Part shown: one piece after another, positions 1 to 64,000 of the stretch
How positions within the stretch are numbered: position 1 is the first letter of the stretch
How the letters are laid out: each line of letters starts with the position of its first letter
Virus record (IMG/VR): IMGVR_UViG_3300037071_003200
Span: 1-64,000 of that record
Reading direction: 5' to 3' (one strand)
DNA from: a virus
Lineage: Duplodnaviria; Heunggongvirae; Uroviricota; Caudoviricetes
DNA: 64,000 bases
Program-made: the position numbers and the translations under genes
The notes under the pieces: model-generated
What the model was told of the DNA's origin: nothing
The model's input: only the letters and a program-made list of their open reading frames with translations
The model's database searches: none

Positions 1-146
1 CCGCGGCCGCCCGACCGCCCGCCTCGCGCGGCCGCCCGACCGCGGCCCGGGCGGACCGTGCGAAGACCGCCGCGGCGGCGGTCGTCCCGGCCTCGCGGCG
101 GCGGTCGAGTCCGCCCGCGGCGGCGGCGGCCGTCCCGTACGCGGGC

Positions 147-175
147 AAAAAAAGAGGCCGCCTCGCGGCGGCCTC
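147..175 (-). terminator. Rho-independent terminator downstream of the acidic-protein gene (minus-strand transcript)
   Basis: Perfect 9-bp stem GAGGCCGCC / GGCGGCCTC (154-162 / 167-175) with loop TCGC. An A7 run at 147-153 reads as a U7 tract after the hairpin on the minus-strand transcript. Confidence 0.6.
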
Positions 176-190
176 GTTCGGTCCGACTCT

Positions 191-206
191 CCAGGCACGG
201 GACTCC
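191..206. repeat. Left arm of a 16-bp perfect inverted repeat (CCAGGCACGGGACTCC) flanking the acidic-protein gene
   Basis: Exact reverse complement of 1175-1190. The two arms bracket gene 223..1128. Confidence 0.7.
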
Positions 207-222
207 AGAACGGTCTAGCGGT

Positions 223-1128
223 CTAGCTGTCGGACTCGTCCGCGGCCTCGTCGGCCTCGTCGTCGTCCGTCGTCCCGGCCGCGAGAATCACGGCCTGGAT
301 CGTCGTCGGCCCGTGCTCTTCCGCGAGGCGGAGGACCGCCAGCGCGATGCCGACGACCGTCGTCCGCGGGACGTTGTACTCGGTCACGAGGCCGCGGAAG
401 ATCGAGTCCGTCGGCCCGTTCGCGAGTTCTACCGCGGCGGCCGATGCCGTCGCGACAGTGTCGGCCCGACGGGACTCGTCGGCCTCGGACTCGTCGGCCT
501 CGTCGGCCTCGTCGTCGTCCGCCTCGTCGTCGTCGTCGTCCGTCGTCGTCGTGCCGCTACCGCCGCCGCCCGACCGGTTAGTCGGGAAGGCCGCCTCGCA
601 CCGTGCGAGAAGGTCCTCGCGGTCGGGCGGTAGCGCGTTACCGTCGTCGTCCGTCCCGGCCTCTTCGACGGCCTCGCGGTAGACCTCGCGGACGAGGTCT
701 TCCGCCGCCGCCCGGTCCTCGTCCGTCGTCTTCGACGACAGGGACGAGAGTCCGCGGTAGAGGTAGGACAGGGACGTAACGAGCGTTCCAGGGACAAGAT
801 CGTCCCCTAGAACCTTCGCGACCGCGCCAGCGTTCTGCCAGCGGTACAACGTCCCGTTCGGCTTGCCCGGGATCATCGTCCGACCGTATTCCCTCCAGTC
901 GTCCGTCCCGATGCCCGCCGTCTTCGCGAGGCTAACGCCCGCGGCCTTCGCGGCCGCGAACTCGATCTTCGCACTGTCCAGCGCCATGCCTGCCTGGACC
1001 TCGAAGACGGCCGCCTCGCGGTCGGCCTTCGCGTAGACCTGCGCGATGCCCGACAGTGCGGACTCGATCAGGGACGCGATTCCCGCGAACGCGATCTTCG
1101 CGGCGTTCTTGTAATCGTTCTTGTTCAT
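223..1128 (-). CDS. Highly acidic protein with two poly-Asp/Glu tails (possible DNA-mimic or anti-restriction-like protein)
   Basis: 301-aa ORF with a GGAG ribosome-binding site 4 nt upstream of the ATG at 1128. Internally duplicated halves each end in a D/E tract (TTTTDDDDDEADDDEADEADESEADES and TTDDDEADEAADESDS) encoded by GAC/GAG/GCC trinucleotide repeats. Followed by terminator 147-175. Confidence 0.65.
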   Translation of the reverse strand: MNKNDYKNAAKIAFAGIASLIESALSGIAQVYAKADREAAVFEVQAGMALDSAKIEFAAAKAAGVSLAKTAGIGTDDWREYGRTMIPGKPNGTLYRWQNAGAVAKVLGDDLVPGTLVTSLSYLYRGLSSLSSKTTDEDRAAAEDLVREVYREAVEEAGTDDDGNALPPDREDLLARCEAAFPTNRSGGGGSGTTTTDDDDDEADDDEADEADESEADESRRADTVATASAAAVELANGPTDSIFRGLVTEYNVPRTTVVGIALAVLRLAEEHGPTTIQAVILAAGTTDDDEADEAADESDS

Positions 1129-1174
1129 GGGACTCCATTCGGAAGTGAGGCCGCGAAGAGGCGGCCTCGGATGA

Positions 1175-1190
1175 GGAGTCCCGTGCCTGG
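1175..1190. repeat. Right arm of the 16-bp inverted repeat (GGAGTCCCGTGCCTGG)
   Basis: Reverse complement of 191-206. Immediately preceded by hairpin GAGGCCGC-GAAGAG-GCGGCCTC (1147-1168). Confidence 0.7.
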
Positions 1191-1377
1191 ATTGTCAAAG
1201 ACCGATGATGCTGGACCCGATACGCGGCGGACTCGTTCGGCCGCCGCCGTTCTGCGATCCACTAGGGACTCTAGTCGAAGGGTCCGCCGTCGTCAAAGAG
1301 TCCCGATGAGAAGAGGCCGCCCGACCGCCTCGCGGCCCGTCGTCGAGCACGGGCGGCCCGACCGCGAGGCCGCCCGT

Positions 1378-1395
1378 CTTCTCAATATTGAGAAG
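1378..1395. promoter_or_regulatory. Perfect 18-bp palindrome CTTCTCAATATTGAGAAG
   Basis: Self-complementary about an AT-rich core. A related palindrome CTTCTCAGGACTGAGAAG occurs at 16717-16734. Confidence 0.4.
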
Positions 1396-1743
1396 AGGCC
1401 GCCGCCTCGGACGAGGGATCGCGGCCGCCCGTGCGGCGGCCGATGATCGTCGCATGAGACTAGACCCGTACCGCCTCGTCGGCCGCCTCGTCGCGGCCGC
1501 CGCGATCATCGCGGCCGCGGTCTACTGGATCACTCTGTAGACCGCCCGTCCGTCCGTGCGAGGCCGCCCGCGAGGCGGCCTCGTTCGCGGTCCGCCCGGC
1601 CGCCCGCGAGGCGGTCGGCCTCGTCCGCGAGGCCGCCGCCGCGGCCGCGAACTCGTCCGCTCCCGATGGAGGCCGCGGCCGCCGCCGGCGCGCACGCCCC
1701 TCCGCAGTACACACCAGAAATTCGAGCTCACCCTGCTGCAAAC

Positions 1744-1820
1744 TGGCACTATGGTGCCGGAATGGTGCTAGAGTGGCACCACATGGCTCCGGAAAGTGGT
1801 ACCAAAGTGGCACCAGTGCA
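1744..1820. promoter_or_regulatory. Array of TGGCAC / GTGCCA half-site palindromes (candidate operator cluster)
   Basis: TGGCAC-TATG-GTGCCG at 1744-1759, GGTGC-TAGAGTG-GCACC at 1764-1780, GTGGTACCA at 1797-1805 and GTGGCACCAGTGCA at 1808-1820. Five or more half-sites in about 80 bp directly upstream of small early genes and the two RHH genes. Confidence 0.45.
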
Positions 1821-1872
1821 TCAGCCTCCCTCACCAGCTGCTCTTCCGGCAGATACGGATTGGGCGCCGGCG

Positions 1873-1992
1873 ATGGTCTACCGGGAGCGGATGCTGGAAG
1901 ATCAGCTGCGCGCGATGCAGGCCGAGAGGGACTTCCTGCGGGGAGTGGTGACGGCGCTGGTCGAGCGCAGAGGGCCGGTGAGGCTGACGTGA
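1873..1992 (+). CDS. Small hypothetical protein (start uncertain)
   Basis: ATG at 1873 in the frame of ORF 1666..1992 (MVYRERMLEDQLRAMQAERDFLRGVVTALVERRGPVRLT). The upstream part of that ORF overlaps the operator array, so a downstream start was chosen. Confidence 0.3.
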   Translation: MVYRERMLEDQLRAMQAERDFLRGVVTALVERRGPVRLT

Positions 1993-2213
1993 CATACAGG
2001 TCGGATCCTGGTGGGTGGCGTTCAGCACGGGCGTCGGCGCGGCAGGCAGCGATGGCGCAGCTGATCCAGAGGCATCGAGAAGAATTCGATCGGCTGCACG
2101 CCGATGAGCGCGAGGCGCGGGGGTTGCCGCGTGACCTGAGCGCTTCGAGTGACGTCTCGCATCTGCGTGCACGCATCCGCGAGCTCGAGGCCGAGCTGAA
2201 GGTGTTGAGGTGA
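1989..2213 (+). CDS. Small hypothetical coiled-coil protein (start uncertain: GTG at 1989 or ATG at 2052)
   Basis: GTGA overlap with the preceding stop. The C-terminal part QLIQRHREEFDRLHADEREARG...IRELEAELKVLR looks like a real helical protein. Confidence 0.35.
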   Translation: MTYRSDPGGWRSARASARQAAMAQLIQRHREEFDRLHADEREARGLPRDLSASSDVSHLRARIRELEAELKVLR

Positions 2214-2404
2214 GCAAATCCGTGCGCCTGAAGGACTACCTGGCGGACGAGCTCGAGAAGATCGCGGCGCGCGAGAATCGGTCTCTCACGAACCTTGTGA
2301 ACCATCTTCTGGAGCAGGCGATCGAGATGGAGCGGGCGATGCGCAAGAGTGAGGAGCGGCTCAGCCAGGGGCTCTTCCTTCCGAGTCAGACGGAGGGCTC
2401 GTAG
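2210..2404 (+). CDS. Ribbon-helix-helix (Arc/MetJ/CopG-like) DNA-binding protein
   Basis: 64 aa. RLKDYLADELEKIAARENRSLTNLVNHLLEQAIE matches the RHH beta-strand plus two-helix pattern. ATGA overlap with the upstream gene. Confidence 0.7.
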   Translation: MSKSVRLKDYLADELEKIAARENRSLTNLVNHLLEQAIEMERAMRKSEERLSQGLFLPSQTEGS

Positions 2405-2688
2405 TGCCGAGTGTGAATCTGCGGTTGTCGGACGCCCAGCACGCGGAGTTGGTCAAGGCGGGGCAGCTCGAGAACCGATCGCTCCAGCGCGAGATCATCC
2501 ATCGCTTGTTCCACCAAGGATCGGGGGCTGGACTCTCCGGTGTAGACCAAGGCGGATCGAAGAGGCCGCCGGTCGAACCGCCGGCCCCCGGTGTTCAGGC
2601 TGATTCGCAGGCGCGCGATGTGCAGGCGAGGACGATCGTGCCGGGGGAGATCAAGTCGGACTTCAAGCCGGAAAGGAAGCGCAAGTGA
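2404..2688 (+). CDS. Second ribbon-helix-helix DNA-binding protein
   Basis: N-terminus NLRLSDAQHAELVKAGQLENRSLQREIIHRLF has the same RHH pattern as the preceding gene, followed by a disordered tail. Confidence 0.6.
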   Translation: MPSVNLRLSDAQHAELVKAGQLENRSLQREIIHRLFHQGSGAGLSGVDQGGSKRPPVEPPAPGVQADSQARDVQARTIVPGEIKSDFKPERKRK

Positions 2689-2990
2689 GCGAGCATCTGG
2701 ATGAGCCACTGCTCGAGCCGCTGGAGATTCGTGACGCCGGGGATGTGAACGCGGTGATCCGTGAACGCGGGGGAGCGATGGCGTTTCGTCCTCACTCGTT
2801 TGGGGAGACCGAGGAGGATGATCTGATCGAACCGCTGATGGTGCGGATCGTCGACCAGGTCGGAGATCGTCTGCTTATTCGCCTGCAGGTGGACACGCTC
2901 AATGGCGAGATGGTGAGCTCGGTGATCATGAAGCCTGGAGATCTCCAGGATCTGCTCGACGTGGCGATGACCCCGGTGGCGACAGGATGA
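2685..2990 (+). CDS. Hypothetical acidic protein
   Basis: 101-aa ORF, ATGA-coupled to its neighbours. Confidence 0.45.
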   Translation: MSEHLDEPLLEPLEIRDAGDVNAVIRERGGAMAFRPHSFGETEEDDLIEPLMVRIVDQVGDRLLIRLQVDTLNGEMVSSVIMKPGDLQDLLDVAMTPVATG

Positions 2991-3091
2991 ACTTCGACCA
3001 CCGTCACCCCGACAACGTGTTCATCGCGATCGTCGCGGTGTGTATGTGCATCGGGATTCCCCTGGGCCTTCTTCTGGCGTGGCTGTCATGA
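2987..3091 (+). CDS. Small membrane peptide (34 aa)
   Basis: MNFDHRHPDNVFIAIVAVCMCIGIPLGLLLAWLS is one hydrophobic helix. ATGA overlaps on both sides. Confidence 0.35.
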   Translation: MNFDHRHPDNVFIAIVAVCMCIGIPLGLLLAWLS

Positions 3092-3180
3092 GCTGGTTGA
3101 TCCCATTCGCCGCCGGGGCGCTGTTCGGGATCCTCATCACCCCAGCGATCAACGAGTTCTTCCGAAAGGACGACGAATGA
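3088..3180 (+). CDS. Small membrane peptide (30 aa)
   Basis: MSWLIPFAAGALFGILITPAINEFFRKDDE. ATGA overlaps on both sides. Confidence 0.35.
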   Translation: MSWLIPFAAGALFGILITPAINEFFRKDDE

Positions 3181-3371
3181 CGAAGCAGGCAGTCGAAGTG
3201 ACGGTCGACGAGGTGCGGCTGTTCCTATACGAGAAGCTCTTCCACGAGTACCAGGGAGAGAACGTGGAGTCTCCGCGAGCGTTCGTCGGGCTGCAGGGCG
3301 ACAAGGTCGTCCTCATGCAAACGGGCGGGGAGCCTCTGGTTGTCCTGGTGAAGACGGCGGTGATGGCGTGA
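3177..3371 (+). CDS. Hypothetical protein
   Basis: 64-aa ORF, ATGA-coupled to RtcB. Confidence 0.45.
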   Translation: MTKQAVEVTVDEVRLFLYEKLFHEYQGENVESPRAFVGLQGDKVVLMQTGGEPLVVLVKTAVMA

Positions 3372-4684
3372 GCGTCACGATTTTCGGTGAGCCCGATCCC
3401 GGTGCTGTCGCGCAGATCGAGAACGTCATGCGCGACGAGCGAGCCCAGGAAGGTGCGCTCATGGCTGACCACCACCTCGGCTACTCGATGCCGATCGGTG
3501 GCGTTGTCGCCTACCAGGACGCGATCTCTCCTTCTGGCGTCGGCTACGACATCGCCTGCGGGAACATGGCCGCGCGAACCGTCCTCACCCGCTCCGATCT
3601 CGTGGACGATCTGAAGCCGCTCATGCGTCAGATCCAGAAGAAGGTCGCCTTCGGCATGGGCCGACGAAACGACGAGCCCTACGACCACGCGCTCTTCGAC
3701 GACGAGTTGTGGAAGACCGAGGAGCTTTCGCCGATCCTGGACAAGGCGCGAGCGCAGCTGGGAACCGTCGGCTCGGGCAATCACTACGTCGACCTACTCG
3801 TCGATAGCGAGGACCGCGTCTGGGTTGCGAACCACTTCGGCTCTCGAGGCTTCGGACACACGGTCGCCACGCTGTTCATGAAGCGCGCCTACGGGCTCGC
3901 CGACGACGCTCGCTTCACCGAGACCGACGAGCCCGCCGTCCTCGACATCGGCACCTACAACGGTGACCTCTACGTCTCCGCGATGGAGCTCGCTGGCAAG
4001 TACGCCTATGCCGGTCGCGAGTACGTCATGGACCAGGTCGTGCGCGAAGTCCTCGGAACCGAGATCGACTTCTCCGTGCACAACCATCACAACTACGCCT
4101 GGCACGAAGACGATCGCTGGGTTGTGCGCAAGGGCGCCACGCCGCTCGAGCTGGAACCCGCCTTCATCGGTGGCTCGATGGGCGACGTGTCCGTGATCGT
4201 GCGAGGGAAGCCCGACGTCGGATTCGAGGATGGCCACGTGTACGGGGTGGATGACATCGGCGCACTGGGCTCTGCTCCACATGGCGCCGGTCGAGTCATG
4301 TCGCGCACGAAGGCGGCCGGGAAGATCCGGAAGATGTGGTACTGCCCGAATCGCAACTGCGACTTCGAGCCCTTCCGGGCGATGGACAACCTCGTCGCCA
4401 CCTCCGGTCTTGAGAACGGCAAGTGCCCCCGCTGCGGAATTCCGGTGCGCAAGGGCCGGATGCGCGACACCGCGGACGCGGCCATCGACTGGGACGCGGT
4501 GCGAGCCGATCTGGGCTCTCGCGGGATCGCAGTCCTTGGCGCCGGCGCCGACGAAGCGCCGGGCGTCTACAAGGACCTCACCAGCGTGATCGCCGCCCAC
4601 TCGAACATCGAGGTGCTGCACACCCTGCACCCGATCGGCGTCGTCATGGCTGGCTCCGACGTCTTCGATCCGTACAAAGACTGA
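3368..4684 (+). CDS. rtcB: RtcB-family RNA ligase (tRNA repair/splicing ligase) with an inserted zinc ribbon
   Basis: 438 aa. RtcB signatures are MADHHLGYSMPIGGVVAY, GYDIACGNMAART, HNHHNYAWHED and SAPHGAGRVMSR. A Cys4 ribbon (CPNRNCDF...KCPRCG) is inserted near the C-terminus. Confidence 0.85.
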   Translation: MSVTIFGEPDPGAVAQIENVMRDERAQEGALMADHHLGYSMPIGGVVAYQDAISPSGVGYDIACGNMAARTVLTRSDLVDDLKPLMRQIQKKVAFGMGRRNDEPYDHALFDDELWKTEELSPILDKARAQLGTVGSGNHYVDLLVDSEDRVWVANHFGSRGFGHTVATLFMKRAYGLADDARFTETDEPAVLDIGTYNGDLYVSAMELAGKYAYAGREYVMDQVVREVLGTEIDFSVHNHHNYAWHEDDRWVVRKGATPLELEPAFIGGSMGDVSVIVRGKPDVGFEDGHVYGVDDIGALGSAPHGAGRVMSRTKAAGKIRKMWYCPNRNCDFEPFRAMDNLVATSGLENGKCPRCGIPVRKGRMRDTADAAIDWDAVRADLGSRGIAVLGAGADEAPGVYKDLTSVIAAHSNIEVLHTLHPIGVVMAGSDVFDPYKD

Positions 4685-4899
4685 TGGATGCCCAGGGGCG
4701 ACTTGATTTCTACAACCGCTTCATGGAGGCCTTCTCCGAAGCGCTCGCTGGGCGACGTATTCTTGAGCTGTCCGACGACGAGCTCTACGTCCTGCAGGAC
4801 TTCCTGTGGGCCGCGACTGACGACGTCGTATCCGAATGGGCACGACGAGAGATGCGGAAGCGATCCCCGTTTCCGCCCGTAGAAAGGGAGACCCTATGA
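4684..4899 (+). CDS. Hypothetical protein
   Basis: ATG at 4684 overlaps the rtcB stop (TGATG). 71 aa. Confidence 0.45.
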   Translation: MDAQGRLDFYNRFMEAFSEALAGRRILELSDDELYVLQDFLWAATDDVVSEWARREMRKRSPFPPVERETL

Positions 4900-5195
4900 G
4901 CACGCTCAAGCGGCAGGGAGACATCCTGCTGGAGAAGGTCCACCTTGCGGTGGATCCGCTCAAGCGCGTCGTCGAGGACGGCGTCATCGCTCGCGGAGAG
5001 GTGACGGGTCATGCGCATCGCGTGGAGGGCGGTGTCCTGGTGCACACGAACCGCGGCATGGCGGTCGTCTCCGACGGAGAGACCACGGTCACCCACGACG
5101 AGCACTCCTCGCTCGAGCTGGAAGAGGGAATCTGGCTCGTTCACCGCCAGGTCGAGTACGTCGGCCCTGGCGAGGAAGTCGGGGTGTACGACTGA
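4896..5195 (+). CDS. Hypothetical protein
   Basis: ATGA overlap. MSTLKRQGDILLEKVHLAVDPLKRV..., 99 aa. Confidence 0.45.
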   Translation: MSTLKRQGDILLEKVHLAVDPLKRVVEDGVIARGEVTGHAHRVEGGVLVHTNRGMAVVSDGETTVTHDEHSSLELEEGIWLVHRQVEYVGPGEEVGVYD

Positions 5196-5911
5196 TGGAG
5201 GCCGACTACACGATGGTGGCCGAGGCGCGGGGCCAGAGGGTTCTCTGGTTCCGCCGCTTCGGCTCCTATCAGGGCGACTGGCTCCTGCTTTCGCGAGACG
5301 ACGATCGCTACTACATCTACAAGGACTCGTACGGGTCGTGCTCCGGCTGCGACGCGATCGAGGGCGAGTTCGGCTACACCGGCGCTGACAAGCTCACCCC
5401 GGACAACCCCCAGGTCCAGGAATTCATCAAGGACTACCTGCCGTTCCTGGAGATGCGACCAGAAGCCGCGCTTCGTGTCGCCACCGAGAAGGGGAACATC
5501 TTCTCGGTGCTGCCGCGCAACCGACGCGAATGGCAGGACGACTTCTCGCACGAGGATGTCGGACGGCAGCTCGCGTTGATCATCAAGGCCGACCACGGTC
5601 CGCTCAGCGCGTCCGAGATTCTGGAGATCGACAACCAGGAGACTCGTCGCGAGCAGATCGAGCGCATCGGCGCTGAGGCCTTCGTCGCCGAGATCGGTGC
5701 GGTCGAGGAAGACCGCGAGGGCGAGAACGTGCTCATGCGCATCAAGCGCGAGGGCCAGCCCGACTACGTCTTCATGTACGTCAAGGACCCCTCCACCGAG
5801 CGGCGCTACGTCATCCGCACCGACCCGGCGCACACGAGCGTGCGTGCCGCCAGAGCGGCGAGCTTCGGCATGACCGAGGAGCAGTTCGAGCACCTGGTGA
5901 TCGAGACATGA
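5195..5911 (+). CDS. Hypothetical protein
   Basis: 238-aa ORF with a varied, non-repetitive composition. Confidence 0.55.
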   Translation: MEADYTMVAEARGQRVLWFRRFGSYQGDWLLLSRDDDRYYIYKDSYGSCSGCDAIEGEFGYTGADKLTPDNPQVQEFIKDYLPFLEMRPEAALRVATEKGNIFSVLPRNRREWQDDFSHEDVGRQLALIIKADHGPLSASEILEIDNQETRREQIERIGAEAFVAEIGAVEEDREGENVLMRIKREGQPDYVFMYVKDPSTERRYVIRTDPAHTSVRAARAASFGMTEEQFEHLVIET

Positions 5912-6213
5912 GCGAGCAGCTCTCAGATCAGCGTCTCCACGAGCTACTCGATGCAGCCGAGGGACTGGAAGTCCACGAGGGCGAGCTCCACCTCCTCGCC
6001 GCTGAGGTTCGCGAGCGCCGGCGCCAGTCGGGCTACACCCGCGAGCAGCGGCTCGCCTTCTTGCTGCGAGTGGTCAAGGACTCGTTCCCGGAGATCACCA
6101 ACGATCTTCGGAAGATCTACGAGGAGCAGAACAACGACATCTACTACTCGCGGCGCGATCGCGAGTACTGGAAGGCCGAGTACGACAAGCTGAAGGAGGC
6201 CGCGAGTGATTGA
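5908..6213 (+). CDS. Hypothetical protein
   Basis: 101 aa, ATGA-coupled. Confidence 0.5.
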   Translation: MSEQLSDQRLHELLDAAEGLEVHEGELHLLAAEVRERRRQSGYTREQRLAFLLRVVKDSFPEITNDLRKIYEEQNNDIYYSRRDREYWKAEYDKLKEAASD

Positions 6214-6553
6214 GTACCGGGGATCACTTCGGAAGGACAAGCGCTTCGAGGGCGGGTTCAATCTGAAGGCGGGCACGGTCATCTACGTCCGCGAGACGGA
6301 CCACGGCTGGATCGGTATGTACTACGAGGAGAAGGGCTCCGGTCATGGATTCGCGCTGGAGGGCGACGACTTCTCGATCTGGAGGAACCCCGACGGTCAG
6401 AACGAGATCATCCTCATGAAGGAAGAGCCAGAGGATCAGGCCGAGCTCGCCCGCGTCCGCGAGATCGAGATCAAGCAGGCCCACAGGAAGGCTGCGGCCA
6501 CCGCCGATCGCGCCCGTGAGGCGCAGGCCGAGCTAGACAGGCTGCTCGCATGA
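6206..6553 (+). CDS. Hypothetical protein
   Basis: 115-aa ORF. Confidence 0.5.
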   Translation: MIEYRGSLRKDKRFEGGFNLKAGTVIYVRETDHGWIGMYYEEKGSGHGFALEGDDFSIWRNPDGQNEIILMKEEPEDQAELARVREIEIKQAHRKAAATADRAREAQAELDRLLA

Positions 6554-6753
6554 CCTGGGGAGGCTTCGTCCTCGCCTTCGTCCTTGGCTGGCTGGCCTGC
6601 TGGTACCTCTCGAGCTTCCTGGTCAAGCGCGTACTGCGAAAAGGCGACGCGATGATGACCGATGCCCTCAAAGGACTGCCTCAGACGTCTCTCGTGCGCA
6701 TCTACAAGGCCGCCGGTGCCGAAATCGAGCACCGGAAGGCGGAAATCGACTGA
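6550..6753 (+). CDS. Small membrane protein
   Basis: N-terminal transmembrane helix WGGFVLAFVLGWLACWYLSSFLV. Confidence 0.45.
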   Translation: MTWGGFVLAFVLGWLACWYLSSFLVKRVLRKGDAMMTDALKGLPQTSLVRIYKAAGAEIEHRKAEID

Positions 6754-6764
6754 AAGGAGCCCAC

Positions 6765-7265
6765 ATGGGCCTGTTCGACAGCAAAACCGACCCGACGACC
6801 GAGCGTTTCGATGCTCTGATGGAGGAAATGGCCGATCTGAAGCGATCGGTGACCGAATTGAAGGGCGAGAGGGCCGCGACGAGCAAGATTCGCGACATGG
6901 AGCGCGAATACGTCGACACGAAGCGCCAACTGACCGATCTCCAGATCGAATTCGACAAGGAGAAGGAGAAGCACGCCCGCGAGAAGCGCGAAGTCGAGCA
7001 TCTGGTCGGTCTGGAGCGAAAGCGCTCCGAATTCGAGCGCGAGGCGGCCGTGACCGAGGCGAAAGTGGCCGTCCGCGAGGAGAACCTCTCGGCCGAGCAG
7101 CAGCGCTTCAAGGACCAGATGAAATTCATCACCGATCGCTTCGAGAAGGAGATCGACCAGTCGAAGGAGCTGATGATGGAGATCCTCGCTCGTCTGCCCA
7201 AGGTCGAGGCGCTCATGAAGCTCCAGAGCGGAAACGGCTCCAAGGAGCCCGTGGGGGTGGAGTAG
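6765..7265 (+). CDS. Coiled-coil protein
   Basis: 166 aa rich in E/K/R heptad-like segments (EREYVDTKRQLTDLQIEFDKEKEKHAREKREVEHL). Confidence 0.5.
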   Translation: MGLFDSKTDPTTERFDALMEEMADLKRSVTELKGERAATSKIRDMEREYVDTKRQLTDLQIEFDKEKEKHAREKREVEHLVGLERKRSEFEREAAVTEAKVAVREENLSAEQQRFKDQMKFITDRFEKEIDQSKELMMEILARLPKVEALMKLQSGNGSKEPVGVE

Positions 7266-7466
7266 ATGGGGTACTTCACCACCTACCCGTGGTCGTCCAG
7301 TGCGTCGGCGCAGACCATCCAGTTCAACTACAGCGGCAGCACGACGCCGTACTACTACCCCGCTCCGATCCATCCTCCGGCGTCCGTGGTCGAGATGCCC
7401 GAGGGCCCGGTGGAGTGGCTGCGACGGCGGGTCACCGAGATCACCGATCTGGCGTACGCGGCATGA
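7266..7466 (+). CDS. Hypothetical small protein
   Basis: 66-aa ORF with a start adjacent to the upstream stop. Confidence 0.35.
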   Translation: MGYFTTYPWSSSASAQTIQFNYSGSTTPYYYPAPIHPPASVVEMPEGPVEWLRRRVTEITDLAYAA

Positions 7467-7930
7467 GGTTCGCCGAAGGCGACTACGACCATCCAGGCCA
7501 GTGGGCGCTCTGGGAGCACTCGCTGTTCCGTGCGATCAACGGCCAGCGCGGGCAGCGGGTGCTCAAGGACCTGGAGCAGGCGCTACTCGAGCTCCCAGAG
7601 AAGGCCCTCATGGACGGCGGGCTGTCCGACGGGAAGAACGTCTGCGCGGTCGGCGCGTACGTCGCGAAGAAGCGAGTGGACGCTGGCGAGGACCGCGATG
7701 AGGTGCTGGTAGACATGATCGTCCCCCTCGATCACTGGGGCGACGTGGACGGCTGGGAGGTCGAGGACAGGACGATCACGAGCGGCCAGCACGCCGGGAT
7801 GCAGCTCACCATGATCGTTGCGGTTGCGGGCCTGAACGACGACCTCTACAAAGCCACGCCGGAGCGGCGATACGAGATGATGCTCGCGTGGGTGCGGGAG
7901 CGGATCCTTCCAGAGAAGGTGTTGGCATGA
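7463..7930 (+). CDS. Hypothetical protein
   Basis: ATG at 7463 (ATGA overlap), in the frame of ORF 6662..7930. MRFAEGDYDHPGQWALWEHSLFRAING..., 155 aa. Confidence 0.5.
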   Translation: MRFAEGDYDHPGQWALWEHSLFRAINGQRGQRVLKDLEQALLELPEKALMDGGLSDGKNVCAVGAYVAKKRVDAGEDRDEVLVDMIVPLDHWGDVDGWEVEDRTITSGQHAGMQLTMIVAVAGLNDDLYKATPERRYEMMLAWVRERILPEKVLA

Positions 7931-8061
7931 CCTTCCTTCACTGGCTCAGGACGGTCAAGCCCGGCGATGCGCTCAAGTGGGGCGCCGTCGTCTTCGCCTA
8001 CTGCCTCGCCATTCTCTTCCTGATCTCGGTCACGATCGCGATCGTGGAGCAGCACTCATGA
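7927..8061 (+). CDS. Small membrane peptide (44 aa)
   Basis: MTFLHWLRTVKPGDALKWGAVVFAYCLAILFLISVTIAIVEQHS. ATGA overlaps on both sides. Confidence 0.3.
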   Translation: MTFLHWLRTVKPGDALKWGAVVFAYCLAILFLISVTIAIVEQHS

Positions 8062-8534
8062 CCATAAGCCGAGTGTGGCCTCTCTTCTCCGTCTCGATCG
8101 AGCGAGAAGACATCGCGGTTGGCGTGATGCACTCGGTCAAGGTCCCCGACGAGAAATGGACGTTCGTCGACAAGGCCGGGCACGGGCACTTCTGGAGGCT
8201 CTATTCCAAGAAGCCCTCCGACATCCCCACCTGCAAGGAGGTCGTCACCGGCACGCAGTGGGTTGGCGACGAGATCGACGGCGAGATCTACGAGATCAAG
8301 GAGTGGCAGTGCAGAACGTGCGGCCAGACGATCGAGCCTGGCTATCGCCAGCAGCAGCAGCCAACTCATGTCCCTGGCCCGACCTGGGTCACGATCACGA
8401 TGGAGGGTCGCGAGTACATCGTCACTCCTGAGCAGTACGCCAAGTCGGTTGAGGCGTGGGAGAAGGCCCTGCGAAAGATCAGCGGGGGAACGCCCGACTC
8501 GATCGTCTTCAGCAAGACGGGCGAACAGAAATGA
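8058..8534 (+). CDS. Hypothetical protein with a CxxC zinc-ribbon motif
   Basis: ATG at 8058. EWQCRTCGQTIEPGY is a Cys pair. 158 aa. Confidence 0.5.
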   Translation: MTISRVWPLFSVSIEREDIAVGVMHSVKVPDEKWTFVDKAGHGHFWRLYSKKPSDIPTCKEVVTGTQWVGDEIDGEIYEIKEWQCRTCGQTIEPGYRQQQQPTHVPGPTWVTITMEGREYIVTPEQYAKSVEAWEKALRKISGGTPDSIVFSKTGEQK

Positions 8535-8761
8535 CGGCCGCCGAGAAGGCACGCCGGCTTCTCCCGGAGGGGCGCCTCATGATCAAGCAGGTCGATCCCG
8601 AGATCGGCAGCGGTCTGGTCGTTGCTGAGTGCCGAGGCGACTCCGGCGAGGTGTACTCACTCGGACATGATCCGACGAAGGACGAGTGGCGATGCACCTG
8701 TCGCGAGATGAAGGGCAACTGCTCGCACCTGCAGGCGCTCAAGCTCGTGGTGGTCGTATGA
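8531..8761 (+). CDS. SWIM-type zinc-finger protein
   Basis: WRCTCREMKGNCSHLQAL fits the CxCx(n)CxH SWIM signature. 76 aa. Confidence 0.5.
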   Translation: MTAAEKARRLLPEGRLMIKQVDPEIGSGLVVAECRGDSGEVYSLGHDPTKDEWRCTCREMKGNCSHLQALKLVVVV

Positions 8762-8858
8762 AGATCGGGCGTGGCGGGACCCACCAATGCGGTCAGTCGT
8801 TCGGCATGGCCTGCCATCGAATGACACCGTCGCGCCCGGTACATCCAAAGGAGGACCT

Positions 8859-9050
8859 ATGAGTCCAGCAGAGATCGCCGCGGCGATCAGGGAACTGAGT
8901 GCGTCCGAGCTAGTCGAGCTCGGCAGGCACTTGCACGACGATGAAGGTTGGTGGGAGACTGCGGCTGTTCCTGCCAAGCCCGCACCCGAGTCTCCCGGCG
9001 ATTCAGTCGCCCAAGGGCTTCCGGCTGACTACTGGGAGACGGCGGAATGA
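8859..9050 (+). CDS. Hypothetical acidic small protein
   Basis: ATG at 8859 with ribosome-binding site AAAGGAGGA. 63 aa. Confidence 0.4.
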   Translation: MSPAEIAAAIRELSASELVELGRHLHDDEGWWETAAVPAKPAPESPGDSVAQGLPADYWETAE

Positions 9051-9949
9051 GCAGCGCAACGAAGGATGTCGACGACCTGGTGCGAGCGATCCGGGCGACT
9101 GGCACGCACAACGTGCAGTCGAACGGCGCTCACCACAAGGTGCTCGACGGAGCGGGGCACACCGTGTACGTGCTGCCCAAGACGCCGAGCGATCGGCGCT
9201 GGCGAGAGAACGCGATCCACGAGCTGATCAAGCAGGGCGTGTTCGAGGGTGATCCGAAGAAGGCCAGGAAGGAGAAGGGTCGCTTGCGACTGACCGACCC
9301 TGACGTACAGGCGATGAAGGTTGCGGCCGTCAAGGCTCGAGCTGCGAGGCTCGCGGCCGATACGGCTGTCGTCCGTGATCGCATCCAGCCGCTGGTCACG
9401 AAGATCGGGGGCTGGGGGATGCGCGAGGGCCAGGTCACCGCGTCCGAGCTCGGCATGGTGGCGAAGCACTGGGGCCGCGATCGACCGGATGTGTGGAAGA
9501 CGGACGGTGCTGCGAAGTCGTCGGCTCAGAACAACATGAAGCACGCTGGCGGCTGCTCCCCGCAGGCCCTCGGCTTCTGGGATGCCTTCGTCACCGACTG
9601 GGAGCTCGCCGATGATCCTCGACGCTGGTACTTCGATCTCGCTCGGGAGATGAAGGGCTTGGCCCCGATCGAAACGAAGGTCATCGTTGGTGGTGCCGAG
9701 CTCACCGAGACCACAACTACTTCGGCGAAGCCGAACCTTCGACGAGCCGGAAGAGTGAGGACATACAGAATGGAGGGAGAAGAGAAGCATCCACTGGAGC
9801 CAGACATCGTTGTCGGCCATCTCGCACTCAGAGCTGTTGCTCTGATGGCCGCCGGACGAGAGACAATCGACATTGAAGAGGTGCTCGAAGTCGGCGAGCA
9901 GATTCTCGCCCTCGAGAATCGAGCACAAACGGAAGGAGAGGAAGAGTGA
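9047..9949 (+). CDS. Protein with an N-terminal HicA/YcfA-like (mRNA interferase fold) domain fused to a roughly 230-aa C-terminal region
   Basis: [30 protein letters not shown]...[10 protein letters not shown] resembles the HicA pattern G-S-H-H ... v-P-x-H ... l-k-q-a-G. 300 aa in total. Confidence 0.5.
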
Positions 9950-10518
9950 AAACGATCATCGTTGCAGCCCTGCTCGCGATCTGCGCAGGCCTGCTCAGCG
10001 TCACGCCCGCGATCGCGGGCGGTGGTGGCTACGAGTGCCACTGCGAGAAGGGGGAGCCTGGGCCTCCCGGTCCTCCCGGCCCGAAGGGCGACAAGGGCTA
10101 CAAGGGCGACCAAGGCCCTCCCGGCCCTCCTGGGCAGGGTGAGCCAGGTCCGAAGGGTGATCCCGGTCCTGCCGGCCCTGCCGGACCGAAGGGCGATACT
10201 GGGCCCGGTGGCCCAGGCGGCCCAGGCGGCCCCGCAGGACCTTCTGGCCCGAAGGGTGACGCAGGCCCTCCCGGCCCCGCAGGGCCTCCTGGAGAGGCGG
10301 GGCCTCCCGGCCCGGCAGGGAAGGTAGGCAAGTCCGGCACCGTGAAGCTCAAGCCGACGATCATCTACCGCACGGAGCCGGGTCTGCTCAAGCGGATCAA
10401 GCTGCTGGAGATCAAGATCCGCAAGCTGGAGAAGTGGTGTCCGATGCCGCCCGCACCATGCCCGAAGGGCTACACGCGCAACCCGAGCGGTGGCTGCTCG
10501 CCACAGGGAAGCGGTTAA
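9946..10518 (+). CDS. Secreted collagen-like (Gly-Pro-Pro type) protein
   Basis: GTG start with ribosome-binding site GGAAGGAGAGG. Signal peptide [24 protein letters not shown], then about 110 aa of uninterrupted Gly-X-Y triplets ([28 protein letters not shown]...), then a coiled segment and a Cys-containing C-terminus. Confidence 0.65.
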
Positions 10519-10539
10519 CTTCGATGAACGGGAGGGAAC

Positions 10540-10719
10540 ATGCGCAAGCTGATCGTGGCGATCTTCGTCACAGCTCTGCTCGTCCCGGCAACGGCGGCGG
10601 CGCAGCACGTCAAGACCAACTCGGCCAAGCCGAACCCGATCAGGGAGTACGGCAAGTACCGTCCGAACCCCGGCCCGAAGACGTACCGCTTCGTCGGGGG
10701 AGCGCATCGGGCGCAGTAG
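10540..10719 (+). CDS. Small secreted peptide (59 aa)
   Basis: ATG with ribosome-binding site GGGAGGGA. Signal-peptide-like MRKLIVAIFVTALLVPATAAAQ. Absent from the ORF track only because it is under 60 aa. Confidence 0.35.
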   Translation: MRKLIVAIFVTALLVPATAAAQHVKTNSAKPNPIREYGKYRPNPGPKTYRFVGGAHRAQ

Positions 10720-10940
10720 ACCCCGGCATCGCCGCCGCGCTCGACGTTGTTCATCGGGCGCGGCTCGACCAGGAGTGGGAGTGCGCTCGTTCCTGATCCT
10801 CGTCTCTCCGTGGGTGGTGGTGGCCGTCCTTCTCTGGATGTACGCCACCACCCCGGCAGGGGTCGAGCGATGAGCACCGTGATCGCCATCGTCGTCATTG
10901 CCTGGATCGTCATCCTCGCCTTCAACGGCTGGGAGTTCTG

Positions 10941-11189
10941 ATGTCCGCTTCCGAGAAGCTGAAGAACGCCGCGCCGTGGGATCAGTGGCGCGAATACTGC
11001 AACTCAGACGTCCTCGACCTGATCGAGTCGGACGACATGGATCGTCTGCTCAACGCTCTCCCGCAGATCGTGGCGGTGGTCGAGGCGGCGGAGACGCTCC
11101 CAATGCTCTTCGACGTTGTGGGAGGTTCGACCATCAAGACTCTCAGCTTTGTGCCGCTGCTTGATGCTCTCGAAGAGGCGCTGTCGTGA
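10941..11189 (+). CDS. Hypothetical acidic protein
   Basis: 82-aa ORF. Confidence 0.45.
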   Translation: MSASEKLKNAAPWDQWREYCNSDVLDLIESDDMDRLLNALPQIVAVVEAAETLPMLFDVVGGSTIKTLSFVPLLDALEEALS

Positions 11190-11404
11190 GCGAACAGAAC
11201 GTGTCAAAGACGAAGAACGCCTACCGCGCCGAAGGCAAGATCATCCACGTCGGCACTCCGGGAATCTTCCACTTCCCTGCATCGGGATCGAACGAGACAC
11301 GATGCGGCTTCGACATGGCGGAGGCCCGTTCAACGGATCACCCGCTCAGTGAATACGAGCCCTGCGTCGTCTGCTTCGAGGACTGGGATCGGAGCCTGCC
11401 GTGA
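11186..11404 (+). CDS. Hypothetical protein
   Basis: 72-aa ORF with a Cys-containing C-terminus (CGF...CVVCF). Confidence 0.45.
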   Translation: MSEQNVSKTKNAYRAEGKIIHVGTPGIFHFPASGSNETRCGFDMAEARSTDHPLSEYEPCVVCFEDWDRSLP

Positions 11405-11523
11405 CCACGGAACACAAACCACAGAATGTCTGCAAGCACGACGGCTACCTGGCCTCGACCCACTCGCGGCTCAAGAGCGAACTCAAGTGCATGAAGTGCG
11501 GGAAGGTCTGGAAGTCACGGTGA
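11401..11523 (+). CDS. Small zinc-ribbon peptide (40 aa)
   Basis: GTGA overlap. CKHDG...CMKCG is a two-Cys-pair ribbon. Confidence 0.3.
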   Translation: MTTEHKPQNVCKHDGYLASTHSRLKSELKCMKCGKVWKSR

Positions 11524-11609
11524 GTTCGGTCTCTTTGGTAGGCTCGCGCCGTGAAGTCGTTCCCATAGGGCCGCGCCCCTCCGATGGACTAGCTCACAGG
11601 CTGATGCTC

Positions 11610-11682
11610 GCCAGCTAGTTCAATGGTTAGAACACCTCACCTGATGTGGAGGAAATCCTTGGTTCGATTCCAGGGGCTGGCT
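11610..11682 (+). tRNA. tRNA gene, anticodon probably GAT (Ile); the anticodon stem has a bulge or mismatches
   Basis: Acceptor stem GCCAGCT/GGCTGGC pairs over 7 bp. T-arm CTTGG-TTCGATT-CCAGG is canonical. D-stem GTTC/GAAC with loop AATGGTTA. The anticodon loop reads CCTGATG, but the anticodon stem CCTCA/TGGAGG is imperfect. No encoded CCA. Confidence 0.55.
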
Positions 11683-11689
11683 CTCTCAT

Positions 11690-11758
11690 GCGGCTGCGTA
11701 CTGGGTACCGAGTCGATTCTAAACCGGCCTCGGGCGGGTTCGATCCCCGTCAGCCGCT
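11690..11758 (+). tRNA. Non-canonical tRNA-like gene with a truncated D-arm; anticodon loop reads TTCTAAA (possible CUA amber-suppressor anticodon)
   Basis: Acceptor stem GCGGCTG/CAGCCGC is perfect. T-arm GCGGG-TTCGATC-CCCGT is canonical. Putative anticodon arm GTCGA-TTCTAAA-CCGGC has a 4-bp stem plus an A.C closing pair. The D region is only about 13 nt (GTAC-TGG-GTAC). Total length 69 nt. Confidence 0.35.
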
Positions 11759-11795
11759 CTTGATGTAGTCCTGCCGTTCATCTAACCTCGGAAGC

Positions 11796-11867
11796 CGCGG
11801 GCGACTCGGTCGGAGCAGAGGGTGCGCTCATAACGCACAGAACCGGGTTCGACTCCCGGGCCCGCTA
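11796..11867 (+). tRNA. tRNA-Met (anticodon CAT)
   Basis: Anticodon arm GTGCG-CTCATAA-CGCAC is perfect with U33. T-arm CCGGG-TTCGACT-CCCGG is perfect. Acceptor stem CGCGGGC/GCCCGCT has 6 bp plus a C1.T72 mismatch. Discriminator A. Confidence 0.7.
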
Positions 11868-11871
11868 CTCG

Positions 11872-12069
11872 ATGCGAGTGTTGCGCTTCATCCATCGCTG
11901 GTTTACGAACCAGCCGCCTGCGTCGCTCGACGCGATCGTGTCGAGCGGTCGACTGACCGATGCGGAAGCTCGGTACCTGTGGGCGCTCTGTCGGAGCGGA
12001 CGCAGGACGCCGGATTGGCTTGCCGACAAGATGGTCGGTCGCAACACCCAGGAGACGGTTCCGGGCTAA
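11872..12069 (+). CDS. Hypothetical protein
   Basis: 65-aa ORF starting 5 nt after tRNA-Met. Confidence 0.3.
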   Translation: MRVLRFIHRWFTNQPPASLDAIVSSGRLTDAEARYLWALCRSGRRTPDWLADKMVGRNTQETVPG

Positions 12070-12083
12070 GCCGGGGAGGACAC

Positions 12084-12299
12084 ATGGCGACGCCCAACCG
12101 TAACGGTGGGGCAGTCGTTCCGGTCCGCCTCACTGACATCGACATCAAGATCCGGCGCCGGCGGGGCAAGGCGCTGTACGAGGCCGCGGTCGCCGACCGC
12201 GACATCGACCTCGCCATGCGCCTCGACGCGGCGATCGAGCGTCCTTCGGATCAGGTCTACTGGCTGCCTGCGACGGCGGTGCGGAAGGCCCTGCCGTGA
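12084..12299 (+). CDS. Hypothetical protein
   Basis: ATG at 12084 with ribosome-binding site GGGGAGGA. 71 aa. Confidence 0.45.
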   Translation: MATPNRNGGAVVPVRLTDIDIKIRRRRGKALYEAAVADRDIDLAMRLDAAIERPSDQVYWLPATAVRKALP

Positions 12300-12667
12300 A
12301 GACGATCGAGCATCGACACGTCGAGCTCCCCTCGGCGAGCCTGTGCAACCCGAAGCTCACGGCAACGAAGATGGAGCACTCGTTCTGCCGCCTCGGCGAC
12401 TGGCGCTGCGCCCGGATGACGCGACACCACCTCGTCCCGGAGTCCTGGTTCCTGCGTCAGCCCATGCACCTGCGACAGATCCGAAACGCGCACGCGAACA
12501 TCATCCCGCTCTGCCGCTGGCATCACGATCTCGTGGAGTCGAAGCATCCGGTAGTCCGCTTACAGGCGCGTCGACTTCTGCGTGCCTCGCTGCTGCAGGA
12601 GGAGATCGCGTTCGCCATCCAGCTGCGCGGAAGAGACTGGATCGACTCGGAGTATCCGGTCGTCTGA
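12296..12667 (+). CDS. HNH homing-type endonuclease
   Basis: RHHLVPES...NIIPLCRWHHDLVE carries the HNH core His-His-Asn-His with Cys ligands. Sits directly upstream of the terminase genes, as is typical for HNH partners of the packaging machinery. Confidence 0.7.
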   Translation: MKTIEHRHVELPSASLCNPKLTATKMEHSFCRLGDWRCARMTRHHLVPESWFLRQPMHLRQIRNAHANIIPLCRWHHDLVESKHPVVRLQARRLLRASLLQEEIAFAIQLRGRDWIDSEYPVV

Positions 12668-12680
12668 TTACCCTTCGGGC

Positions 12681-12944
12681 ATGGATGAACACGAGGTTCG
12701 GGTCATCGTTCGCGAGGAGATCGCTTCGCTCGCAGGGAAGGCTCTACGCCGGACGCAGGACCGCAGTTACACGCGCTCGATCGAGCGGAACATGGCGATC
12801 GACGTCGCCAATGACGAGCTGGCGGAGTTCTGGGGCGAGGTGCTCTCGGAGTACGGGGACGTGATCATGGATGGCGACAAGGTCGTCGGCTGGCCGACCC
12901 CCGCCGAGTCCGTCGATATCCCCGCCGAGGCTTCCGACAAGTAG
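12681..12944 (+). CDS. Hypothetical protein
   Basis: ATG at 12681 in the frame of ORF 12582..12944. 87 aa. Confidence 0.45.
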   Translation: MDEHEVRVIVREEIASLAGKALRRTQDRSYTRSIERNMAIDVANDELAEFWGEVLSEYGDVIMDGDKVVGWPTPAESVDIPAEASDK

Positions 12945-12947
12945 CCC

Positions 12948-13463
12948 ATGAGCCAGCTCGAGGAGCGCGAAGAGCGCCAGGAGCTCGCCGTCTCAGACAT
13001 CACCGAGGCTGAGAAGGCCCAGTTCCTGCAGCTGGTCAGGCAGGGCCACGATCGCCAGGAGGCGGCGAAGATCCTCGGCTACAAGGCTCGGCCCTGGCGA
13101 GCAGTCTGTTCGCCGTCCTCGCCTCACTACGACGAGGACTTCGCGAACGCCTACGCCGAAGCGATCGGCTCGCCCGAGGCGAAGCTCTATTTCATCGAGC
13201 GCCTGCGCGAGGAGACTCTGCGGCGAGCGCTGACCGATTCCGATCGCCTCCTGGAGAAGCTCATGCTCGTTCACGACCCGGACTGGGTGCCTCTCCGGCA
13301 GAAGGATGTGAACGTGAACATCCACGCCTACATCCAGCAGCACTTCAAGGACCTGCCCACCGACCTCCTGGAGCAGCTGCTCGCAGCGCTCGACCGGGAG
13401 GCTGCCGGTGAGATCGTCGAAGGCGAGGTCAACGAGTTACCGCCCGGCGGTAATGACGACTGA
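12948..13463 (+). CDS. Putative terminase small subunit (helix-turn-helix protein)
   Basis: 171 aa directly upstream of the large terminase. FLQLVRQGHDRQEAAKILGY is a helix-turn-helix. Assigned by position and size only. Confidence 0.45.
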   Translation: MSQLEEREERQELAVSDITEAEKAQFLQLVRQGHDRQEAAKILGYKARPWRAVCSPSSPHYDEDFANAYAEAIGSPEAKLYFIERLREETLRRALTDSDRLLEKLMLVHDPDWVPLRQKDVNVNIHAYIQQHFKDLPTDLLEQLLAALDREAAGEIVEGEVNELPPGGNDD

Positions 13464-13659
13464 CTCCTACGGTGGCACGAAGATCAAACGGCCCAGGTGG
13501 GCCATCAAAGAGCTGTGGCCCTGGGATGGGCCAGACAGGCTGTCTCTGTGGGAGCGCTGGCACGCCGATCCCAAGCGCCTCGGCCTCGAGCCCGAGCCTC
13601 TTCTATGGTGGGAGACCGACGTGGTGAGAAAGGAAGAAGAGTGGCCGCTGGCAGCGTGA
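13453..13659 (+). CDS. Hypothetical small protein overlapping the putative TerS end
   Basis: ATG at 13453 in the frame of ORF 13408..13659. MTTDSYGGTKIKRPRWAIKELWPWDG..., 68 aa. Confidence 0.3.
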   Translation: MTTDSYGGTKIKRPRWAIKELWPWDGPDRLSLWERWHADPKRLGLEPEPLLWWETDVVRKEEEWPLAA

Positions 13660-15284
13660 AAGAACGCGAGGAGATGCGCCAGGCCTTGCGCCAGGAGATC
13701 GTCGATCGCAAGGTCTCGGATGAGGCCGAGCGTCTCGGCCAGTCGTTGAGTGCCTTCGTCAGGGAGGCGTGGCCGCACGTCAAGAAGCACGAGCAGTACC
13801 GGCACAACTGGCACCTCGACGCGATCAACATTCACCTGGAGGCCGTGAGCGCGGGCGAGATCCATCGCCTGCAGATCTGGGTCCCGCCGGGTTCGATGAA
13901 GTCGCTGTCGGTGTCCGTCTTCTGGCACGCCTGGGAGTGGACGACGCGGCCGTGGCTTCGCTACTGGTCGGCCTCGTACGAGACCCGCCTGGCGGGACGT
14001 CTCTCGGCGATGGCCCGCGACCTCATGCTGGAGCGCTGGTACCAGGAGCGCTGGGGCCCGCTCTTCAAGTTCAACCGCGACGCCGAGCACTACTACGGCA
14101 ACGACCAGGGCGGCACGCGCCTGGCGACGTCACCGGACTCGTCAGGAACCGGCGAGCACGGGCACCGCATCATCATCGACGACCCGATCAACGCAAAGGA
14201 CGCCGACGCCACCTCGAAGTCGACGCTTGACACCGTGAATGGGTGGTTCGATGGCACCGTCCCCTCGCGCGGTCTCGACGGAGTCCTCTCGCCTGACGGC
14301 GATATCATCGACCACGCCCGCGTCATCATCATGCAGCGCCTGCACGAGGACGACCTCGCTGCTCACGCCCTCGAGAACGATCGCGATTACGTCGTCCTGT
14401 GCATCCCGGAGCGCTACTACGCGGGCCATCCGTTCGCTTACCGCGGACAGGGCGGGCACACCTCGACTGAGGACCTCGGCTCGACGTTCGGGCCCGGAGA
14501 TCCGCGCATCGAGGACGAGCTGCTGTGGCCGGATCGCCGTTCCGAGAAGGCATCGGATGCGCTCAAGGCCCAGCTGAAGCATCGCGCCGCGGGTCAGCTC
14601 CAGCAGATGCCCGCGCCGAAGGAAGGCCAGTCGCTCCTGCGCTCGTGGTGGCGCTTCTACGATCCGAACCTCTTCAACGACGTGAAGCGCCGCCCCCGCT
14701 GCTCGATGGTCGTTCAGTCGATCGACTGCCCGCTCAAGGACAAGCAGACGAACGACATGATCTCGATCCAGGCCTGGGGCTGCAAGGGCGCCGATCGCTA
14801 CCTGATCGACATCCGCACGTCGCACATGAGTTACTCGCAGGCCAAGCGCGCCGTCATCGAGCAGGCGAGGTACGTCCGGGCGATGTACCCGAAGGCTCGC
14901 CAGAAGATCCTCATCGAGAACGGCGGCTACGGGCCCGAGCTCATCGTCGACCTGAAGCGCATCCTTACCGGCGTCGAAAAGGTCAGCCCAGCCTCGGAGG
15001 GCGACAAGGAGATCCGCGCCGACTCGGCTGCCGACGACCTGCAGGCGGGCAACGTCTGGTTGCCGGGGATCGGCGCCGGCGCCGATACGACACTGGGCCC
15101 GGCGGGCACCGTCTCCAAGGACATCAACGACTTCATCGAGTCGTGCGCGGTCTTCCCCCACGGCAAGCACGACGACGATGTCGACGCCTGGTCGCAGGCG
15201 ATGAACTGGCTGCGCTCGCAGATCATCATTCCCGGTCGCACTGGCAGTGCCTACAAGGGGATGCGCAAGCGGGTGGCGGCATGA
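13656..15284 (+). CDS. Terminase large subunit
   Basis: GTG at 13656 (GTGA overlap); an alternative ATG lies at 13674. ATPase motifs VPPGSMKS (Walker A-like) and IIIDDP (Walker B). C-terminal RNase H-like nuclease with acidic residues (ILIENGGYG, HGKHDDDVDAW). Confidence 0.85.
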   Translation: MKEREEMRQALRQEIVDRKVSDEAERLGQSLSAFVREAWPHVKKHEQYRHNWHLDAINIHLEAVSAGEIHRLQIWVPPGSMKSLSVSVFWHAWEWTTRPWLRYWSASYETRLAGRLSAMARDLMLERWYQERWGPLFKFNRDAEHYYGNDQGGTRLATSPDSSGTGEHGHRIIIDDPINAKDADATSKSTLDTVNGWFDGTVPSRGLDGVLSPDGDIIDHARVIIMQRLHEDDLAAHALENDRDYVVLCIPERYYAGHPFAYRGQGGHTSTEDLGSTFGPGDPRIEDELLWPDRRSEKASDALKAQLKHRAAGQLQQMPAPKEGQSLLRSWWRFYDPNLFNDVKRRPRCSMVVQSIDCPLKDKQTNDMISIQAWGCKGADRYLIDIRTSHMSYSQAKRAVIEQARYVRAMYPKARQKILIENGGYGPELIVDLKRILTGVEKVSPASEGDKEIRADSAADDLQAGNVWLPGIGAGADTTLGPAGTVSKDINDFIESCAVFPHGKHDDDVDAWSQAMNWLRSQIIIPGRTGSAYKGMRKRVAA

Positions 15285-15484
15285 AGTTCCTCGGCCGCGG
15301 TCTCTCGAAGTCCGATGTGGACGCGCTCGAACGGTCGATCCCGACAAACGATCCGATCGCGCAGCGCAACCCGGAGCGCCCGCTCTACTCCGGCACCCAC
15401 GAGGAGATCGAAGAGGCACTCGTGCCCTGGCTTCGGCGGCGAAGGAGAGCAGCTCGCCAACGCTCTCGTCGGTCGATCTGGTGA
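15281..15484 (+). CDS. Hypothetical small basic protein
   Basis: ATGA overlap with TerL and GTGA overlap with the next gene. 67 aa. Confidence 0.3.
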   Translation: MKFLGRGLSKSDVDALERSIPTNDPIAQRNPERPLYSGTHEEIEEALVPWLRRRRRAARQRSRRSIW

Positions 15485-16167
15485 TCGCGATCCTCGTCCC
15501 GGTCCTCGGTAGACCGCAGAACGCACAGCCACTCGTCGACTCGATTAAGCAGGCGACGACGGTTCCTCACCGCATCCTCTTCCTCTGCACGCCGTTTGAC
15601 GTCGATGAGATCAATGCCGTTCACGAGACCGGCGCCGACATCCACAACGTCCGCTGGGAAGCCGGTCCCGGTGACTGGGCGAAGAAGATCAACCAGGGCT
15701 ATCGCCTGACGGAAGAGCCCTTCATCCTTCTCGCCGCCGATGACCTTCGCTTCCACACTGGCTGGGACACCGAGGTGCTCCGCGTGGCCGAAGAGACGGG
15801 CGCTGGCGTCATCGGCACGAACGATCTCGGTAACGCGACGGTCATGCGCGGGCTCCACTCGACGCACCCCGTCGTTCGTCGCTCCTACGTGGACGAGTAC
15901 GGGACGATCGACGAGCCCGGCAAGGTCCTGCACGAGGGCTACCGCCATCAGTGGGTCGACACCGAGCTCATCGCCACGGCGCAGATGCGTCACCAGTGGG
16001 CGTTCGCGAAGGGATCGCATGTCGAGCACATGCACCCGTTCTGGAAGAAGGGAAAGATGGACGCGACGTACGAGAAGGCACTCTCAACTCCGACCGAGGA
16101 CTTCGCGCACTTCAACCAGCGCAAGCACCTGTGGTCCCGAGCAGCGATGAAAGCGAGGTCAGCATGA
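15481..16167 (+). CDS. GT-A fold glycosyltransferase (family 2-like)
   Basis: GTG at 15481 (there is no ATG in the conserved region). N-terminus VIAILVPVLGRP, a DxD-like motif AADDLRF, and a conserved C-terminal half. Confidence 0.5.
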   Translation: MIAILVPVLGRPQNAQPLVDSIKQATTVPHRILFLCTPFDVDEINAVHETGADIHNVRWEAGPGDWAKKINQGYRLTEEPFILLAADDLRFHTGWDTEVLRVAEETGAGVIGTNDLGNATVMRGLHSTHPVVRRSYVDEYGTIDEPGKVLHEGYRHQWVDTELIATAQMRHQWAFAKGSHVEHMHPFWKKGKMDATYEKALSTPTEDFAHFNQRKHLWSRAAMKARSA

Positions 16168-16493
16168 ACGACGTCAAGATCCACGTGAAGGGGATCGAGG
16201 GATCGAGCCTGGTCGAGAAGGACGGTGTTCCGGCGGCGCTCTTCGGAGCTGTGCTCGAAGTCGACGGCCACATCATCGAGACGGCCTTCAAGATCGAGGT
16301 CACCTTCGAGGAGGGCTTCGTCACGGTCACCCCTCACTTCTACCCCGGCACGTTCACCGTCGTCTCGCACGACAAGGAGTCCTGGCACGAGTTCGCGGCG
16401 AGGATGGAGCTCGAGTACAACCAGAAGAAGACCGCTCGCGATGGACTTGGCCGGGCACTCGCCCGCGTGCTCAATGAGGATGGAGATGGGTGA
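16164..16493 (+). CDS. Hypothetical protein
   Basis: ATG at 16164 (ATGA overlap). 109 aa. Confidence 0.45.
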   Translation: MNDVKIHVKGIEGSSLVEKDGVPAALFGAVLEVDGHIIETAFKIEVTFEEGFVTVTPHFYPGTFTVVSHDKESWHEFAARMELEYNQKKTARDGLGRALARVLNEDGDG

Positions 16494-16716
16494 GCTGATC
16501 GAGTTCCCGCTGCATCGTCGCTTCCAGAACGATCCACCACCCGACTCCGTGCTCGATGTCGTCGCGCAAACGGACGAGTGCAGCGAGTACATCCATGTCT
16601 TCGTCGAGGTGCCTGGTCGCTGCAAGTGCGGCGAGAACGAATGGACGGAAGACCACACTCTGGAGCCCGAGGGCATCGGCATCCACCACGTCTTCGACCC
16701 ACCGCCCGCCTCCTGA
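16486..16716 (+). CDS. Hypothetical Cys/His-containing protein
   Basis: ATG at 16486 (alternative ATG at 16480). ...GRCKCGENEWTEDH... Confidence 0.4.
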   Translation: MGELIEFPLHRRFQNDPPPDSVLDVVAQTDECSEYIHVFVEVPGRCKCGENEWTEDHTLEPEGIGIHHVFDPPPAS

Positions 16717-16734
16717 CTTCTCAGGACTGAGAAG
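16717..16734. terminator. Palindromic hairpin CTTCTCAGGACTGAGAAG immediately after a stop codon
   Basis: 8-bp perfect arms starting 1 nt after the TGA at 16714-16716. There is no U-tract. It shares its arms with palindrome 1378-1395. Confidence 0.3.
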
Positions 16735-16869
16735 ACGGCCCGCTCCGGGGTTGGTTCGCCGGGGCCGCAAAGATTCCGAGGAGTCTTTGCACGCTGGCCA
16801 AGTCAGCTTCTCACCCACACGCCGAGCGGACCGTCCACCTACCAGTCCGGCTCGCGTGAGTGAGTTCTT

Positions 16870-16943
16870 ATGCCCGCCCCGGGACTCGAACCCGGAAACC
16901 TCCGTTTCTGAGACGGAGTGCTATGCCGATTCGCTAGACGGGC
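16870..16943 (-). tRNA. tRNA gene (minus strand); anticodon loop CTCAGAA, giving anticodon CAG but a class-I short variable arm
   Basis: On the reverse complement, acceptor stem GCCCGTC/GGCGGGC (7 bp including a G.U pair), T-arm CCGGG-TTCGAGT-CCCGG perfect, anticodon stem TCCGT/ACGGA with an extra closing pair. The D-arm is poorly paired. Discriminator A. Confidence 0.55.
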
Positions 16944-16944
16944 A

Positions 16945-17014
16945 ATGGGGCCCCGAGGAATCGAACCTCGTCCTGTCGGGTTACAGCCGAGCATGCGCCA
17001 CTACACCAGGACCC
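16945..17014 (-). tRNA. tRNA gene (minus strand); anticodon loop CTGTAAC, giving anticodon GTA (Tyr-type) with a short variable arm
   Basis: On the reverse complement, acceptor stem GGGGTCC/GGGCCCC (7 bp), D-arm GTGT-AGTGGCGC-ATGC, T-arm CGAGG-TTCGATT-CCTCG perfect, discriminator A. Lies 1 nt from the neighbouring tRNA. Confidence 0.55.
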
Positions 17015-17216
17015 CGTGGGGGCTAGGGAAGGCGCAGATACAACCGGCGAACCACGGCGCGAGCGTATCGAGGAATGGGCGCCGGCGCAACCGTGGAAGC
17101 CTCCCGAAGGAGTGTCCCGTCCGCAGTTAGCGTCGGCGCCCGCATGCAGTCTAATCCGACCCGAGGGTGTATATTTACCTCTGTCCCGTTCGTAATCGAA
17201 CCGATGGAGGTTTGTG

Positions 17217-18185
17217 ATGGGTTGGATCGTTCTCACGGTGCTCGCCGTGATCCTGTTCTGGGTTGGAATCGGTATCTGGGTCTACGCACGCAAGCGCGAT
17301 GCGGTTCTCGAGGCCGAGGGCCGCACATCTTCAGATCTCATGCCATCCGGGCTCGGGCTCTACGCCGCGATCGGGGTCGGCATCTGTTGGGTCTTCATGT
17401 CCTTCTTCTTCATGGTCCACACGGTGGGCCAGCGGGAGGTGGCGATCGTCTACAACTTCTCCGGCACGATCGCGGGGAAGAAGGATCCCGGAGTCGTGAC
17501 CACGTTCCCCTGGCAGCACGTTCGCAAGGAGAACGTCGGCATCCAGCACACCGAGTACGACTTTGGCGCGAACAACTCCGCTGTCTCCAAGGACCAGCAG
17601 AAGATCTTCGCGAAGCTGGCGGTCAACTACCAGATCGACTCCGTGAACGTCGTCGACCTGTACGAGCGGGTCGGGCCCTCGTGGAAGGACATCATCATCG
17701 AGGCCAGGGTGCCGCAGGTGTTCAAGGAAGTCACTGCGACGTTCCCGACGCCGAAGATCACCGAGGAGCGGGCCGAGCTGCGCGAGCAGACTCGCACGCG
17801 CCTCATCGCCGAGCTCAACCAGTACGACATCAAGGTGGTCGACGTCTTCATCACGAACCTCGGCTTCTCCGATCAGTACTCGCAGGCGATCGAAGAGAAG
17901 CAGCAGCAGGTTCAGGATGCGCAGCGTGCCGAGGCCAAGGTCAAGCAGGTCGAGGCCGAAGCTCGCCAGAAGGTCGCGCAGGCCGAGGGTGAGGCGAAGT
18001 CGAACGTCGCTCGCGCTCGTGGTGACGCTTCTGCCAACCGTCTGCGTCAGCGCTCGCTGACCCCACGCCTGATCCAGTGGGAGGCAATCCAGAAGTTGAA
18101 CCCCAATGTCCAGATCATCGTCTGCCCGCCGCAGTCGGTCTGTATCCCGAACTCGGCTGTCGTGCCGAACCCAGGAGGCAACTGA
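17217..18185 (+). CDS. SPFH / band-7 (stomatin-prohibitin-HflK/C-like) membrane protein
   Basis: ATG at 17217 with a GGAGG 7 nt upstream. N-terminal transmembrane helix, then an SPFH-like core (EVAIVYNFSG...VNYQIDSVNVVDLYE...) and a long Ala/Glu/Gln-rich coiled coil (QQQVQDAQRAEAKVKQVEAEARQKVAQAEGEAK). Confidence 0.75.
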   Translation: MGWIVLTVLAVILFWVGIGIWVYARKRDAVLEAEGRTSSDLMPSGLGLYAAIGVGICWVFMSFFFMVHTVGQREVAIVYNFSGTIAGKKDPGVVTTFPWQHVRKENVGIQHTEYDFGANNSAVSKDQQKIFAKLAVNYQIDSVNVVDLYERVGPSWKDIIIEARVPQVFKEVTATFPTPKITEERAELREQTRTRLIAELNQYDIKVVDVFITNLGFSDQYSQAIEEKQQQVQDAQRAEAKVKQVEAEARQKVAQAEGEAKSNVARARGDASANRLRQRSLTPRLIQWEAIQKLNPNVQIIVCPPQSVCIPNSAVVPNPGGN

Positions 18186-18283
18186 TGATCCTTCCGACGA
18201 ACGTCGATGCTCTGCTCAGGGACATGCAGAAGCTCGTGCAGACCGCCACTCGTCTGCTCACAAAGCTGGAGGAGAAGCTCTGA
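18185..18283 (+). CDS. Small peptide (32 aa)
   Basis: TGATG overlap with the SPFH gene. MILPTNVDALLRDMQKLVQTATRLLTKLEEKL. Confidence 0.3.
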   Translation: MILPTNVDALLRDMQKLVQTATRLLTKLEEKL

Positions 18284-18615
18284 TGCTCACGAAGCTCCGC
18301 GCCAGCCTGGACGATCCGTGGACTAAGGGCCTCGTCATCGCGGCAGTCGTCCTCGCCATCCTCGCCATCGTCCTCCTCCTCGCCGGGTGCGGGGAGGAGG
18401 GGGCGGAGGGAGCCAGCGGCGGTTGCACCGGAACGGTCACGAAGACGTACACGGAGTACAAGGCCGGGGTCGGGATTCAGTCCGGCAGTGTCACCATCCC
18501 GACCGGAAACACGCGCTACTACATCGCCGTCAAGCGCGACGACGGCACCTACTGCTCACAGCGACTCGACAAGAGCGAATGGCTCGCCGTCACGGAAGGA
18601 GACACCTATGGGTAA
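18283..18615 (+). CDS. Putative lipoprotein
   Basis: Signal peptide ending in lipobox LLLAGCG (Cys at about position 35). 110 aa. Confidence 0.5.
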   Translation: MLTKLRASLDDPWTKGLVIAAVVLAILAIVLLLAGCGEEGAEGASGGCTGTVTKTYTEYKAGVGIQSGSVTIPTGNTRYYIAVKRDDGTYCSQRLDKSEWLAVTEGDTYG

Positions 18616-18754
18616 GAGATTCCTGAGAGCGCTCGCGGAGTTCTTCAACCCGCGTGACTGGGTCCCCACGTTCCCGATCGTGCGCAAGCACGACCCGGAC
18701 GCTCAGGGCTACCAGACGTTCGGGGAAGCGCTGCGCGGGTTCAAGAAGGACTGA
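18608..18754 (+). CDS. Small hypothetical protein (48 aa)
   Basis: ATG at 18608 overlapping the end of the lipoprotein gene. Confidence 0.3.
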   Translation: MGKRFLRALAEFFNPRDWVPTFPIVRKHDPDAQGYQTFGEALRGFKKD

Positions 18755-18756
18755 CC

Positions 18757-18990
18757 ATGTGGCCCTTCAGGAAGAAGAAGAGGCGCTCAAGCGACCCACC
18801 CGCCTCCGGGATCGCCGGTGACGTCGCTGACGCGATCATCATCAACGAGATCTTCGCTCCTGGCTCGACCGCGGCTGCGCTCGGTGCTGTCGCGGATGCG
18901 GCTGGAGCAGTGGGCGGCGCGGCCGTCGATGTGGCGGGTGCCGTCGCCGAAGTCGCTGGCGAAGCTCTGGACGGAGGGTTCGATGGCTAG
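18757..18990 (+). CDS. Ala/Gly-rich small protein
   Basis: 77-aa ORF. The basic N-terminus MWPFRKKKRRS is followed by an Ala/Gly/Val-rich region. Confidence 0.35.
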   Translation: MWPFRKKKRRSSDPPASGIAGDVADAIIINEIFAPGSTAAALGAVADAAGAVGGAAVDVAGAVAEVAGEALDGGFDG

Positions 18991-19114
18991 GGTCATGGAG
19001 CTCTTCGTGATCGTCAACGCGGCCTGCGGCATCGCGGCCTTCGTGATCGCGAAGGGGATGATCAAGCGAGCGAAGCGCAAGATCACCGGAGAGGACGAGC
19101 GATCCGGCCCTTGA
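18983..19114 (+). CDS. Small membrane protein (43 aa)
   Basis: MARVMELFVIVNAACGIAAFVIAKGMIKRAKRK is one transmembrane helix with a basic tail. Confidence 0.3.
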   Translation: MARVMELFVIVNAACGIAAFVIAKGMIKRAKRKITGEDERSGP

Positions 19115-19674
19115 CCGAAGCTCTCCTTCTCGCCCCGCACGGCGACGACGAGACCCTCTTCGCAGCGTTCACGTGCATGCGCTACGGCAAGCGCATGCAC
19201 GTGATCGTCTGCACCCAGGACGCCGATCCGGCGATCCGCGGCGTTCGCTCGATGGAGACGAAGAGAGCCATCAGTCTCCTCGGTTGCACCCATCACGAGT
19301 GGCCCATGTCGGCCGACGAGCCCAACTGGGATTCCGCGAAGGAATGGCTGGGAGCGTGGGCCTCCGACAAGCTGTTCGCGACGAGAATCGAGAAGGTGTT
19401 CGCGCCGGCGATCGAAGTCGAGGGCCACGAGCAGCACAATGCTGTCGGACTCCTAGCCCAAGATGTCTTCGGTGATCGCGTCACGCACTACCTCACCTAT
19501 GGCCCTCGTGGAGAGCGCTCCCAGCACGGCGTGGAGGTCGCACCCCCGACGGCGCACGAGATCGTTCGCAAGCTACGAGCTCTGTCCTGTTACGAGTCGC
19601 AGATCACGAACCCTTGCTCCATGCCCTGGTTCTTCGATCTGCTTGACATGAGAGAGTGGTGGGCGGCGGAATGA
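19111..19674 (+). CDS. PIG-L / LmbE-family N-acetylglucosaminyl deacetylase
   Basis: N-terminal zinc motif LLLAPHGDDETLF (the H-x-D-D-E signature) and a later HEQHNAVG motif. 187 aa, the typical size. Confidence 0.7.
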   Translation: MTEALLLAPHGDDETLFAAFTCMRYGKRMHVIVCTQDADPAIRGVRSMETKRAISLLGCTHHEWPMSADEPNWDSAKEWLGAWASDKLFATRIEKVFAPAIEVEGHEQHNAVGLLAQDVFGDRVTHYLTYGPRGERSQHGVEVAPPTAHEIVRKLRALSCYESQITNPCSMPWFFDLLDMREWWAAE

Positions 19675-20072
19675 GCGGTCGCGAGCTGGTTGTCACCCGT
19701 CACGCGGTCGCGGCCTACTCTCGACGGCGCAACGACGCACGCTCACTGCGCCTGCTCGCCGCTGTCAACTGGAACCCAGACATCGTGCGCAGGTCGTACG
19801 GCGCGGAGACCGCCGACAGGCTCATCATCTTCTACAACGAGCTCGAGCGCGAGATCGCCGAATGTGTCCAGTACGCGCTGGACAACGGACTCACCGAGAG
19901 GCGCAAGCCTCCAGGCTTCGTTCTCTACAGGCGCAAGCGCGATGCCTTGCCCGATGGGCAGAGGTTCGTTCGCTGTGAAGAGGACTCGCCGTACGGCTTC
20001 ATCGTTCAGCGCGACCCCGGCGGGAAGGACGTTGTCCTGACGACCATCTCTCGCGTGGGGGTGCGGAAGTGA
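19671..20072 (+). CDS. Hypothetical protein
   Basis: 133-aa ORF, ATGA/GTGA-coupled. Confidence 0.45.
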   Translation: MSGRELVVTRHAVAAYSRRRNDARSLRLLAAVNWNPDIVRRSYGAETADRLIIFYNELEREIAECVQYALDNGLTERRKPPGFVLYRRKRDALPDGQRFVRCEEDSPYGFIVQRDPGGKDVVLTTISRVGVRK

Positions 20073-20596
20073 GTCTCCGCGACCTGGAGCGCGAGTCGAT
20101 CCGCAGCTTCGTCGCGCAGGCGGCATCCGAGGGCTACCTGCAGAGCGCTGTCCTCGATTACGGCTGCGGCAAGCAGCCCTACCGTGAGATCGTGGAGGCG
20201 CAGCTCCCGCTGGGCGGGGTGTATCAGCCCTTCGATCAGCAGCGCTTTCCGGGGAACGTCTCCGGCGAGAACATCGGTGAGGGTGATCCACTCATCATGG
20301 AGGGGTGGGGCTCGATCCTCTGCACGCAGATCCTTCAGTTTGTCCCTGACGTGGAGGGTCTGCTCGGCAGGTTCTGGCACGTCCTGCGCGAGGGCGGCCA
20401 TCTCGTGATGACGTACGTGACCAATTGGGCCGAGGTTGAGCCGGGTGATCTTCATCGCCACACGAGAGCGGGCATGGAGCGACTGCTGATCGAGTCCGGA
20501 TTCAAGATCATCCAGCACACACCTCGGGAGATCGCCGCGGTCACGCTCGACGGCGAGAACCTGTACGCCGGGTACGGGGTGGTGGCCCGCGCCTGA
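20069..20596 (+). CDS. Class I SAM-dependent methyltransferase
   Basis: Motif I VLDYGCGKQPY and the post-II region VLREGGHLVM. 175 aa. Confidence 0.7.
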   Translation: MSLRDLERESIRSFVAQAASEGYLQSAVLDYGCGKQPYREIVEAQLPLGGVYQPFDQQRFPGNVSGENIGEGDPLIMEGWGSILCTQILQFVPDVEGLLGRFWHVLREGGHLVMTYVTNWAEVEPGDLHRHTRAGMERLLIESGFKIIQHTPREIAAVTLDGENLYAGYGVVARA

Positions 20597-21015
20597 TGTG
20601 CTTCACCTGCACCCTCGAAGAGGTCACCGGGATCGACTCCCAGGACTTGGAGGATGGTTGGACGCCGGACATCGTCGCTGCCGTCCAGTGGCCTGCGGTC
20701 ACCGACGACATGAAGCTCCTTGCTCGCCTGCGCTGGGTGCTCTACGAATGCACGAGCGCCTGCACGGGCGGGCCGATGCACATCTTCACCGACGACTACA
20801 ACATCGAGGACTCCAACCTCGACTTCTGCGAGAAGGACACCCTCAACGACACGCACTGGGGCGTGACCGACTACCCAGACTGGCCGCTGGTGAAGGCGCT
20901 CACGCTCCGGATGATCGAGCTCGCGCGGCCGATGAACAACGCCGAGCGAGTCGTCTCACTGTCTCTGTCCTGGGGTGAGCTACAGCTCGACACGAACGGA
21001 AAGGTGGTCCGATGA
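20596..21015 (+). CDS. Hypothetical protein
   Basis: 139-aa ORF. Confidence 0.45.
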   Translation: MCFTCTLEEVTGIDSQDLEDGWTPDIVAAVQWPAVTDDMKLLARLRWVLYECTSACTGGPMHIFTDDYNIEDSNLDFCEKDTLNDTHWGVTDYPDWPLVKALTLRMIELARPMNNAERVVSLSLSWGELQLDTNGKVVR

Positions 21016-21191
21016 GGAACTTCATCGTCTTGCGGAAGATCGACTCCAGTGGAGTCTGGCAGGAGGTCACAGCGCTGCGGGCGTGGTCTCGGAAGGGGGC
21101 GCTGCGTCAGGTCGAGGAGGCGGGCACGCAGTTCGGCCAGTACGTCGCCGTCCCGCTCAGGCAGTGGCGTGTCATGGACATACCGCTGTGA
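21012..21191 (+). CDS. Hypothetical small protein (59 aa)
   Basis: ATGA overlap at the start and GTGA overlap at the end. Confidence 0.35.
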   Translation: MRNFIVLRKIDSSGVWQEVTALRAWSRKGALRQVEEAGTQFGQYVAVPLRQWRVMDIPL

Positions 21192-21685
21192 GCAAGATCG
21201 TCATCGACGTCGGGTGCGCACGCTACGGCGGCGACTACTCCATCGAGCGGTTGATCGAGAAGTTCGAGCCGGACGTGCTCTATGGCTTCGATCCATCGTG
21301 GGAGCCCGAGATGTACGACTTCGCCTCCAACCCCACTCCGGTGATTGTGTCAACCGAAGTGGCGTGGACACGGCGTGGACTCGTGCCCTTCATGGTGGAC
21401 GGGCTGAACGGCCAGGTGGGCGACGCCGACTTCTGGCCGCGCCTTCGCTGCATTGATCTCGCTCGCTTCATTCGCAATCTTCCGGATGGGGACGAGATCA
21501 TCCTCAAGATGGACTGCGAGGGCTCCGAGTACGACCTGCTGGAGCACCTGATGAACAAGGGCGTCGATGAGCGCCTCTCTCTCGCATGGATCGAGTGGCA
21601 CCCGCGCGGAGTGCCCGATCCTGTTGAGCGCCGTGCGTCGATCGAGCGCCGGCTGCGCTGCCAAGTCGATGAATGGCTCTGGTGA
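21188..21685 (+). CDS. FkbM-family methyltransferase
   Basis: GTG at 21188. VIDVGCARYGG (GxG SAM-binding) and LKMDCEGSEYDLLE (the FkbM MDxEGxE motif). Paralog of 47953..48507. Confidence 0.65.
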   Translation: MSKIVIDVGCARYGGDYSIERLIEKFEPDVLYGFDPSWEPEMYDFASNPTPVIVSTEVAWTRRGLVPFMVDGLNGQVGDADFWPRLRCIDLARFIRNLPDGDEIILKMDCEGSEYDLLEHLMNKGVDERLSLAWIEWHPRGVPDPVERRASIERRLRCQVDEWLW

Positions 21686-21776
21686 GGAGTTCAATTGGCC
21701 GCTTCTGATCTCCCTGATCCTGTGCGTCCTGTTCTGGGCGATGGTGGTGGGCCTCCTGCTGTGGTGGGTTCTGTGA
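21669..21776 (+). CDS. Small membrane peptide (35 aa)
   Basis: MNGSGEEFNWPLLISLILCVLFWAMVVGLLLWWVL. Overlaps the previous gene out of frame. Confidence 0.25.
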   Translation: MNGSGEEFNWPLLISLILCVLFWAMVVGLLLWWVL

Positions 21777-22429
21777 ACGTCACGGCGATCATCGTCACCC
21801 GCGGAGACGTCGACCTCACTCCGATCCTCGATTCGCTGCCCGTCGAGTGGGAGCGCATCGTCTGGGACAACGGCTATCACGGCTGGCCCCACGTCAATCA
21901 CTACAAGGACGGGAACGACTGGCGCCCGGACGGCGTGCCGGGTGAGGTGCACGATCTCTCGGTGTACGGACGCTACGCCGCCATCCAGTATGCGAGCAAC
22001 GACCTGATTTACGTCCAGGACGACGACTGCGTGGTGAGCGACCCGGGCCGCGTTATGTGGCACTGGCTGAATCAGCCGAACGCCCAGGCGGTCGTCTGCA
22101 ACATGCCGCCGCAGTTCCGCTACGGCTTCTACGAGGAGCACGCGCTGGTCGGCTTCGGCGCTGCCTTCCACCGAGACGCGCCCGAGGAGGCGTTCAGTAC
22201 CTTCTGGGAGGCGGTGACGCTCGGGCCTCTCGGGCCAACGGGCACGGACTTCTTCAACCGCACCTGCGACGTCGTCTTCACTGCGCTCACTCCTCGCGTC
22301 CTCGTCGACGTGCCCTACGAGGACCTCTCTTGGGCGACGGCCGACGATCGGATGTACCGCCAGCCCCAGCACCTGGGCGAGCGCTCGAAGATGCTCGAGC
22401 TGGCGTTCCGGGCGAAGGACGCGACGTGA
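21773..22429 (+). CDS. GT-A fold glycosyltransferase
   Basis: GTG start (GTGA overlap). N-terminal AIIVTRGD and DxD motif VQDDDCVV. 218 aa. Confidence 0.5.
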   Translation: MNVTAIIVTRGDVDLTPILDSLPVEWERIVWDNGYHGWPHVNHYKDGNDWRPDGVPGEVHDLSVYGRYAAIQYASNDLIYVQDDDCVVSDPGRVMWHWLNQPNAQAVVCNMPPQFRYGFYEEHALVGFGAAFHRDAPEEAFSTFWEAVTLGPLGPTGTDFFNRTCDVVFTALTPRVLVDVPYEDLSWATADDRMYRQPQHLGERSKMLELAFRAKDAT

Positions 22430-23019
22430 GCAGCAACCTGCGCCTCTACAACTCGGACGACGTTTGCAAGGACGGCTACCCGTTCGCCTGGCACAACGAG
22501 CACTGGCACGACGATCGTCGCTACCCGCCGATCAAGGACATGATCAGGGAGCTGAACGGACATCGCTGCGAACGCTGCGGGCATCCGTACAAGAAGGGCA
22601 ATCCGGCGATCTCGGCCGGTGGTCAGTGGTCACCGTGCGACGCGGAATGCACTCACGGTGGACCTGGGCGCACCATCGAAGTCTTGGCAAAGAGTCCGCC
22701 GATCTACCGGCCCAGTGACGACATTCCAATCATCGAAGCTCAGTGGCGCATCCTTACCGTCCATCACCTGAACGGCATCAAGTGGGACTGCCGTTGGTGG
22801 AACCTCGCCGCTCTCTGCCAGCGCTGTCACCTGACGGTCCAGGGCCGCGTTGTCATGGAGCGCGTCTGGGTCTGGGAGCACACCGAGTGGTTCAAGCCGC
22901 ACGCCGCTGGCTGGTACGCCTTCGACTATCTCGGCGAAGAGCTCACCCGCGAGGAGACGATGGAGCGAATGGAAGAACTGCTCGCACTGGAACGCGGCGG
23001 AGAGATCGGACCCTGCTGA
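22426..23019 (+). CDS. HNH endonuclease
   Basis: GTG start (GTGA overlap). CERCGHPYKKGN...LTVHHLNGIKWDCRWWNLAALCQRCH carries Cys4 plus His-Asn-His motifs. Confidence 0.6.
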   Translation: MSSNLRLYNSDDVCKDGYPFAWHNEHWHDDRRYPPIKDMIRELNGHRCERCGHPYKKGNPAISAGGQWSPCDAECTHGGPGRTIEVLAKSPPIYRPSDDIPIIEAQWRILTVHHLNGIKWDCRWWNLAALCQRCHLTVQGRVVMERVWVWEHTEWFKPHAAGWYAFDYLGEELTREETMERMEELLALERGGEIGPC

Positions 23020-23210
23020 TGGAGCGCTCACGCGATGCTGCTCGACGCAAGAGGGAACAAGCGTTTCGCAAGCGCGAGAAGGAGCGCCTGGCGCGTGAGG
23101 CTCGTGAGGCTCGTTGCGCCGTCTGCGGTTTGGAGGTAACGATTGAGGATCGCTGCAATGACGGTCTCTACCTGCACCGGGAGTGCGCCTATGCCGAGTC
23201 CTCGCGATAA
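23019..23210 (+). CDS. Small Cys-containing protein
   Basis: TGATG overlap. CAVCGL...HREC. Confidence 0.35.
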   Translation: MERSRDAARRKREQAFRKREKERLAREAREARCAVCGLEVTIEDRCNDGLYLHRECAYAESSR

Positions 23211-23406
23211 GACCCGCGAAGAGATCCTCTACGAGGAGATGTTCGGACGCCCGCCGTCCCGACTCCCCGATGATCACCCTGATGCGTGGCAGTGGGAGTA
23301 CCGCGGGGGCAAGAAGGAGTACGAGGAGCTGCAGCTGAAGCTCGGTCTCGTGAAGGACGACGGCGGGCCCGTCAAGATCGACGGCCAGGAGGAGCTGTTC
23401 GGATGA
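23191..23406 (+). CDS. Hypothetical small protein
   Basis: ATG at 23191 in the frame of ORF 23143..23406. 71 aa. Confidence 0.3.
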   Translation: MPSPRDKTREEILYEEMFGRPPSRLPDDHPDAWQWEYRGGKKEYEELQLKLGLVKDDGGPVKIDGQEELFG

Positions 23407-24110
23407 GCCTGGACATCCTCTACCTCTCGCGCAACCGACGCGAGTTCACCGAGTTCACGTTCTCGAAGCTCGTCGAGAACACGAACTGGGGTCTCGCCGA
23501 TCGTCTGATTGTCTACGACGACTCGTCGACTGACGGTGCCCTCGAGGAAATCCGATCTCGGATTGAAGACGTGCCCGTGCAGTACGAGATCCGCGAGCAC
23601 GACATGGGCTCGCCGGTCGCCGTGATGAACGACTACATCGCGTCAACCGAGTCCGAGCGCTTCGCGAAGATCGACAACGACCTCGTCGTACCGCCAGCGT
23701 GGCTCGATCACATGGTCGACGTGATGAACGAAGACGAGAATCTCGTCCTGCTGGGGATGGAGAGCCCGTTCATGGGGCCGCCACATCTCGACTGGGATGG
23801 CACCTATACATGGACGCCCTGGAAGCACATCGGCGGCGTGGGGCTCATGCGCACCGACTTCTTCCGGCAGACCGGGCCGATGGACGTCGACGGCTACCAC
23901 GGCTTCACCGGACACCAGTGGAAGTACGGTCCTCGGCGCGGCTGGATCACTCCTGACCTCATGGTCTGCCTGCTCGATCGGGCTCCGGTTGAACCCTGGC
24001 AATCGCTGTCGGAGGAGTACGCGAAGCGCAACTGGCAGCGGCGCTGGAGGACGATGCCGGTCGAGTACTCCTGCTACTGGGACTGGTTCACCGAACAGGA
24101 GGCCGCATGA
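23403..24110 (+). CDS. Family-2 (GT-A) glycosyltransferase
   Basis: ILYLSRNRREFTEFT...IVYDDSSTDG (the classic GT2 DDgStD motif) and a DxD-like KIDND. Confidence 0.7.
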   Translation: MSLDILYLSRNRREFTEFTFSKLVENTNWGLADRLIVYDDSSTDGALEEIRSRIEDVPVQYEIREHDMGSPVAVMNDYIASTESERFAKIDNDLVVPPAWLDHMVDVMNEDENLVLLGMESPFMGPPHLDWDGTYTWTPWKHIGGVGLMRTDFFRQTGPMDVDGYHGFTGHQWKYGPRRGWITPDLMVCLLDRAPVEPWQSLSEEYAKRNWQRRWRTMPVEYSCYWDWFTEQEAA

Positions 24111-24502
24111 GTGAAGTTTCCAAACCACACAAGGATCGCCGCGCCGAGGCGTGGTCACGGATCGACACAACCAAGACGGAGGACATGGTGCCGTCGTCCG
24201 AACTTCGTGGCTGGCTGGTCGAGTACGTCAGCCTCTTTGAGCAGCTGGAGGCTCAGGAGGGTGCGCTCAAGATGATGGTCATGGCCGCTGATCTGATCCT
24301 GGCGCAGCAGCCAACCCCGGTTTCGGGTGACAGTAACGCGATGGTCGTGGACATCAAGGCGGGGCTGTATGCGCTAGGGCGTGCTGTCAAGCCTGCTCGC
24401 GCCCTGCTCGCCTCGAATCCAGCTAGTGAACCGGAGCGTCCGCGTCCGAGATTCCCGTTGTTCTCAAGCGGCGAATCGAACACAGAGTCGGAGTCGGCGT
24501 GA
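24107..24502 (+). CDS. Hypothetical protein
   Basis: 131-aa ORF. Confidence 0.45.
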   Translation: MSEVSKPHKDRRAEAWSRIDTTKTEDMVPSSELRGWLVEYVSLFEQLEAQEGALKMMVMAADLILAQQPTPVSGDSNAMVVDIKAGLYALGRAVKPARALLASNPASEPERPRPRFPLFSSGESNTESESA

Positions 24503-25245
24503 GACTCGTGGCTTCGATGATCGTGAAGGACGAGATGAAGCGCTACCTCCCGCTGGCGGTAGACCACCTCCTCACCTACGTCGACGAGATCCGCGTCCTC
24601 GATGACAGCTCAACCGACGGCACCTACGAGTACCTCGAAGCGAAGGACGGGGTGAACGTCATGCGCAACCCTGGGCCCGCCTTCTTCGAGCACGAGGGGA
24701 AGGCCCGGCAGTACCTCTACAAGTGGACGCTGCAGGGACTCCCGGACTACGTCCTGGCGATCGACGCCGACGAGTTCGTGACCGATCCGACGTACCTGCG
24801 TGCCGCGATGGAGCAGGGCGCACCCGTCTACACGCTCTCCCTCGTCGAGGCCTGGGCGGTGTCGAACCGTGGCATCGACATCCGGGTCGACGGTCTCTGG
24901 GGACCGCGCAAGATCCCGATCCTCTACCAGATCATCCGGCAATCTCGAAACTGGCGGATCGCGCAGAAGCAGCTCGCCTGCGGGCGCGAGCCGGAGCAGG
25001 TCATCCAACGAGCTCGTCGCGCAACTGCCTCGGGCTCCTCGGTCATCCACTTCGGATGGGCGAACGAGGCCGAGCGCACCGTGCGGGCACAGCGCTACTA
25101 CGACCACGACCAGGGCAAGTTCCATCAGAACCGTCACCTGCAGTCGATCCTCTGGGCAGACCGGCGGGTTCGGATGCGGCGCCTTCCCTGGCCGCCGAGC
25201 TTCGCCGAGCTCGAGGCCGGGCTCACGGCCGCTTCTCAGTCCTGA
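24499..25245 (+). CDS. Family-2 (GT-A) glycosyltransferase
   Basis: GTG start. MIVKDE...IRVLDDSSTDGT and DxD motif AIDADEF. Confidence 0.7.
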   Translation: MRLVASMIVKDEMKRYLPLAVDHLLTYVDEIRVLDDSSTDGTYEYLEAKDGVNVMRNPGPAFFEHEGKARQYLYKWTLQGLPDYVLAIDADEFVTDPTYLRAAMEQGAPVYTLSLVEAWAVSNRGIDIRVDGLWGPRKIPILYQIIRQSRNWRIAQKQLACGREPEQVIQRARRATASGSSVIHFGWANEAERTVRAQRYYDHDQGKFHQNRHLQSILWADRRVRMRRLPWPPSFAELEAGLTAASQS

Positions 25246-25287
25246 GAAGATCTACTCCGGCCGATCGCGGCGGTAGCCTCCGGCCAA

Positions 25288-25485
25288 GTGCCGAAGCCAA
25301 AGCCGGACAAGAAGGACGTTGCGGTGGTGTACGTCTACAACAGCCCGATGGGTTTTCGATACACCTGTCGCAACGACGAGGGCACGGTGATCTGGGACTC
25401 GATGACGACGTTTCGCTCGCGCTTCGATGCTCGCAAGGCGATCACGAAGGCTTGGCCCGATGCGAGAGTGACGTTCGAGGCGTGA
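25288..25485 (+). CDS. Hypothetical small protein
   Basis: 65-aa ORF. Confidence 0.4.
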   Translation: MPKPKPDKKDVAVVYVYNSPMGFRYTCRNDEGTVIWDSMTTFRSRFDARKAITKAWPDARVTFEA

Positions 25486-25820
25486 GCTCCCCCGGCTGGT
25501 ACGGACTCTTGCTCGTCGGTGTCGCTGCGTGGCGCACGTTCCAGCTGCTCGCCCACGACGACATCCTTGACCGTCCTCGCCGCTGGGTTCTCCGGATGGG
25601 CTCGGAGTGGCAGAAGCAGGGCGATCCGGTGCCCGACGACTACCGCCTGAAGCCAGCGCTCTTCCTCGTTTGCCCGTACTGCGCGGGCTTCTGGATTGGC
25701 CTGGGGTGGTGGATCGCGTGGCAGATCTCACCCTTCTGGACGCAGGTATTCGCCGTTCCTTTCGTGATCAACGCGATCGTCGTCGGTGGATCGAAGATCC
25801 TGGGCAAGGACGACGAATAA
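25482..25820 (+). CDS. Membrane protein (DUF1360-like, CPYCAGFW motif)
   Basis: GTGA overlap. Two or three transmembrane segments and the motif LVCPYCAGFWIGLGWW. Confidence 0.5.
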   Translation: MSSPGWYGLLLVGVAAWRTFQLLAHDDILDRPRRWVLRMGSEWQKQGDPVPDDYRLKPALFLVCPYCAGFWIGLGWWIAWQISPFWTQVFAVPFVINAIVVGGSKILGKDDE

Positions 25821-25855
25821 GGATGTCGTCCGCAGCCTCCCCCTAAGATTCGCTC

Positions 25856-26083
25856 GTGCCATGCGGGTGCGGTAAGAACGTCCCCCAACTCTCGGCTGAA
25901 GAAGTGGCCGCTCGTGCGGAGCGTCAGCAGATCGCCAGAGAGCAGCAGCTTGCGATGCGTGCGGAGCGCATCGCGGCGCGGGAGAAGAAGCGTGAGGCAT
26001 CGGAGCAGCTCCGGCGCGAACGCCGTGAACGTCTGCTCCAGGTTCGTGCGGAGCGTGCAGCCGTGAACAGGCAGCAGCCCTAG
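25856..26083 (+). CDS. Hypothetical basic coiled-coil protein
   Basis: 75-aa ORF rich in R/E/A. Confidence 0.4.
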   Translation: MPCGCGKNVPQLSAEEVAARAERQQIAREQQLAMRAERIAAREKKREASEQLRRERRERLLQVRAERAAVNRQQP

Positions 26084-27984
26084 TGGCAGTACCTCTTCGT
26101 CTCATCCCGCAGCGCCCACGCAGCGTCACCGCGTCCGCGGTGAAGATGACGCCGAAGACGACCTCGACGTTCCGCACGCGCAAGGGGCAGGCCTGGCAGA
26201 AGAAAGCGTTCCTCTTCTCCAAGATCATCCCCGAGCTCAACTACGCCTCGCGCTTCTACGCGAAGATGCTCACGAGGCTGCGCATCTACCCCGCCTTCCG
26301 CAATCCCTCGGACGAGACGACGCCGATCACCGAGGGCCCGCCGGTCGATCTTCTCGATCGCATCCAGGACCCCGGCGGGGGTCGCTCCGGGCTCCTCTCG
26401 TCGTACGGCCGGCTCATGTTCATCATCGGCGAGGGCTACCTCTTCGGTCGTGACCTCGACAAGCCGACCGAGCGCTGGGCCTTCGTCAACACCGAGGAGA
26501 TCTCCTTCGACGGCAAGGCGATCCTGTGGACGCCGACGTCGTCGGCCGAGCCCATCCGCTTCTCACCGTCGCAGGCCGAGGCGTACAGGATGTGGAATCC
26601 GGATCCCGAGTTCTCCGGCGAGGCCGAGTCTCCGATGCGGGCGATCATCGAGATCGCGCAGGAGCTCGACATCCTCACCAAGGCCGTCGCCTCGACGGCC
26701 GTCTCGCGCATGGTCAACGGCATCCTCAAGGTTCCGGCCGAGCTGTCCTTCGGCTCCGAGGAGCCCGGTATCGACGAAGACCCCGAGGCGAACCCGTTCC
26801 TGGCCGACTGGATCGAGCACATCATCGGGATCATCGAGAACGCCGGTTCCCCCGAAGCAGGGGCACCGTTCCTGGCCGAGGGAGCTCTGGAGTATCTCGC
26901 CGGCCTCGAGTGGATGAAGACCCATGATCCGGCGACGGACTACATGGAGCAGGCGATGCGCCGGGAGGCGATCGACCGTGCCGCGATGGGCATGGACCTT
27001 CCACCGGAGATCCTCAAGGGCATGGCCGAGGCGAACCACTGGGGCGCTCGCCAGATCATGCACGACACCTGGCGCTCCCACGGCGCCGTCGTCGCCGAGC
27101 AGTTCTGCGACGACCTCGCCGATGCGTACCTGCGCCCCGCCCTGCGGGATGCGGGCTTCGATCGCTGGCGCGAAGTGGTAGTCGCCTACGACGACTCGAA
27201 CGTCGTTGTTCCTCCCGACCGTACCGACGATGCCGACAAGGCTCACGATCGCGGTCAGGTGAACGATCCGGGCTATCGCACGATGAAGGGCATCCCGGAG
27301 TCGATGGCTCCCTCCGAAGAGGAGATGCGGATCAATCTCGCCATCCAGCTGCACGAGCCAGCCCTTCTGAAGGGCACGCGCTTCGAGATCGAGGAGCCGG
27401 AGCCCGCAGCGTTGCCGCCCGGCCCCGTCCCGACGACCGACGCGCCGCAGGATGCCGAGGAAGGGCCGCCAGCGCCGGGACCAGCCGGAACGTCTCGTCA
27501 GGAGTCTCGCGCCTCGATCGTCCAGGTCAACGGCGCCGCTTCCCTCGCGCTCATTCGTTGCCGCGAAGTCGCCGGCGCGAAGATCCGTCAGGGGATCCGC
27601 ACCAAGTCACGCGGGGCGGTAGAGCTGGGGATGATCGACGGGATTCCGAACGCCGACGTCGCCTGCACTCTCGGCGAGGACCGGATCAGGGCTCTTGGTC
27701 TTCCGCAGCCACTCGAGCTCGTTAAGTCGGGCACCGACGGCTTCTGCTCGCTGCTTCGTTCCTGGGACTTCGACGACCCTGGCGCACGGGTGCTCGCGGA
27801 AATGCTCCTTGTGTTCGCAGCGAAGTCGCTGTATGACAAGGAAGTCCCGAAGCTGCCAGCTGGGTTCCTCGCCCAGGTGGAACGCCTGAAGGAACTGACC
27901 GAGGAGAAGATCGTGAGTCAGAACAACGATTCCCTGGCGATCATGGAGGAGATGCTCGGTGGCGTCAGGATCAAGGGAGGCTGA
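26083..27984 (+). CDS. Portal protein
   Basis: 633 aa. GTG start (TAGTG overlap). Size and position after the terminase and before the head proteins fit a portal. Sequence is not low-complexity. The call is not motif-verified. Confidence 0.65.
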   Translation: MAVPLRLIPQRPRSVTASAVKMTPKTTSTFRTRKGQAWQKKAFLFSKIIPELNYASRFYAKMLTRLRIYPAFRNPSDETTPITEGPPVDLLDRIQDPGGGRSGLLSSYGRLMFIIGEGYLFGRDLDKPTERWAFVNTEEISFDGKAILWTPTSSAEPIRFSPSQAEAYRMWNPDPEFSGEAESPMRAIIEIAQELDILTKAVASTAVSRMVNGILKVPAELSFGSEEPGIDEDPEANPFLADWIEHIIGIIENAGSPEAGAPFLAEGALEYLAGLEWMKTHDPATDYMEQAMRREAIDRAAMGMDLPPEILKGMAEANHWGARQIMHDTWRSHGAVVAEQFCDDLADAYLRPALRDAGFDRWREVVVAYDDSNVVVPPDRTDDADKAHDRGQVNDPGYRTMKGIPESMAPSEEEMRINLAIQLHEPALLKGTRFEIEEPEPAALPPGPVPTTDAPQDAEEGPPAPGPAGTSRQESRASIVQVNGAASLALIRCREVAGAKIRQGIRTKSRGAVELGMIDGIPNADVACTLGEDRIRALGLPQPLELVKSGTDGFCSLLRSWDFDDPGARVLAEMLLVFAAKSLYDKEVPKLPAGFLAQVERLKELTEEKIVSQNNDSLAIMEEMLGGVRIKGG

Positions 27985-27985
27985 A

Positions 27986-29533
27986 ATGGCCGTCGACACC
28001 AACAAGCTCTGGTACTTCACCGGACCATCCGACTGGACTCCTAACCTCATGTCCATGAACGCCGCCACGGGTCCGGTAATCGCTGAGGTCAGTTCTGCGT
28101 TCCTCGAAGAGGTGAAGGAGGAGCTGGAGAAGCGCATCGAGGATCCTGGGGTGGCTTCAGCAACGGTGTCGTCCAAGTTTGCCGTCGCTGCCGAAGAGCA
28201 GGTCGAAGCGCCCGAAGAGGGCGGCGCGATCTGGGAGGGGCTCCTCGCGATGGAGGGCGAGCCCACCAGCGATCGCCGCTACCTCATGCCGGGCGAGATC
28301 AGCCATCGCGAGCTTCCGCTGTCGCTGATGGTGATGACCGTCACCGACGAGGGTCACAAGGGCGCGCAGCTCGGCGGGAAGATCACCGAGATCTGGCGCG
28401 TCGAACGCGACGACGGTGTCACCGAGATCTGGGGCCGTGGCCCCTTCGACTCGTCCGACTTCGGCCGCGAGGCCGCCCGTCTCGTCTCCGAAGAGTTCCT
28501 GACCGGCGTCTCCATCGACCTCGCCGTCTCGGAGGTGCTCACGCTCGATCCCGATACGTTCGAGCCGATCGACCAGGAGGCGCTGGGACTCGAGGAGCTG
28601 CTGGCCGCCGACTTCCTCACGGGAGTCAAGGGCTCGATCATGGGAGCGACGCTCGTTCCCTTCGCCGCCTTCGAGGACACTCGCGTCACGGTCGTCACCG
28701 CGAGCGCGATGACCGTCGTCGAGGGAGCCAAGTGGGTGAACGATCAGGCCGAGCAGTTCGCGGCTCTGGTCGCGGCCGCGGGCCCGGTCAAGCCGCCGAA
28801 GAAGTGGTTCGAGGATCCGCTGCTCACCGAGCTCACGCCGCTCACGATCACGAAGGACGGTCGCGTCTACGGACACCTGGCCGACTGGGACGGCTGTCAC
28901 ACCGGCTTCCAGGGAGTGTGCGTTCCGCCCTTCCGCTCGTACACGAACTACGCCTACTTCAACGTCGGCGAGATCGAGACAGACGTCGGTGAGTGCATGC
29001 CGTGCGGGAAGATCATGTTCTGCATGGAGGGCAACGGGCACGCCTCGACTGACGAAGGAATGGGGATCGAGGATGTCCAGCGCTACTACGACGATGCGAC
29101 CAAGGTCGGCGCGTTCGTCCGCGCAGGGGCCGATCGCTTCGGGACATGGCTCGCCGGCGCTCTTCGTCCAGGACTGAACGATCTCGAAGTCCAGCATCTG
29201 CGCACGCATCCACCGTCCGGCGACTGGCGCCCGATCAAGGGTGGCCCGTCCGAGCTCGTGGCTGCCTTCTCGGTGCCGATCCCTGGCTTCCCGATCTCGC
29301 GTGGACGCGCACTCGTGGCGTCCGCTGGCGGCGACATCACGGCGATCATCTCTGCGCCGCTCGTCGTCTCCGGAGACATGGGCTACAAGCGGCGTCGGCG
29401 CAAGAAGATCATGCTCGGGATGCGCCTGCACAACGCGCTCGGGGAGCGGCCTACGCCGAAGGCAGCCATCCGCCAGGCACGGATGAAGGAGCTTGCAGAT
29501 TCAGGTAGTGGTCCAAGCTCACCCGTCGCGTAG
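27986..29533 (+). CDS. Head morphogenesis protein (candidate capsid maturation protease or MuF-like)
   Basis: ATG at 27986 with ribosome-binding site AAGGGAGG, 1 nt after the portal stop. 515 aa. The position between portal and capsid suggests the protease slot. Confidence 0.45.
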   Translation: MAVDTNKLWYFTGPSDWTPNLMSMNAATGPVIAEVSSAFLEEVKEELEKRIEDPGVASATVSSKFAVAAEEQVEAPEEGGAIWEGLLAMEGEPTSDRRYLMPGEISHRELPLSLMVMTVTDEGHKGAQLGGKITEIWRVERDDGVTEIWGRGPFDSSDFGREAARLVSEEFLTGVSIDLAVSEVLTLDPDTFEPIDQEALGLEELLAADFLTGVKGSIMGATLVPFAAFEDTRVTVVTASAMTVVEGAKWVNDQAEQFAALVAAAGPVKPPKKWFEDPLLTELTPLTITKDGRVYGHLADWDGCHTGFQGVCVPPFRSYTNYAYFNVGEIETDVGECMPCGKIMFCMEGNGHASTDEGMGIEDVQRYYDDATKVGAFVRAGADRFGTWLAGALRPGLNDLEVQHLRTHPPSGDWRPIKGGPSELVAAFSVPIPGFPISRGRALVASAGGDITAIISAPLVVSGDMGYKRRRRKKIMLGMRLHNALGERPTPKAAIRQARMKELADSGSGPSSPVA

Positions 29534-30146
29534 CGAGCTTCACCCGCCCCTCATAGAGAGCCTCGCGCCGTTGCCGGTCGAGCTCTCGCTGCACTCGTCG
29601 AACCCTCCGAACCCGTGGGCTGGATACAAACTCGCGTTGCAGCGTGGAGTCGAACTTCCAACGGAAGCCACCCATCTGTTGGTTCTTCAGGACGACGTCA
29701 TCGTCTGCGCCGACTTCCCGCTGGCGGTAACCGCGGCGATCGAGGAGCGCCCCGAGCAGGTCTTGAGCCTGTGGGTCGGCGCTCTCCCCGGCCGCACGCG
29801 CAAGGACTTCTGGATCGCCCAGGGGAAGCGAGAGCGCTGGTCACGGGTGTATTTCCGCGACATCTGTCACGTCGTCGGCCTCGTCTGGCCGCGCCCCCTC
29901 GCTGAAGACTTCCTCGAGTGGACGTCAGATCATCGTCTGCCTGGTGACTGCCGCCAGGTTCAGAGTGACGATGCCATCGTCGGAGCCTGGATGCGCCGAA
30001 CGCATCAGACCGTTTGGGCTTGCGTGCCTTCTCTGGTCGAGCACAACGACGACGTCGAATCGACGATTGGGCGGCCAAGAGGTGACAAGGGCCGGAGAGC
30101 GATCGCGTTCATCGACTCCCCAGCCCCTGAGTCACAGCTGACCTGA
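29493..30146 (+). CDS. Hypothetical protein with a DxD-like motif, possibly glycosyltransferase-like (start uncertain: TTG at 29493 or GTG at 29508)
   Basis: ...HLLVLQDDVIVCADF... 217 aa. Overlaps the end of the previous gene. Confidence 0.4.
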   Translation: MQIQVVVQAHPSRSELHPPLIESLAPLPVELSLHSSNPPNPWAGYKLALQRGVELPTEATHLLVLQDDVIVCADFPLAVTAAIEERPEQVLSLWVGALPGRTRKDFWIAQGKRERWSRVYFRDICHVVGLVWPRPLAEDFLEWTSDHRLPGDCRQVQSDDAIVGAWMRRTHQTVWACVPSLVEHNDDVESTIGRPRGDKGRRAIAFIDSPAPESQLT

Positions 30147-30149
30147 CCC

Positions 30150-30620
30150 AACCGCACCAGGCCCAGCCATAGCCGGTCGTGCCATTCCAGACCCCAGCAG
30201 AACTAGCCTTGCCCGACCGAGCCATGCCCAACCCAGCCCTGCCTTGCCGAACCTCACCTCACCGCACACCACCAGACCGCAGCGCAGCTCACCTGAGCGC
30301 GCCCACGCCAGAACGAACCAGAACCCGGCTCACCTCATCACGCCTGACCCTGCCGGACCGTACCCGTCCTTGCCCCAGCCGAGCTCGCCCAGCCAAGCCG
30401 AACCACAGCGCACCGAATGCGACCGCGCCGCGCCCGGCCAGACCACAGCGTGCCTAACCGAACCCTTGCATAACCGACCGCGCCATACCCCACCAGGCCT
30501 CACCTCAGCCCACCGTATCCGACCCTGTCGTACCAGGACCCGCCTTGCCGGACCCGACCCCGACCCACCGGAGCTTGGCCCACCCTGCCTCGACCAACCC
30601 GGCCATGCCACGTCCTACCG
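30150..30620. other. About 470-bp strongly G-depleted (C/A-rich) tract on the + strand
   Basis: Very few G over about 470 nt, with degenerate repeats of CCGAACC/GCCTTGCC/CCTCACC. Contains only proline-rich low-complexity ORFs (30179..30457, 30244..30648). On the minus strand it is G-rich with many GGG runs. Confidence 0.6.
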
Positions 30621-30628
30621 GGGCGGAT

Positions 30629-31267
30629 TCACGCTTCCTTCGTGGTGAAGGAAACAACTGCGAAACGCCCGTACGTCGGCCGCATGTCGGCCAAGCCGAT
30701 CACGCGACCCGCGAGCGTCAGGATGTCAAGGAAGTCCATCGGCGCCACGTACTCGGGCAGCAGCACTGAGAAGTCGAACGTCGCCTTCCAGCCAGCATTG
30801 AAGGCAGGCCGACGACGTGTGATCCCCGCTCTCTGGACGGTGACACGGCGTGCGTCGATGAAGTCCCAGTTCGCCTTGCCGAGCGATGCCAGCTCGGTGA
30901 GCGGTGCGATCGCCGCCTTGTAGAGATCCATCGCCGACTTCCGCGGGGAGCGCGGGTCCTGCCGGAACTTCGCAGCGTTGATCATCGCGCCGTGGACGTA
31001 GACACCGGGGATTGCGATCTTCCCCTTCTCATCGCGGTAGACGTAGCTCTCCACGTCGTCCGTCTTCTTGGCGGTGCTGCCCTTCTTCGCCGCGGCCTTC
31101 GCATCTACGGACTCTGTGTTCCATCGGTGCCAGAGGATGGGCGTCACTCCCTCGAGCGTGAACGTGCAGACGAACGGATACTCGTATGCGATCAAGCCAT
31201 CTGCGCCGGGGCTTACTCCGGCGAGAACTTCCGACTGACCATTGCGTGAGCGGGCCGTCGTAGCCAT
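30629..31267 (-). CDS. Reverse-oriented hypothetical protein (213 aa) embedded in the head-gene module
   Basis: ATG at 31267 preceded by ribosome-binding site GGAGAGGAAGG. It is the only long ORF on either strand here, with high GC at third codon positions. The ORF-track entry 30629..33316 is this gene plus an antisense read-through of the capsid gene. Confidence 0.55.
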   Translation of the reverse strand: MATTARSRNGQSEVLAGVSPGADGLIAYEYPFVCTFTLEGVTPILWHRWNTESVDAKAAAKKGSTAKKTDDVESYVYRDEKGKIAIPGVYVHGAMINAAKFRQDPRSPRKSAMDLYKAAIAPLTELASLGKANWDFIDARRVTVQRAGITRRRPAFNAGWKATFDFSVLLPEYVAPMDFLDILTLAGRVIGLADMRPTYGRFAVVSFTTKEA

Positions 31268-31310
31268 GAAGTACCTTCCTCTCCGCCGGGGCGCTTTTGT
31301 CTGAAGGGGC

Positions 31311-31328
31311 GAGGTGCCCCGGCACCTC
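31311..31328. promoter_or_regulatory. Perfect inverted repeat GAGGTGCC-CC-GGCACCTC in the divergent intergenic region
   Basis: 8-bp arms. Shares the GGTGCC/GGCACC half-site with the 1744-1820 array. Confidence 0.4.
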
Positions 31329-31356
31329 TCGCTGGACGTTATCACTGCTTCGGTAG

Positions 31357-31385
31357 TTGACGCCGTCCGACGACCTGCGTACTCT
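31357..31385 (+). promoter_or_regulatory. Candidate sigma-70/SigA-type promoter for the capsid operon
   Basis: TTGACG (31357-62), a 17-bp spacer, then TACTCT (31380-85), about 90 nt upstream of the capsid ATG. Confidence 0.3.
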
Positions 31386-31477
31386 CCTCTCACCTCGGTT
31401 ACCGCATAGCGGTTCTGAGCCAGCGGAGCTCCATAGGACTCCGACGCCACTGGTGTCGAGTCAGAAGGAGATCCGAA

Positions 31478-33289
31478 ATGGCAAAGCAGACCGAGGTGGA
31501 GTCCTTGTTCCCGGCGCTTCCGGAGAGTCTCTCCGAGTTGAGCGACGACGAGCTGGGCACGCTTCTTCAGGAGCACGAGGTCGCAGCCGACCTCATCGAC
31601 AAGGAAGACGAAGACTTCACGAGCGGCTTCGCAGGTGACGAGCTTCTCGAGCAGTACGAGGTCGGCGTCACGCAGATCGAGACCATCCGTGCGGAGCAGG
31701 AGCTTCGCGTGGAGGCTCAGCAGGAGTACCTCGCCAAGAAGGCCGAACTCGCCGAGCGCCGCAAGGCCCACGCCGAGGCCGAGGGTGAGGGAGACGACGA
31801 GGGCGACGGTGACGAGGGCGACGGCGAAGAGGCCGCACCCGAGGAGGCCGCTGCCGAGCTCGCCGCAGAGGACGACAAGGAAGAGGCAGAGGTCGAGGAG
31901 GACGAGGTAGTCGAGGAGGAGGAGACGAAGGAAGTTGTCGTCGCCGCCGCGGCCGCTCCGCCCGCACCGCGCAAGCCGCTTCGTCGGCCACCCTCCCCGT
32001 CCAGGGAGCGCATGGCGTCCGTCACGTCGCAGGGCGCTCCGCTCGTCGCAGCCGCAGGCCTCCAGGAGGTTCGCGGTGGCACGGTGATGGACCGCAAGTC
32101 GCTGGCCCAGGCCTACAAGGTCACGGCCACGCGGCGCGGTAAGCCGTCCAAGAGCAACTCCGGTGTCGAGGAGCGCATTCTCGTCGCCGCAGCGCACTTC
32201 CCGTTCCCCGAGGATCGCATCCTCGTCGCGGGCGACTACGAGGAGAACGCGGCCAAGATCGCCGCGAAGATCCCGAACTACATCCCGGGCCTGAACGGTC
32301 GGCTGCGCGGAGAGGCACTGGTCGCTTCCGGCGGTCTGTGCGCTCCGTTGGAGCCGATCTACACGATGCCGAACTTCGCATCGACGGCTCGCCCGGTGCG
32401 CGACGCCCTTCCGTCCTTCCAGGCGGATCGCGGCGGCGTCAACGTCCCGGCCGTCACCTACATCGCCGACATCGACACGGCGATCACGGTGATCGAAGAG
32501 GCCGACGACGCCCTCGGAGGCACGTTCGCCACGAAGTCCTGTCAGGACATGGACTGCCCGGCGTACACCGAGGTGCCGGTGACCATCATCAGCCACTGCC
32601 GTGAGTACGGGAACCTGAACGCGATGGCGTGGCCGGAGAAGATCGCGCACGAGAACGATCTCACGATGGCGGCCCACGCCCGGACGAGCGAGACGTACCT
32701 GCTCGACCGGATCAAGGCCCTGTCCCTCAACGTGACCCAGGCGGCGGTCGGATCGCAGATGAACGCGTTCGGCTCCCTGGTGCACGCGATCACGAAGGCA
32801 ACGGCGGGAATCCGCTTCCGGCTCCGCGCAGACGGCGGTACGCGCTTCCGGGCTCTGTTCCCGATCTGGATCGGCGACATGCTCGCCGCCGACAACGCCC
32901 TCATGAACTTCGACCGCTACCAGGCACAGGCGCAGCTCACGTCGGCACTCGAGCGGTACGGGGTCTCGGTCTCGTACTACCTCGATCCCGTCACGGGCGG
33001 CACCTCGCAGGGCTTCGCGGCCGAGACGGCGTCGGCGCTGGACGACTTCCCGGACGACGTGCAGTACGCGCTCTACGTCGAGGGGTCGTTCATCCATGTC
33101 GACTCGGGTTCGCTCGAGCTCGGACTCGTCCGTGACTCGACGCTCAACTCGACGAACGACTTCCAGCTGTTCGGGGAGTCCTTCGAGAACGTGGCACGGC
33201 TCGGGCCGGAGCAGGGAGCCCTCTGGGTCACCCAGGACGTCTGCCCGAACGGTGTCTTCCCGGCCCTCGGGACGGCACTGACCTGCTGA
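31478..33289 (+). CDS. Major capsid protein (HK97-like) with an N-terminal scaffolding/delta domain
   Basis: Strong ribosome-binding site AGAAGGAG. The first 200 aa are coiled coil followed by a poly-acidic stretch (EGEGDDEGDGDEGDGEE). The remainder is non-repetitive and includes ...ASGGLCAPLEPIY... 603 aa. Confidence 0.8.
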   Translation: MAKQTEVESLFPALPESLSELSDDELGTLLQEHEVAADLIDKEDEDFTSGFAGDELLEQYEVGVTQIETIRAEQELRVEAQQEYLAKKAELAERRKAHAEAEGEGDDEGDGDEGDGEEAAPEEAAAELAAEDDKEEAEVEEDEVVEEEETKEVVVAAAAAPPAPRKPLRRPPSPSRERMASVTSQGAPLVAAAGLQEVRGGTVMDRKSLAQAYKVTATRRGKPSKSNSGVEERILVAAAHFPFPEDRILVAGDYEENAAKIAAKIPNYIPGLNGRLRGEALVASGGLCAPLEPIYTMPNFASTARPVRDALPSFQADRGGVNVPAVTYIADIDTAITVIEEADDALGGTFATKSCQDMDCPAYTEVPVTIISHCREYGNLNAMAWPEKIAHENDLTMAAHARTSETYLLDRIKALSLNVTQAAVGSQMNAFGSLVHAITKATAGIRFRLRADGGTRFRALFPIWIGDMLAADNALMNFDRYQAQAQLTSALERYGVSVSYYLDPVTGGTSQGFAAETASALDDFPDDVQYALYVEGSFIHVDSGSLELGLVRDSTLNSTNDFQLFGESFENVARLGPEQGALWVTQDVCPNGVFPALGTALTC

Positions 33290-33387
33290 GAGGACGGAGA
33301 CGGGTGAGAGGAGCAATGGAGATCAACATGAACCAGACGCTCCTCTCACCCGCTTTCACGAACGCCAGCCTTAAGGAGGCGATCTAG

Positions 33388-34044
33388 ATGGCGAACTGTG
33401 GAGTCTCCTTCGGCCTCTGCGCAGTCAGAGTGACGAGGGTGGACGCAACCGGCGTCGCGGTAGGCGGAGCCGGCAACTCGTATGTGACCGACAAGCCGAT
33501 CTCGATCGGGCTCAGCCCGAACATCGAGACCGGAAACACGTTCTCCCTGCGCAACGGCTGCGGGTGCTCGATCAGCCGTTTCAAGTCCAACGACATCTTC
33601 AACTGGTTCGAGTTCACGTTCGCGGACGGAGCACTCGAGCCGGAGATGATGGCGATCATGCTGGGCCAGGACCTCATCGCCGACGGCGCTGATCAGGTCG
33701 GTATGCACTTCGGTGCGGCCTTGGAGTGCGACGAAGACGAGCCCGCTGTCGGTCTGGAGTTCTGGACCAAGCACATCGTTGGCTCGGCCCAGGACGCCGC
33801 GTTCCCGTGGGTGCACTGGGTGTTCCCGAAGACCGTGTGGCAGCTCGGCGACAACACCGCCGAGGAGGACTTCCTGCAGACGGCTCTCTCGGGCTTCTCG
33901 CGCACCAACAACCTCTGGGGCTCCGGTCCCTGGGGCGACGGTCCTCCGGATGGCTCGGACGTCGTCGAAGGTGCCTACTGGAAGACCGACGTCGACCCGC
34001 CATCGGCCTCTTGCGCCAGCGGTTCGGTCACGCCGGGTAGCTGA
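33388..34044 (+). CDS. Hypothetical virion structural protein
   Basis: Ribosome-binding site TAAGGAGG. 218 aa. Confidence 0.5.
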   Translation: MANCGVSFGLCAVRVTRVDATGVAVGGAGNSYVTDKPISIGLSPNIETGNTFSLRNGCGCSISRFKSNDIFNWFEFTFADGALEPEMMAIMLGQDLIADGADQVGMHFGAALECDEDEPAVGLEFWTKHIVGSAQDAAFPWVHWVFPKTVWQLGDNTAEEDFLQTALSGFSRTNNLWGSGPWGDGPPDGSDVVEGAYWKTDVDPPSASCASGSVTPGS

Positions 34045-34069
34045 GTCGAGACGGTAAGGGGGTCGCAAG

Positions 34070-34909
34070 GTGTCCGTAACCGCGGTAGGGCCTGCCCTAG
34101 ACCTTGATGGCCCCCTGCCCGTCGCCCGCCGGCACGCCCTTCTGGGTGCGCCGGGGGTCGACGTCGTCTATGACGACAGTGGCAGGTGGACCAACGGGGT
34201 GAACGTCATCGGCTACCCAGACGGGCCGCCGAAGCTGTGGGAGCCGTGTTCGACCGGAACCTTCCGTGTGAAGGAGGAAGGCGACGAGGCTCCGCAAGAT
34301 CGGTTCGATCCGATCGCTGTGTACTTCCCTCTCCCCTGCTCGACGTTGGGGATGGGCGACTACGACGTGTTCGCGAAGCGTGCCGAGCTCGCGCTCGAAG
34401 CGACGCTCTCGCATGGAATCGAAGAGGCACTCGCTGGTGGAGTGCTGACATCGAACAATCCCTTCCTCGGCGACACTGGTCTCACTGCCCTCGCGGGCGG
34501 CGTGGCTGTCTCTCCGAGCGTGGGGCGCGGGTATCTCGAAAACGCGATCGGCTCGTTGACCGCTCGCCAGGGCCTCATCCATGCCACTCCCGCTGTTGTC
34601 AGCGAGTGGGGCGAGGGTCTGGGCCTGCGCGATGTCGATGAGCTGCGCACCAGGGCCGGGACGCCAGTCATCTCGGGCTCGGGCTACATCGGGATCGACC
34701 CGACAGGCAAGACGGCCTCGGGCGCTACGACGGATTGGGTCTATGCAACAGGCCCGGTCACGGTCAAGATCAGCCCGTTCGTCACCACCTCGGTCGATGA
34801 GACCGTCGATCGCTCTGACAACTCCGTCGTCGTACGGGCGGAGCGCTACGTCCTGGTCGAGTGGGATACCGCTCTTCAGGTGGGCGTCCTCATCGACTGG
34901 TCGCTGTGA
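34070..34909 (+). CDS. Hypothetical virion structural protein
   Basis: GTG start with a GGGGG ribosome-binding site. 279 aa. Confidence 0.5.
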   Translation: MSVTAVGPALDLDGPLPVARRHALLGAPGVDVVYDDSGRWTNGVNVIGYPDGPPKLWEPCSTGTFRVKEEGDEAPQDRFDPIAVYFPLPCSTLGMGDYDVFAKRAELALEATLSHGIEEALAGGVLTSNNPFLGDTGLTALAGGVAVSPSVGRGYLENAIGSLTARQGLIHATPAVVSEWGEGLGLRDVDELRTRAGTPVISGSGYIGIDPTGKTASGATTDWVYATGPVTVKISPFVTTSVDETVDRSDNSVVVRAERYVLVEWDTALQVGVLIDWSL

Positions 34910-34982
34910 GCAAGGAGATCTACCGCTGAGCTCTGGCACTGCCCCGTAGCACGCGGGGCGGTGCCGAGACGCGGAGGCGCTC

Positions 34983-39701
<4,719 letters not shown>

Positions 39702-39711
39702 GAGCGCCCTG

Positions 39712-41406
39712 ATGAACCTCGTCAAACTCGCGGAGACACCGACCACGATCACGCTCGGCTGGACACCGCCAGCAGGTGTCGGCGGCTACGTCTTCTACGC
39801 GAACGGCGTGGCCGTCTCGACGGCCTCTCCGAACCTCAAGGACGGCACCCCGCGCGACTCGGTGAAGTTCTCCAAGACGACGCCAGGCCCGCCCTTCCAG
39901 GTCGCCGCGGTGTGCAGGCAGGGCGGAGTCATCGTGCTCGAGCAAGCGACGTACTCGGAGGCTCCTCCGCCATCCGTGATTCCGAAGTACGTGGCCGACT
40001 TCGAGACCGGCGACTTCTCGCAGGTGCTCTCCCTCCAGCAGATCACGGCTGGGCGCATGAGCGTCCTTACCTCCGGCGCTTTGGAGGGCACGCGCTCGGC
40101 TCTCGTTCGTAATGAGTTCTCCGACTACCCCGTGGCGCAGGGGCAGCGCACGGAGATGGTCACGGACGACATCAACAGTCTCATCGGCGTGAGTGGCTCG
40201 ATGCAGGGGCGCGAGACGTGGTGCGAGTGGAAAGAGAAGTTGCTGCCGGGCTTCGAGATCTCGCCTGCCTGGTGCATCATCCACCAGTGGCACGGCGGCA
40301 CTGGTTCGCCCGTGTTCGCGATCGAGGCCAACGGCCCTGCGCCCGGCACTCTCAACTGCGTGATCCGTGGAGGCCCGGCCAACGGCAACTACCGCATCCA
40401 TGAGATCGCGGACCCCGTTCCGATCAACACGCTCCTGCACTTCCGAGCGTACCGTCGGTGGGATACGGGGCCGGGCGGTCGAACGAAGGTGTGGCTGAAC
40501 GGGACTCTGGTCGTCGACGACACCGGCCCGAATCTCTACGTCGGCGGTGAGTCGGCGGCGTATCAGAAGTGCGGCATCTACCGCTCCCATGTGACGACTC
40601 CCGGCGTCGAGTCGCAACTGCTCTACGACGGCATCCGCTGGTACGACGCAGACCCAGGCTGGACGAATGCACCTCCAGTCCCGCCAACCGGAATCCTGAT
40701 CTGGAACGGCGATCTCGATACCGGCGACGAGTCGCAGTACGACACCTACATCCGAAACGCGCCCGACCGCTGGCGCGTGACGACGCAGGACGGCGCGGTG
40801 ACGCCGAGGCAGGGCACGCACATGGCCCGCGTCGAGTGTCGGCAGGGCGAGGCCGCGAGCTGGGGAGCGAGCCTGAGCGCAACGCTCGCGCTGCGCAACG
40901 GCCTGCCCTACGGCTTCGACAAGGCGAACAAGGACGGCTACCTCGCGTGGTCGGCCTGGATCCCGTCCGACTATCCGTGGTCAGATCCGGGCAAGCACTC
41001 CGACTTCATGGAGTGGCACGGCGTTGGCGGGATGGATCAAGCGCCCGTCCACTGGGGCATCATCGCGCAGACGGGCCGCTTCTACATCGACCTGCACCGT
41101 GATGTCGCCGGGTACACGCCGGTGTTCCAGCCGCAGTTCGAGAAACTGTCCGATCCGGGCATGGCGAACACCTGGCACGACTACGTCGTGCGCGTCCTGT
41201 GGAGTCAAGGCCCAGACGGGCGCTTCCAGTTCTGGAGGGACGGAGACTTGAAGCACGACTACACCGGACCGACCGCGCCGAAGTCGGGCGAGGGGTTGAA
41301 GCTCCAGATGGGGATCTACTGCCGCAACGGTCCGCCTGCGTCGAAGCACATCTACCTCGACGAGATCAAGCTCGGGACGACGCGCGAGATCGTCACGCCG
41401 GGCTAA
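39712..41406 (+). CDS. Fibre/depolymerase-like protein: N-terminal FN3-like domain plus two tandem jelly-roll (alginate-lyase-2 / concanavalin-like) domains
   Basis: TITLGWTPPAGVGGYVFYANGVAV is FN3-like. Two repeats, each with W-x-W-H-G...G (IIHQWHGGTG and FMEWHGVGG) and ...K-x-G-I-Y-R (QKCGIYR and QMGIYCR), resemble the PL7/alginate-lyase-2 QIH and YFKAGVY motifs. Confidence 0.55.
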   Translation: MNLVKLAETPTTITLGWTPPAGVGGYVFYANGVAVSTASPNLKDGTPRDSVKFSKTTPGPPFQVAAVCRQGGVIVLEQATYSEAPPPSVIPKYVADFETGDFSQVLSLQQITAGRMSVLTSGALEGTRSALVRNEFSDYPVAQGQRTEMVTDDINSLIGVSGSMQGRETWCEWKEKLLPGFEISPAWCIIHQWHGGTGSPVFAIEANGPAPGTLNCVIRGGPANGNYRIHEIADPVPINTLLHFRAYRRWDTGPGGRTKVWLNGTLVVDDTGPNLYVGGESAAYQKCGIYRSHVTTPGVESQLLYDGIRWYDADPGWTNAPPVPPTGILIWNGDLDTGDESQYDTYIRNAPDRWRVTTQDGAVTPRQGTHMARVECRQGEAASWGASLSATLALRNGLPYGFDKANKDGYLAWSAWIPSDYPWSDPGKHSDFMEWHGVGGMDQAPVHWGIIAQTGRFYIDLHRDVAGYTPVFQPQFEKLSDPGMANTWHDYVVRVLWSQGPDGRFQFWRDGDLKHDYTGPTAPKSGEGLKLQMGIYCRNGPPASKHIYLDEIKLGTTREIVTPG

Positions 41407-41412
41407 CGGCTG

Positions 41413-42798
41413 ATGCCTGACTCGCTGTTCTTCGACGGCGTCGATGACTACCTCCTCTTCGACGTGGGGCAGTTCGCCGCGTCGGGGGCTTACACATTCG
41501 CCTGTGTCGTCAAACGCGCCGGCGCAGATGACAACGTCTACCAACTCGTCATGGGCATCGTCGGAGGAGCGAGCAACGGCGGCATGTCTCACAGCAGCAG
41601 CTCGCCGGGCGGCCAGTTGTTCATCTGGGACGCGACGCACAACACCTTTGCAGCCGACCCGCGCATCGGGCAGACGGACGGCTGGTTGTTCCTGGCGATC
41701 ACGAAGGGCGCGGGCACAGTTCAGGGGCGCATCCACCGCTACAGTTGGGGCTCTCCTGGCTGGTTCCACGGCGACACATCCACGGTGGGTCAATCCTGCG
41801 CCAGCCCGACCCTGAATGGCTCATCGCGAGTAGGTTTCGCCGGAGACGGTCCATCGTCGCCGACATGGTTCATGGGCAACTACCTCATCGGGGGCGTGTG
41901 GGATTCACAACTCTCCGATGCGGAGATCGAGACGCTCATCGGAGGGCTTCGAGCTTGGCGCACGCTCGAGCCGAAAGAGGCTTGGCGGCTAAACATTGAA
42001 AGCGCCATCTCTTCCTTCGCGCTCAGCGGCACGAGCGTAGAGACCGCAAGAAGCGGGGCTACGCTAGACGCTGGCGATGCCCCGACAGGTTGGGTTGACA
42101 GCTTCCCGCCGGCCGTGGAAGAAGACAACTTCGATCGGGCGGACGGGGATATCGACGGCGACACGACCAGCGGTGGCGGCTGGACATGGGCATCCCCGAT
42201 GCACTCGGGCGACAGCAACCGGCGCATCGTTTCCAACGCTTGTGCGGCCAATGGCTCGGCTCAGCAGTTCGACAACGCCTGCATCAACCACGACTTCGGT
42301 TCGGACATTCGCGTCTCGTACAGGATCACGACCATCGGTGGCTCGTCGGGTGACTCGTTCAACGTGTGTGTCCGTATTCCGTACTCGGCGTTCCCGGCGT
42401 CGTTCGGAGCGGCGTCCGATTACTACCGACTCGATATTTCTCAGCTTGGTGGTAACGACAACTTCTCCGTGTATCGAGTGCTGAATGGAGGTTTCACTCA
42501 GCTAACACCGGTCTCCGGCTCGGAGACGATTCCCGGAGACTGGGCGGTGAACGACGAGGTGGCGTTCGAGTGCTACGAGGAGGGCGGCGCGACCAAGCTC
42601 AAGGTCTACCGCAAGCCCGCTGCGGGCATCTGGGCACTCGCCGCGACCTACTCGGACTCCACGGTCGGACGCCCAACGGCGGGCCAGAAGGTGGCGATCG
42701 AGGGAGACAGCAACGTGGGCAGCGATCCCTCCAACTGGATCATCGACAACCTCGGGGTCGAGACTTACGGCGCTTCCGTGTTCTGGGTGGGAGCATGA
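41413..42798 (+). CDS. LamG-like (concanavalin-type) domain minor tail/fibre protein
   Basis: N-terminus LFFDGVDDYLLFD matches the LamG jelly-roll start seen in phage minor tail proteins. 461 aa. Paralogous to 43936..44646. Confidence 0.6.
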   Translation: MPDSLFFDGVDDYLLFDVGQFAASGAYTFACVVKRAGADDNVYQLVMGIVGGASNGGMSHSSSSPGGQLFIWDATHNTFAADPRIGQTDGWLFLAITKGAGTVQGRIHRYSWGSPGWFHGDTSTVGQSCASPTLNGSSRVGFAGDGPSSPTWFMGNYLIGGVWDSQLSDAEIETLIGGLRAWRTLEPKEAWRLNIESAISSFALSGTSVETARSGATLDAGDAPTGWVDSFPPAVEEDNFDRADGDIDGDTTSGGGWTWASPMHSGDSNRRIVSNACAANGSAQQFDNACINHDFGSDIRVSYRITTIGGSSGDSFNVCVRIPYSAFPASFGAASDYYRLDISQLGGNDNFSVYRVLNGGFTQLTPVSGSETIPGDWAVNDEVAFECYEEGGATKLKVYRKPAAGIWALAATYSDSTVGRPTAGQKVAIEGDSNVGSDPSNWIIDNLGVETYGASVFWVGA

Positions 42799-42810
42799 GC
42801 GATCCACGCC

Positions 42811-42842
42811 GGATGCAGATCTATAGTTCGCACTCGAGTTAG
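42811..42842 (+). repeat. 32-nt junction repeat, copy 2 (intergenic; part of a 15-codon micro-ORF MSDPRRMQIYSSHSS)
   Basis: GGATGCAGATCTATAGTTCGCACTCGAGTTAG. The micro-ORF ATG at 42795 overlaps the stop of 41413..42798 (ATGA). Confidence 0.6.
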
Positions 42843-42844
42843 AG

Positions 42845-43939
42845 ATGGCGCTCAATCCGAAAATCACAGACCAGGGCGACAAGGTGAAGCTCGAATGGAC
42901 GCCTGATCTCACCGGCCAGGGCTACCGGCTGTACGTCGACGGCGTTGCTGTCTCACGCACCTTCAAGTCCGATGCGAAGTCCACGACCTTCGCCAAGCCG
43001 GACACCGCCTCTCACCGCTACGGCGTGCAGAAGATGGACGTGGTGGATGCGTTGGAGGAAGTCGCGTGGCCTGCGGCTCCGCCTCCTCCGGCGGGCGCTC
43101 TCAAGTGGAAGCCCCCCGGCTATCCCGACTACGTCGGCTACACGCACATCAACGTCACGAACGCGAACGCTCGGCCATCACTTTCGACGACCACGGATTA
43201 CGTCGTCCACATCACCGAGAAGATCACGGTCGACGGCGGGGTGATGTTGAACGGCGGGCGGAACATCGTCGTCATCGGCGGCGAGATCGAGGACACGACG
43301 GTGCTCACGAAAGCACAGGCTCAGGCCAATGAGCTCTGGCGGCAGATCGGTCTCTACCTTCCGAACGTCAAGGGCATCGCTCACATCGAGGGGCTCCATA
43401 TCCACGGTGTCGGTTGCGGAGATGCGATCCAGACGGGATCGGGTGCAGGTGGAGCCACCATCCAGATCCAGAACTGCCGCATCAACCCGATGCACCCGGT
43501 TCAGAACATGGCGCAGACCGGCTGGGAGGGCGCGCATCCGGACGCCTTCCAGTGCTACGCGGGGCCGGCCATCTGGCGCATGTATCAGGACACTGTCATC
43601 TCGGGCGGCACGATCCGCACCTGGCAGCCCACGGAGTTCGGGCCGAACATCCAGTCGGTCGATATCCGCCGCCAGAACTGGAAGGCGCAGCAACTCCCCG
43701 GCACCTACGTCATCTGGGACGACTCGCCGCTGTGGCCCGAACACCACGAGGACATCTGGCTCTCCTACGGTGGCAGCGGCAACTTCCATCGCAACGGTGA
43801 CATCACTCACGCCCAGTTCGACCCGCCGAACGGAAACATCTCGGGGGAGGCGATCAAGTACGGCGTGAGGCCCGAGGGTGACTGGGTGCCCGCCAGCATG
43901 GTCGCGCAGGGCGCGTACGTCTCACCTGGGTATCAATGA
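42845..43939 (+). CDS. Fibre/tailspike-like protein: N-terminal FN3-like domain plus a putative beta-helix
   Basis: KVKLEWTPDLTGQGYRLYVDGVAVS is paralogous to the N-terminus of 39712..41406. The remainder is Gly/Asn-rich with repeated short beta-strands. Confidence 0.55.
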   Translation: MALNPKITDQGDKVKLEWTPDLTGQGYRLYVDGVAVSRTFKSDAKSTTFAKPDTASHRYGVQKMDVVDALEEVAWPAAPPPPAGALKWKPPGYPDYVGYTHINVTNANARPSLSTTTDYVVHITEKITVDGGVMLNGGRNIVVIGGEIEDTTVLTKAQAQANELWRQIGLYLPNVKGIAHIEGLHIHGVGCGDAIQTGSGAGGATIQIQNCRINPMHPVQNMAQTGWEGAHPDAFQCYAGPAIWRMYQDTVISGGTIRTWQPTEFGPNIQSVDIRRQNWKAQQLPGTYVIWDDSPLWPEHHEDIWLSYGGSGNFHRNGDITHAQFDPPNGNISGEAIKYGVRPEGDWVPASMVAQGAYVSPGYQ

Positions 43940-44646
43940 CCCAGATCGCCTACGCACGTTCGTTCGACGGGGTCGACGACGAGATCAACTTCACCCTCGG
44001 CGGTCTGTCGGGAGCGTGGAGCGGCGTGACGGTCATGGCAATCGTCAAGCCGGACTCGACGCAGACTGACAGCGCATCCACGATCATCCACCTAGCCGAC
44101 GCCGTGTCCGTGGTGTTCGACAAGGACTCCAATATCTTCTACGGCTTCGAGGTCGAGGACTATGACTCCTACGGCAATGACCCGGTGGTCGAGAACGAGT
44201 GGTGGGCTTTGGGATTCTCTAAGGCGGCAGGATCATCCACTGCTCGCCTGCATAGCTACCGCTACTCAACTACCACTTGGTCGCATACGAATGGAGAAGG
44301 AGGCGCCCTCCCCGACCCTGGCAGCCCGACTGCCGTCATCATGGGTTCCGACCCCGGAGGAAGCCACTACAAGGGGCTGATCGCCTGCGTTGGAGTGTGG
44401 AAGGCGTCTGCACTCTCGGATGGGAATGTCGAGACCCTGGAGGACGACATCGCGAACTGGACGGCGCTCTCGCCGACCTCCCTGTGGCGGCTCAACCAGA
44501 CGAGCGTCGCCGACGACGTGCTTGACCTTGTGGGCAACTCGCACGAGAGCAGCATCACCGGCACAACCGCGACTGCTGTCTCCGATCTTCCGTTCGAGGT
44601 GGGCGGTGCTTCCGATACTCCTGCACTAGCCTGGCTGACAGGATGA
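43936..44646 (+). CDS. LamG-like domain protein (paralog of 41413..42798)
   Basis: SFDGVDDEINFTLGG start motif. 236 aa. Confidence 0.55.
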   Translation: MTQIAYARSFDGVDDEINFTLGGLSGAWSGVTVMAIVKPDSTQTDSASTIIHLADAVSVVFDKDSNIFYGFEVEDYDSYGNDPVVENEWWALGFSKAAGSSTARLHSYRYSTTTWSHTNGEGGALPDPGSPTAVIMGSDPGGSHYKGLIACVGVWKASALSDGNVETLEDDIANWTALSPTSLWRLNQTSVADDVLDLVGNSHESSITGTTATAVSDLPFEVGGASDTPALAWLTG

Positions 44647-45362
44647 GCGATCCACAGATCATCATCGGCGGCGACCTCGGGTTCCACAACCGCGAGCTCA
44701 AGCGCTCGAACGAGAGGCTGAAGAAGGGGAAGCAGTACCGCGATCTCTCGACCGTCTGCGTCATCCCCACGCGAGGCCTGATCCCCGCGCGTGTCGTCGA
44801 GAGCTGGATGGGACTGATCGCCCCGATGAACAACGCCTTCCTGCGCATCTTCGTGCAGGGCATGGAGGTCGGGGACGCCTACAACCAGGCGGTCGAGTTG
44901 ATCCTCGGGCACGAACAGATCCGCGACTTCAAGTACCTGCTCACGCTCGAGGAGGACAACGTGCCGCCTCCCGACGGCCTGCTCAAGCTCTACGAGTCGA
45001 TGGACGACTACCACGCGGTCGGCGGTCTCTACTGGACGAAGGGTGAAGGCGGCCAGCCGATGATCTACGGCGACCCGAAGGGCATCCTCGCGTTCCAGCC
45101 CCAGCAGGTGCAGGTCGACACCGTCCAGGAGTGCAACGGCCTCGGGATGGGCTTCACGCTCTTCCGCATGGAGCTCTTCAGGGACGAGAAGATCGAGAAG
45201 CCCTGGTTCAAGACCGTGCAGGAGTGGACTCCGCATGGAGGCACCGCGATGGGCACGCAGGACCTCTACTTCTTCGGGAACGCCCGACGCGCCGGATACC
45301 GTGTCGCCTGTGATACGCGAGTGAAGGTCGGTCATGTGGACCAGGACGGAATGGTTTGGTGA
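44643..45362 (+). CDS. GT-A fold glycosyltransferase
   Basis: LSTVCVIPTRGLIPARV (GT2-like N-terminus) and ...GMGFTLFRMELF... shared with paralog 46161..46892. Confidence 0.55.
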   Translation: MSDPQIIIGGDLGFHNRELKRSNERLKKGKQYRDLSTVCVIPTRGLIPARVVESWMGLIAPMNNAFLRIFVQGMEVGDAYNQAVELILGHEQIRDFKYLLTLEEDNVPPPDGLLKLYESMDDYHAVGGLYWTKGEGGQPMIYGDPKGILAFQPQQVQVDTVQECNGLGMGFTLFRMELFRDEKIEKPWFKTVQEWTPHGGTAMGTQDLYFFGNARRAGYRVACDTRVKVGHVDQDGMVW

Positions 45363-45562
45363 CTCTCACCGATCGAATCTTCTGGCAGGAGTTTCGATAC
45401 ACGCGAGCCCTGTACGGATCGCGCAGACGCTGGTTGGAGGTGAAGCTCTGGCCGATCGAGCGGTTCTTCCGTAGGCGCTGCTGCGCCAAGCACGGCCACG
45501 ATCATTTCGTGGGGCCGCCTATGACATGGAAGACTTACTGCCGGAGATGCGGAGCGGCATGA
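45356..45562 (+). CDS. Small Cys/His-rich protein
   Basis: 68 aa. RRCCAKHGHDHF...CRRCG. Confidence 0.3.
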   Translation: MVTLTDRIFWQEFRYTRALYGSRRRWLEVKLWPIERFFRRRCCAKHGHDHFVGPPMTWKTYCRRCGAA

Positions 45563-46158
45563 GCACGAAGACGCAGGCAGTGGAGAGCAACGGCAAGGAC
45601 GTGAAACAGCAGATCTTCTCGCCTCGCCGCCTGGACATCGCCTGCGGCCAGAACAAGCAGCAGGGCTTCAAGGGCATCGACATCGCTGGCGACGCGGACA
45701 TCGTCTGGGACCTGAACGAGATCCCCTGGCCGATCCGCACGAGCTCGGTGCGCGAGGCCTACTGCGCCCACTACGTGGAGCACATCCCGCACGAGCGACC
45801 AGGCTGGGACCGCGACGGCTGGTTCCGCTTCTTCGACGAGCTCTACCGCGTCATGGCCGGCGGTGCGACTGCTCAGTTCATCCACCCGTACTCGCGGCAC
45901 GACCGTGCCTTCTGGGACCCGACGCACGTGCGCTTCATCAACGAGACGACGTGGTACTACCTCGACAAGCAGTGGCGGGAGATGCAGGGGCTCGACCACT
46001 ACCCCGTCGAGTGCGACTTCGAGATCATCACGGTCGACGCGATCGGTCTCTCCAACGAGTTCATGTCGCGCAGCGCGGACACTCAGAACTTCGCGCGGGC
46101 GCACTACTTCAACGTGATCCCCGATCTGCGCGCCCTTCTCAAATCACGGAAAGGCTAG
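45559..46158 (+). CDS. Putative SAM-dependent methyltransferase
   Basis: ATG at 45559 (ATGA overlap). Motif-I-like LDIACGQNKQQGFKGIDI. 199 aa. Confidence 0.45.
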   Translation: MSTKTQAVESNGKDVKQQIFSPRRLDIACGQNKQQGFKGIDIAGDADIVWDLNEIPWPIRTSSVREAYCAHYVEHIPHERPGWDRDGWFRFFDELYRVMAGGATAQFIHPYSRHDRAFWDPTHVRFINETTWYYLDKQWREMQGLDHYPVECDFEIITVDAIGLSNEFMSRSADTQNFARAHYFNVIPDLRALLKSRKG

Positions 46159-46160
46159 TG

Positions 46161-46892
46161 ATGGCCGACTCCACTTCTACGCTTGGCGGCATGCAACCCG
46201 ACTCCATCCTCGGCTTCATCACCGGGAGCTCGGTCAACTTCTGGTTCATGCACTCGGTGCTGAACCTGTTCAAGAACGACCCGGCCAATCGCTTCAACTC
46301 GGACTGGCTGCTCGTCTTCGGGCCGTACATCCACGCGAACCGCAACCAGCTCCAGGACCAGTTCATGGACACGGGGCGCGAGTGGCTGCTGTCGGTCGAC
46401 AACGACATGGTCTTCACGCCTGGTGACGTCTTCGCGCTGTACGACGAGGCTGCGAAGCGCGGCCCCGGTGTGTACGCCGGCACGTACGTTCTCGAGAACG
46501 GATTCCAGGTCTGCGGACTCTGGAACGACGACGAGCCGATGGTCTACCACAACCTCGTCCAGCTCCCCGAGAAGCCGACCGAGATCGGCGTCGTCGGCAT
46601 GGGCTTCACGCTCATTCACCGCAGCGTCTTCGAGGCGATCGGGCCAGGAGCGTTCTGGCCTGTCAACGAGCAGCGCTCGACCGGAGAGGACTTGTCCTTC
46701 TCCTGGCGCGCACGCGAGGCGGGCTTCACACCGATTCTCGTCCCAGCCTGCAACCCAGGCCACCACAAGACGATGGTGGTCTACCCGCATGGCTCGATCC
46801 GCAACGCGATCGGAGAGGACATCAATCTCGTCGAACTCGACGAGGAGCTCAAGGAGCTCAACCGCGAGATGATGGAGGAGGTGAAAAGCTAA
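46161..46892 (+). CDS. GT-A fold glycosyltransferase (paralog of 44643..45362)
   Basis: ATG at 46161. DxD motif SVDNDMVF and the shared GVVGMGFTLIHRSVFE block. Confidence 0.55.
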   Translation: MADSTSTLGGMQPDSILGFITGSSVNFWFMHSVLNLFKNDPANRFNSDWLLVFGPYIHANRNQLQDQFMDTGREWLLSVDNDMVFTPGDVFALYDEAAKRGPGVYAGTYVLENGFQVCGLWNDDEPMVYHNLVQLPEKPTEIGVVGMGFTLIHRSVFEAIGPGAFWPVNEQRSTGEDLSFSWRAREAGFTPILVPACNPGHHKTMVVYPHGSIRNAIGEDINLVELDEELKELNREMMEEVKS

Positions 46893-47227
46893 TGGCTGCT
46901 TACAATCCAGCTGCCCTCGTGCCTGCGATGACGTCGGTCACTTCGACCGCGGCGTACCAGACCTCGACGGCGGCGAACACGGGCGTCCTGCGCACGATCC
47001 ACGCGCAGAGCTCGGCGGCGTCACACTCGATCACGGTCACGGCGGGTGGTCAGGACGCGGCGGCGACCCGTCTGTTCGATGCGTATGCGTTGACGGCGCT
47101 CGTCCCGGCGATCTTCAACGGCTGGTGGGTCGTGCCCGCGACCGTCGTGTCGTGGCTCGGCTACAAGTCGGATACGGCAACCGGGTCGATCGTGATGCTG
47201 ACGATCGGTGGCTACATCTATAGCTGA
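46892..47227 (+). CDS. Hypothetical Ala/Thr-rich protein
   Basis: GGAGG ribosome-binding site 10 nt upstream. 111 aa. The start contains the GCTGCTTACAATCC motif. Confidence 0.45.
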   Translation: MAAYNPAALVPAMTSVTSTAAYQTSTAANTGVLRTIHAQSSAASHSITVTAGGQDAAATRLFDAYALTALVPAIFNGWWVVPATVVSWLGYKSDTATGSIVMLTIGGYIYS

Positions 47228-47248
47228 CAGTTCAGGTATGCTGCCCAA

Positions 47249-47740
47249 GTGGGTGACGAACGCGCTTGGGCAGCAGGCCTGTTCGACGGCGAAGGCTCAG
47301 TTGGCTGTTACGGAAGACCGGACGGCCGGAAGCGACGAGGGAGCTACTGGCACATTCGCCTCAGTGTTGCCCAGCACCACGATCGCGAAGTGCTCGACCG
47401 CTTCGTCGCTGCTGTCGGAGTTGGGAAGGTCTACGGCCCGTACCAGGGCCACAAGTACAGCGTTCAGGTCGTCGGGAAGAACGCCGAGATCGTCATCCAG
47501 GCGATCTGGCCGTGGCTCTCTGGGCCGAAGAGAAAGCAGATCGAGGCGGCGAGGGCGAAGTTCGAGGCACGCGGAGAGTCGGCCAAGGGTGGCCGCGTCT
47601 GTCCTCCCGACTGCCAATGTGGTCGACACAAGTGGAAGACCGAGGACGTGTTGCCGGAGATTCAGCTCAAGAGAGAGAAGCAACGTGAGTACCAGCGCCG
47701 CCATCGAGCGAAGGAGAGACATGAAACACCACACGCCTGA
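47249..47740 (+). CDS. LAGLIDADG-family homing endonuclease
   Basis: WAAGLFDGEGSVG is a canonical LAGLIDADG motif in a 163-aa protein with a basic C-terminus. Confidence 0.65.
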   Translation: MGDERAWAAGLFDGEGSVGCYGRPDGRKRRGSYWHIRLSVAQHHDREVLDRFVAAVGVGKVYGPYQGHKYSVQVVGKNAEIVIQAIWPWLSGPKRKQIEAARAKFEARGESAKGGRVCPPDCQCGRHKWKTEDVLPEIQLKREKQREYQRRHRAKERHETPHA

Positions 47741-47969
47741 GCGCTGGTGGGCGATCAAGATCCTCCGTGAGGAGAAGAGGTTGACGTACAAGCAGATTGG
47801 GGATTTCTTCGACCTCTCCACCGAGAGAGTTCGGCAGATCTATCTTCATCCCCAGCCTCCCGCTCGACCTCTGGGTGGGAACTATCTCTTCCCCTCTGGA
47901 CGGCACGAGTCAGAGTCATACGCCTTGGGCGTCTACCCATTGATGAGGCGCCATGACCACCATCTCTAG
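47721..47969 (+). CDS. Helix-turn-helix protein (sigma-70 region-4-like)
   Basis: ATG at 47721 with ribosome-binding site AAGGAGAG. LTYKQIGDFFDLSTERVRQI. Confidence 0.4.
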   Translation: MKHHTPERWWAIKILREEKRLTYKQIGDFFDLSTERVRQIYLHPQPPARPLGGNYLFPSGRHESESYALGVYPLMRRHDHHL

Positions 47970-48507
47970 GGAGAGCAACGCGGTCAGCACCGTGACGACG
48001 TTCGACACGGACATCGTCGTTGACATCGGCTGCTGCAGCTATCAGCGCGGCACTCGAGTCGAGGACTCGATCCACACGCTCATCAAGCGCTTCAAGCCGT
48101 CAGTCCTCTTCGGCTTCGATCCTCACCCCGGTCTGCCGGACGCGGTGGGTCAGGTGTACGGCACCACCGTCATCACCTCGCGGCGAGCTGCCTGGACGCA
48201 CGACGAGGAGGTGGGCCTCTGCCTCCAGGGCAACTGCACCCATGTCGACCTCGATGAGGAACAGAGGGCCAAGGCCTTCGACATCGCTGCCTGGGTCAGG
48301 ACTCTGCCCGAGGCTCGGATCGTGCTCAAGGTCGACGTCGAGGGAGCCGAATACGTGCTCCTGCCGCATCTGATTCGTCATGGCCTGATGGACAGGTTCT
48401 CACACGTGCTGGTCGAGTGGCACACGGGTGAGTACGCGAACGGGCACGAGTCCGATCGCGACGAGATCCTCGCTGGGATCCCCTGCCCGGTGGAGGTCTG
48501 GCAATAG
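47953..48507 (+). CDS. FkbM-family methyltransferase (paralog of 21188..21685)
   Basis: VVDIGCCSY and LKVDVEGAEYVLL motifs. Confidence 0.65.
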   Translation: MTTISRESNAVSTVTTFDTDIVVDIGCCSYQRGTRVEDSIHTLIKRFKPSVLFGFDPHPGLPDAVGQVYGTTVITSRRAAWTHDEEVGLCLQGNCTHVDLDEEQRAKAFDIAAWVRTLPEARIVLKVDVEGAEYVLLPHLIRHGLMDRFSHVLVEWHTGEYANGHESDRDEILAGIPCPVEVWQ

Positions 48508-48593
48508 ACCTCACGGCCTTCAGTCAAGCGCACGGCCACGAGAAGTACGACTGGTACTTCCCCTTCTTCGACGCGTGCCTGGACTGGTACGAC

Positions 48594-49079
48594 GTGAACC
48601 GCTTGCTCGAGATCGGCGTGAGCAAGAGGTCTCTGGTCACCTGGCTGGAGTGCTTCCCTGACGCCGAGGTCGTCGGCCTCGACACCGAGCCGAACGGCCC
48701 GACCAACACCGACGACATCGCCGGCATCGAGAACGACCGGCTGACATTCGTTCTGGGAGATCAGACCGACGTCGATCTCCTGGAGTCTCTCGGTGCTTTC
48801 GACGCCATCTTCGACGACGGTGGCCATCACTCTCGCCAGCAGATCGCGAGCTTCATGACGCTCTTCCCGCGCATGAACTCAGGCGGCTGGTACTTCATCG
48901 AGGACATCCACTGCTCGTACATGGCGGGCTATCAGGACGACGGCCTCACCACGATGGACTTCATTCAGTTTCTGCTCGACGACATGCACTCCCGCTACAT
49001 GACGCCGCCGGGGACACAAGAGTGGCCGATCAGCGAGGTACGCTTTGTCGATTCCGTGGCTGCCTTCCGACGATCATGA
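48594..49079 (+). CDS. Putative class I methyltransferase-like protein
   Basis: GTG start. ...VVGLDTEPNG...FDAIFDDGGHHSRQ... 161 aa. Confidence 0.4.
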   Translation: MNRLLEIGVSKRSLVTWLECFPDAEVVGLDTEPNGPTNTDDIAGIENDRLTFVLGDQTDVDLLESLGAFDAIFDDGGHHSRQQIASFMTLFPRMNSGGWYFIEDIHCSYMAGYQDDGLTTMDFIQFLLDDMHSRYMTPPGTQEWPISEVRFVDSVAAFRRS

Positions 49080-49357
49080 CCGAGCTTCGCGAGACTGATG
49101 GAGTCCCGATCTGGCTCCCGAATCACCAGGAGCCGCATCTGGTGAAGAGAGAGCGCCGGGCCTACGACTCAGAGGACGACGGCGGTCAGGCGAAGGCGCT
49201 GATCGAGACGGGCCTCTTCGAGACCGGGTCAGGTTTCGTGTTCCGCTGCCCGCTGTGTGGGCGTCAGGAGCGAAACGACCAGAGGATGGAGCCCATGTGC
49301 ACGGGGCCGGGTTGGACGGACGATCACCCGCCCGAAGTAATGGTCTGCGTGGCGTGA
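49076..49357 (+). CDS. Zinc-ribbon protein
   Basis: ATG at 49076 (ATGA). FRCPLCGRQ...MCTGPG. 93 aa. Confidence 0.4.
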   Translation: MTELRETDGVPIWLPNHQEPHLVKRERRAYDSEDDGGQAKALIETGLFETGSGFVFRCPLCGRQERNDQRMEPMCTGPGWTDDHPPEVMVCVA

Positions 49358-50481
49358 GCTACACGCTCCACGTCGTCTCCCTCCCGCACACGACGCTCAC
49401 CGAGAAAGACGCGCAGTGCGCGTACTCGATGAAGGTGCTCAAGTTCGTGCCGATGATGCAGGACCAGGGCTGCAAGGTCATCCTGTACGGGCCCGACCAG
49501 ATCGACTGCTCTCCCGACGAGCACGTCGTCGTCACGACCGAGGCTGATCGCCTGCGCTGGGGATACGGAGGGCCCACGGGCTACGACACCACGAAGGCGT
49601 TCGAGTGGGACGGCTCCCAGCCGTACTGGTTCGAGTCCTGTCAGCGAACGATCGACGCGATGCGCGAGCGCATGCCGAAGGATCGGCGCGGGCACTACAT
49701 CTGCCTCGCGACGTCCACGCAGGCGGCCATCCCGGATGCGGTCGCAGGGCCGAGCTGGAACGCGCCGATCACGCTCGAGTGGGGCGTCGGCTACATCGGG
49801 GTCGACATGCGCTCCTGGCATGCCTACGAGTCCTACGCCTGGATGCACCAGGTCTACGGTATCCGCAACATCGGCGACGGCCGCGCCTTCGACCAGGTGA
49901 TCCCGAACTTCTTCGACGTCTCGCAGTTCTCGGTCGCCAAGAACCCGAGCGCCGACTACGTCCTCTTCATCGGGCGCTGCATCATGCGCAAGGGGCCGCA
50001 CGTGGCCGCCGAGATCGCGAAGCGCATCGGTCTGCCGCTCGTGGTCGCCGGGCCGGGCGCTGTCGAGGCTGGCGGCGTCCTGCACACACAGGAGGGCGTG
50101 CCGATCACGGGCGAGGTCGACTACGTCGGATCCGTCGGGTTCGCCGAGCGCAACGAGCTCATGTCGAACGCCGCCGCGACGATCGTGCCCACGCTCTACA
50201 TCGAGCCCTTCGGTGGCGTCGCTGTCGAGGCGATGCTCGCCGGCAGTCCGGTGATCGCATCGGACTGGGGCTCGTTCACCGAGATCGTCACGCCAGACGT
50301 GGGCGCACGCTTCCGCACGCCGCTCCAGGGCGCCGCGGCCTTCGAGGAGGTTCAGAAGTTGAAGCGCCCGGCTATCCGCAAGGCAGCGAAGGCACGGTTC
50401 TCACAGGAGGCCGTCGGGCCGATGTTCATGCGCTGGTTCGACCAGCTGGACCTGCTCTGGGAGAAGGGATGGGATCAGTGA
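49354..50481 (+). CDS. GT-B fold glycosyltransferase (family 1/4-like)
   Basis: GTG at 49354 (GTGA). EPFGGVAVEAMLAGSPVIASD is the GT4 E-x7-E motif. 375 aa. Confidence 0.75.
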   Translation: MSYTLHVVSLPHTTLTEKDAQCAYSMKVLKFVPMMQDQGCKVILYGPDQIDCSPDEHVVVTTEADRLRWGYGGPTGYDTTKAFEWDGSQPYWFESCQRTIDAMRERMPKDRRGHYICLATSTQAAIPDAVAGPSWNAPITLEWGVGYIGVDMRSWHAYESYAWMHQVYGIRNIGDGRAFDQVIPNFFDVSQFSVAKNPSADYVLFIGRCIMRKGPHVAAEIAKRIGLPLVVAGPGAVEAGGVLHTQEGVPITGEVDYVGSVGFAERNELMSNAAATIVPTLYIEPFGGVAVEAMLAGSPVIASDWGSFTEIVTPDVGARFRTPLQGAAAFEEVQKLKRPAIRKAAKARFSQEAVGPMFMRWFDQLDLLWEKGWDQ

Positions 50482-50678
50482 CGGTCGCTCCAGTGAATAC
50501 GGCGGGCTCGCGCATCTGGACGTGCGATGACTGCGGCCAGAGGTTTACGTGGACGAGCGCGAGTTACTGGTTCGGGTCGTACAAGGATCTCGATGAAGGG
50601 AACTGGTCGACGGTTCAGGTCTACTGCGGCTGTCGCCCGATGCCAGAAGGCGAGAGAGTGCGCGAGGTGGAGATGTGA
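50478..50678 (+). CDS. Small Cys-containing protein
   Basis: GTGA overlap. CDDCG...CGC. 66 aa. Confidence 0.35.
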   Translation: MTVAPVNTAGSRIWTCDDCGQRFTWTSASYWFGSYKDLDEGNWSTVQVYCGCRPMPEGERVREVEM

Positions 50679-50791
50679 CCAAGGTGAAACTAAAAGTGGT
50701 GAGCATCAAGACCACAAAGGTCGATACGCGCAAGTGGCCTGACGACTTTCGCGGCTTCGGCACGAACGTCCGCCCGAAGAAGCAGAAGTGA
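50675..50791 (+). CDS. Small basic peptide (38 aa)
   Basis: GTGA overlaps on both sides. Confidence 0.2.
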   Translation: MTKVKLKVVSIKTTKVDTRKWPDDFRGFGTNVRPKKQK

Positions 50792-51369
50792 GCTTCGACG
50801 AAGCCGAGTGGTGGGCGGACTGCGCGAACACGCTCCACGAGGAGCAGAAGCAGCTCGTGTACGCGACGCGCATGGGCCTGATCGCGAACTGGTCATGCGC
50901 GCATCCACCTGAGTTCGACATCGAGGGACGCTCGGTGCTCGACATCGGCGGCGGCCCCGTCTCCCTCCTACTGAAGTGCGTGAACCGAGGGCGCTGCGTG
51001 GTAGTCGACCCGAGTGACTTCCCACTGTGGGTGTTCGAGCGCTACCGCCACTGCAAGATCGACTTCTGGCACGGGCCGGCGGAGGAGATCACCGACGAGA
51101 AGCTGCACTTCGACGAGGCCTGGATCTACAACGTGCTCCAGCACGTCGGCGACCCGGCCGAGGTGATCGAGAGAGCTCGCAAGCATGCGAGCACCGTCCG
51201 CGTCTTCGAGTGGATCGACATCGACCCGTACCCCGGTCACCCGCATCGTCTCGAGCGCGAGGGGCTCGACGAGTGGCTTGACGGTCACGGATTCGTCGCC
51301 CAGCTCAACGAACGTGGCTGCGTCGGGACGGCGTACTACGGCGTGTTTCAGGGTGCGCTGACCGACTAG
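50788..51369 (+). CDS. Class I SAM-dependent methyltransferase
   Basis: GTG start. Motif I VLDIGGGPVSLLL. 193 aa. Confidence 0.65.
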   Translation: MSFDEAEWWADCANTLHEEQKQLVYATRMGLIANWSCAHPPEFDIEGRSVLDIGGGPVSLLLKCVNRGRCVVVDPSDFPLWVFERYRHCKIDFWHGPAEEITDEKLHFDEAWIYNVLQHVGDPAEVIERARKHASTVRVFEWIDIDPYPGHPHRLEREGLDEWLDGHGFVAQLNERGCVGTAYYGVFQGALTD

Positions 51370-51389
51370 CGGCCTACAATCCCGCTCCG

Positions 51390-52469
51390 GTGGACGTTAC
51401 TGCCGGACTTCCCTTTGAGGCCGTCTTCGAGTCTGGTCTGACGGGGCTCGTCCCTGGAGTCGAAGTGGCGATCATCGACAACGTCGGAAACGTCGTTCTG
51501 GCAGCCTCCGGCGTCGGCATCACCGAGCAGGTAATCGACGGGAATCCCGACACGGGAATCTACGCGGTTGTCCTGACGGCACCAGCCAACGAGGGTCAGT
51601 ACACGCTCGTGTGGTCGACGGACGGCTCCTTCGATCAGGAGACCGTCACGGTTGAGAGCCTGGTGGTGCGCGAGCTCGGCACCGTCCTTCCCCCGATCGG
51701 CATCCCTGCTTCCGGTGTCTCTCTCGGGCCGTGCTCGATGTGGGCCGACATCAATGAGATCGGCACCTGTTGCCCCGTCGTCACGGAGGGCGTGGATCCG
51801 TTCGTCCTGATCGCCACGCTGACGTCCGCGATGACTGCCGCCTCAGAGGTGCTCTACCTCGCCTCCGGCAAGCAGTTCGCCGGGGCCTGTCAGCGCACTG
51901 TGTACCCCAGCCAGGGGGAATGCGTGTGCGGCATTCAGATCCTCTCTCGCGGGTACGTCATCCAGCAGGATGGTTTCTTCAACAACTGCTGCAGCGTGAA
52001 GCTCCCCGGAACGGTGCGCGAGGTCACCGAGGTGACAGTGGACGGCGATGTCGTCGATCCTGACGCCTACGAAGTTCGGGAGCGCCGCCACCTCGTGCGC
52101 ATCGACGGAAGCCACTGGCCTTGCTGCCAGCAGGAGTGCGCTCCGCGGTCGTTCGCAGTCACCTACGTCTACGGGAAGACGCCGCCCCAGATCGGGGCGA
52201 ACGCCGCGCTCGCCCTCGCCTGCGAGATCTACAAGTCATGCCCGATTTCTGGCTCTGCCGACTGCGCTCTCCCCACCGGTGTGACCCGCGTAACACGTCA
52301 GGGGATCACAATCGAGCGCACCTTCATGCAGCAGGACGCTCACGGCGTCTGGCGCACGGGGATCGCCGCTGTCGATCTCTTCCTGAACACGGTCAACCCG
52401 GCGGGAATCTCTCGCCGCGGGACCGTCTGGAGCCCGAGCTCTTCGGCGCGTTACGCGCGGGGCGCATGA
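51390..52469 (+). CDS. Cys-rich virion protein (possible major tail or connector component)
   Basis: GTG start. 359 aa with several CC/CxC pairs. The upstream 21 nt repeat the GCGGCCTACAATCC motif. Confidence 0.45.
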   Translation: MDVTAGLPFEAVFESGLTGLVPGVEVAIIDNVGNVVLAASGVGITEQVIDGNPDTGIYAVVLTAPANEGQYTLVWSTDGSFDQETVTVESLVVRELGTVLPPIGIPASGVSLGPCSMWADINEIGTCCPVVTEGVDPFVLIATLTSAMTAASEVLYLASGKQFAGACQRTVYPSQGECVCGIQILSRGYVIQQDGFFNNCCSVKLPGTVREVTEVTVDGDVVDPDAYEVRERRHLVRIDGSHWPCCQQECAPRSFAVTYVYGKTPPQIGANAALALACEIYKSCPISGSADCALPTGVTRVTRQGITIERTFMQQDAHGVWRTGIAAVDLFLNTVNPAGISRRGTVWSPSSSARYARGA

Positions 52470-52831
52470 GCTCCGTCGTCATCTACGAGCGCGCCCTGAA
52501 TCGGTTGCTCTATTCCCGGACCGGGACAGTCGGAAGGATCATCGACCAGAAGGCCGACGCAATCTTCAAGAACGCAGAGCTGAATATCCAGGAGACGTTC
52601 GAGTCGCGAACGGGAGATCTCGAAGGTGGCCTTCGGAAGATCCCGAAGGAGAGCCGGACTGGGTACCACGTTGTCGTCGGCTCGGGGGCTACGCACCGGG
52701 GTTTCCCGTATGCGAGGGCTCTTGAGACCGGGATCAACCCGCTCACGGGCGCCGCTATGAACTTCAAGGAAGACAAGGCCTTCATGGTCCCCGCTGTGAA
52801 GCGGGCTGGTTTCCGTCTGCGAAAGGCCTAG
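52466..52831 (+). CDS. HK97 gp10-like head-tail connector / tail component
   Basis: 121 aa. ...NAELNIQETFESRTGDLEGG...HVVVGSGATHRGFPYARALETG... resembles the HK97-gp10 family. Confidence 0.5.
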   Translation: MSSVVIYERALNRLLYSRTGTVGRIIDQKADAIFKNAELNIQETFESRTGDLEGGLRKIPKESRTGYHVVVGSGATHRGFPYARALETGINPLTGAAMNFKEDKAFMVPAVKRAGFRLRKA

Positions 52832-53380
52832 ATGGCTGACATCGGCGATCTCCAGCTTCTGTCTCAGGCGCTCCTCGATGCGTGCGCCGAGGCGCTGGAC
52901 ACCATCCCCGCCTGGGACGCTTCGCTTCTTGGAGCACCGGATCGGCAATTCGTCTCTGCGGGCCTGCCGGTCTGGGACTGCTGCGAGCAGCTCGTCGTCC
53001 ACGTCGTAGGCCTGCTCGAGGGCGACACGAGCCCTGGCGGACTGCCTTCTGGGAAGCGTGGCCTGTACGGCCGCATCAACCACGTCCTGCTGAACGCGAC
53101 TATCACTCGCTGCATCTCGACCGGCGTGGAGTCACCCGGCGGGGCCTACAGCGCGCCCTCCGTAGCGAACCTCTCGGCGGACGCTGTGCAGCACAACGCC
53201 GATGGCTGGGCGCTCTGGAATCACCTCTACAACCTGCAGTCGTCCGGGCTGTTTCTTAATCTCTGCGACGAAGTGTTCTTCGAGGGGATCACGTCTGCCA
53301 TTCCTGCAGGGGGTTGCGCGGGATGGGTCGTGGCCGTTCGCGCATACCTCGGCGGCTACAACGAGACCCTCACTACCTAG
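52832..53380 (+). CDS. Hypothetical tail protein (tail terminator or major tail candidate)
   Basis: 182 aa directly upstream of the chaperone genes. Confidence 0.45.
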   Translation: MADIGDLQLLSQALLDACAEALDTIPAWDASLLGAPDRQFVSAGLPVWDCCEQLVVHVVGLLEGDTSPGGLPSGKRGLYGRINHVLLNATITRCISTGVESPGGAYSAPSVANLSADAVQHNADGWALWNHLYNLQSSGLFLNLCDEVFFEGITSAIPAGGCAGWVVAVRAYLGGYNETLTT

Positions 53381-53391
53381 AAAGGAAGTGA

Positions 53392-53877
53392 ATGGCTAAG
53401 GACCAGGCACCAGAGAACTTCGATTCTCTCTACAACGGGAATCGTGCATTCATCCTCGGCGGCGTGACTTTCCACTGGGAGCCGTTGCACTGGCGCGAGT
53501 GGGGTGCAACAATCGACGCCCGCGCTGCCGAAGAGGTGGAGAAGGAGAAGAAGCTCCGCGCCGAGCTCGAGCGCCTGAAGGGTGTTGGGGTGCCGGATGA
53601 CGAGGCCGAGATCCAGGCCGACGAGATCATCAACGATGAGACTCTCATACAGACGTACGAGAGGCTCGTCGATCGCGCCGTGATCTACGTGCTCGACAGC
53701 GAAGAGGAGAGTTTCCGGGCGGTGGTCAACGACCCGGACAAGAAGGTCACGATCGCGCAGCTGAATGCACTTCTGGTCTGGCTTCAGGAGGTCCAGACCC
53801 CTGAGCGCCCTACGACACCGCAACCAACCTCTTCGTCTGGGGCTGGGAAAACAGGAGCTACCTCGCCGGCTGCATAA
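53392..53877 (+). CDS. Tail assembly chaperone (G-like)
   Basis: 161 aa, acidic, directly upstream of the second chaperone ORF and the tape measure gene. Confidence 0.55.
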   Translation: MAKDQAPENFDSLYNGNRAFILGGVTFHWEPLHWREWGATIDARAAEEVEKEKKLRAELERLKGVGVPDDEAEIQADEIINDETLIQTYERLVDRAVIYVLDSEEESFRAVVNDPDKKVTIAQLNALLVWLQEVQTPERPTTPQPTSSSGAGKTGATSPAA

Positions 53878-53903
53878 GCCTCCAGGGCGGAGATGCAGAG
53901 GCC

Positions 53904-54161
53904 ATGACGCTCAACCAGTTCCTCGATGCTGCCTACGCCCTGCTGGTCGATGAGTACCGGCGTCTCGGCTCGGGCCTGGTCGAGGCGCTTGATCGGACCC
54001 GCGAGTACGCCGCGGGGTATCGCATCGAACCGCTTACCGCCAGCGGTAACGAGGGGGCAGCCACGCCAGTCCGCAAGCAGCCTGATCTCACTCCCGAAGA
54101 GCTCGAGAACGAGAGGATGCTGGCCGCGTTCGAGTCGATGATGGGTGATGTGAAGTTCTGA
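53904..54161 (+). CDS. Second tail assembly chaperone ORF (T-like; may be expressed as a frameshift fusion)
   Basis: 85 aa in the -1 frame relative to the previous gene. That frame is open back to about 53760. Confidence 0.45.
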   Translation: MTLNQFLDAAYALLVDEYRRLGSGLVEALDRTREYAAGYRIEPLTASGNEGAATPVRKQPDLTPEELENERMLAAFESMMGDVKF

Positions 54162-57100
54162 TGTCCGAATTCGTCGCTGGCGCATTCGTCGATGTCAAGC
54201 CAGACGCCAAGGGCTTTCGTGATGACCTGAAGAAGAAGGTCAACGCCTCGATCAAGAGTGCGGGGACGTTCAAGGTCCCGATCGAGTTCGACGTCAAGTC
54301 CTTCAAGAAGAAGCTCCAGACCGAGGCACGAGGTGCGAAGGTCAGGATCCCGATCGAGGTCGGAGGCAACGTCGCTGATCTTCGGAAGGCTCTCAACGCC
54401 AAGATCAGGTCGGCCACGGAGGGGATCAAGATCAAGGTCCCTGTGGAATTCCAGCAGGCCGGTGCGGGGGCTCGTGGTGGACCCGGCAGCGGGACTCCGG
54501 GCGGGGGTGGCACGGGGCGGGCTGGTACATCCAACACGGCCAAGCAGACCGCGCTGGAGAAGGAGCGGGCCAAGGTCCAAAAGACCCTGATCGACCTCGA
54601 CACTCGCGCCTCGGTGACGCAGGACCTGCTCTCCTCCTCCACGGACAAGAACATCACGGTCGAGGAGAAGGCGCAGCGCTTGCGTGACGCTCGTGTGGCT
54701 GCCAGCGCCTCCGTGCGGCAAGCGACAACTCAGCTCGCTGCGTCCTCCGCCATTCTCACCGCTGAGCAGCGCAAGGGTCTGGAGACAGCGAAGGCCGAAG
54801 CAGTTGCCGCTCGTGCAACCGTAATTCAGAAGCAGAAGGACCTCGCCACTTCGGTCGCTCAGAGCAAGGCCGTCAGCACGGCCACGAAGGCCAGGGCAGA
54901 AGCCACGGTTGCGTTGCAGGTCGAGGTGAGGAGCCTCACCAGTCTTAACGCTCTGCACGCGATCGAGAATGATCTTCTCGCGACAGAGGCAGCTCTCAAG
55001 AGGGCCACCACCAGGGCCCGCGAGCTCGGCCTCACCGCCGAAGTCGCAGAGAACCAAGCCCTCTTGCGCAAGATCGAGCTGCAGAAGGCGGCGATCATCA
55101 CCCAGCGCAACGAGATCAAGGGTGAGGGCAAGCGCCTGACCCAGCAGAAGACTGGACTCCGCGGAGCCGCGGCCACCATCCTTTCCCTGCTAGGCCTTCG
55201 TGGCGCGACGCTGGCCGCCAGCGGCGCGTTCCTCGGTGGTGCGGTCGCAGCTGCGACGTTCACAAAAAGCCTCGCGGCGTTCGCGGGCTTCGAGCGCGAG
55301 CTCAACACCTTCCAGGCGATCACAGGAGCCTCGGCCGAGGAGATGGAGCACGCCTCCGATGTTGCAAAGCAGCTCGGCGAGGACATCCATCTGCCGTCTG
55401 TCAGCGCTGCTGATGCCGCGTCGGCAATGACCGAACTCGCCCGCGCCGGGCTTGACGTGACCAACTCGCTGAACGGTGCTCGCGGTGTGCTTGAGTTGGC
55501 GGCCGCCGCACAGATCGAGAACGCCGAGGCGGCGACTCTCGTGGCGAGCGGCCTGAACGCTTTCCAGCTCGAGGGAGAGGACGCCGTCCACGTCGCCGAC
55601 CTCCTGGCCAATGCGGCCAATGCTGCCCAGGGCTCGATCTCGGAGATGGGCGCCGCGTTGCAGCAGGCGGCCGCGATCGCCCACCAGGTGGGCATCTCAC
55701 TCGATGACACGGTGGGGATCCTCACGATCTTCGCTCAGCGCGGCCTGCGCGGATCGGACGCTGGTACGTCGTTCCGTACCGCGATGGCGCGGCTCATTGC
55801 CCCCACGAAGAAGGCGGGTGAAGTCATCGACCTGCTCGGCCTGCAGATCCGTGATGCCGAGGGCAACATCCGGCCCGAGGTCTTCGCCGACTTCGGTAAG
55901 GCCACCAAGGATCTCCCGCCAGCGCTGCGTGACATGGCCGCCGAGATCATCGCGGGCCAAGATTCCATCCGTGCCTTTGCGATCGGCGCCAGTGCGGGTG
56001 AGCGCGGCCTTGAGCGCGTCCGGCTCCAGATGCAGCAGGAGGGCGCTGCGTCTCGTGTCGCTTCTGCTCGCACCAAGGGACTGGCCGGGGCCTTTAATGC
56101 TCTCGGATCGAACGTCGAGACGCTGGGCATCACTCTCGGTGGTTTTGCGGCAGGGCCAGTACAGACCACTACGCAGTCCCTGACCGACATGGTCGGTGTA
56201 TTGAACAAGCTCCTGGCGGGTGACTTCAGTGGGTTTGCAGAGGGCCTGGAATCAGGATTCGACAGGTCGGTCGAGGGAGTCGACGCCAAGATCAAGGGCA
56301 TCGACTCACTCGTGAGGGGTATCGGCACGGGCAACTTCGACAAGATCAAGGAGGGCCTGTCAGGGATCTTCCAGGCCGTGCCGAAGGACCCAACGAAGGT
56401 CGAGCTCCTCCTGGAGGCTCTGGAGAAGTTCCAGACCCTGCGCCTGCAGGCATTCGACGTCGGGATCGACATCGGGCCGATCACGCAGCAGCTGAAGTTC
56501 CTCCAGGGTGAGCTGAAGAAGGCGAAGATCGACGCCGGTCTCCTGATCCCGGTCACTCCGCTCGAGAAAGCTCTGTTCCCGCTCAAGCAGGCCTTGGCCA
56601 CAGCGAAGGAGATCAGGGCTGAAGCTCTCAGGGCGACCGGTGGGAGGCCCACCGACGCGACCAGGGATCTCGACAGGATCATTTCTCAGGTCAACGCTCG
56701 CATCAAGGTCACGACCCAGGGCTTCAAGGCCAACGTCAAGGAAGCTCTCTCGGGCAAGGATCTCGCGAGGGGCTTCCATCAGACGTTCCAGCTGATCGCC
56801 GAGGAACCCAAGCTCGCCACTCCGGAGACGCTTGAGGGGATCGACAAGCTGATCCGCAAGATCGGGAAGGTCCCGGTTGGGAGCGCCCCAGCGTCGCTGG
56901 GTAAGAAGATCGTCAAGTCCCTGCAGCTCGCGATCAACGCGGCTGTCGACGCAGACGACCCCGAGCTCGCTGCCGCTCTTCAGGAGAAGGCTAAGAAGAT
57001 CGCAGCTCTCTTCGGAATCTCGCTCGCGGAGGCCTTCAAGAGCATCAAGGTCCCCTTGACGTCTGACGACGTTGCGGAGGCAGTGCTTCCCGAGCAAATT

Positions 57101-58375
57101 GCTGGGCTCCGTGCCGAGGCGTTCGGGACTGTCACTGAGCAGATCGCTGCGAAGGAAGCAGAGCTGGCGGGATTGACCGAGGGCCTCAAAGGTGTACGCA
57201 AGGGGACGCAGGACGAGGCGGACATCCTCCAAGACATCATCGGCGTCCAGGGCGAGATCAAGTCTCTCAAGGAGGACGCCGGCTCTGGCGCAGACGCGAT
57301 CCTTGACGCCATTTCCGGCAAGGAGCAGCGGCTCCTGAACCAGCGCTCGCTCGCGGAACTGACGGAGACGTTCGACGATGACCTCAAGGCCGAGCGTCAG
57401 CTGCGTGCTTTCTACGTCAAGCAGATCGAGATCATCCGCAACACCATCAAGGACAAGGAGAAGCGCAACGACGCTATCGCCGACATTAAGCAGAAGCTGT
57501 TCGAGCTCGACCTCGACATCGTCGGGACGATCAGCGACAAGGCCGACAAGATCTTCGACGATGCTGCAGAGGCAGCCGCGGAGACCGTCTCGCTCCAGGA
57601 CGATCTCAACGTCGCGAATCGCAAAGTCCGCTTCTGGGAGCGTCAGGTGAAGATCGTCGAGGGTCTCGTCAAGAAGCGGAAGGCCACCGTGGCCCAACTG
57701 CAGGCGGCCCAGGACAAGCTCGATCAGGCCGAGGAGGACGCGAAGCAGGCTCGCCGGGACAGGCGTCAGCAGCAGCGCGAGAACCGGCAGGAGCGCTTCG
57801 ACCTCCAGATCCAGATCGCGCAGTCGAACGGGAACATCAAGGCCGAGATCCGCTTCCGCGAGGCTCAGATCAAGAACACCCAGGCGCTCATTCGCCAGAC
57901 CCGCAAGGGCTCACTGCAGCGGCTGCGCTTGATCGCCCAGCTTCGCCAGGAGCAGTCGGAGCTGCGCGATCTCAAGAAGGAGAAGGAGGCAGCCAACGAC
58001 GCCCAGGCTGCGCTGTTCTTCGAGTTCCTGCAGCGTCAGCAGGGGTTCGCAGCCAACCTGCTCGGCAACCTCATCCCCGGATTCGCTGCCCGCGGGCTCG
58101 TGGGCACAACTTCCGCTCCCGGCTCCACCGCGGCGGGGGCAGGGGACTTCTTCGGAGGCCCGCCCAACGCAGCTGAGATCAATACGAAGGCCTCCTCGAA
58201 CGCTGCCATTGCTTCCTCGACGGAGCGCAACGTCCGCCCCGTCCAGGTGGACACCACGAACACCATCCTTCGCCAGATCCTCTCGGAGCTGCGCGGGCGT
58301 CGCACCAACCCCCCGGAGATCGGGCGTAACAAGGCTGAAATGAGCGCCTCCTTCGACACACTCGGTGGTGTGTAG
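54161..58375 (+). CDS. Tape measure protein
   Basis: 1404 aa, Ala/Leu/Gln/Glu-rich, with long predicted helices. ATGA overlap with the chaperone ORF. Confidence 0.85.
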   Translation: MSEFVAGAFVDVKPDAKGFRDDLKKKVNASIKSAGTFKVPIEFDVKSFKKKLQTEARGAKVRIPIEVGGNVADLRKALNAKIRSATEGIKIKVPVEFQQAGAGARGGPGSGTPGGGGTGRAGTSNTAKQTALEKERAKVQKTLIDLDTRASVTQDLLSSSTDKNITVEEKAQRLRDARVAASASVRQATTQLAASSAILTAEQRKGLETAKAEAVAARATVIQKQKDLATSVAQSKAVSTATKARAEATVALQVEVRSLTSLNALHAIENDLLATEAALKRATTRARELGLTAEVAENQALLRKIELQKAAIITQRNEIKGEGKRLTQQKTGLRGAAATILSLLGLRGATLAASGAFLGGAVAAATFTKSLAAFAGFERELNTFQAITGASAEEMEHASDVAKQLGEDIHLPSVSAADAASAMTELARAGLDVTNSLNGARGVLELAAAAQIENAEAATLVASGLNAFQLEGEDAVHVADLLANAANAAQGSISEMGAALQQAAAIAHQVGISLDDTVGILTIFAQRGLRGSDAGTSFRTAMARLIAPTKKAGEVIDLLGLQIRDAEGNIRPEVFADFGKATKDLPPALRDMAAEIIAGQDSIRAFAIGASAGERGLERVRLQMQQEGAASRVASARTKGLAGAFNALGSNVETLGITLGGFAAGPVQTTTQSLTDMVGVLNKLLAGDFSGFAEGLESGFDRSVEGVDAKIKGIDSLVRGIGTGNFDKIKEGLSGIFQAVPKDPTKVELLLEALEKFQTLRLQAFDVGIDIGPITQQLKFLQGELKKAKIDAGLLIPVTPLEKALFPLKQALATAKEIRAEALRATGGRPTDATRDLDRIISQVNARIKVTTQGFKANVKEALSGKDLARGFHQTFQLIAEEPKLATPETLEGIDKLIRKIGKVPVGSAPASLGKKIVKSLQLAINAAVDADDPELAAALQEKAKKIAALFGISLAEAFKSIKVPLTSDDVAEAVLPEQIAGLRAEAFGTVTEQIAAKEAELAGLTEGLKGVRKGTQDEADILQDIIGVQGEIKSLKEDAGSGADAILDAISGKEQRLLNQRSLAELTETFDDDLKAERQLRAFYVKQIEIIRNTIKDKEKRNDAIADIKQKLFELDLDIVGTISDKADKIFDDAAEAAAETVSLQDDLNVANRKVRFWERQVKIVEGLVKKRKATVAQLQAAQDKLDQAEEDAKQARRDRRQQQRENRQERFDLQIQIAQSNGNIKAEIRFREAQIKNTQALIRQTRKGSLQRLRLIAQLRQEQSELRDLKKEKEAANDAQAALFFEFLQRQQGFAANLLGNLIPGFAARGLVGTTSAPGSTAAGAGDFFGGPPNAAEINTKASSNAAIASSTERNVRPVQVDTTNTILRQILSELRGRRTNPPEIGRNKAEMSASFDTLGGV

Positions 58376-58839
58376 TGGCTGACGTCGGCGTCGTCTACAC
58401 GCTCACCACCCCGGGGACGGACATCACGTTCAACCAGTTCACCGACCCCCTCACCGGTCAGGACCAGTACTACATCACCACGATCCGCGGGCTCGAGTCC
58501 CCGGACATGCGCACCCCGGTTGACCCGGTACCGCTGGGGGATGGAGCGCTCATCCACGACTTCTACTACGGGGCCCGCCACATCGCGATCGAGGGCCTGA
58601 TCCTGGTGACGTCCACGATGGTGATGAACGACATCGTGGAGATCCGCAACGACATGACGGACGATCTCGTGAGCGCCCTGGGGGCGATTCTGAGGGCGGA
58701 CGGAACGCTTGCCTTCACCCCGCAGGGAGGCTCCCCAACGTCCTACACGGTGCGCTATGAGGTGGGGCTCGAGACGACGCACGGGGACAACTACACCTCG
58801 CTGCAATTCTCCTTCGGCCTGATCGCAGGTACCCCGTGA
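58375..58839 (+). CDS. Distal tail protein (Dit-like)
   Basis: 154 aa immediately after the tape measure gene (GTGTAGTGG overlap). Confidence 0.55.
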   Translation: MADVGVVYTLTTPGTDITFNQFTDPLTGQDQYYITTIRGLESPDMRTPVDPVPLGDGALIHDFYYGARHIAIEGLILVTSTMVMNDIVEIRNDMTDDLVSALGAILRADGTLAFTPQGGSPTSYTVRYEVGLETTHGDNYTSLQFSFGLIAGTP

Positions 58840-60152
58840 GCGACCTTCAGGTTCATCTGGATGGCGTGGACTTCTCGGGTTGCGCGATCGAGGGAAGCGC
58901 CACCCGCCGCCTCAATCGTCCATCCCAGGCCCAGATCAAGATCCCGATGGACTGCGCGGCCGGTTGCTCGGGGCCTGGCCAGAGGCTCAAGATCTCCTTC
59001 GACGCTGGCGCCTCCCTCTTCTTCCACGGCATGGTGATGGACTGGGAGCTCGACGGCGGCGAGGACATGGGCTACATCACGATGAACGCGATGGACCCGA
59101 TGGAGCTGTGGCTGCACCGTGTAGCGCGTGACGGGCCAGGCTCAGCGGATCCCGGTGACTTCTCGAATCCAGGCATGTTCACCGGTCTCGACTACACGCC
59201 CACCGGGCCGGCGATCATCGAGCAGATGCTCCTGCAGTCGTTGGACGATTCCGATCCTCAATTCGGAGACGGGTCGCTGTTCCTCGATCTCGGCTCGTTC
59301 GCCACCGGAGGTGTCCCGTTGGAGGCCGGTCCACAGGACTGGCCGATGACGATCGCGGAGGTCGTGAACCTGCTCGTCTCCACCGGAGAGGTGGACGTGA
59401 TCATCACTCCCAGTGACCCAGGAGGCGGGATCATGGGCACGGTTGACGTCTACAACGGCGCCTACGGAACGAATCTGTCGCCCTACGGGGGAACGGGGAC
59501 AGTCCACTTCGAGTACGGAACGGGCGCGAAGAACGTGCGCGCCATGCGCTGGAACCAGGACATGTCGAACGTCTGCAACAAGCTCTGGTACTACGGCGGC
59601 CCAAAGATCGCGACCATCGCTGACCCTGATGCGATACAGCACTGGTGCTGGAACATCCAAGGTGACGACTGCTGCTTTACGGGCACAGACAACCCCCCGC
59701 ACTGTGTGTGCGTGAGTCCGAGCTCCACTGAGATGCAGGCAGCGTGGGCAAGCATCGACGCTTGCCGTGGTGATAGCCCTGATCCTGCCCCCGGCACTTC
59801 GCGCGATGTCTACGGCGTACGGATGGAGGTCCAGATCTTCGACGCAGCCTCCGACAACTGCATCGGCAAGGGCGGCTTCGACGTGGAGCGCGACCTCTAC
59901 CGCTGGAACTGGCTGGCGGAGTCGTGGGCTCGCTGCAACCCGCGCTCGCTCGTTCACATCACTCCCACTCGAGGAACGGCGATCGGCGCCTTCGACATCG
60001 GCGACATCGTGGGCGTAGAGATCGGCTCGGGGGTCTGCGGAGGCGCGGCAGGAGCACAGCGCGTCTACGAGTACACGGTCTCCTGGGGCGTCGACGGCCC
60101 CTTCGAGCTCAGCGAGCTGCAGACATCCTCCGATGCGGGGATCCCATCATGA
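58836..60152 (+). CDS. Minor tail protein (Tal-like position)
   Basis: 438-aa non-repetitive ORF after the Dit-like gene. Confidence 0.55.
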   Translation: MSDLQVHLDGVDFSGCAIEGSATRRLNRPSQAQIKIPMDCAAGCSGPGQRLKISFDAGASLFFHGMVMDWELDGGEDMGYITMNAMDPMELWLHRVARDGPGSADPGDFSNPGMFTGLDYTPTGPAIIEQMLLQSLDDSDPQFGDGSLFLDLGSFATGGVPLEAGPQDWPMTIAEVVNLLVSTGEVDVIITPSDPGGGIMGTVDVYNGAYGTNLSPYGGTGTVHFEYGTGAKNVRAMRWNQDMSNVCNKLWYYGGPKIATIADPDAIQHWCWNIQGDDCCFTGTDNPPHCVCVSPSSTEMQAAWASIDACRGDSPDPAPGTSRDVYGVRMEVQIFDAASDNCIGKGGFDVERDLYRWNWLAESWARCNPRSLVHITPTRGTAIGAFDIGDIVGVEIGSGVCGGAAGAQRVYEYTVSWGVDGPFELSELQTSSDAGIPS

Positions 60153-60787
60153 GCCGCCCCATCTACGAGCCCTCGCTGCAGCGCACGGACGCGCGGCTGG
60201 GGTACGGGAGCGCACAGCTCTTCCGTCGGCCGCCGAGGTTGTCGACGATTCCATTCGGACTGGTCCAATTCGAGGGAGAGTTCGACTTCGTCAGTGACTC
60301 ATACCCTGACTGGAACTGGGGGCCAGCCGATCTCACGTCTCTCTATACGAATGATGACGCAACCTTCGTGCTGGACGGCAGCGGCGCGTTCATCTCCATC
60401 TTGGCTGGCTTCTATACAGCGGGCCTTCACATGAGGTACCAGGTCGACGGGCAGTTCCTTGACCTACCGCCGCAGGCTGGCACGACGCGCACGAACCCAG
60501 GGAATCTCGGGAGCAAGATCAAACTGGAGATCGCCGGGACGGGGGCGGATCTGGATTTCGACTACTACGTGGGTGAGGAGGACTACGAAACCAGCGCCGA
60601 GTTGGGCGCACTCGGTCTGTTCGATATCCACCTTGGTGGAATCGTCGGCGCTACGTTTGACACAATCGCCTACCCCACGATCTTGTCCAAGGATGCCCTG
60701 ATCGGTCCCAACGACACCGGCTCCTTCCCCGAGAATCCTCCGGTCTACTCGGGCTCGATGTGGCTCGCCAGACTGGGGACCTTCTAG
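60149..60787 (+). CDS. Minor tail protein
   Basis: ATG at 60149 (ATGA overlap). 212 aa. Confidence 0.5.
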   Translation: MSRPIYEPSLQRTDARLGYGSAQLFRRPPRLSTIPFGLVQFEGEFDFVSDSYPDWNWGPADLTSLYTNDDATFVLDGSGAFISILAGFYTAGLHMRYQVDGQFLDLPPQAGTTRTNPGNLGSKIKLEIAGTGADLDFDYYVGEEDYETSAELGALGLFDIHLGGIVGATFDTIAYPTILSKDALIGPNDTGSFPENPPVYSGSMWLARLGTF

Positions 60788-60789
60788 TC

Positions 60790-60960
60790 GTGACCCAGAC
60801 GACTGCACAGGTCCTGTTGACGGTGATCCTTCTGGCCGGTGCCGTCATCTTCGTGCTGCTCGGTGAGACCAACCTCGCCATCGGTCTCGTCGGTGCGCTC
60901 GCCGGGCAGGGTGCCAGCGCGGGCGTGCGCTCGGCGGTGAACGGGGCGAACGGGAAATGA
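60790..60960 (+). CDS. Small membrane protein (possible holin-like or lysis accessory)
   Basis: GTG at 60790. VTQTTAQVLLTVILLAGAVIFVLLGETNLAIGLVGALAG has two hydrophobic segments. Confidence 0.35.
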   Translation: MTQTTAQVLLTVILLAGAVIFVLLGETNLAIGLVGALAGQGASAGVRSAVNGANGK

Positions 60961-61400
60961 CTCTCGCGTCTCTAGCTTTCGGTCTCGAGCTTCAAGAATG
61001 GGCGCTGCTCGTCACGGGCGTGTTCGTCGCGGCCGAGATCAGTGGCTTCTCACGCTCGGGACGAACTGCTCGGAAGGACAACGCCGACCTGCGCGAGCGC
61101 AACGCCACGCTGGAGGGCGAGGTGCGCACGCTGGAGGAGAAGGCGTCGTCCCAGCAGCGCCAGATCGACATGCTGACGAAGCAGATCGACGAGTTGAAGG
61201 AGCGCAACGTGGACGCGCTCTGGGCGGCGTACCGCGAGCACGACCAGCGCGTGACCGAGGGACACGCTGCGCTCGGTGCCACCATGACCCGGCTGGCGGA
61301 GAACATCACCCTCCACGAGGACCAGGCATCAGGACGCCACCGCGCGATGCTCGTCATCCTGGAGCGAATCGCCGAGAAGGTCGACGGCGGGGAAGCATGA
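60957..61400 (+). CDS. Membrane-anchored coiled-coil protein (lysis-associated)
   Basis: N-terminal transmembrane helix LLVTGVFVAAEISGF, then a heptad-repeat region (LEGEVRTLEEKASSQQRQIDMLTKQIDELKE). Confidence 0.45.
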   Translation: MTLASLAFGLELQEWALLVTGVFVAAEISGFSRSGRTARKDNADLRERNATLEGEVRTLEEKASSQQRQIDMLTKQIDELKERNVDALWAAYREHDQRVTEGHAALGATMTRLAENITLHEDQASGRHRAMLVILERIAEKVDGGEA

Positions 61401-62851
61401 TCGACCTCTACCGCACCGGCATGTACCTGCGTAAGCCGGGCGGCAACGTCGAGGTGCCGGTGGAACAGAAGGCCGCCGGCATGGAGTGGGCGCTGCTCAA
61501 CATCGGCGGCGACGTCGGCCGCGACCCGACCGTCTGGGATCACCAGCGCAAGCTCTACCGACAGGCGGACGTACCGATCGGCCCGTGGATGCACGTGCGC
61601 TCGATGGACGACCTCACCTTCCTGCTCGGTGTGGCAGTCGACTGGCAGGCAGACATCATCGGCCCGAACGTGGAGGACGTCGTCGACGACAAGCTCTCTC
61701 TCCAGGAGATCGGCGGCTACCTCCTCGACTTCTGGGTGAACCCCTACGGGAAGCCCGTCCACATGGCGACCTTGCCCTGGCTGCAGAACGGGCAGGGCTG
61801 GCAGTACGTCGCGTTCGCGTATATCGCGCTCGAGCTCTTCCCGCTGGAGACACCGCTGTACCTGGCCGAGTACGAGGCCTGCATTCAGCACGCCTTCAAC
61901 GAGGGATGCAAGAAGGTCACGCTGCTCTACTCGACGACTTCCCCGCGGTCGACCTATCCGCCCGACATCGCACACTGTCTCTACACCGCCGACAACGTGA
62001 CCAACTGGCCGGACTGGAAGGACACCGTCCCACAGCTCCCGCCGAAGCCCAAGGAGGACCCACCCGTGCCCCCGAACCCGCCCTCGCTCACCATCAAGCA
62101 GTTCCCGTACACCGGGCCGCTCGTCGTCGGTGACACGAACCGCGATACGTGCAAGGGACTGAAGCGCGGACTGATCCGCGGTGGGTACATGGCCCTGGCG
62201 CTCGGCTCCGAGACCGACGACTTCGGCCCTGAGCTCGAGGCCGCGCTCAAGAAGCTCCAACGCGACAAGAACATCAAGCCTGCCTCCGGCAAGTACGGCC
62301 GCGATAGCTGGCTGGCCATGCGCTCCCTGCACGTCCCGGCCGAGTCGCCGAACGCTGGCAAGTACGCGATGGACGCGAAGGCGCTCGCCTATGTGAAGCT
62401 CGACACGCTGAAGATGTGTTACCCGCATCCGAAGGACGCGCTCTCGGAGATCTGTCAGGGCCCGCACGAGACGGACGGGCTGTACGGCAACTGGGCGATC
62501 GACTTCTGCGCTCCCGGTGGCACGAAGGTGCTGGCGGTCGAGCGGGCCACCATCCGCAAGCTCTCCGGGCGCTCGCCGTCCCAGGGCTGGTACGGACCTG
62601 GCGTCTTCGGCTACTCGATCCACTACGAGACGCCGGAGGGCTACCGCTACTTCTCGACGCACTACGGATCGCGGTCGAAGCTCACGGTCGGTCAGGTCGT
62701 CGAAGTCGGGCAGGTGCTCGGGACGGTGGGCCACTGGCCAGGAGATCCGTCGCGCTCGCACACGCACCTCGGCGTCACCTCTCCGTTCGGCGAGGCGGAT
62801 GCGCGCAAGCACATCACGGCGGTCTCGGAAGCAGTGCATCTCGTCGCCTGA
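61397..62851 (+). CDS. Endolysin: N-terminal catalytic domain, peptidoglycan-binding domain, C-terminal M23 peptidase
   Basis: Central PG_binding_1-like repeat (CKGLKRGLIRGGYMALALGSETDDFGPELEAALKKLQRDKNIKPASGKYGRDSWLAMRS). C-terminal M23 motifs (HYETPEGYRYFSTHYGS, HWPGDPSRSHTHLG). 484 aa. Confidence 0.8.
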   Translation: MIDLYRTGMYLRKPGGNVEVPVEQKAAGMEWALLNIGGDVGRDPTVWDHQRKLYRQADVPIGPWMHVRSMDDLTFLLGVAVDWQADIIGPNVEDVVDDKLSLQEIGGYLLDFWVNPYGKPVHMATLPWLQNGQGWQYVAFAYIALELFPLETPLYLAEYEACIQHAFNEGCKKVTLLYSTTSPRSTYPPDIAHCLYTADNVTNWPDWKDTVPQLPPKPKEDPPVPPNPPSLTIKQFPYTGPLVVGDTNRDTCKGLKRGLIRGGYMALALGSETDDFGPELEAALKKLQRDKNIKPASGKYGRDSWLAMRSLHVPAESPNAGKYAMDAKALAYVKLDTLKMCYPHPKDALSEICQGPHETDGLYGNWAIDFCAPGGTKVLAVERATIRKLSGRSPSQGWYGPGVFGYSIHYETPEGYRYFSTHYGSRSKLTVGQVVEVGQVLGTVGHWPGDPSRSHTHLGVTSPFGEADARKHITAVSEAVHLVA

Positions 62852-62902
62852 TCGTCCGGCTGAAATCTCATAATCCTGGGCGCTAGCTAGCGAAGGAGGA
62901 GC

Positions 62903-63271
62903 ATGAAGGTCGACCAGTACTTCAAGGCGATCGTGGCGCTCGCGGTGGCAATCATCGCGGCGCTCGTGACCGCCCTGGGAACGGGCGCGACTGACTTCTC
63001 GGACATCGACACCCAGACGTGGCTCATCACCGCGGGGACGATCCTCGGATCGGGCGCCCTGGTCTGGTGGGTCAAGAACATTCCGGGTGTCGCTGGCGGC
63101 ATCATCAAGGGCGTCGTAGCAGGACTGGGGGCCGCGATCGCGACCCTCGTCACGGCGCTCGATGACGACGTGCTGTCACAGGTCGAGAGGCTCACAGCTC
63201 TGTCAGCGTTCCTGGTGGCGCTCAGCGCCGTCTACCAGGTCCCGGGCCCAGACCCAGAACCCAACGCCTAG
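62903..63271 (+). CDS. Holin-like multi-pass membrane protein
   Basis: Ribosome-binding site GAAGGAGGAG. Three or four hydrophobic helices. 122 aa, immediately after the endolysin. Confidence 0.55.
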   Translation: MKVDQYFKAIVALAVAIIAALVTALGTGATDFSDIDTQTWLITAGTILGSGALVWWVKNIPGVAGGIIKGVVAGLGAAIATLVTALDDDVLSQVERLTALSAFLVALSAVYQVPGPDPEPNA

Positions 63272-63278
63272 AGAAGTA

Positions 63279-63315
63279 CGAAGGGCGCCGGCAGTGGGAG
63301 TACCGGCGCCCTTCG
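63279..63315. terminator. Strong hairpin terminator between convergent modules
   Basis: 13-bp perfect stem CGAAGGGCGCCGG / CCGGCGCCCTTCG with an 11-nt loop, 8 nt after the holin stop. Confidence 0.5.
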
Positions 63316-63349
63316 TGTGCCCAATAACGAAGCCCCGAAAGGATCCGCG

Positions 63350-63706
63350 CTACGAGACTACCCGGAGCCCCCGCTGTCGCATCCATTCAGCGGCTGCTGT
63401 GAAGCCTCCGAGGCGAGCTGCCAGGTAGGCGATGGTGTCTCCCCGCTCGGTCTCCAGATAGCGCCCCAGGGCTGCACAGGCGTCCTTCTCAGCCCCTTCG
63501 ACGAGTCCGTGGCACCCAGTTGTCCCTGATCCGCAGAGGGCTACGAGGTTCGCGCGCACGTCATCTCCTCCCTGCGAACGCTTGAGCACGTGGTGGACGG
63601 AGAAGAGGACGTCGCCGCAGATACAGCATTCCTCGAACTCGAAGTGCATCCGGCGGACGAGCTCGGGATCGCGGATGCGCTTTTCGCGCTTTGGATCAGG
63701 AGTCAT
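63350..63706 (-). CDS. HNH endonuclease (minus strand)
   Basis: CCICGDVLFSVHHVLKRSQGGDDVRANLVALCGSGTTGCHGLV carries Cys pairs and a His-His...Asn...His pattern. Confidence 0.65.
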   Translation of the reverse strand: MTPDPKREKRIRDPELVRRMHFEFEECCICGDVLFSVHHVLKRSQGGDDVRANLVALCGSGTTGCHGLVEGAEKDACAALGRYLETERGDTIAYLAARLGGFTAAAEWMRQRGLRVVS

Positions 63707-63775
63707 TCGGGCGCGGGACCGGCCGATGGATTGCGTCGACCCCGCATCTCGTGAACAAACCCGCGCCCGAATCTT

Positions 63776-64000
63776 TCAATGGCAGCCGCCGCCTGCCCAG
63801 TGGTGACGCATACCGTGGGTAATCCCCCACGCGCCGGCGAGCGCTTGCCCGAGCGTCGAGTACCAGGAGGCCGACTCGGGAGGTACGCGGAAACCGCGAG
63901 ACCGCACGTCGTCGACAGCGTGGCGGTAGAACCCTGACCACGTGCCCGGCATGAACTGCAGCCAGCCCCCGACGCCGGAGCCCTGAGAGTTCGGGACCCA
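63776..64000 (-). CDS. Partial gene (C-terminal 74 aa) with a lytic-transglycosylase (SLT)-like motif; continues beyond the window
   Basis: The reverse-complement frame is open to the window edge. ...GGWLQFMPGTWSGF... resembles the SLT G-L-M-Q-I-M-P-x-T motif. Stop at 63776-63778. Confidence 0.4.
   Translation of the reverse strand, partial: WVPNSQGSGVGGWLQFMPGTWSGFYRHAVDDVRSRGFRVPPESASWYSTLGQALAGAWGITHGMRHHWAGGGCH

Follow-up and report, generated by a model that had tools for sequence, protein, structure and literature searches.

What is a dense group of short palindromes doing in the intergenic region from which the two arms of a phage genome diverge, and which protein, if any, would occupy it? 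In the 64,000-nucleotide stretch analysed here (the window), seven pseudo-palindromic 8-bp boxes of the form TGGYRCCA stand in tandem at 1744-1815, with starts at 1744, 1752, 1763, 1774, 1784, 1797 and 1808 and box-to-box spacings of 8, 11, 11, 10, 13 and 11 bp, mostly 8 or 11. The boxes, to which no strand was assigned, were scored on the better strand with a matrix derived from the array boxes themselves. Box 1 (TGGCACTA, 1744-1751) scored 11.3 bits, box 2 (TGGTGCCG, 1752-1759, 8 bp past box 1) 11.0 bits, box 3 (TGGTGCTA, 1763-1770, overlapping a -10-like element) 12.6 bits, box 4 (TGGCACCA, 1774-1781) 13.6 bits, the degenerate box 5 (TGGCTCCG, 1784-1791) 5.7 bits, box 6 (TGGTACCA, 1797-1804, a perfect palindrome) 13.4 bits and box 7 (TGGCACCA again, 1808-1815) 13.6 bits. 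An earlier sequence-only reading had described this DNA as four or five inverted half-site pairs. The sequences that it quoted were all found in place (TGGCAC-tatg-GTGCCG at 1744-1759, GGTGC-N7-GCACC at 1764-1780, TGGTACCA at 1797-1804 and GTGGCACCAGTGCA at 1807-1820) and the array is real, but it is better described as seven tandem boxes.

The array is not a chance product. Nine matches to TGGYRC/GYRCCA fall within 80 bp at the array against a window mean of 0.22, and the matrix places six sites at or above the strong-site threshold of 9.5 bits in 80 bp, where 30 shuffles gave three at most; the runner-up site in the window, with four TGGYRC/GYRCCA matches, lies within a collagen-like coding repeat. 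Tandem Repeats Finder reported a period of 11 with 3.9 copies and the consensus AGTGGCACCAA, and a tandem duplication of approximately 33 bp was found within the array (1751-1782 versus 1783-1816), in which box 5 is the counterpart of box 2. Twelve public contigs carry identical copies of the region, with zero variation among them. No second TGGYRCCA cluster was found in the 64-kb window or in approximately 10 kb more of the leftward arm of the same phage (L075, L079, L080), a search that covered all but approximately 25 kb of the roughly 101-kb genome. The runner-up just mentioned, at 38321, was rejected as a second motif array, being the Gly-X-Y coding repeat of that collagen-like protein. 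Outside the array, 20 boxes of at least 9.5 bits were found in the window where 15 +/- 4 were expected, all of them single and all but one in coding DNA.

The divergent intergenic region that contains the array is 740 bp long. About 100 bp further downstream begins a run of translationally coupled small genes that includes two RHH genes (RHH1 and RHH2), and the arm that the array heads continues through RtcB to the terminase, portal and capsid genes. Read from the sequence, an extended -10-like element, TGCTAGAGT (TGC-TAGAGT; 1766-1774, plus strand), lies inside the array as a predicted rightward promoter, from which transcription would start near 1781. A consensus promoter scan of the window called no promoter at TGCTAGAGT, and no -35 is present. 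The position was compared in eight genomes of uncultured phages (the window, L123, L130, L138, L090, L091, L122 and L125), and a TANNNT hexamer was found inside the repeat array of every relative (TAGAGT in L123, TGCTATAGT in L130, TGCTATGGT in L138, TGATACAGT in L091, TAGGGT in L090, TATGCT in L122 and TAGTAT in L125). The flanking blocks are the same across the eight genomes, while the repeats between them differ. The left block A (GTACACACCAGAAATTCGAGCTCACC, 1707-1732, plus strand) is unique in the window, was kept in seven of seven aligned relatives and may be an upstream promoter element. The right block B (CCTCACCAGCTGCTCTTCC, 1829-1847, plus strand), also unique in the window, belongs to the predicted leader, and its core CCTCACC(A/T)GC is invariant in the alignment. 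It is adjoined in all eight genomes by AGTGCA(T/G)CA(G/T)C, and the lone GTGCAKC-type box of the window (AGTGCATCAGC, 1815-1825, plus strand), a candidate RHH1 site, has base 1815 in common with box 7. The G+C content reaches a local minimum of 57-59% at the array. An unusual field of GC-rich repeats and hairpins lies beside it at 1400-1700. Two further readings of this DNA were rejected: as coding sequence (ORF 1666-1992), its frame is broken in relatives, which vary at the array position by a 34-bp indel and wholly different repeats, and public gene calls begin at 1873; as an RNA element, it had no Rfam match and fold z-scores of just -1.8 and -2.1, with no homologous sequence to serve a covariation test.

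The first gene of the operon (1873-1992, plus strand), which is called in public assemblies, encodes a 39-aa protein with homologues in L090, L091, L123 and L125. The second (1989-2213, plus strand) encodes 74 aa from a GTG at 1989 or 53 aa from an ATG at 2052, and its stop overlaps the RHH1 start; family searches with the 39-aa and 53/74-aa proteins gave no match or no credible match. The two tandem RHH genes that follow (2210-2404 and 2404-2688, both plus strand) had been recognised in the sequence-only reading and are borne out by family and profile matches. RHH1 (64 aa, ribbon KSVRLKDY) matched Pfam RHH_5 (E=9e-6; 25.8 bits, 0.2 bits short of the curated cut-off of 26) and the PHROG Arc-like repressors (E about 5e-5), while its PHROG match to a partition protein was confined to the RHH part. 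RHH2 (94 aa), the putative TGGYRCCA binder, has the ribbon PSVNLRLS and a basic C-terminal tail. Searched singly against Pfam, the window's own RHH2 gave no match; within its family, 13 of 14 members matched the TraY RHH domain (best E 1.3e-5), six a FitA-like RHH and six Arc, and the family profile aligned MPSVNLRL with MPQVNLRW of the P22 Arc structures 1baz and 1arq (E 0.05-0.6). An AlphaFold monomer of RHH2 was poor (pLDDT 60, no strand), as expected of an obligate dimer, and is uninformative. RHH1 and the RHH2 family thus place RHH-fold proteins at the locus, and RHH2 is, judged by these profile matches, an RHH protein resembling Arc.

The type of repeat follows the RHH gene content of the genome. 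TGGYRCCA arrays, with seven boxes in the window, four in L123 and eight each in L130 and L138, are confined to the four genomes that carry a short RHH1 and an Arc-like RHH2 (PSVNLRLS), whereas L090, L091, L122 and L125 have GTGCAKC-type repeats and a single long RHH that lacks the RHH2 N-domain. In these last four, the GTGCAKC box is repeated three to six times and constitutes the entire array, which in the L090 type is three copies of GTGCATCRG. The co-occurrence of array and RHH2 (4/4 versus 0/4) corresponds to a Fisher p of about 0.014 if the genomes are taken as independent, which phylogenetically they are not, L130 and L138 being close (98% in RHH1). The RHH2 N-domain was found only with TGGYRCCA arrays or where the contig excludes the promoter, as in L126 and L129, which have both RHH1 and RHH2 and are neutral for the model with their promoter regions off the contig. 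The RHH1 ribbon is unchanged between genomes with different arrays, and a GTGCAKC box accompanies the KSVRLK ribbon in all eight. Site sequence co-varies with ribbon in this small, partly non-independent sample. The 301-aa leftward protein does not follow this division: the window and L091 share 93% identity in it, and L123 and L122 share 80%, although the arrays differ within each pair, which points to at least two independent exchanges of an array-plus-RHH2 module. Within the TGGYRCCA arrays, the box pair 1-2 at 8-bp spacing, the 8/11-bp spacing pattern and TGGTGCTA at the equivalent place all recur in L123, L130 and L138. Of 19 boxes, 18 have TG, CA or TA at their centre, and TGGTGCCA of L130 corresponds to TGGCACCA of L138, its exact reverse complement; box evolution thus respects dyad symmetry, which fits a two-fold symmetric dimer.

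Among the cultured phages of INPHARED, megablast and blastn with 1-5000 and 1130-3400 gave no match, nor did tblastn with the RHH1 and RHH2 N-domains, so that no cultured phage could lend its annotation to the locus. In IMG/VR, the 301-aa protein, RHH1 and the RHH2 profile retrieved no relatives, an exact 16-mer of block B gave 30 matches that were all chance, and RtcB retrieved 74 loci, none syntenic and none with the array; RtcB is a mobile gene here. Scanning JGI metagenomes with the RHH1 profile yielded just two useful loci, L129 and L130. The RHH2 profile had no match in GTDB genomes, where the capsid profile matched three metagenome-assembled genomes, two of Actinomycetota and one of Acidobacteriota. 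The nearest cultured relatives are actinophages, and the host is probably a member of the Actinomycetota, for which the GTDB capsid matches are a weak hint. Nothing relevant to the box or palindrome sequences emerged from a literature search.

We consider it somewhat better than an even bet that the array is a multi-site operator for an RHH repressor encoded approximately 600 bp downstream, namely RHH2. The array has seven adjacent short sites, 8 to 13 bp from one to the next, where a multi-site RHH operator calls for at least two at regular spacings that let dimers cooperate, and the operator reading is supported by the fact that the repeat type at this position switches with the second RHH gene and by the coverage of a conserved -10-like element by the array. 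Transcription of the rightward operon would start at the promoter with the extended -10 TGCTAGAGT (1766-1774) inside the array, and the translationally coupled genes would give the 39-aa and 53/74-aa proteins and then RHH1 and RHH2. Each RHH2 dimer would bind one 8-bp dyad box TGGYRCCA. Bases are read by positions 2, 4 and 6 of RHH ribbons (PMC3413123), and the RHH2 residues at contact positions 4 and 6 would be N and R, as in P22 Arc; the ribbon is predicted to lie in the major groove over the YR centre of the TGGTGCCATGGTGCCG duplex, N5 and R7 being placed on the GG/CC arms. Neighbouring dimers at 8- or 11-bp spacing would cooperate to fill the seven boxes from about -37 to +35, RHH1 (KSVRLKDY) would occupy the adjoining AGTGCATCAGC box from about +35 to +45, and the filled array would bar RNA polymerase, giving negative autoregulation of the operon. 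The pairing of RHH1 with the conserved box and of RHH2 with the variable TGGYRCCA boxes is suggested by the invariant RHH1 ribbon together with one GTGCAKC box in every genome. The uneven spacing (8, 11, 11, 10, 13, 11) and the weak box 5 speak against the RHH2 model.

An operator with another binder, be it the short RHH1, an RHH1-RHH2 hetero-complex, another small operon protein or a host regulator, is a minority possibility that we take seriously. RHH1 is truncated, without its C-tail, in exactly the TGGYRCCA genomes, so that its form co-varies with the array as well; the TGGYRCCA boxes and the RHH1-type box have a GTGC/GCAC core in common, the CopG ribbon reads a GCAC core (PMC3413123), and no function has been assigned to the 39-aa and 53/74-aa proteins. 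However, the specificity-determining RHH1 ribbon does not vary between genomes whose arrays are entirely different, the window's 39-aa protein resembles its L090 homologue more closely than its L123 one, the 301-aa protein shows no co-variation with array type, and a host factor leaves unexplained why the box type tracks a phage gene. As the short and long forms of RHH1 change with the array, a role of short RHH1 or of an RHH1-RHH2 complex is inseparable from one of RHH2 alone.

Readings in which the repeats are not a local operator fared less well. Their place at the point of divergence between the leftward and rightward arms, beside the GC-rich repeats and hairpins of 1400-1700, would also suit replication-origin iterons or DNA packaging sites (pac/cos), whose repeats, in the case of iterons, likewise differ among relatives along with their initiators, and the array has the lowest local G+C. 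We regard this as improbable: 57% G+C is still high and there is no AT-rich unwinding region, none of the ten nearest genes has a replication-family match, and the adjacent genes encode neither an initiator nor a helicase loader nor a small terminase, the large terminase subunit lying 12 kb off. The 8-bp boxes are moreover below typical iteron size, they cover a conserved -10-like hexamer and their type tracks a transcription-factor-like RHH gene, while the distance from array to contig end differs in two relatives of approximately 100 kb, with no placement at a genome end. A partition centromere of the ParG/ParR type would call for a ParA/ParM ATPase, and none was recognised downstream, where the next recognisable gene is RtcB. 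That the array is functionless debris of slippage and tandem duplication is highly improbable. The duplication of about 33 bp is recent relative to L123 and box number varies from four to eight among relatives, but T1, G3 and C6 are invariant and change falls mainly at the degenerate centre even though the flanking proteins are just 47-48% identical, and the array type is tied to a gene with a fixed position on the -10.

The sequence-only reading had also proposed that one protein binds both the array and a palindrome on the capsid side, coordinating the genes that it labelled early with capsid expression. Its first half, an operator for a downstream RHH, is supported, but the link to the capsid promoter is not, and such a regulon now appears very improbable indeed. 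The palindrome GAGGTGCCCCGGCACCTC does lie at 31311-31328; it is perfect, unique and intergenic (GGTGCC-N2-GGCACC occurs once in the window against 0.1 expected), it has the GGTGCC/GGCACC hexamer in common with the boxes, and its two 8-mers have the 8-bp spacing seen between boxes 1 and 2. It is nevertheless no echo of the array, for its 8-mers score -0.8 and 3.2 bits against 5.7-13.6 for the array boxes, neither has the invariant T1, position 8 differs from the usual A, and 143 pairs in the window match the box matrix as well or better. L127, which is one and the same 103.9-kb contig as L090 and is devoid of both TGGYRCCA boxes and RHH2, keeps the palindrome with 100% identity. In L128, where the capsid promoter is kept (TTGACG-17-TACTCT) and the reverse gene is missing, the palindrome is absent, so that it belongs with the reverse gene; it also lies about 30 bp upstream of the capsid -35. 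With strong boxes outside the array isolated, nearly all in coding DNA and at chance frequency, an outcome that the sequence-only reading had itself named as refuting, and with no second cluster in the window or in L075, L079 and L080, neither the proposed regulon nor a dispersed, stoperator-like one is borne out. That the repeats are sigma-54-type or tandem promoters and not protein landing sites is barely credible. The sequence-only reading had dismissed sigma-54 correctly, although its argument that no -12 element exists was partly wrong: boxes at 11 bp mimic GG-N10-GC, the next box supplying the GC, as in TGGTACcaaagTGGCA. The sole array match, TGGTACCAAAGTGGCA, is two mismatches from TGGCAC-N5-TTGCW, but matches of that quality number 19 in the window against 18.6 expected, and relatives with the same flanks carry GTGCAKC repeats without GG-N10-GC at this position. 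The capsid promoter and the leftward promoter-like site are furthermore of the sigma-70 type, and the probable host belongs to the Actinomycetota (actinophage relatives; two of three capsid-matching metagenome-assembled genomes), a phylum not known to possess sigma-54.

Beyond autorepression by RHH2, a more elaborate arrangement is conceivable, although we would give it only a modest share of belief. The locus may be a composite operator where RHH2 fills the seven TGGYRCCA boxes and RHH1 sits beside it on the GTGCAKC box that abuts them, and in which ribbon domain and boxes form a specificity cassette exchangeable between phages. Such a cassette may have arisen when a new RHH domain entered an ancestral long RHH gene and split it into a short RHH1 and an RHH2 that kept the old C-terminal tail. 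If so, it would parallel in nature the ribbon swaps and chimeric sites engineered by Zampini and Hayes (PMC3413123), and would offer related phages a means to evade each other's repressors.

Overall, the array is most likely the site through which one of the two RHH proteins represses the operon that encodes it, a switch of an ordinary kind. Box arrays occupied by RHH autorepressors are textbook knowledge and no general concept is changed. If confirmed, the locus would provide a clean pair of ribbon and DNA box (PSVNLRLS with TGGYRCCA) along with a sister pair (KSVRLK with GTGCAKC) in the same scaffold family, useful for the unsolved RHH recognition code and for the design of orthogonal repressors. 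For a large group of uncultured soil phages of approximately 100 kb, probably of Actinomycetota and with about 1000 capsid relatives, it would also pinpoint the main site of rightward control, and show that lineages exchange this site as a module.

Known RHH systems resemble the locus in different respects. The immI region of P22 uses two RHH proteins, Arc and Mnt. Like RHH2, Arc (acting at Pant in immI) is a small phage RHH protein encoded downstream of its target promoter, here a presumed one; its ribbon MPQFNLRW is nearly the same as MPSVNLRL of RHH2, contact positions 4 and 6 being N and R in both, and its operator overlaps the core promoter, as the array does with the predicted promoter. 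Arc, however, has one 21-bp operator for two dimers where here there are seven 8-bp boxes of different sequence, it lacks the basic C-terminal tail of about 55 aa found in RHH2, and the similarity between the two is weak (profile E=0.05). The RHH genes of immI are also divergent, whereas here they are in tandem and no antirepressor gene was recognised. ParG acting at OF of plasmid TP228 offers a similar array, with eight short boxes, direct or inverted, around or downstream of a -10, bound by cooperative RHH dimers for autorepression (PMC3413123). Its boxes are 4-bp ACTC cores with AT-rich 4-bp spacers, unlike those found here, and ParG is also the centromere-binding partner of the ParF ATPase, while no ParA/ParF-like gene is present in this operon. 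The targets of MetJ are 8-bp palindromic boxes in tandem, each taken by one RHH dimer, in an 8-bp register (PMC3413123). The boxes here are likewise 8-bp palindromes arranged head-to-tail, and an exact 8-bp distance separates boxes 1-2 as well as several pairs in L130 and L138, but the MetJ box (AGACGTCT) differs from TGGYRCCA, spacings of 8 and 11 bp are mixed here, and MetJ requires the co-repressor S-adenosylmethionine and runs a dispersed regulon, compared with one site in this genome. CopG (pMV158) and omega (pSM19035) are RHH autorepressors too; on repeats of a short motif, a 7-bp heptad in the case of omega, they polymerise across several helical turns. They are regulators of plasmid copy number or partition and their ribbons differ (KRLTITLS in CopG), but the CopG core motif, GCAC (PMC3413123), is also the centre of TGGCACCA and TGGTGCCA here.

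The sequences quoted in the sequence-only reading were all found in the window, and the array is better described as seven pseudo-palindromic 8-bp boxes with the consensus TGGYRCCA, starting at 1744 (TGGCACTA), 1752 (TGGTGCCG), 1763 (TGGTGCTA), 1774 (TGGCACCA), 1784 (TGGCTCCG), 1797 (TGGTACCA) and 1808 (TGGCACCA, identical to box 4). Box-to-box spacings are 8, 11, 11, 10, 13 and 11 bp; Tandem Repeats Finder gave a period of 11, and a repeat finder detected a duplication of roughly 33 bp within the array (1751-1782 vs 1783-1816). The clustering is real, with nine hexamer matches in 80 bp compared to a window mean of 0.22, and six strong matrix matches in 80 bp compared to at most three in shuffles. 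The sole other local motif excess in the window is a Gly-X-Y coding repeat, and a further ~10 kb from the left arm of this phage held no second cluster. An ORF of 1572 aa with long collagen-like Gly-X-Y repeats (34983-39701) produced spurious motif clusters and defeated simple GC3 gene calling.

The window is part of a ~101-kb contig from a tailed phage that has not been cultured; its capsid shares only about 35% identity with the capsids of Arthrobacter, Gordonia and Microbacterium phages. About 1000 related capsids were found in soil metagenomes, and a relative is carried by three metagenome-assembled genomes, two of which are Actinomycetota. From 1873 to about 63,000, the + strand holds nearly every gene, including small genes as well as RtcB (3368-4684), terminase (13641-15284), portal (26083-27984) and capsid (31478-33289). 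On the - strand, a 301-aa gene (223-1128) is the first of a long leftward arm of small genes, which include ArdC-like and Ku genes. The array thus lies in the 740-bp divergent region separating the two arms; this region, previously described as early, is not obviously so.

Twelve public contigs of this phage have an identical array region, so the comparison had to turn to more distant relatives; these were reached via homologues of the two tandem ribbon-helix-helix (RHH) genes downstream of the array, RHH1 (2210-2404) and RHH2 (2404-2688), and then their contigs. Eight genomes share a common layout, with a leftward gene of ~280-304 aa, an intergenic region of ~600-750 bp, block A (CAATACACACCAAATTTCGAGCTCACC; 1707-1732), a repeat array with a TANNNT hexamer inside it, a conserved AGTGCA(T/G)CAGC box, block B (CCTCACCAGC; 1829-1847) and after these the operon. 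Both blocks are conserved in this layout and unique in the window. The repeats between them fall into two classes. TGGYRCCA boxes occur in the window (seven) and in the related phage contigs L123 (four), L130 and L138 (eight each), always together with short RHH1 plus RHH2. The contigs with one long RHH gene carry three copies of GTGCATCRG (L090, L091), about six of TGCAGC(A) (L125) or GATGCA..GTGCTTCA units (L122). Compared to L123, the window has one additional 34-bp unit. Changes among the boxes respect dyad symmetry: 18 of 19 have TG, CA or TA at the centre, and the counterparts TGGTGCCA in L130 and TGGCACCA in L138 are reverse complements. The L122 repeats at 3810-3860 include two copies of AGAGTGCTTC, which we take to be 10 nt of the P22 Arc operator core (TAGAGTGCTTCTA); this contig has an RHH1-type ribbon only.

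The RHH proteins change together with the repeats. The single long RHH protein of the GTGCAKC-type genomes (87-111 aa) combines the ribbon SK(S/P)VR(L/I)K with a C-terminal tail that is basic (ADSQxRDVxART...KPDPKPERKKK). Every TGGYRCCA genome has the pair in place of this gene: RHH1 has the ribbon of the long protein without its tail, and RHH2 joins that tail to another ribbon, MPSVNLRL(S/T)D. A new RHH domain seems to have been inserted into the old long gene, giving the two architectures seen at 2210-2688 in the window (pair) and at 5001-5318 in L090 as well as in L091, L122 and L125 (one long gene). By tblastn, the RHH2 N-domain was found only in the window, L123, L126, L129, L130 and L138; the promoter region of L126 and L129 lies beyond the contig. 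The RHH1 ribbon is unchanged across array types, and one GTGCAKC box is retained in all eight genomes. The leftward protein does not follow the array type: identity is 93% for the window and L091 and 80% for L123 and L122, pairs with different arrays, which implies that the array-plus-RHH2 unit was exchanged at least twice independently of its neighbours. RHH2 family members match TraY, FitA-like and Arc RHH models, and P22 Arc structures align with the family profile (MPSVNLRL vs MPQVNLRW). Both ribbons have N and R at positions 4 and 6, which contact bases in the RHH family (PMC3413123).

Given this natural co-variation, the reading of the array as a putative RHH operator is reasonably supported. 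A TAGAGT hexamer (1769-1774) preceded by TGC is a predicted extended -10; all TGGYRCCA arrays retain its equivalent, TGCTA(G/T/C)(A/G)GT, and all other arrays contain a TANNNT. With a predicted start near 1781, the boxes would lie at about -37 to +35 and the RHH1-type box at about +35 to +45. The downstream genes have start-stop overlaps at 1989/1992, 2210/2213, 2404 and 2685/2688. The best-supported model is negative autoregulation of the operon, in which RHH2 dimers would fill the boxes cooperatively, RHH1 would take the adjacent box, and the two would jointly keep RNA polymerase off; we infer the promoter, the assignment of protein to box and the repression alike. Autoregulation of this kind is normal for RHH proteins (PMC3413123).

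A sigma-54 promoter had been dismissed for want of a -12 element, an argument that is partly wrong, as the 11-bp box spacing imitates GG-N10-GC. The dismissal itself stands: such matches occur at chance frequency in the window, the relatives do not have them and sigma-54 is not known from the likely host phylum. An origin or packaging site would fit poorly with a locus where no AT-rich element was found and where neither an initiator nor a terminase gene adjoins the array. The results also speak against a partition centromere (no ATPase gene found), an RNA element (no Rfam match, weak fold z-scores), a coding reading (frame broken in relatives) and neutral slippage, as box positions are conserved though flanking proteins are <50% identical.

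The sequence-only reading had further suggested that the array and a capsid-side palindrome (GAGGTGCCCCGGCACCTC; 31311-31328) might belong to one regulon, a link that is not supported. The palindrome lies 43 nt upstream of the start of a reverse gene (30629-31267, - strand; PHROG 4652, an unknown-function family) and precedes by about 30 bp the -35 element of the capsid promoter, which is well conserved and of sigma-70 type (TTGACG 31357-31362, 17 bp, TACTCT 31380-31385). Neither of its 8-mers fits the box matrix well, at -0.8 and 3.2 bits: T1 is absent, and position 8 does not have its usual A. In the window, 143 pairs match the matrix equally well or better. An identical copy is present in L127, whose genome has neither TGGYRCCA boxes nor RHH2; L128 has no copy, and there the reverse gene is missing and the capsid promoter and leader are retained. 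By these scores and this distribution, the palindrome belongs to the reverse-gene module and does not echo the array. Outside the array, strong boxes in the window occur singly, at chance frequency and, with one exception, in coding DNA, so that the regulon proposal fails the test set for it. If a candidate extended -10 on the - strand (TGATAACGT, 31345-31337) is used, the palindrome would fall near +2 to +20 of the transcript of the reverse gene, where it might act as an operator or form a 5' hairpin. Downstream of the capsid promoter (the two spanning 31357-31477), an ~85-nt leader hardly varies among genomes whose capsids are 79-89% identical; this leader may have a structure or be a target of regulation. 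Between convergent genes, a 480-bp non-coding stretch (30150-30630) of degenerate short CC-rich repeats is strongly C-rich and G-poor on the + strand, and GC skew reaches the window's extreme at 30001-31000 (-0.19).

Separate from the array, and more striking, is an 18-bp perfect palindrome, CTTCTCA-N4-TGAGAAG (1378-1395, 16717-16734, 25232-25249), with three exact matches and one 2-mismatch match in the window compared to 0.13 expected. The same phage's leftward arm has 13 copies in ~11 kb (L079, 5118-16125), and there are five to eight per relative (L090, L091, L122, L138), with invariant arms and a variable central 4 nt; left-arm copies mostly lie within ~30 nt upstream of a start codon, directly 5' of the ribosome-binding site. 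For this phage group it is the palindrome that truly recurs across the genome. It is similar to the dyad repeats of 17 bp known from Cluster O mycobacteriophages (PMC4351075), and it might serve as an operator or promoter element or fold into an RNA hairpin. Four tRNA genes lie at 11610-11868 and 16870-17015 (Ile-GAT and Met-CAT, +; Leu-CAG and Tyr-GTA, -), the second pair in a 720-bp gap directly after a CTTCTCA palindrome. The remaining divergent region (1140-1700), a candidate origin or structural element, is filled with GC-rich hairpins and with direct repeats, which have GAGGCCGCC/GGCGGCCTC units and include three 22-nt repeats spaced 33-36 bp apart (1558-1648); it reaches 86-87% G+C at 1550-1700, and relatives have a similar field with different units. 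A sigma-70-like promoter (TTGACG-17-TAGAGT, 1268-1296, - strand) is directed toward the 301-aa gene and has counterparts in L138 (TTGACG-17-TAGTGT) and L091 (TTGACG-17-TATAAC); a conserved TTGTCAAAG block lies at 1192-1200.

By analogy, the array and its RHH genes appear to fall within a well known kind of system, the closest functional analogues being P22 Arc at Pant, whose ribbon is like that of RHH2 and whose operator overlaps the promoter, ParG at OF (eight boxes on or downstream of the -10), the MetJ met-boxes (tandem 8-bp palindromes) and CopG (a GCAC core). The phage locus differs from these in the sequence of its boxes, in combining registers of 8 and 11 bp, in the long, basic tail that RHH2 carries and in having two RHH genes in tandem. 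Its notable feature is the natural swap of a ribbon together with the boxes.

Follow-up and report, generated by a model that had tools for sequence, protein, structure and literature searches.

A predicted RtcB RNA ligase and five tRNA genes as separate accessory genes of an uncultured tailed phage

Results

The window, by which we mean the whole stretch of 64,000 nucleotides analysed here, is part of the genome of an uncultured, high-GC, tailed phage of about 100 kb. It carries an RtcB gene and five tRNA genes, which lie in two clusters on opposite strands with the terminase genes (PHROG 4044 and PHROG 38) between them (Table 1).

Table 1. Features of the RtcB and tRNA region, with window coordinates
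Feature	Position	Strand	Basis and remarks
RtcB 3'-phosphate/5'-hydroxyl RNA ligase	3368..4684	+	438 aa; PF01139, PHROG 1075, P. horikoshii alignment, AF2/Foldseek (predicted)
Zn-ribbon-like insertion in RtcB	4322..4468	+	aa 319-367, mapped against P. horikoshii RtcB; modelled beta hairpin
tRNA-Ile (GAU)	11610..11683	+	ARAGORN; Rfam tRNA 39.2 bits
tRNA, anticodon CUA (amber-reading type)	11690..11759	+	ARAGORN only at relaxed -ps90
tRNA-Met (CAU)	11796..11868	+	ARAGORN; below Rfam tRNA threshold
Terminase small subunit	12948..13463	+	PHROG match; context
Terminase large subunit	13497..15284	+	PHROG match; context
tRNA-Leu (CAG)	16870..16944	-	ARAGORN; Rfam 45.2 bits
tRNA-Tyr (GUA)	16946..17015	-	ARAGORN; Rfam 49.2 bits
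SPFH/Band_7 (HflK-like) gene	17214..18185	+	PHROG 200, NCBIfam hflK; context

RtcB ligase

The RtcB product matched PF01139 with 217.6 bits against a Pfam cut-off of 27 (E=4.7e-64) and the PHROG 1075 'tRNA splicing ligase' profile at 2e-72. The top 16 Foldseek matches to its AF2 model (pLDDT 83.9, pTM 0.84) were all RtcB proteins (E down to 2e-23, TM 0.51-0.68), the human and Pyrococcus structures matching with TM values of 0.6-0.68. When aligned by phmmer against PDB sequences, the P. horikoshii residues D65/H67, D95/C98, N202/H203, H234, H329 and H404 corresponded to D34/H36, D61/C64, N138/H139, H156, H238 and H305 of the window protein, and the metal ligands, the GMP-accepting histidine, D34/H36 and N138 were invariant in 37 homologues. 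Catalytic residues and modelled fold thus establish an intact RtcB with predicted ligase activity, in line with the first-pass annotation, which had proposed an intact ligase with an inserted Cys4 ribbon. This ribbon was indeed found, as an insertion of about 50 residues placed between the HGAGR loop, which holds the nucleophile His305, and the C-terminal segment, at a site where P. horikoshii RtcB has 5 residues. Its CPNRNC...CPRC motifs form two knuckles (C326/C331 and C353/C356), and strands were modelled at residues 319-325 and 361-367. Most of the best 120 RtcB homologues share the Cys insert, others having a Cys-less hairpin, and a CxxxxC...CPxH/C insert also occurs in the cellular RtcBs of Thermoleophilia and Vicinamibacterales but not in the Paenibacillus type. 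The Cys4 ribbon is a lineage trait that cellular RtcBs have too, and no phage novelty; the window RtcB belongs to a soil clade with this Zn-ribbon insert, its nearest cellular kin being Thermoleophilia.

Assignment to the PrfH-coupled RtcB2 type was rejected (TIGR03073 score of 64.4 against a cut-off of 271.8 bits; no RF-domain or PrfH neighbour in the window), as was assignment to the E. coli type (PRK09588 score of 91.5 against 407 bits; neighbours without RtcA or RtcR domains). RtcA, RtcR, Ro60 and Y RNA were all absent from the window, and a Pfam scan of 40 window proteins revealed neither Pnkp nor Rnl. The RtcB reading frame overlaps the neighbouring small ones by 4 nt upstream (GTGA) and by 1 nt downstream, so that it is embedded in a rightward operon, which begins at a divergent region near 1.9 kb and would be expressed early.

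tRNA genes

At default settings, ARAGORN called four tRNAs in the window (Ile-GAU, Met-CAU, Leu-CAG and Tyr-GUA), and three of the five candidates (Ile, Leu and Tyr) passed the gathering score of the Rfam tRNA model, the other two lying below it. A cluster of three tRNAs had been described at 11610-11867, about 7 kb downstream of RtcB, and the distance from the RtcB stop codon to the first tRNA is indeed 6.9 kb; Ile and Met were recovered by default, and the third, with anticodon CUA, was sub-threshold here and was accepted through its relatives and covariation. The pair announced on the opposite strand at 16870-17014 was recovered by both ARAGORN and Rfam.

The CUA tRNA is non-canonical, with a 1-nt linker between acceptor and D stems, a D stem of 4 bp closed by a loop of 3-4 nt, an extended anticodon stem and an almost absent variable loop. 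On random sequence, ARAGORN at -ps90 yields false calls at a rate of about 3 per 64 kb. Homologues were called at default settings in the relatives L210 and L212, another is present in L205, and four stem pairs showed compensatory changes; these default calls and compensatory pairs indicate a genuine gene. In the tRNA-Ile, the anticodon stem is bulged and position 37 is G; the T stem showed 2 compensatory pairs in comparison with L205 and L212. The tRNA-Met, which has a C1xU72 mismatch, is identical to that of L205 at 73/73 positions; 6 of its pairs were changed on both sides among relatives, with covarying anticodon and T stems. Both minus-strand tRNAs are of class-I shape and carry A73, the tRNA-Leu having a 6-bp anticodon stem and running antisense to all neighbouring genes, and the antisense tRNA-Tyr having G1-C72. 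Their homologues in L209 and L212 showed 5 (Leu) and 3 (Tyr) compensatory pairs, and those of tRNA-Tyr carry C33. The class II architecture, with its long variable arm, is absent from both window tRNAs, which measure 73 (Leu) and 70 nt (Tyr) with variable loops of 4-5 nt, whereas array and cellular versions are 81-88 nt long; short Leu tRNAs of similar type occur in L003, L027 and Streptomyces phage Sycamore.

With 2-6 compensatory pairs each, in tests on 3-8 sequences per tRNA, and with a cluster 96% identical to that of L205 in which the spacers have diverged more than the tRNAs, all five tRNAs are under selection. They might still be decaying leftovers of a larger array brought in with RtcB by horizontal transfer, with little present function, in line with low Rfam scores (two of the five below threshold) and with the 30 tRNA/tmRNA genes upstream of RtcB in L003, its closest IMG/VR relative. 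This is highly improbable in view of the compensatory substitutions in every tRNA, the tRNA-Met identical to that of L205, the faster divergence of the spacers and the distance of the tRNAs from RtcB.

The odd shapes could also mean that these tRNAs serve mainly as nuclease-resistant substitutes, or as decoys or sponges for anticodon nucleases, the sponge idea having been raised before (PMC8421152). Such a role would agree with the conservation of the unusual architectures, the Leu and Tyr forms without the long arm of their bacterial and array versions, the covariation that backs the extended anticodon stems of the Leu and CUA tRNAs, the C33 of the Tyr homologues, and the bulged stem of Ile, whose position 37 is G or C. 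We regard it as quite unlikely, since the retention of A73 in Leu and Tyr and of G1-C72 in Tyr, both identity elements, suggests aminoacylation, and short 'Leu' tRNAs are a routine feature of phage annotations.

The codons served by the window tRNAs are ATC, which accounts for 93% of Ile codons, TAC, with 90% of Tyr codons, CTG and ATG; all are preferred and none is rare, which fits tRNA replacement better than codon compensation. A TAG-recoded phage with a suppressor tRNA was rejected: TAG serves as the stop codon of 10/53 genes, at normal gene boundaries, and the only two TAGs flanked by same-frame coding sequence are both junctions of adjacent genes. Comparison of the anticodon loops with those of array tRNAs from candidate host lineages revealed no difference and no demonstrable escape mutations.

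Layout and variation among close relatives

The first-pass annotation had read RtcB and the tRNAs as one module. Between RtcB and the first tRNA stand about 15 unrelated genes, none of which recurs beside RtcB elsewhere, and the antisense pair lies 12.2 kb from RtcB. True relatives of the phage, found via the terminase, vary in each part. The tRNA-Met stands upstream of the small terminase subunit gene in every relative whose contig extends that far and is the core tRNA of the lineage, with or without RtcB. By contrast, the antisense slot, directly upstream of the Band_7 gene in the window, L209 and L212, holds 0, 2, 3 or 8 tRNAs among close relatives. In L212, it includes Asn, Lys-UUU, Gln-UUG, Tyr and His tRNAs, which are typical anticodon-nuclease targets. 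RtcB is missing from three relatives that do carry tRNAs (L205, L206 and L207), and L208 combines RtcB with tRNA-Met as its only tRNA. RlaP adjoins RtcB in one relative, and in another, which lacks RtcB, the same early region contains a SpoU methylase. Each of three parts, namely RtcB, the pair of Ile and CUA tRNAs and the antisense Leu/Tyr pair, has thus been gained or lost independently of the others. Because close relatives without RtcB keep the same tRNAs, the presence of RtcB and tRNAs within the same 14 kb is not itself significant. RtcB and the five tRNAs are separate accessory genes in this phage, and the single module did not hold up. As a side observation, L077, L078 and L081 have a Band_7 gene at a distance of 2-3 kb from RtcB.

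A simpler account holds that the tRNAs only boost phage translation, either as a codon supply or as a buffer against host shut-off, with no tie to defence or to RtcB. This classical view of phage tRNAs (discussed in PMC10264068) agrees with a tRNA-Met that is kept regardless of RtcB and with the match between the tRNAs and the most-used synonymous codons of the phage. It nevertheless seems unlikely: there is no rare-codon gap, a high-GC host would be expected to decode these codons best, the fast turnover of the antisense slot looks like arms-race cargo, and pure decoders would hardly be expected to have non-canonical shapes.

RtcB-tRNA linkage across the subfamily

At the level of the RtcB subfamily, tRNAs lay within 10 kb of RtcB at 25/60 RtcB-selected viral loci, against 0/13 terminase-selected controls (Fisher p=0.003 on raw locus counts, uncorrected for genome size and phylogeny). 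At many viral loci RtcB stands within arrays of 9-30 tRNAs, or a tRNA-Pro abuts its stop codon. In the closest cellular homologues, from Gaiellaceae, Solirubrobacteraceae and Thermoleophilaceae, RtcB lies directly downstream of 3-21 tRNAs; tRNAs are also present at 12/55 further genome loci (Cohnella/Paenibacillus and others), about nine of these being His-Gln-Glu-type arrays 4-7 kb upstream. The neighbourhoods of relatives also contain RNA-repair or translation-rescue genes: RlaP and the SpoU methylase mentioned above, Ro60 adjoining RtcB in the close cellular homologue L143, and NADAR with an RF-1-domain (ArfB-like) gene just downstream of RtcB in L077. Of the counter-defence package that had been suggested, the link with tRNAs therefore stands at family level, bacteria included, and the module in the window genome does not.

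Discussion

We consider it somewhat probable that RtcB and the tRNAs are two independent accessory cargoes that answer one need, a usable tRNA pool during infection. RtcB, as a stand-alone gene of the rightward operon, would follow the mechanism of its family: His305 would be guanylylated with GTP/Mn2+, the enzyme would open the 2',3'-cyclic phosphate and transfer GMP to the RNA 3'-phosphate, and the 5'-OH would then attack. It would thereby reseal breaks of the kind that anticodon nucleases and other metal-independent RNases leave, with tRNA as the putative substrate and host nucleases or toxins as the putative source of damage. The five small tRNAs, in two clusters flanking the terminase genes, would act as extra or replacement decoders for phage-preferred codons.

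T4 offers a comparison, its Pnkp and Rnl1 repairing PrrC-cut tRNA-Lys by healing of the ends and then sealing by an ATP-dependent ligase. As proposed here, phage enzymes reseal 2',3'>P/5'-OH breaks in the anticodon loop against a host anticodon nuclease; the T4 proteins and their chemistry are nonetheless unrelated, as the RtcB family seals directly with GTP/Mn2+. The E. coli and Salmonella rtcBA operon, which is RtcR-regulated and accompanied in Salmonella by Rsr and Y RNA, encodes the same enzyme family, and Ro60 adjoins the close homologue L143. The window differs from it in having none of RtcA, RtcR, Ro60 and Y RNA, and a PRK09588 score below cut-off. The presumed job of rtcBA is the repair of damaged tRNA (PMC7790460).

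RtcB could instead repair RNA other than tRNA (16S/23S rRNA, or mRNA cut by ribotoxins, by MazF-like or by colicin-E3-like enzymes), the tRNAs being unrelated to it. Indeed, the RtcB2-PrfH pair repairs colicin-E3-cut 16S rRNA (PMC9304027, PMC9223846), and is likewise a case of an RtcB paralogue reversing ribotoxin damage to the translation apparatus. The RF-1-domain gene and NADAR of L077, and the RtcB of L208 with no accessory tRNAs, would agree with such a role. We nevertheless find it rather improbable, as PrfH is required in that system and is missing from the neighbourhood here, the window RtcB falls far below the TIGR03073 cut-off, and the recurrent neighbours of its subfamily are tRNA arrays.

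A joint role in maintaining the tRNA pool is in line with systems that combine RtcB and tRNAs. In Anabaena, rtcB of the trn operon is co-induced with a tRNA L-array under translational stress (PMC8421152). Bacterial L-arrays with HNH and rtcB genes show the same neighbourhood as the cellular homologues L128, which includes a DUF222-HNH gene, and L133, and as the phage locus L003, all of which qualify as L-arrays. The window differs in having five tRNAs in two mini-clusters (3 + 2, on both strands) 7-12 kb from RtcB and no adjacent HNH gene, and in being phage rather than plasmid or chromosome. Among cultured phages (jumbo and others), RtcBs are annotated as tRNA-splicing or repair ligases, and phiCbK, BcepSaruman, Rhodococcus phage Grayson and mycobacteriophages likewise have a stand-alone RtcB in tRNA-rich genomes; these proteins differ from the window RtcB of the Zn-ribbon soil clade, being only 30-44% identical to it. 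It has been proposed that phage tRNAs are supplemented by RtcB or Rnl ligases (PMC7824862).

Phage tRNAs are also known to evade tRNA-targeting defences, with T5 tRNA-Tyr acting against retron Eco7, tRNA-Lys against PrrC and PARIS, and the tRNAs of C1 mycobacteriophages as a further case (PMC10264068, PMC11555353). The window likewise has accessory tRNAs, including a tRNA-Tyr, which by analogy might stand in for depleted host tRNAs and which carry no demonstrable escape mutations relative to comparable tRNAs. A functional link between RtcB and tRNAs, already present in the literature, is credible because this RtcB subfamily adjoins tRNA arrays far above chance, in phages as in bacteria. RtcB and tRNAs belong to an already known type of phage cargo, which is thought to sustain translation when host nucleases cut tRNAs.

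RtcB ligase and its zinc ribbon

By each criterion testable on sequence and predicted structure, the RtcB protein of the window is a member of the RtcB family. Alignment to the reference enzyme of P. horikoshii placed all catalytic residues (D34/H36, D61/C64, N138/H139, H156 and H238 correspond to D65/H67, D95/C98, N202/H203, H234 and H329, and H305 in PHGAGR to the GMP-accepting H404), and these are invariant across an alignment of 37 homologues. All PDB structures hit by the AlphaFold model built from that alignment (pLDDT 83.9, pTM 0.84) were RtcBs (best E 2e-23, TM 0.51-0.68). In line with the Pfam and PHROG matches, the intact ligase described by the first-pass annotation was thus recovered, as was its inserted Cys4 element. 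This insert comprises about 50 residues, versus five in the archaeal enzyme, contains C326-x4-C331 and C353-x2-C356, and folds in the model into a beta hairpin with strands at 319-325 and 361-367. Among the 120 best database homologues, the majority share the insert, the remainder having a Cys-less hairpin at that site. A Cys4 or Cys3His version is found in cellular RtcBs of Thermoleophilia and Vicinamibacterales, the Paenibacillus type being without it; the Zn ribbon is therefore not phage-specific, and a phage innovation was ruled out. The nearest cellular homologues of the protein belong to Gaiellaceae (56% identity), Solirubrobacterales, Patulibacter and Vicinamibacterales, and the best cultured-phage RtcB is 44% identical.

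No conserved operon partner of RtcB emerged when 33 window ORFs were compared by tblastn with about 200 loci of the RtcB and terminase sets, the SPFH/HflK-like Band_7 gene being the sole window ORF to recur. RtcA, RtcR, PrfH, Pnkp, Rnl, archease and Y RNA were not found in the window by Pfam, PHROG, NCBIfam and Rfam scans that covered the small ORFs in part.

Genome setting

Identical RtcB proteins are encoded by JGI metagenome contigs as long as 100.9 kb, and megablast of 3000-17500 against 50,697 phage records for a cultured close relative returned a single 52-nt terminase match; the virus is therefore regarded as an uncultured tailed phage of roughly 100 kb. The G+C content of the window is 62-70%, and the + strand holds nearly all coding from about 1.9 kb onward. 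In the source contig, numerous small leftward genes precede the window. Rightward transcription, RtcB included, presumably begins at a divergent intergenic region near 1.2-1.9 kb; RtcB lies in a rightward unit continuing into the terminase genes, and this gene layout suggests early expression. The collagen-repeat ORF, probably a tail fibre, is responsible for a local GC of 70%, a strong AT skew and, in other frames, long spurious ORFs. The carbohydrate-related genes suggest modification of virion or host-surface glycans; the same set is carried by three close relatives of the phage (L206, L208 and L209).

Coordinates of features in the window and in loci fetched for comparison (TerS and TerL, terminase small and large subunits)
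Feature	Locus	Position	Strand	Basis or remark
First 2 kb	window	1-2000		70% GC
Terminator-like hairpin	window	175-154	-	follows the 301-aa gene
Leftward 301-aa gene	window	223-1128	-
RtcB, 438 aa	window	3368-4684	+	Pfam RtcB E=4.7e-64; PHROG 1075 'tRNA splicing ligase'
tRNA-Ile (GAU)	window	11610-11683	+	ARAGORN default; passes Rfam tRNA model
tRNA (CUA)	window	11690-11759	+	ARAGORN only at 90% threshold
CUA homologue	L205	8719-8788
CUA homologue	L210	9313-9383	-
CUA homologue	L212	12698-12767	-
tRNA-Met (CAU)	window	11796-11868	+	ARAGORN default
Small gene before TerS	window	12678-12947		ends AAG-TAG
TerS and TerL	window	12948-15284		PHROG
tRNA-Leu (CAG)	window	16870-16944	-	ARAGORN default; passes Rfam tRNA model
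tRNA-Tyr (GUA)	window	16946-17015	-	ARAGORN default; passes Rfam tRNA model
Leu/Tyr homologues	L209	15137-15284	-	compensatory changes
Leu/Tyr homologues	L212	11902-12129	-	compensatory changes
Band_7	window	17214-18185	+
Several family-2 and family-1 glycosyltransferases, PIG-L deacetylase, methyltransferases, polysaccharide lyase	window	15247-16167, 19111-25245, 39712-41406, 49255-50481
1572-aa ORF	window	34983-39701	+	collagen-like G-x-T/G-x-x repeats; non-repeat C-terminal domain
1404-aa ORF	window			probably tape-measure protein
SpoU-type RNA 2'-O-methyltransferase	L205	2436-2969
RlaP (PF10127)	L208	2905-3693		1.5 kb upstream of RtcB
NADAR, DUF5662, RF-1-domain (ArfB-like) gene	L077	11508-13144		just downstream of RtcB

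Five structured tRNA genes

The five tRNAs announced by the first-pass annotation were all retained, including the opposite-strand Leu/Tyr pair; the tRNA finder called four of them at its default setting, the CUA element needing the 90% threshold. Since Markov-shuffled sequence gives 2-7 calls per 64 kb at that threshold, this element is doubtful on the window alone, and in Rfam it and tRNA-Met obtained weak scores only, to the tRNA-Sec model. Its homologues in relatives settle it as a tRNA gene. RNAalifold, applied to 3-8 homologous sequences per tRNA, revealed compensatory double changes in each (five pairs in Leu, three in Tyr, four in CUA, two in Ile and six in Met), which indicates that all five are maintained as structured RNAs. 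This covariation counts against decaying passengers, a reading that we consider highly improbable. The Ile-CUA-Met cluster is 96% identical between the window and L205, the closest relative, with tRNA-Met identical at 73/73 positions and spacers diverging more than the tRNAs. The Leu/Tyr pair is antisense to all surrounding genes; strand reading identified an apparent minus-strand ORF (15990-16682) as the shadow of two + strand genes.

Variation among relatives

Close relatives were found by protein search with the TerS region (65-89% TerS identity, several contigs of 88-104 kb); IMG/VR and JGI terminase searches for them gave distant or very short loci only. They are syntenic with the window for an RHH gene, small early genes, TerS/TerL, a glycosyltransferase, Band_7, PIG-L and methyltransferases.

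RtcB, other RNA-related genes and tRNAs of the window phage and its relatives
Genome	RtcB	Other RNA gene	+ cluster upstream of TerS	Antisense slot upstream of Band_7
Window	yes		Ile, CUA, Met	Leu, Tyr
L205 (closest)	no	SpoU methylase	Ile, CUA, Met	empty
L206	no		Met	empty
L207	no		Met	no Band_7 gene called
L208	yes	RlaP	Met	empty
L209	yes		Met	Leu, Tyr, Cys
L210	not seen (short contig)		Met	CUA tRNA at contig end
L212	not seen (contig ends 5.4 kb upstream of TerS)		Met	Ile, CUA, Asn, Lys-UUU, Gln-UUG, Tyr, His, Leu

Gene by gene, RtcB is an indel between the window and L205, beside a shared small gene, and the place of the L205 SpoU methylase is taken in the window by a 99-aa gene and a DUF6745 gene. 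All relatives with contigs long enough have a tRNA-Met upstream of TerS. From this gene content, tRNA-Met is core to the lineage, RtcB, the other RNA genes and the other tRNAs are accessory and vary independently, and two regions are hypervariable, the early one and the slot preceding Band_7. The single counter-defence package initially proposed is not sustained by such independent variation. Band_7 marks the variable antisense slot in the lineage. Other RNA-protection or rescue genes occur in the same early region (SpoU in L205, RlaP in L208) or beside RtcB (the NADAR/RF-1-domain genes of phage L077).

tRNA shapes, codon use and TAG

The tRNAs depart from canonical shapes. Leu and Tyr are without the long variable arm of array and cellular versions, with A73 kept, and Tyr keeps G1-C72; the 6-bp anticodon stem of Leu is supported by covariation. 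Short 'Leu' tRNAs are likewise found in phages L003 and L027 and in Streptomyces phage Sycamore. U33 is near-universal in tRNAs, and the Tyr homologues in L209 and L212 have C33. In Ile(GAU), an A bulges from the anticodon stem and position 37 is G (C in L205), where A37, the t6A site, would be usual in a tRNA that reads ANN codons. The 1:72 position of Met is a C1xU72 mismatch, and most copies are mismatched there (CxU or UxU), a feature recalling initiator tRNA; the gene may encode an initiator, an elongator or an Ile2-type tRNA. The CUA tRNA combines a single-nucleotide acceptor/D linker, a 4-bp D stem, a D loop of 3-4 nt, an extended, bulged 7-bp anticodon stem (covariation-supported) and a variable loop of about 2 nt; the linker, tiny D loop, long anticodon stem and minimal variable loop are reminiscent of tRNA-Pyl. 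Its acceptor end (G1-C72, C2-G71, G3-C70, U73) presumably resembles tRNA-Gly acceptor identity.

The missing variable arms, the extended anticodon stems of Leu and CUA, the tRNA-Pyl-like CUA and the C33 of Tyr in relatives underlie another reading, namely that the tRNAs kept by the lineage are a conserved, structurally deviant set that does not serve as ordinary decoders, which we regard as quite doubtful; that these act as decoys or nuclease-proof substitutes has, to our mind, a slim chance. Such tRNAs could be shuffled in the hypervariable slot. In that case a second slot would hold RtcB, SpoU methylase or RlaP as interchangeable protective cargo, and the CUA tRNA might promote regulated read-through of amber codons or counter toxins directed at stop codons. 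Escape mutations in anticodon loops were rejected, the Leu, Tyr and Ile loops of the window being those of array tRNAs of candidate host lineages.

Codon shares in 44 predicted genes (ATC 93% of Ile, TAC 90% of Tyr, CTG 33% of Leu) indicate that the tRNAs serve preferred, not rare, codons, a pattern better explained by replacement or boosting than by classical codon compensation. A high-GC host should already decode ATC, TAC and CTG well, and plain translational boosting is in our view an unlikely explanation of the tRNAs.

The CUA (amber) tRNA is conserved although the phage uses TAG as an ordinary stop. TAG reassignment was indeed ruled out: TAG ends 10/53 genes at ordinary gene ends, and only two TAGs lie between same-frame coding stretches. 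One is the AAG-TAG end of the small gene before TerS, in frame with TerS after a 3-nt spacer; L102:2-205, a fetched locus, shares this in-frame junction with an 18-nt spacer. A second in-frame TAG junction lies at 7263. Programmed read-through from ORF 12678-12944 into TerS was unsupported, with 0 fused homologues among 82 TerS relatives; the junction is out of frame in L205, and the arrangement is absent from distant relatives.

Association of RtcB with tRNA arrays

RtcB of this subfamily is generally linked to tRNAs. At least one tRNA lay within 10 kb in 25/60 IMG/VR loci recovered with the RtcB protein, versus 0/13 terminase-recovered loci (Fisher's exact p=0.003, the control being small and unmatched for genome size). 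Arrays of 6-30 tRNAs enclose or border RtcB in L003, L027, L029, L042, L043, L059, L061 and L067, and in five of the 60 loci a tRNA-Pro started at most 10 nt from the RtcB stop codon. Among cellular loci of the nearest homologues, 8/20 had tRNAs: arrays of 17 and 21 tRNAs end directly upstream of RtcB in L128 and L133, and smaller sets occur in L129, L138, L143, L146 and L177. A DUF222-HNH gene in L128 and a Ro60/TROVE gene in L143 (Thermoleophilaceae) directly precede RtcB. A further 12/55 genome loci, mostly Paenibacillus/Cohnella, had tRNAs, about nine of them as same-strand His-Gln-Glu(-Asp-Pro-Asn-Trp) arrays located 4-7 kb before RtcB, for the most part in Cohnella. Arrays of recurrent composition were seen in L134, L150, L169, L170, L193 and L197-L199 (Cohnella/Paenibacillus genomes). 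His, Gln, Glu, Asp, Pro, Asn and Trp isoacceptors are typical anticodon-nuclease targets. A Band_7 copy, 60-62% identical, lies 2-3 kb from RtcB in the otherwise non-syntenic phages L077, L078 and L081.

Proposed role and significance

In the established chemistry of the RtcB family, a histidine is guanylylated and GMP is passed to an RNA 3'-phosphate. Metal-independent RNases, including anticodon nucleases and many toxins, leave the ends concerned. From a mechanistic point of view, His305 would be guanylylated and would hand GMP to the RNA 3'-phosphate, a 2',3'-cyclic end being opened beforehand, and attack by the 5'-OH would seal the break. Given the neighbours of the subfamily, the substrate is most likely tRNA, and the phage tRNAs may refill or back up the same pool. 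We lean slightly toward such repair plus replacement as the function of RtcB and the tRNAs; that they form a coordinated module is considerably less probable. Action of RtcB on rRNA or mRNA, as by RtcB2-PrfH (PMC9304027), is a minority reading, against which the window RtcB fails the RtcB2-PrfH family model.

It has long been asked why phages carry tRNAs and RNA ligases, and recent work suggests evasion of tRNA-cutting immunity. That phage tRNAs and ligases counter such immunity is a published idea (PMC7824862, PMC10264068, PMC11555353), and the RtcB-tRNA array pattern has already been described: in Anabaena, translational stress co-induces long tRNA arrays that have HNH and rtcB neighbours (PMC8421152), and in jumbo phages RtcB and Rnl ligases are said to 'supplement' tRNAs (PMC7824862). 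The window locus may work like T4 Pnkp/Rnl1 against PrrC, and also like bacterial L-arrays and the sets of RtcB and tRNAs in jumbo phages; it belongs to none of the E. coli rtcBA, PrfH-RtcB2 or L-array arrangements. It brings no new principle. Three points are mildly new: among soil Actinomycetota and phages of these, a Zn-ribbon RtcB clade is tied to tRNA arrays; the relatives form a natural series of presence and absence of RtcB and tRNAs; and the odd-shaped tRNAs are conserved, including an amber-type tRNA in a standard-code phage. The so far uncharacterised Zn-ribbon subfamily is indeed tightly tied to tRNA arrays, and the relatives of about 100 kb, with or without RtcB, with SpoU or RlaP in the same early region and with 0 to 8 tRNAs in a single intergenic slot of fixed position, offer a natural comparison set. 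If a host is found, their differences in RtcB, SpoU, RlaP and tRNAs would be directly testable.

Follow-up and report, generated by a model that had tools for sequence, protein, structure and literature searches.

The window analysed here, a 64-kb stretch of DNA from a caudoviricete soil phage, carries at 11690-11758 of the plus strand a genuine and conserved tRNA-type gene, functional in appearance, structurally non-canonical and maintained by selection, whose anticodon CUA is complementary to the stop codon UAG. Its reality above chance is argued by its position in a tRNA array, by homologs that also bear CUA, and by compensatory changes in its helices. On balance, and by a modest preference, I regard its product as an amber suppressor which a host synthetase, most likely the glycyl-tRNA synthetase (GlyRS), would charge, and which would bring about partial read-through of UAG.

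The gene is 69 nt long, does not encode the terminal CCA and reads, as RNA, GCGGCUG-C-GUAC-UGG-GUAC-C-GAGUCGA-UUCUAAA-CCGGCCUC-GG-GCGGG-UUCGAUC-CCCGU-CAGCCGC-U. Within the array it lies 7 nt 3' of one tRNA gene (11610-11682) and 37 nt 5' of another (11796-11868), both called by ARAGORN. Judged from its own sequence alone, the candidate is suggestive and unproven. Default ARAGORN does not call it, nor does Rfam at its gathering thresholds (29 bits for the general tRNA model, RF00005), and RF00005 gives zero matches for the window copy or for any homolog, E-value mode included. In E-value mode the window copy is matched by tRNA-Sec alone (18.5 bits, E=0.38), in an alignment that puts CUA at the anticodon, and tRNA-Sec is likewise the best match of the clan for the window copy and its homologs (18.5-28.2 bits). 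The covariance-model check proposed in an earlier note on this DNA is thus answered in two parts, for the general tRNA model rejects the fold, while no model places the anticodon elsewhere. When ARAGORN is run at 90% thresholds, a tRNA(cta) is reported at 11690-11759; these settings yield about one spurious call per 10 kb in such DNA, and the call is weak proof alone. The single-sequence fold of the window copy is unremarkable against shuffles (z = -1.15), and its minimum free energy (MFE) structure is not the cloverleaf; single-sequence MFE was dropped as a criterion, the comparative evidence being taken to override it.

Homologs occur in three related phage genomes, namely L015 (4828-4896), L020 (4728-4798, minus strand) and L162 (9314-9383, minus strand); they are 80-93% identical, and all of them bear CUA. 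A further relative, L023, is the same phage as the window. In L015 the gene occupies the same place, between the GAU and Met tRNAs, and the copies of L020 and L162 are called as tRNA(cta) by default ARAGORN. A covariance model (R1) was built from three copies, L162 being left out of the build. It gives 82-96 bits to the members, L162 included, with 94.1 bits for the window copy, as against 23-27 bits for the other tRNAs of the window, at most 35 for other tRNAs and 36-47 for canonical tRNA-Gly with the same top half; the best non-member anywhere stands at 47 bits. Among 50,697 cultured-phage records, DNA searches for close and for distant relatives returned no homolog of the element, and an exact-sequence scan of IMG/VR gave no match. 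A pattern scan of IMG/VR, combining CUA with this T-arm, recovered 16 phage suppressor tRNAs that are ordinary and full-size; they belong to other families, not to this one, and show that suppressor tRNAs are common in phages.

The comparison of the four copies supports a compact cloverleaf in which the D-arm is not a degenerate stub. When the alignment, which comprises four sequences only and all from one clade, is laid on this fold, 94.6% of the cells are paired and five pairs (seven cells) have changed on both sides; the covariation score is matched by 0 of 500 shuffles, and slid-partner controls give at most one compensatory pair. RNAalifold returns the same helices without a supplied structure, and when the L020 and L162 copies are folded singly, their MFE structure is already the compact cloverleaf. 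The acceptor stem pairs GCGGCUG (11690-11696) with CAGCCGC (11751-11757) in 7/7 Watson-Crick pairs, invariant in all four copies, and is followed by the discriminator U73 at 11758, which the four copies likewise share. The T-arm, GCGGG-UUCGAUC-CCCGU (11734-11750), has four Watson-Crick pairs, one G.U and a canonical T-loop, its first pair being G.U in the window and G.A in L020 and L162. Both elements had been described before as perfect, and the description holds.

The core of the molecule is where it departs from the standard. Alignment and RNAalifold leave only one connector nucleotide from the acceptor stem to the D stem (11697; C in the window, and U, A and A in the homologs), against two in canonical tRNAs (review PMC7609411). 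The D-arm (11698-11708) consists of a 4-bp stem, GUAC at 11698-11701 with GUAC at 11705-11708, and of the loop UGG at 11702-11704. Its stem appears among the copies as GUAC/GUAC, GCGC/GCGC and GCAC/GUGC, with two of the four pairs covarying and 100% of the cells paired, and the loop measures 3, 3, 5 and 4 nt with an invariant GG. What had been taken for a truncated D region of about 13 nt is instead a conserved stem of 4 bp, capped by a GG-containing loop of 3-5 nt and preceded by a single connector.

Likewise, covariation and RNAalifold outline an unusual anticodon arm (11709-11733). Its helix joins 11710-11716 to 11724-11731 in 7 bp; a single base bulges from the 3' strand (11728 or 11729) and is C, A, C and G across the four copies. 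RNAalifold adds an optional, invariant C:G pair (11709:11732), giving a helix of 8 bp; the variable region is thereby reduced to 1-2 nt, namely G11733, plus G11732 if the extra pair is not formed. Three pairs of the helix have changed on both sides, and its closing pair is A.C in the window and in L015, C-G in L020 and U.G in L162. The 5-bp anticodon stem proposed earlier (GTCGA/CCGGC) is closed by that A.C mismatch, and the bulged helix of 7-8 bp fits better (five compensatory pairs versus two): on the same four homologs, the earlier ARAGORN-style fold has a score of 0.108, a value reached by 62 of 500 shuffles. The loop itself is the 7-nt UUCUAAA (11717-11723), in which U33 (11718) and A37 A38 (11722-11723) flank the anticodon CUA (11719-11721) that ARAGORN and the Rfam tRNA-Sec alignment both indicate. 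CUA is invariant in the window, L015, L020 and L162, and the loop reads YUCUAAA in all of them; the previous assignment of CUA to positions 34-36, with U33 and A37, is therefore the same in every alignment and every homolog.

Compared with the standard cloverleaf, the element keeps the 7-bp acceptor stem, the GTTCRANNC T-loop, the 7-nt anticodon loop, U33 and a purine at 37, and further tRNA hallmarks are kept as well (the D-loop GG, the T-loop UUCGA and A37A38). All four copies depart from its two connectors, 7-11-nt D-loop, 5-bp anticodon stem and 4-5-nt variable loop. The description of the gene as non-canonical and tRNA-like, which the earlier note had reached on the window copy, is thus borne out by the homologs and by the covarying helices.

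There is a slim chance that the gene is a decaying or neutral passenger, i.e. a former tRNA-Gly or a former suppressor hitch-hiking with the tRNA cassette. The window copy is missed by default tools, has a D-loop of 3 nt and an A.C closing pair, and does not exceed its shuffles in single-sequence fold energy; moreover, the presence of the gene in the clade is sporadic. It was not found in the readable stretches of L017, L018, L021, L022 and the other relatives among L160-L166, and the element is dispensable, since it is missing from several close relatives. A passenger is, however, hardly expected to show compensatory changes in two helices, nor to be better conserved than its flanks. The window and L015 copies are 93% identical, compared with about 83% in the surrounding DNA. 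Of their five differences, four lie at unpaired sites (the connector, position 32, the bulge and one position of the T-loop) and the fifth turns U.G into C-G, all being structurally neutral. In addition, CUA, the GG and the T-loop have been kept in four lineages, and two copies are well-formed enough for default ARAGORN.

The CUA gene does not travel alone. Directly 5' of it there is always a tRNA with the anticodon GAU (11610-11682, plus strand; Rfam tRNA, 39.2 bits), and the two are kept together in L015, L020 and L162. The GAU tRNA has a bulged A in its anticodon stem, and it shares with the CUA gene the glycine-type acceptor signature G1-C72, C2-G71 and U73. The neighbouring tRNAs are indeed as odd as the earlier note had made them. 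A scan for the body of this partner returned four identical 3' fragments, an uninformative count. Upstream of the pair, a conserved leader (11535-11609, plus strand) travels with it, in L020 included, and may serve as its promoter or leader; Rfam gives no match to it (HDV-like and theta ribozymes included), it shows no covariation, and a scan of 11300-12100 found neither a sigma-70 promoter nor an intrinsic terminator. The third gene of the array, tRNA-Met(CAU) at 11796-11868 of the plus strand (ARAGORN), is found in all the relatives examined and is a clade-wide resident of the slot; in the non-carriers, wherever the sequence covers this upstream slot and yields a tRNA call, Met is the only one. 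In L020 the GAU and CUA pair lies inverted, with its leader of about 75 nt, in the slot downstream of the terminase, in which the window has a Leu/Tyr pair. The L162 pair, too, lies downstream of the terminase and on the minus strand, the contig ending just beyond and leaving the slot unconfirmed. Because it is inverted in another slot in L020, leader included, the pair behaves as a mobile two-gene cassette that moves between two intergenic slots.

As to the origin of the gene, its top half (acceptor, U73 and T-arm) is that of a bacterial tRNA-Gly, joined to a novel and rebuilt bottom half. A metagenome scan for the 3' half (T-arm, 3' acceptor strand and U73), in which the anticodon was left free, gave at least 120 matches. 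Among the 120 matches listed, 105 are canonical tRNA-Gly (89 CCC, 9 UCC and 7 GCC), 2 are irregular and 13 have no callable tRNA; 106 also have the 5' strand GCGGYUG. The glycine assignment of the top half follows from this 3' half being found, among the matches listed, as tRNA-Gly and with no other tRNA identity. The last 25 nt of the L015 copy equal the commonest tRNA-Gly(CCC) sequence among the matches listed, the window copy differing at one T-loop base, and both acceptor strands and U73 are identical to those of bacterial tRNA-Gly. When R1 was run on 100 loci bearing the tRNA-Gly 3' half, no compact-core member with another anticodon was recovered.

A match of the last 25 nt to tRNA-Gly genes is also what would be seen if the element were an attP-type integration site copying the 3' end of a host tRNA-Gly gene, and several of the 13 uncallable matches, among those listed, contain the 3' part of tRNA-Gly only and resemble att-site duplicates. 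Such an origin is nevertheless scarcely credible. The element is a whole folded molecule, with a matching 5' acceptor strand and with covarying D and anticodon helices; it sits in a tRNA array and moves with a partner tRNA, and a search of the window's large ORFs turned up no integrase.

The tRNA-Gly top half bears on charging. The determinants of GlyRS are G1-C72, C2-G71, U73 and a purine4:pyrimidine69 pair, plus C35 and C36 (PMC9976931, PMC10464925). The element has all those of the acceptor stem, which is why GlyRS is regarded as the most likely synthetase, and lacks C35 and C36, which are the major ones (its anticodon being C34 U35 A36). Glycine identity has been mapped in vivo with an amber-suppressor tRNA-Gly (McClain 1991, cited in PMC9976931), a use which implies that such a tRNA works as a suppressor. 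One GlyRS is reported to need the whole L-shape, a D-armless substrate being barely charged (PMC10464925). Glycine is accordingly no firmer than a best guess for the amino acid that the element may carry.

The suppressor reading may be spelled out as follows. The CUA gene would be transcribed with the array, and its RNA would be cut out by RNase P and by 3' processing, CCA being added by a host enzyme. Once charged by a host synthetase, GlyRS most likely, the tRNA would compete with release factor 1 at UAG and allow partial read-through. Suppression would probably be low-level, or aimed at particular targets, and would involve no reassigned code, given that TAG is an ordinary stop in the phage's own genes. 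The modelled anticodon helix exceeds by 2-3 bp those of all the characterised translating tRNAs compared here, so that its fit in the ribosome is put forward as a proposal only.

The genome in which the gene resides has a GC content of about 64% in the window. PHROG profiles identify a large terminase (13497-15284), a portal (26083-27984), a major head protein (31478-33289), a collagen-like fibre (34983-39701) and a tape-measure protein (54161-58375), as well as an RtcB-like tRNA ligase (3368-4684); a candidate peptidoglycan-hydrolase gene combines M23 and PG-binding domains. Among cultured phages no close relative was found. The capsid protein matches actinobacteriophages only, at no more than 35% identity, and the host is for this reason likely to be actinobacterial. 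The metagenomic relatives, with terminases 60-100% identical, form a clade of roughly 104-kb, high-GC phages. Relatives sought via the terminase in IMG/VR and GTDB are at most 57% identical and have no tRNAs in this region; they were set aside.

TAG serves as a stop codon in this phage, as the earlier note had stated, and both of its examples are correct (39699-39701, which ends the fibre gene, and 26081-26083). In a gene map based on GC3, the 67 plus-strand genes end with TAG in 11 cases (about 16%), with TGA in 54 and with TAA in 2, the TAG-ending genes including those of the tape-measure protein and the fibre. The distance to the next in-frame stop has a median of 29 codons after TAG and of 31 after TGA; there is neither TAG depletion nor a set of back-up stops in the 64-kb window. 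Since the read-through extensions after TAG are no shorter than those after TGA, the genome shows no adaptation to a suppressor. TAG stops are not significantly rarer in carriers of the element (3 of 56) than in non-carriers (9 of 65; p = 0.14).

A frame and GC3 scan, together with an all-vs-all tblastn, revealed no in-frame TAG in the genes of the window or of the relatives' loci. Only two plus-strand TAGs, at 7263 and 12942, have a convincing coding signal on both sides. The former was rejected as a stop followed at once by the ATG of the next gene, and the latter because its frame relation is not conserved in L015; a further candidate, at 30921, was rejected as a GC3 echo of the opposite strand, which is not protein-like. 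In the tblastn comparison of the window with 12 related loci no TAG falls inside a conserved protein alignment, all the in-alignment stops belonging to off-frame pseudo-ORFs or lying upstream of start codons. Pfam and PHROG searches of the large ORFs of the window found no aminoacyl-tRNA synthetase, release factor or integrase. The recoding purpose that the earlier note had entertained thus receives no backing from in-frame TAGs, from TAG depletion or from back-up stops.

Recoded genes might still lie in the 40 kb or so outside the window, with the element acting as a suppressor for them, as in the gut phages that use code 15. Suppressor tRNAs of phages are strongly tied to recoding, the recoded genes can form a single module, and the window covers about 64 of about 104 kb. 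The published classes of recoded genes, however, are those for structure and lysis, and the structural genes and the candidate peptidoglycan-hydrolase gene of the window are not recoded; TAG is a frequent true stop, and the published route starts at low GC with rare TAG, whereas the genome here has 64% GC. This leaves recoding elsewhere with a very slim chance.

The main alternative, possible if unlikely, dispenses with translation altogether, in that the RNA would be a tRNA-like decoy or sponge, titrating a host factor directed at tRNAs (a toxin, a nuclease or a modification enzyme), with a stop anticodon that bars the decoding of sense codons. The strict conservation of the top half alongside a rebuilt bottom half would fit such a role; U73 and G71 are the recognition signature of TacT, a toxin directed at tRNA-Gly; and the phage's RtcB-like tRNA ligase hints at a conflict over tRNAs. 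Along the same line, no TAG target genes were found within the 64-kb window or the relatives' loci, and known translating tRNAs have shorter anticodon helices. Yet nothing that marks an efficient amber suppressor is missing from the anticodon loop (U33, CUA and A37A38 are all kept), although a top-half decoy would need none of these, and no decoy of such a kind is documented in the literature searched.

The cassette as a whole invites a further, more doubtful proposal, to which I give a small chance: a mistranslation device borne by the phage, in which a UAG-to-Gly tRNA and a GAU partner charged independently of its anticodon would together alter decoding in the infected cell. The reading of UAG as glycine is not known from any natural code. 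If this proposal were true, the compact core might reflect an uncoupling of charging from the anticodon, or an evasion of host defences directed at tRNAs.

Whichever role is preferred, and I continue to favour that of a suppressor, the element is a concrete case of a phage stop-codon tRNA that both default ARAGORN and the Rfam tRNA model miss, and the family model can be used to find more. This bears on surveys in which suppressor tRNAs were found in only 35-40% of recoded phages, and whose authors suspected non-canonical structures (Borges et al.). The element also speaks to the extent of remodelling that a tRNA core can undergo and still be selected, and it provides orthogonal tRNA engineering with a new natural scaffold. 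The published low-GC, TAG-depleted route to recoding is ill matched by a phage of 64% GC that has a CUA tRNA and uses TAG as a stop; either the suppressor was gained before genomic adaptation, or such tRNAs serve a role other than recoding. Such a tRNA is undescribed in the literature searched, the incomplete coverage of which makes this weak evidence of novelty.

In its architecture, the element is closest to tRNA-Pyl and to the mammalian mitochondrial tRNA-Ser(UCN), which are both compact and yet functional in translation (PMC7609411). tRNA-Pyl is a natural CUA tRNA with 0-1 connector nucleotides, whose D-loop measures 4-5 nt, whose anticodon stem is elongated and whose variable loop has 3 nt, and in its Methanomassiliicoccales class one base of the anticodon stem is unpaired, like the bulge of the element (PMC7609411). 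The element differs from it in U73, in the acceptor and T-arm of tRNA-Gly, in the presence of G18G19 and UUCGA, and in having no PylRS in the window, as well as in an anticodon helix of 7-8 bp instead of 6 and a variable region of 1-2 nt; its D-loop of 3-5 nt is comparably small. The discriminator of tRNA-Pyl is G73, and without CCA the tRNA-Pyl of M. barkeri has 69 nt, a length equal to that of the CUA gene. That the gene is itself a pylT is hardly tenable, in spite of its CUA, single connector, tiny D-loop, elongated and bulged anticodon stem and very short variable region: the retained GG and UUCGA are lacking in classical tRNA-Pyl, no synthetase-like ORF occurs among the large ORFs of the window, and U73 with the tRNA-Gly top half effectively refutes it.

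The mammalian mitochondrial tRNA-Ser(UCN) likewise has one connector, a small D-loop and an extended anticodon stem, keeps GG and T-psi-C, and is still L-shaped with a variable loop of 3 nt (PMC7609411). It differs in being organellar, in reading sense codons, in its unbulged anticodon stem of 6 bp and in its unrelated sequence. With bacterial tRNA-Gly the element shares GCGGCUG, the T-arm, the 3' acceptor strand and U73, whereas its D-arm and anticodon arm are entirely unlike, and its anticodon is CUA as against NCC.

Other non-canonical cloverleaves are the allo-tRNAs of soil bacteria and phages (8/4 or 9/3), some of which have nonsense or mismatched anticodons and some of which are active in translation (Mukai et al.). 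These remodel the acceptor/T branch and have long variable arms; in the element, which is 7/5 or 7/4, it is the D/anticodon half that is remodelled. The recoded gut phages, crAss-like and Lak phages among them (Borges et al.), also have a phage CUA tRNA in a tRNA cluster and depend on host synthetases. Their genomes, however, are low in GC and depleted of TAG, with many in-frame TAGs read as Gln, while here GC is 64%, TAG is a normal stop, no recoded gene is seen and the body of the tRNA is of the glycine and not of the glutamine type. To sum up, the function inferred for the element would place it with the phage suppressor tRNAs, among which it would represent a new structural variant.

The CUA gene, a compact non-canonical tRNA gene with a tRNA-Gly-type top half, is always preceded on its 5' side by a tRNA called as Ile(GAU), which lies at 11610-11682 on the plus strand of the window and has homologs in three related phage loci, L015 (4748-4820), L020 (4800-4872, minus strand) and L162 (9387-9453, minus strand). 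The amino-acid identity of this tRNA is doubtful. Its acceptor set (G1-C72, C2-G71 and U73) is not Ile-like. Position 37 is occupied by G, or by C in L015, A37 being the base found in tRNAs that read AUN codons. The molecule also has a single connector nucleotide, and its anticodon stem carries a bulged A.

Upstream of the GAU and CUA pair lies a leader of about 75 nt (11535-11609, plus strand), conserved even in L020, in which the cassette is relocated and inverted. No Rfam match was found for this segment, and covariation was looked for within it and none seen; it may be the promoter or leader of the cassette.

The sole tRNA conserved throughout the phage clade is tRNA-Met(CAU) (11796-11868, plus strand), despite its score below the Rfam tRNA threshold; on the tRNA-Sec model it reaches 24.6 bits. 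Its acceptor/T junction is irregular in appearance, with six clean acceptor pairs. The window also encodes an RtcB-like tRNA/RNA ligase (3368-4684, plus strand; PHROG_1075, E = 2e-72), a gene whose presence suggests that cleaved tRNAs would be repaired during infection.

As to the remaining gene content, the left end (1-2300) has a higher GC content (70%) and differs from the plus-strand phage genes downstream; it may be a separate module. Its clearest gene lies at 223-1128 on the minus strand, and no Pfam match was found for the minus-strand ORFs 223-1128 and 1460-2305. The sugar-modification repertoire is unusually rich for a phage: sugar-modification and polysaccharide-lyase-domain entries occur at 23286-24110, 39712-41406 and 49255-50481 and in the related loci L015-L022, several glycosyltransferase genes are found in the clade, and relatives also carry methyltransferase and PIG-L genes. 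The polysaccharide-lyase-domain protein adjoins the fibre gene.

Outside the family, the top match to the covariance model of the CUA gene (34 bits) is a CUA tRNA of L025, a large, unrelated phage (IMG/VR contig, 182 kb; 1085-1158, plus strand). The two share a tRNA-Gly-like T-arm (GCGGG...CCCGU) and U73; in the L025 tRNA the D-stem is unusual, with 5 bp, and the anticodon stem closes on a C.A mismatch.

Long variable loops are the norm for bacterial Leu and Tyr tRNAs; tRNA-Leu(CAG) and tRNA-Tyr(GUA) of the window (16870-17015, minus strand; 45-49 bits on the Rfam tRNA model) have short ones, that is, class-I bodies. Nearly all genes are on the other strand, and the slot of these two tRNAs is the one that the GAU and CUA pair takes up in L020. 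Streptomyces coelicolor is known to have a class-I tRNA-Leu(CAA) (PMC6614811).
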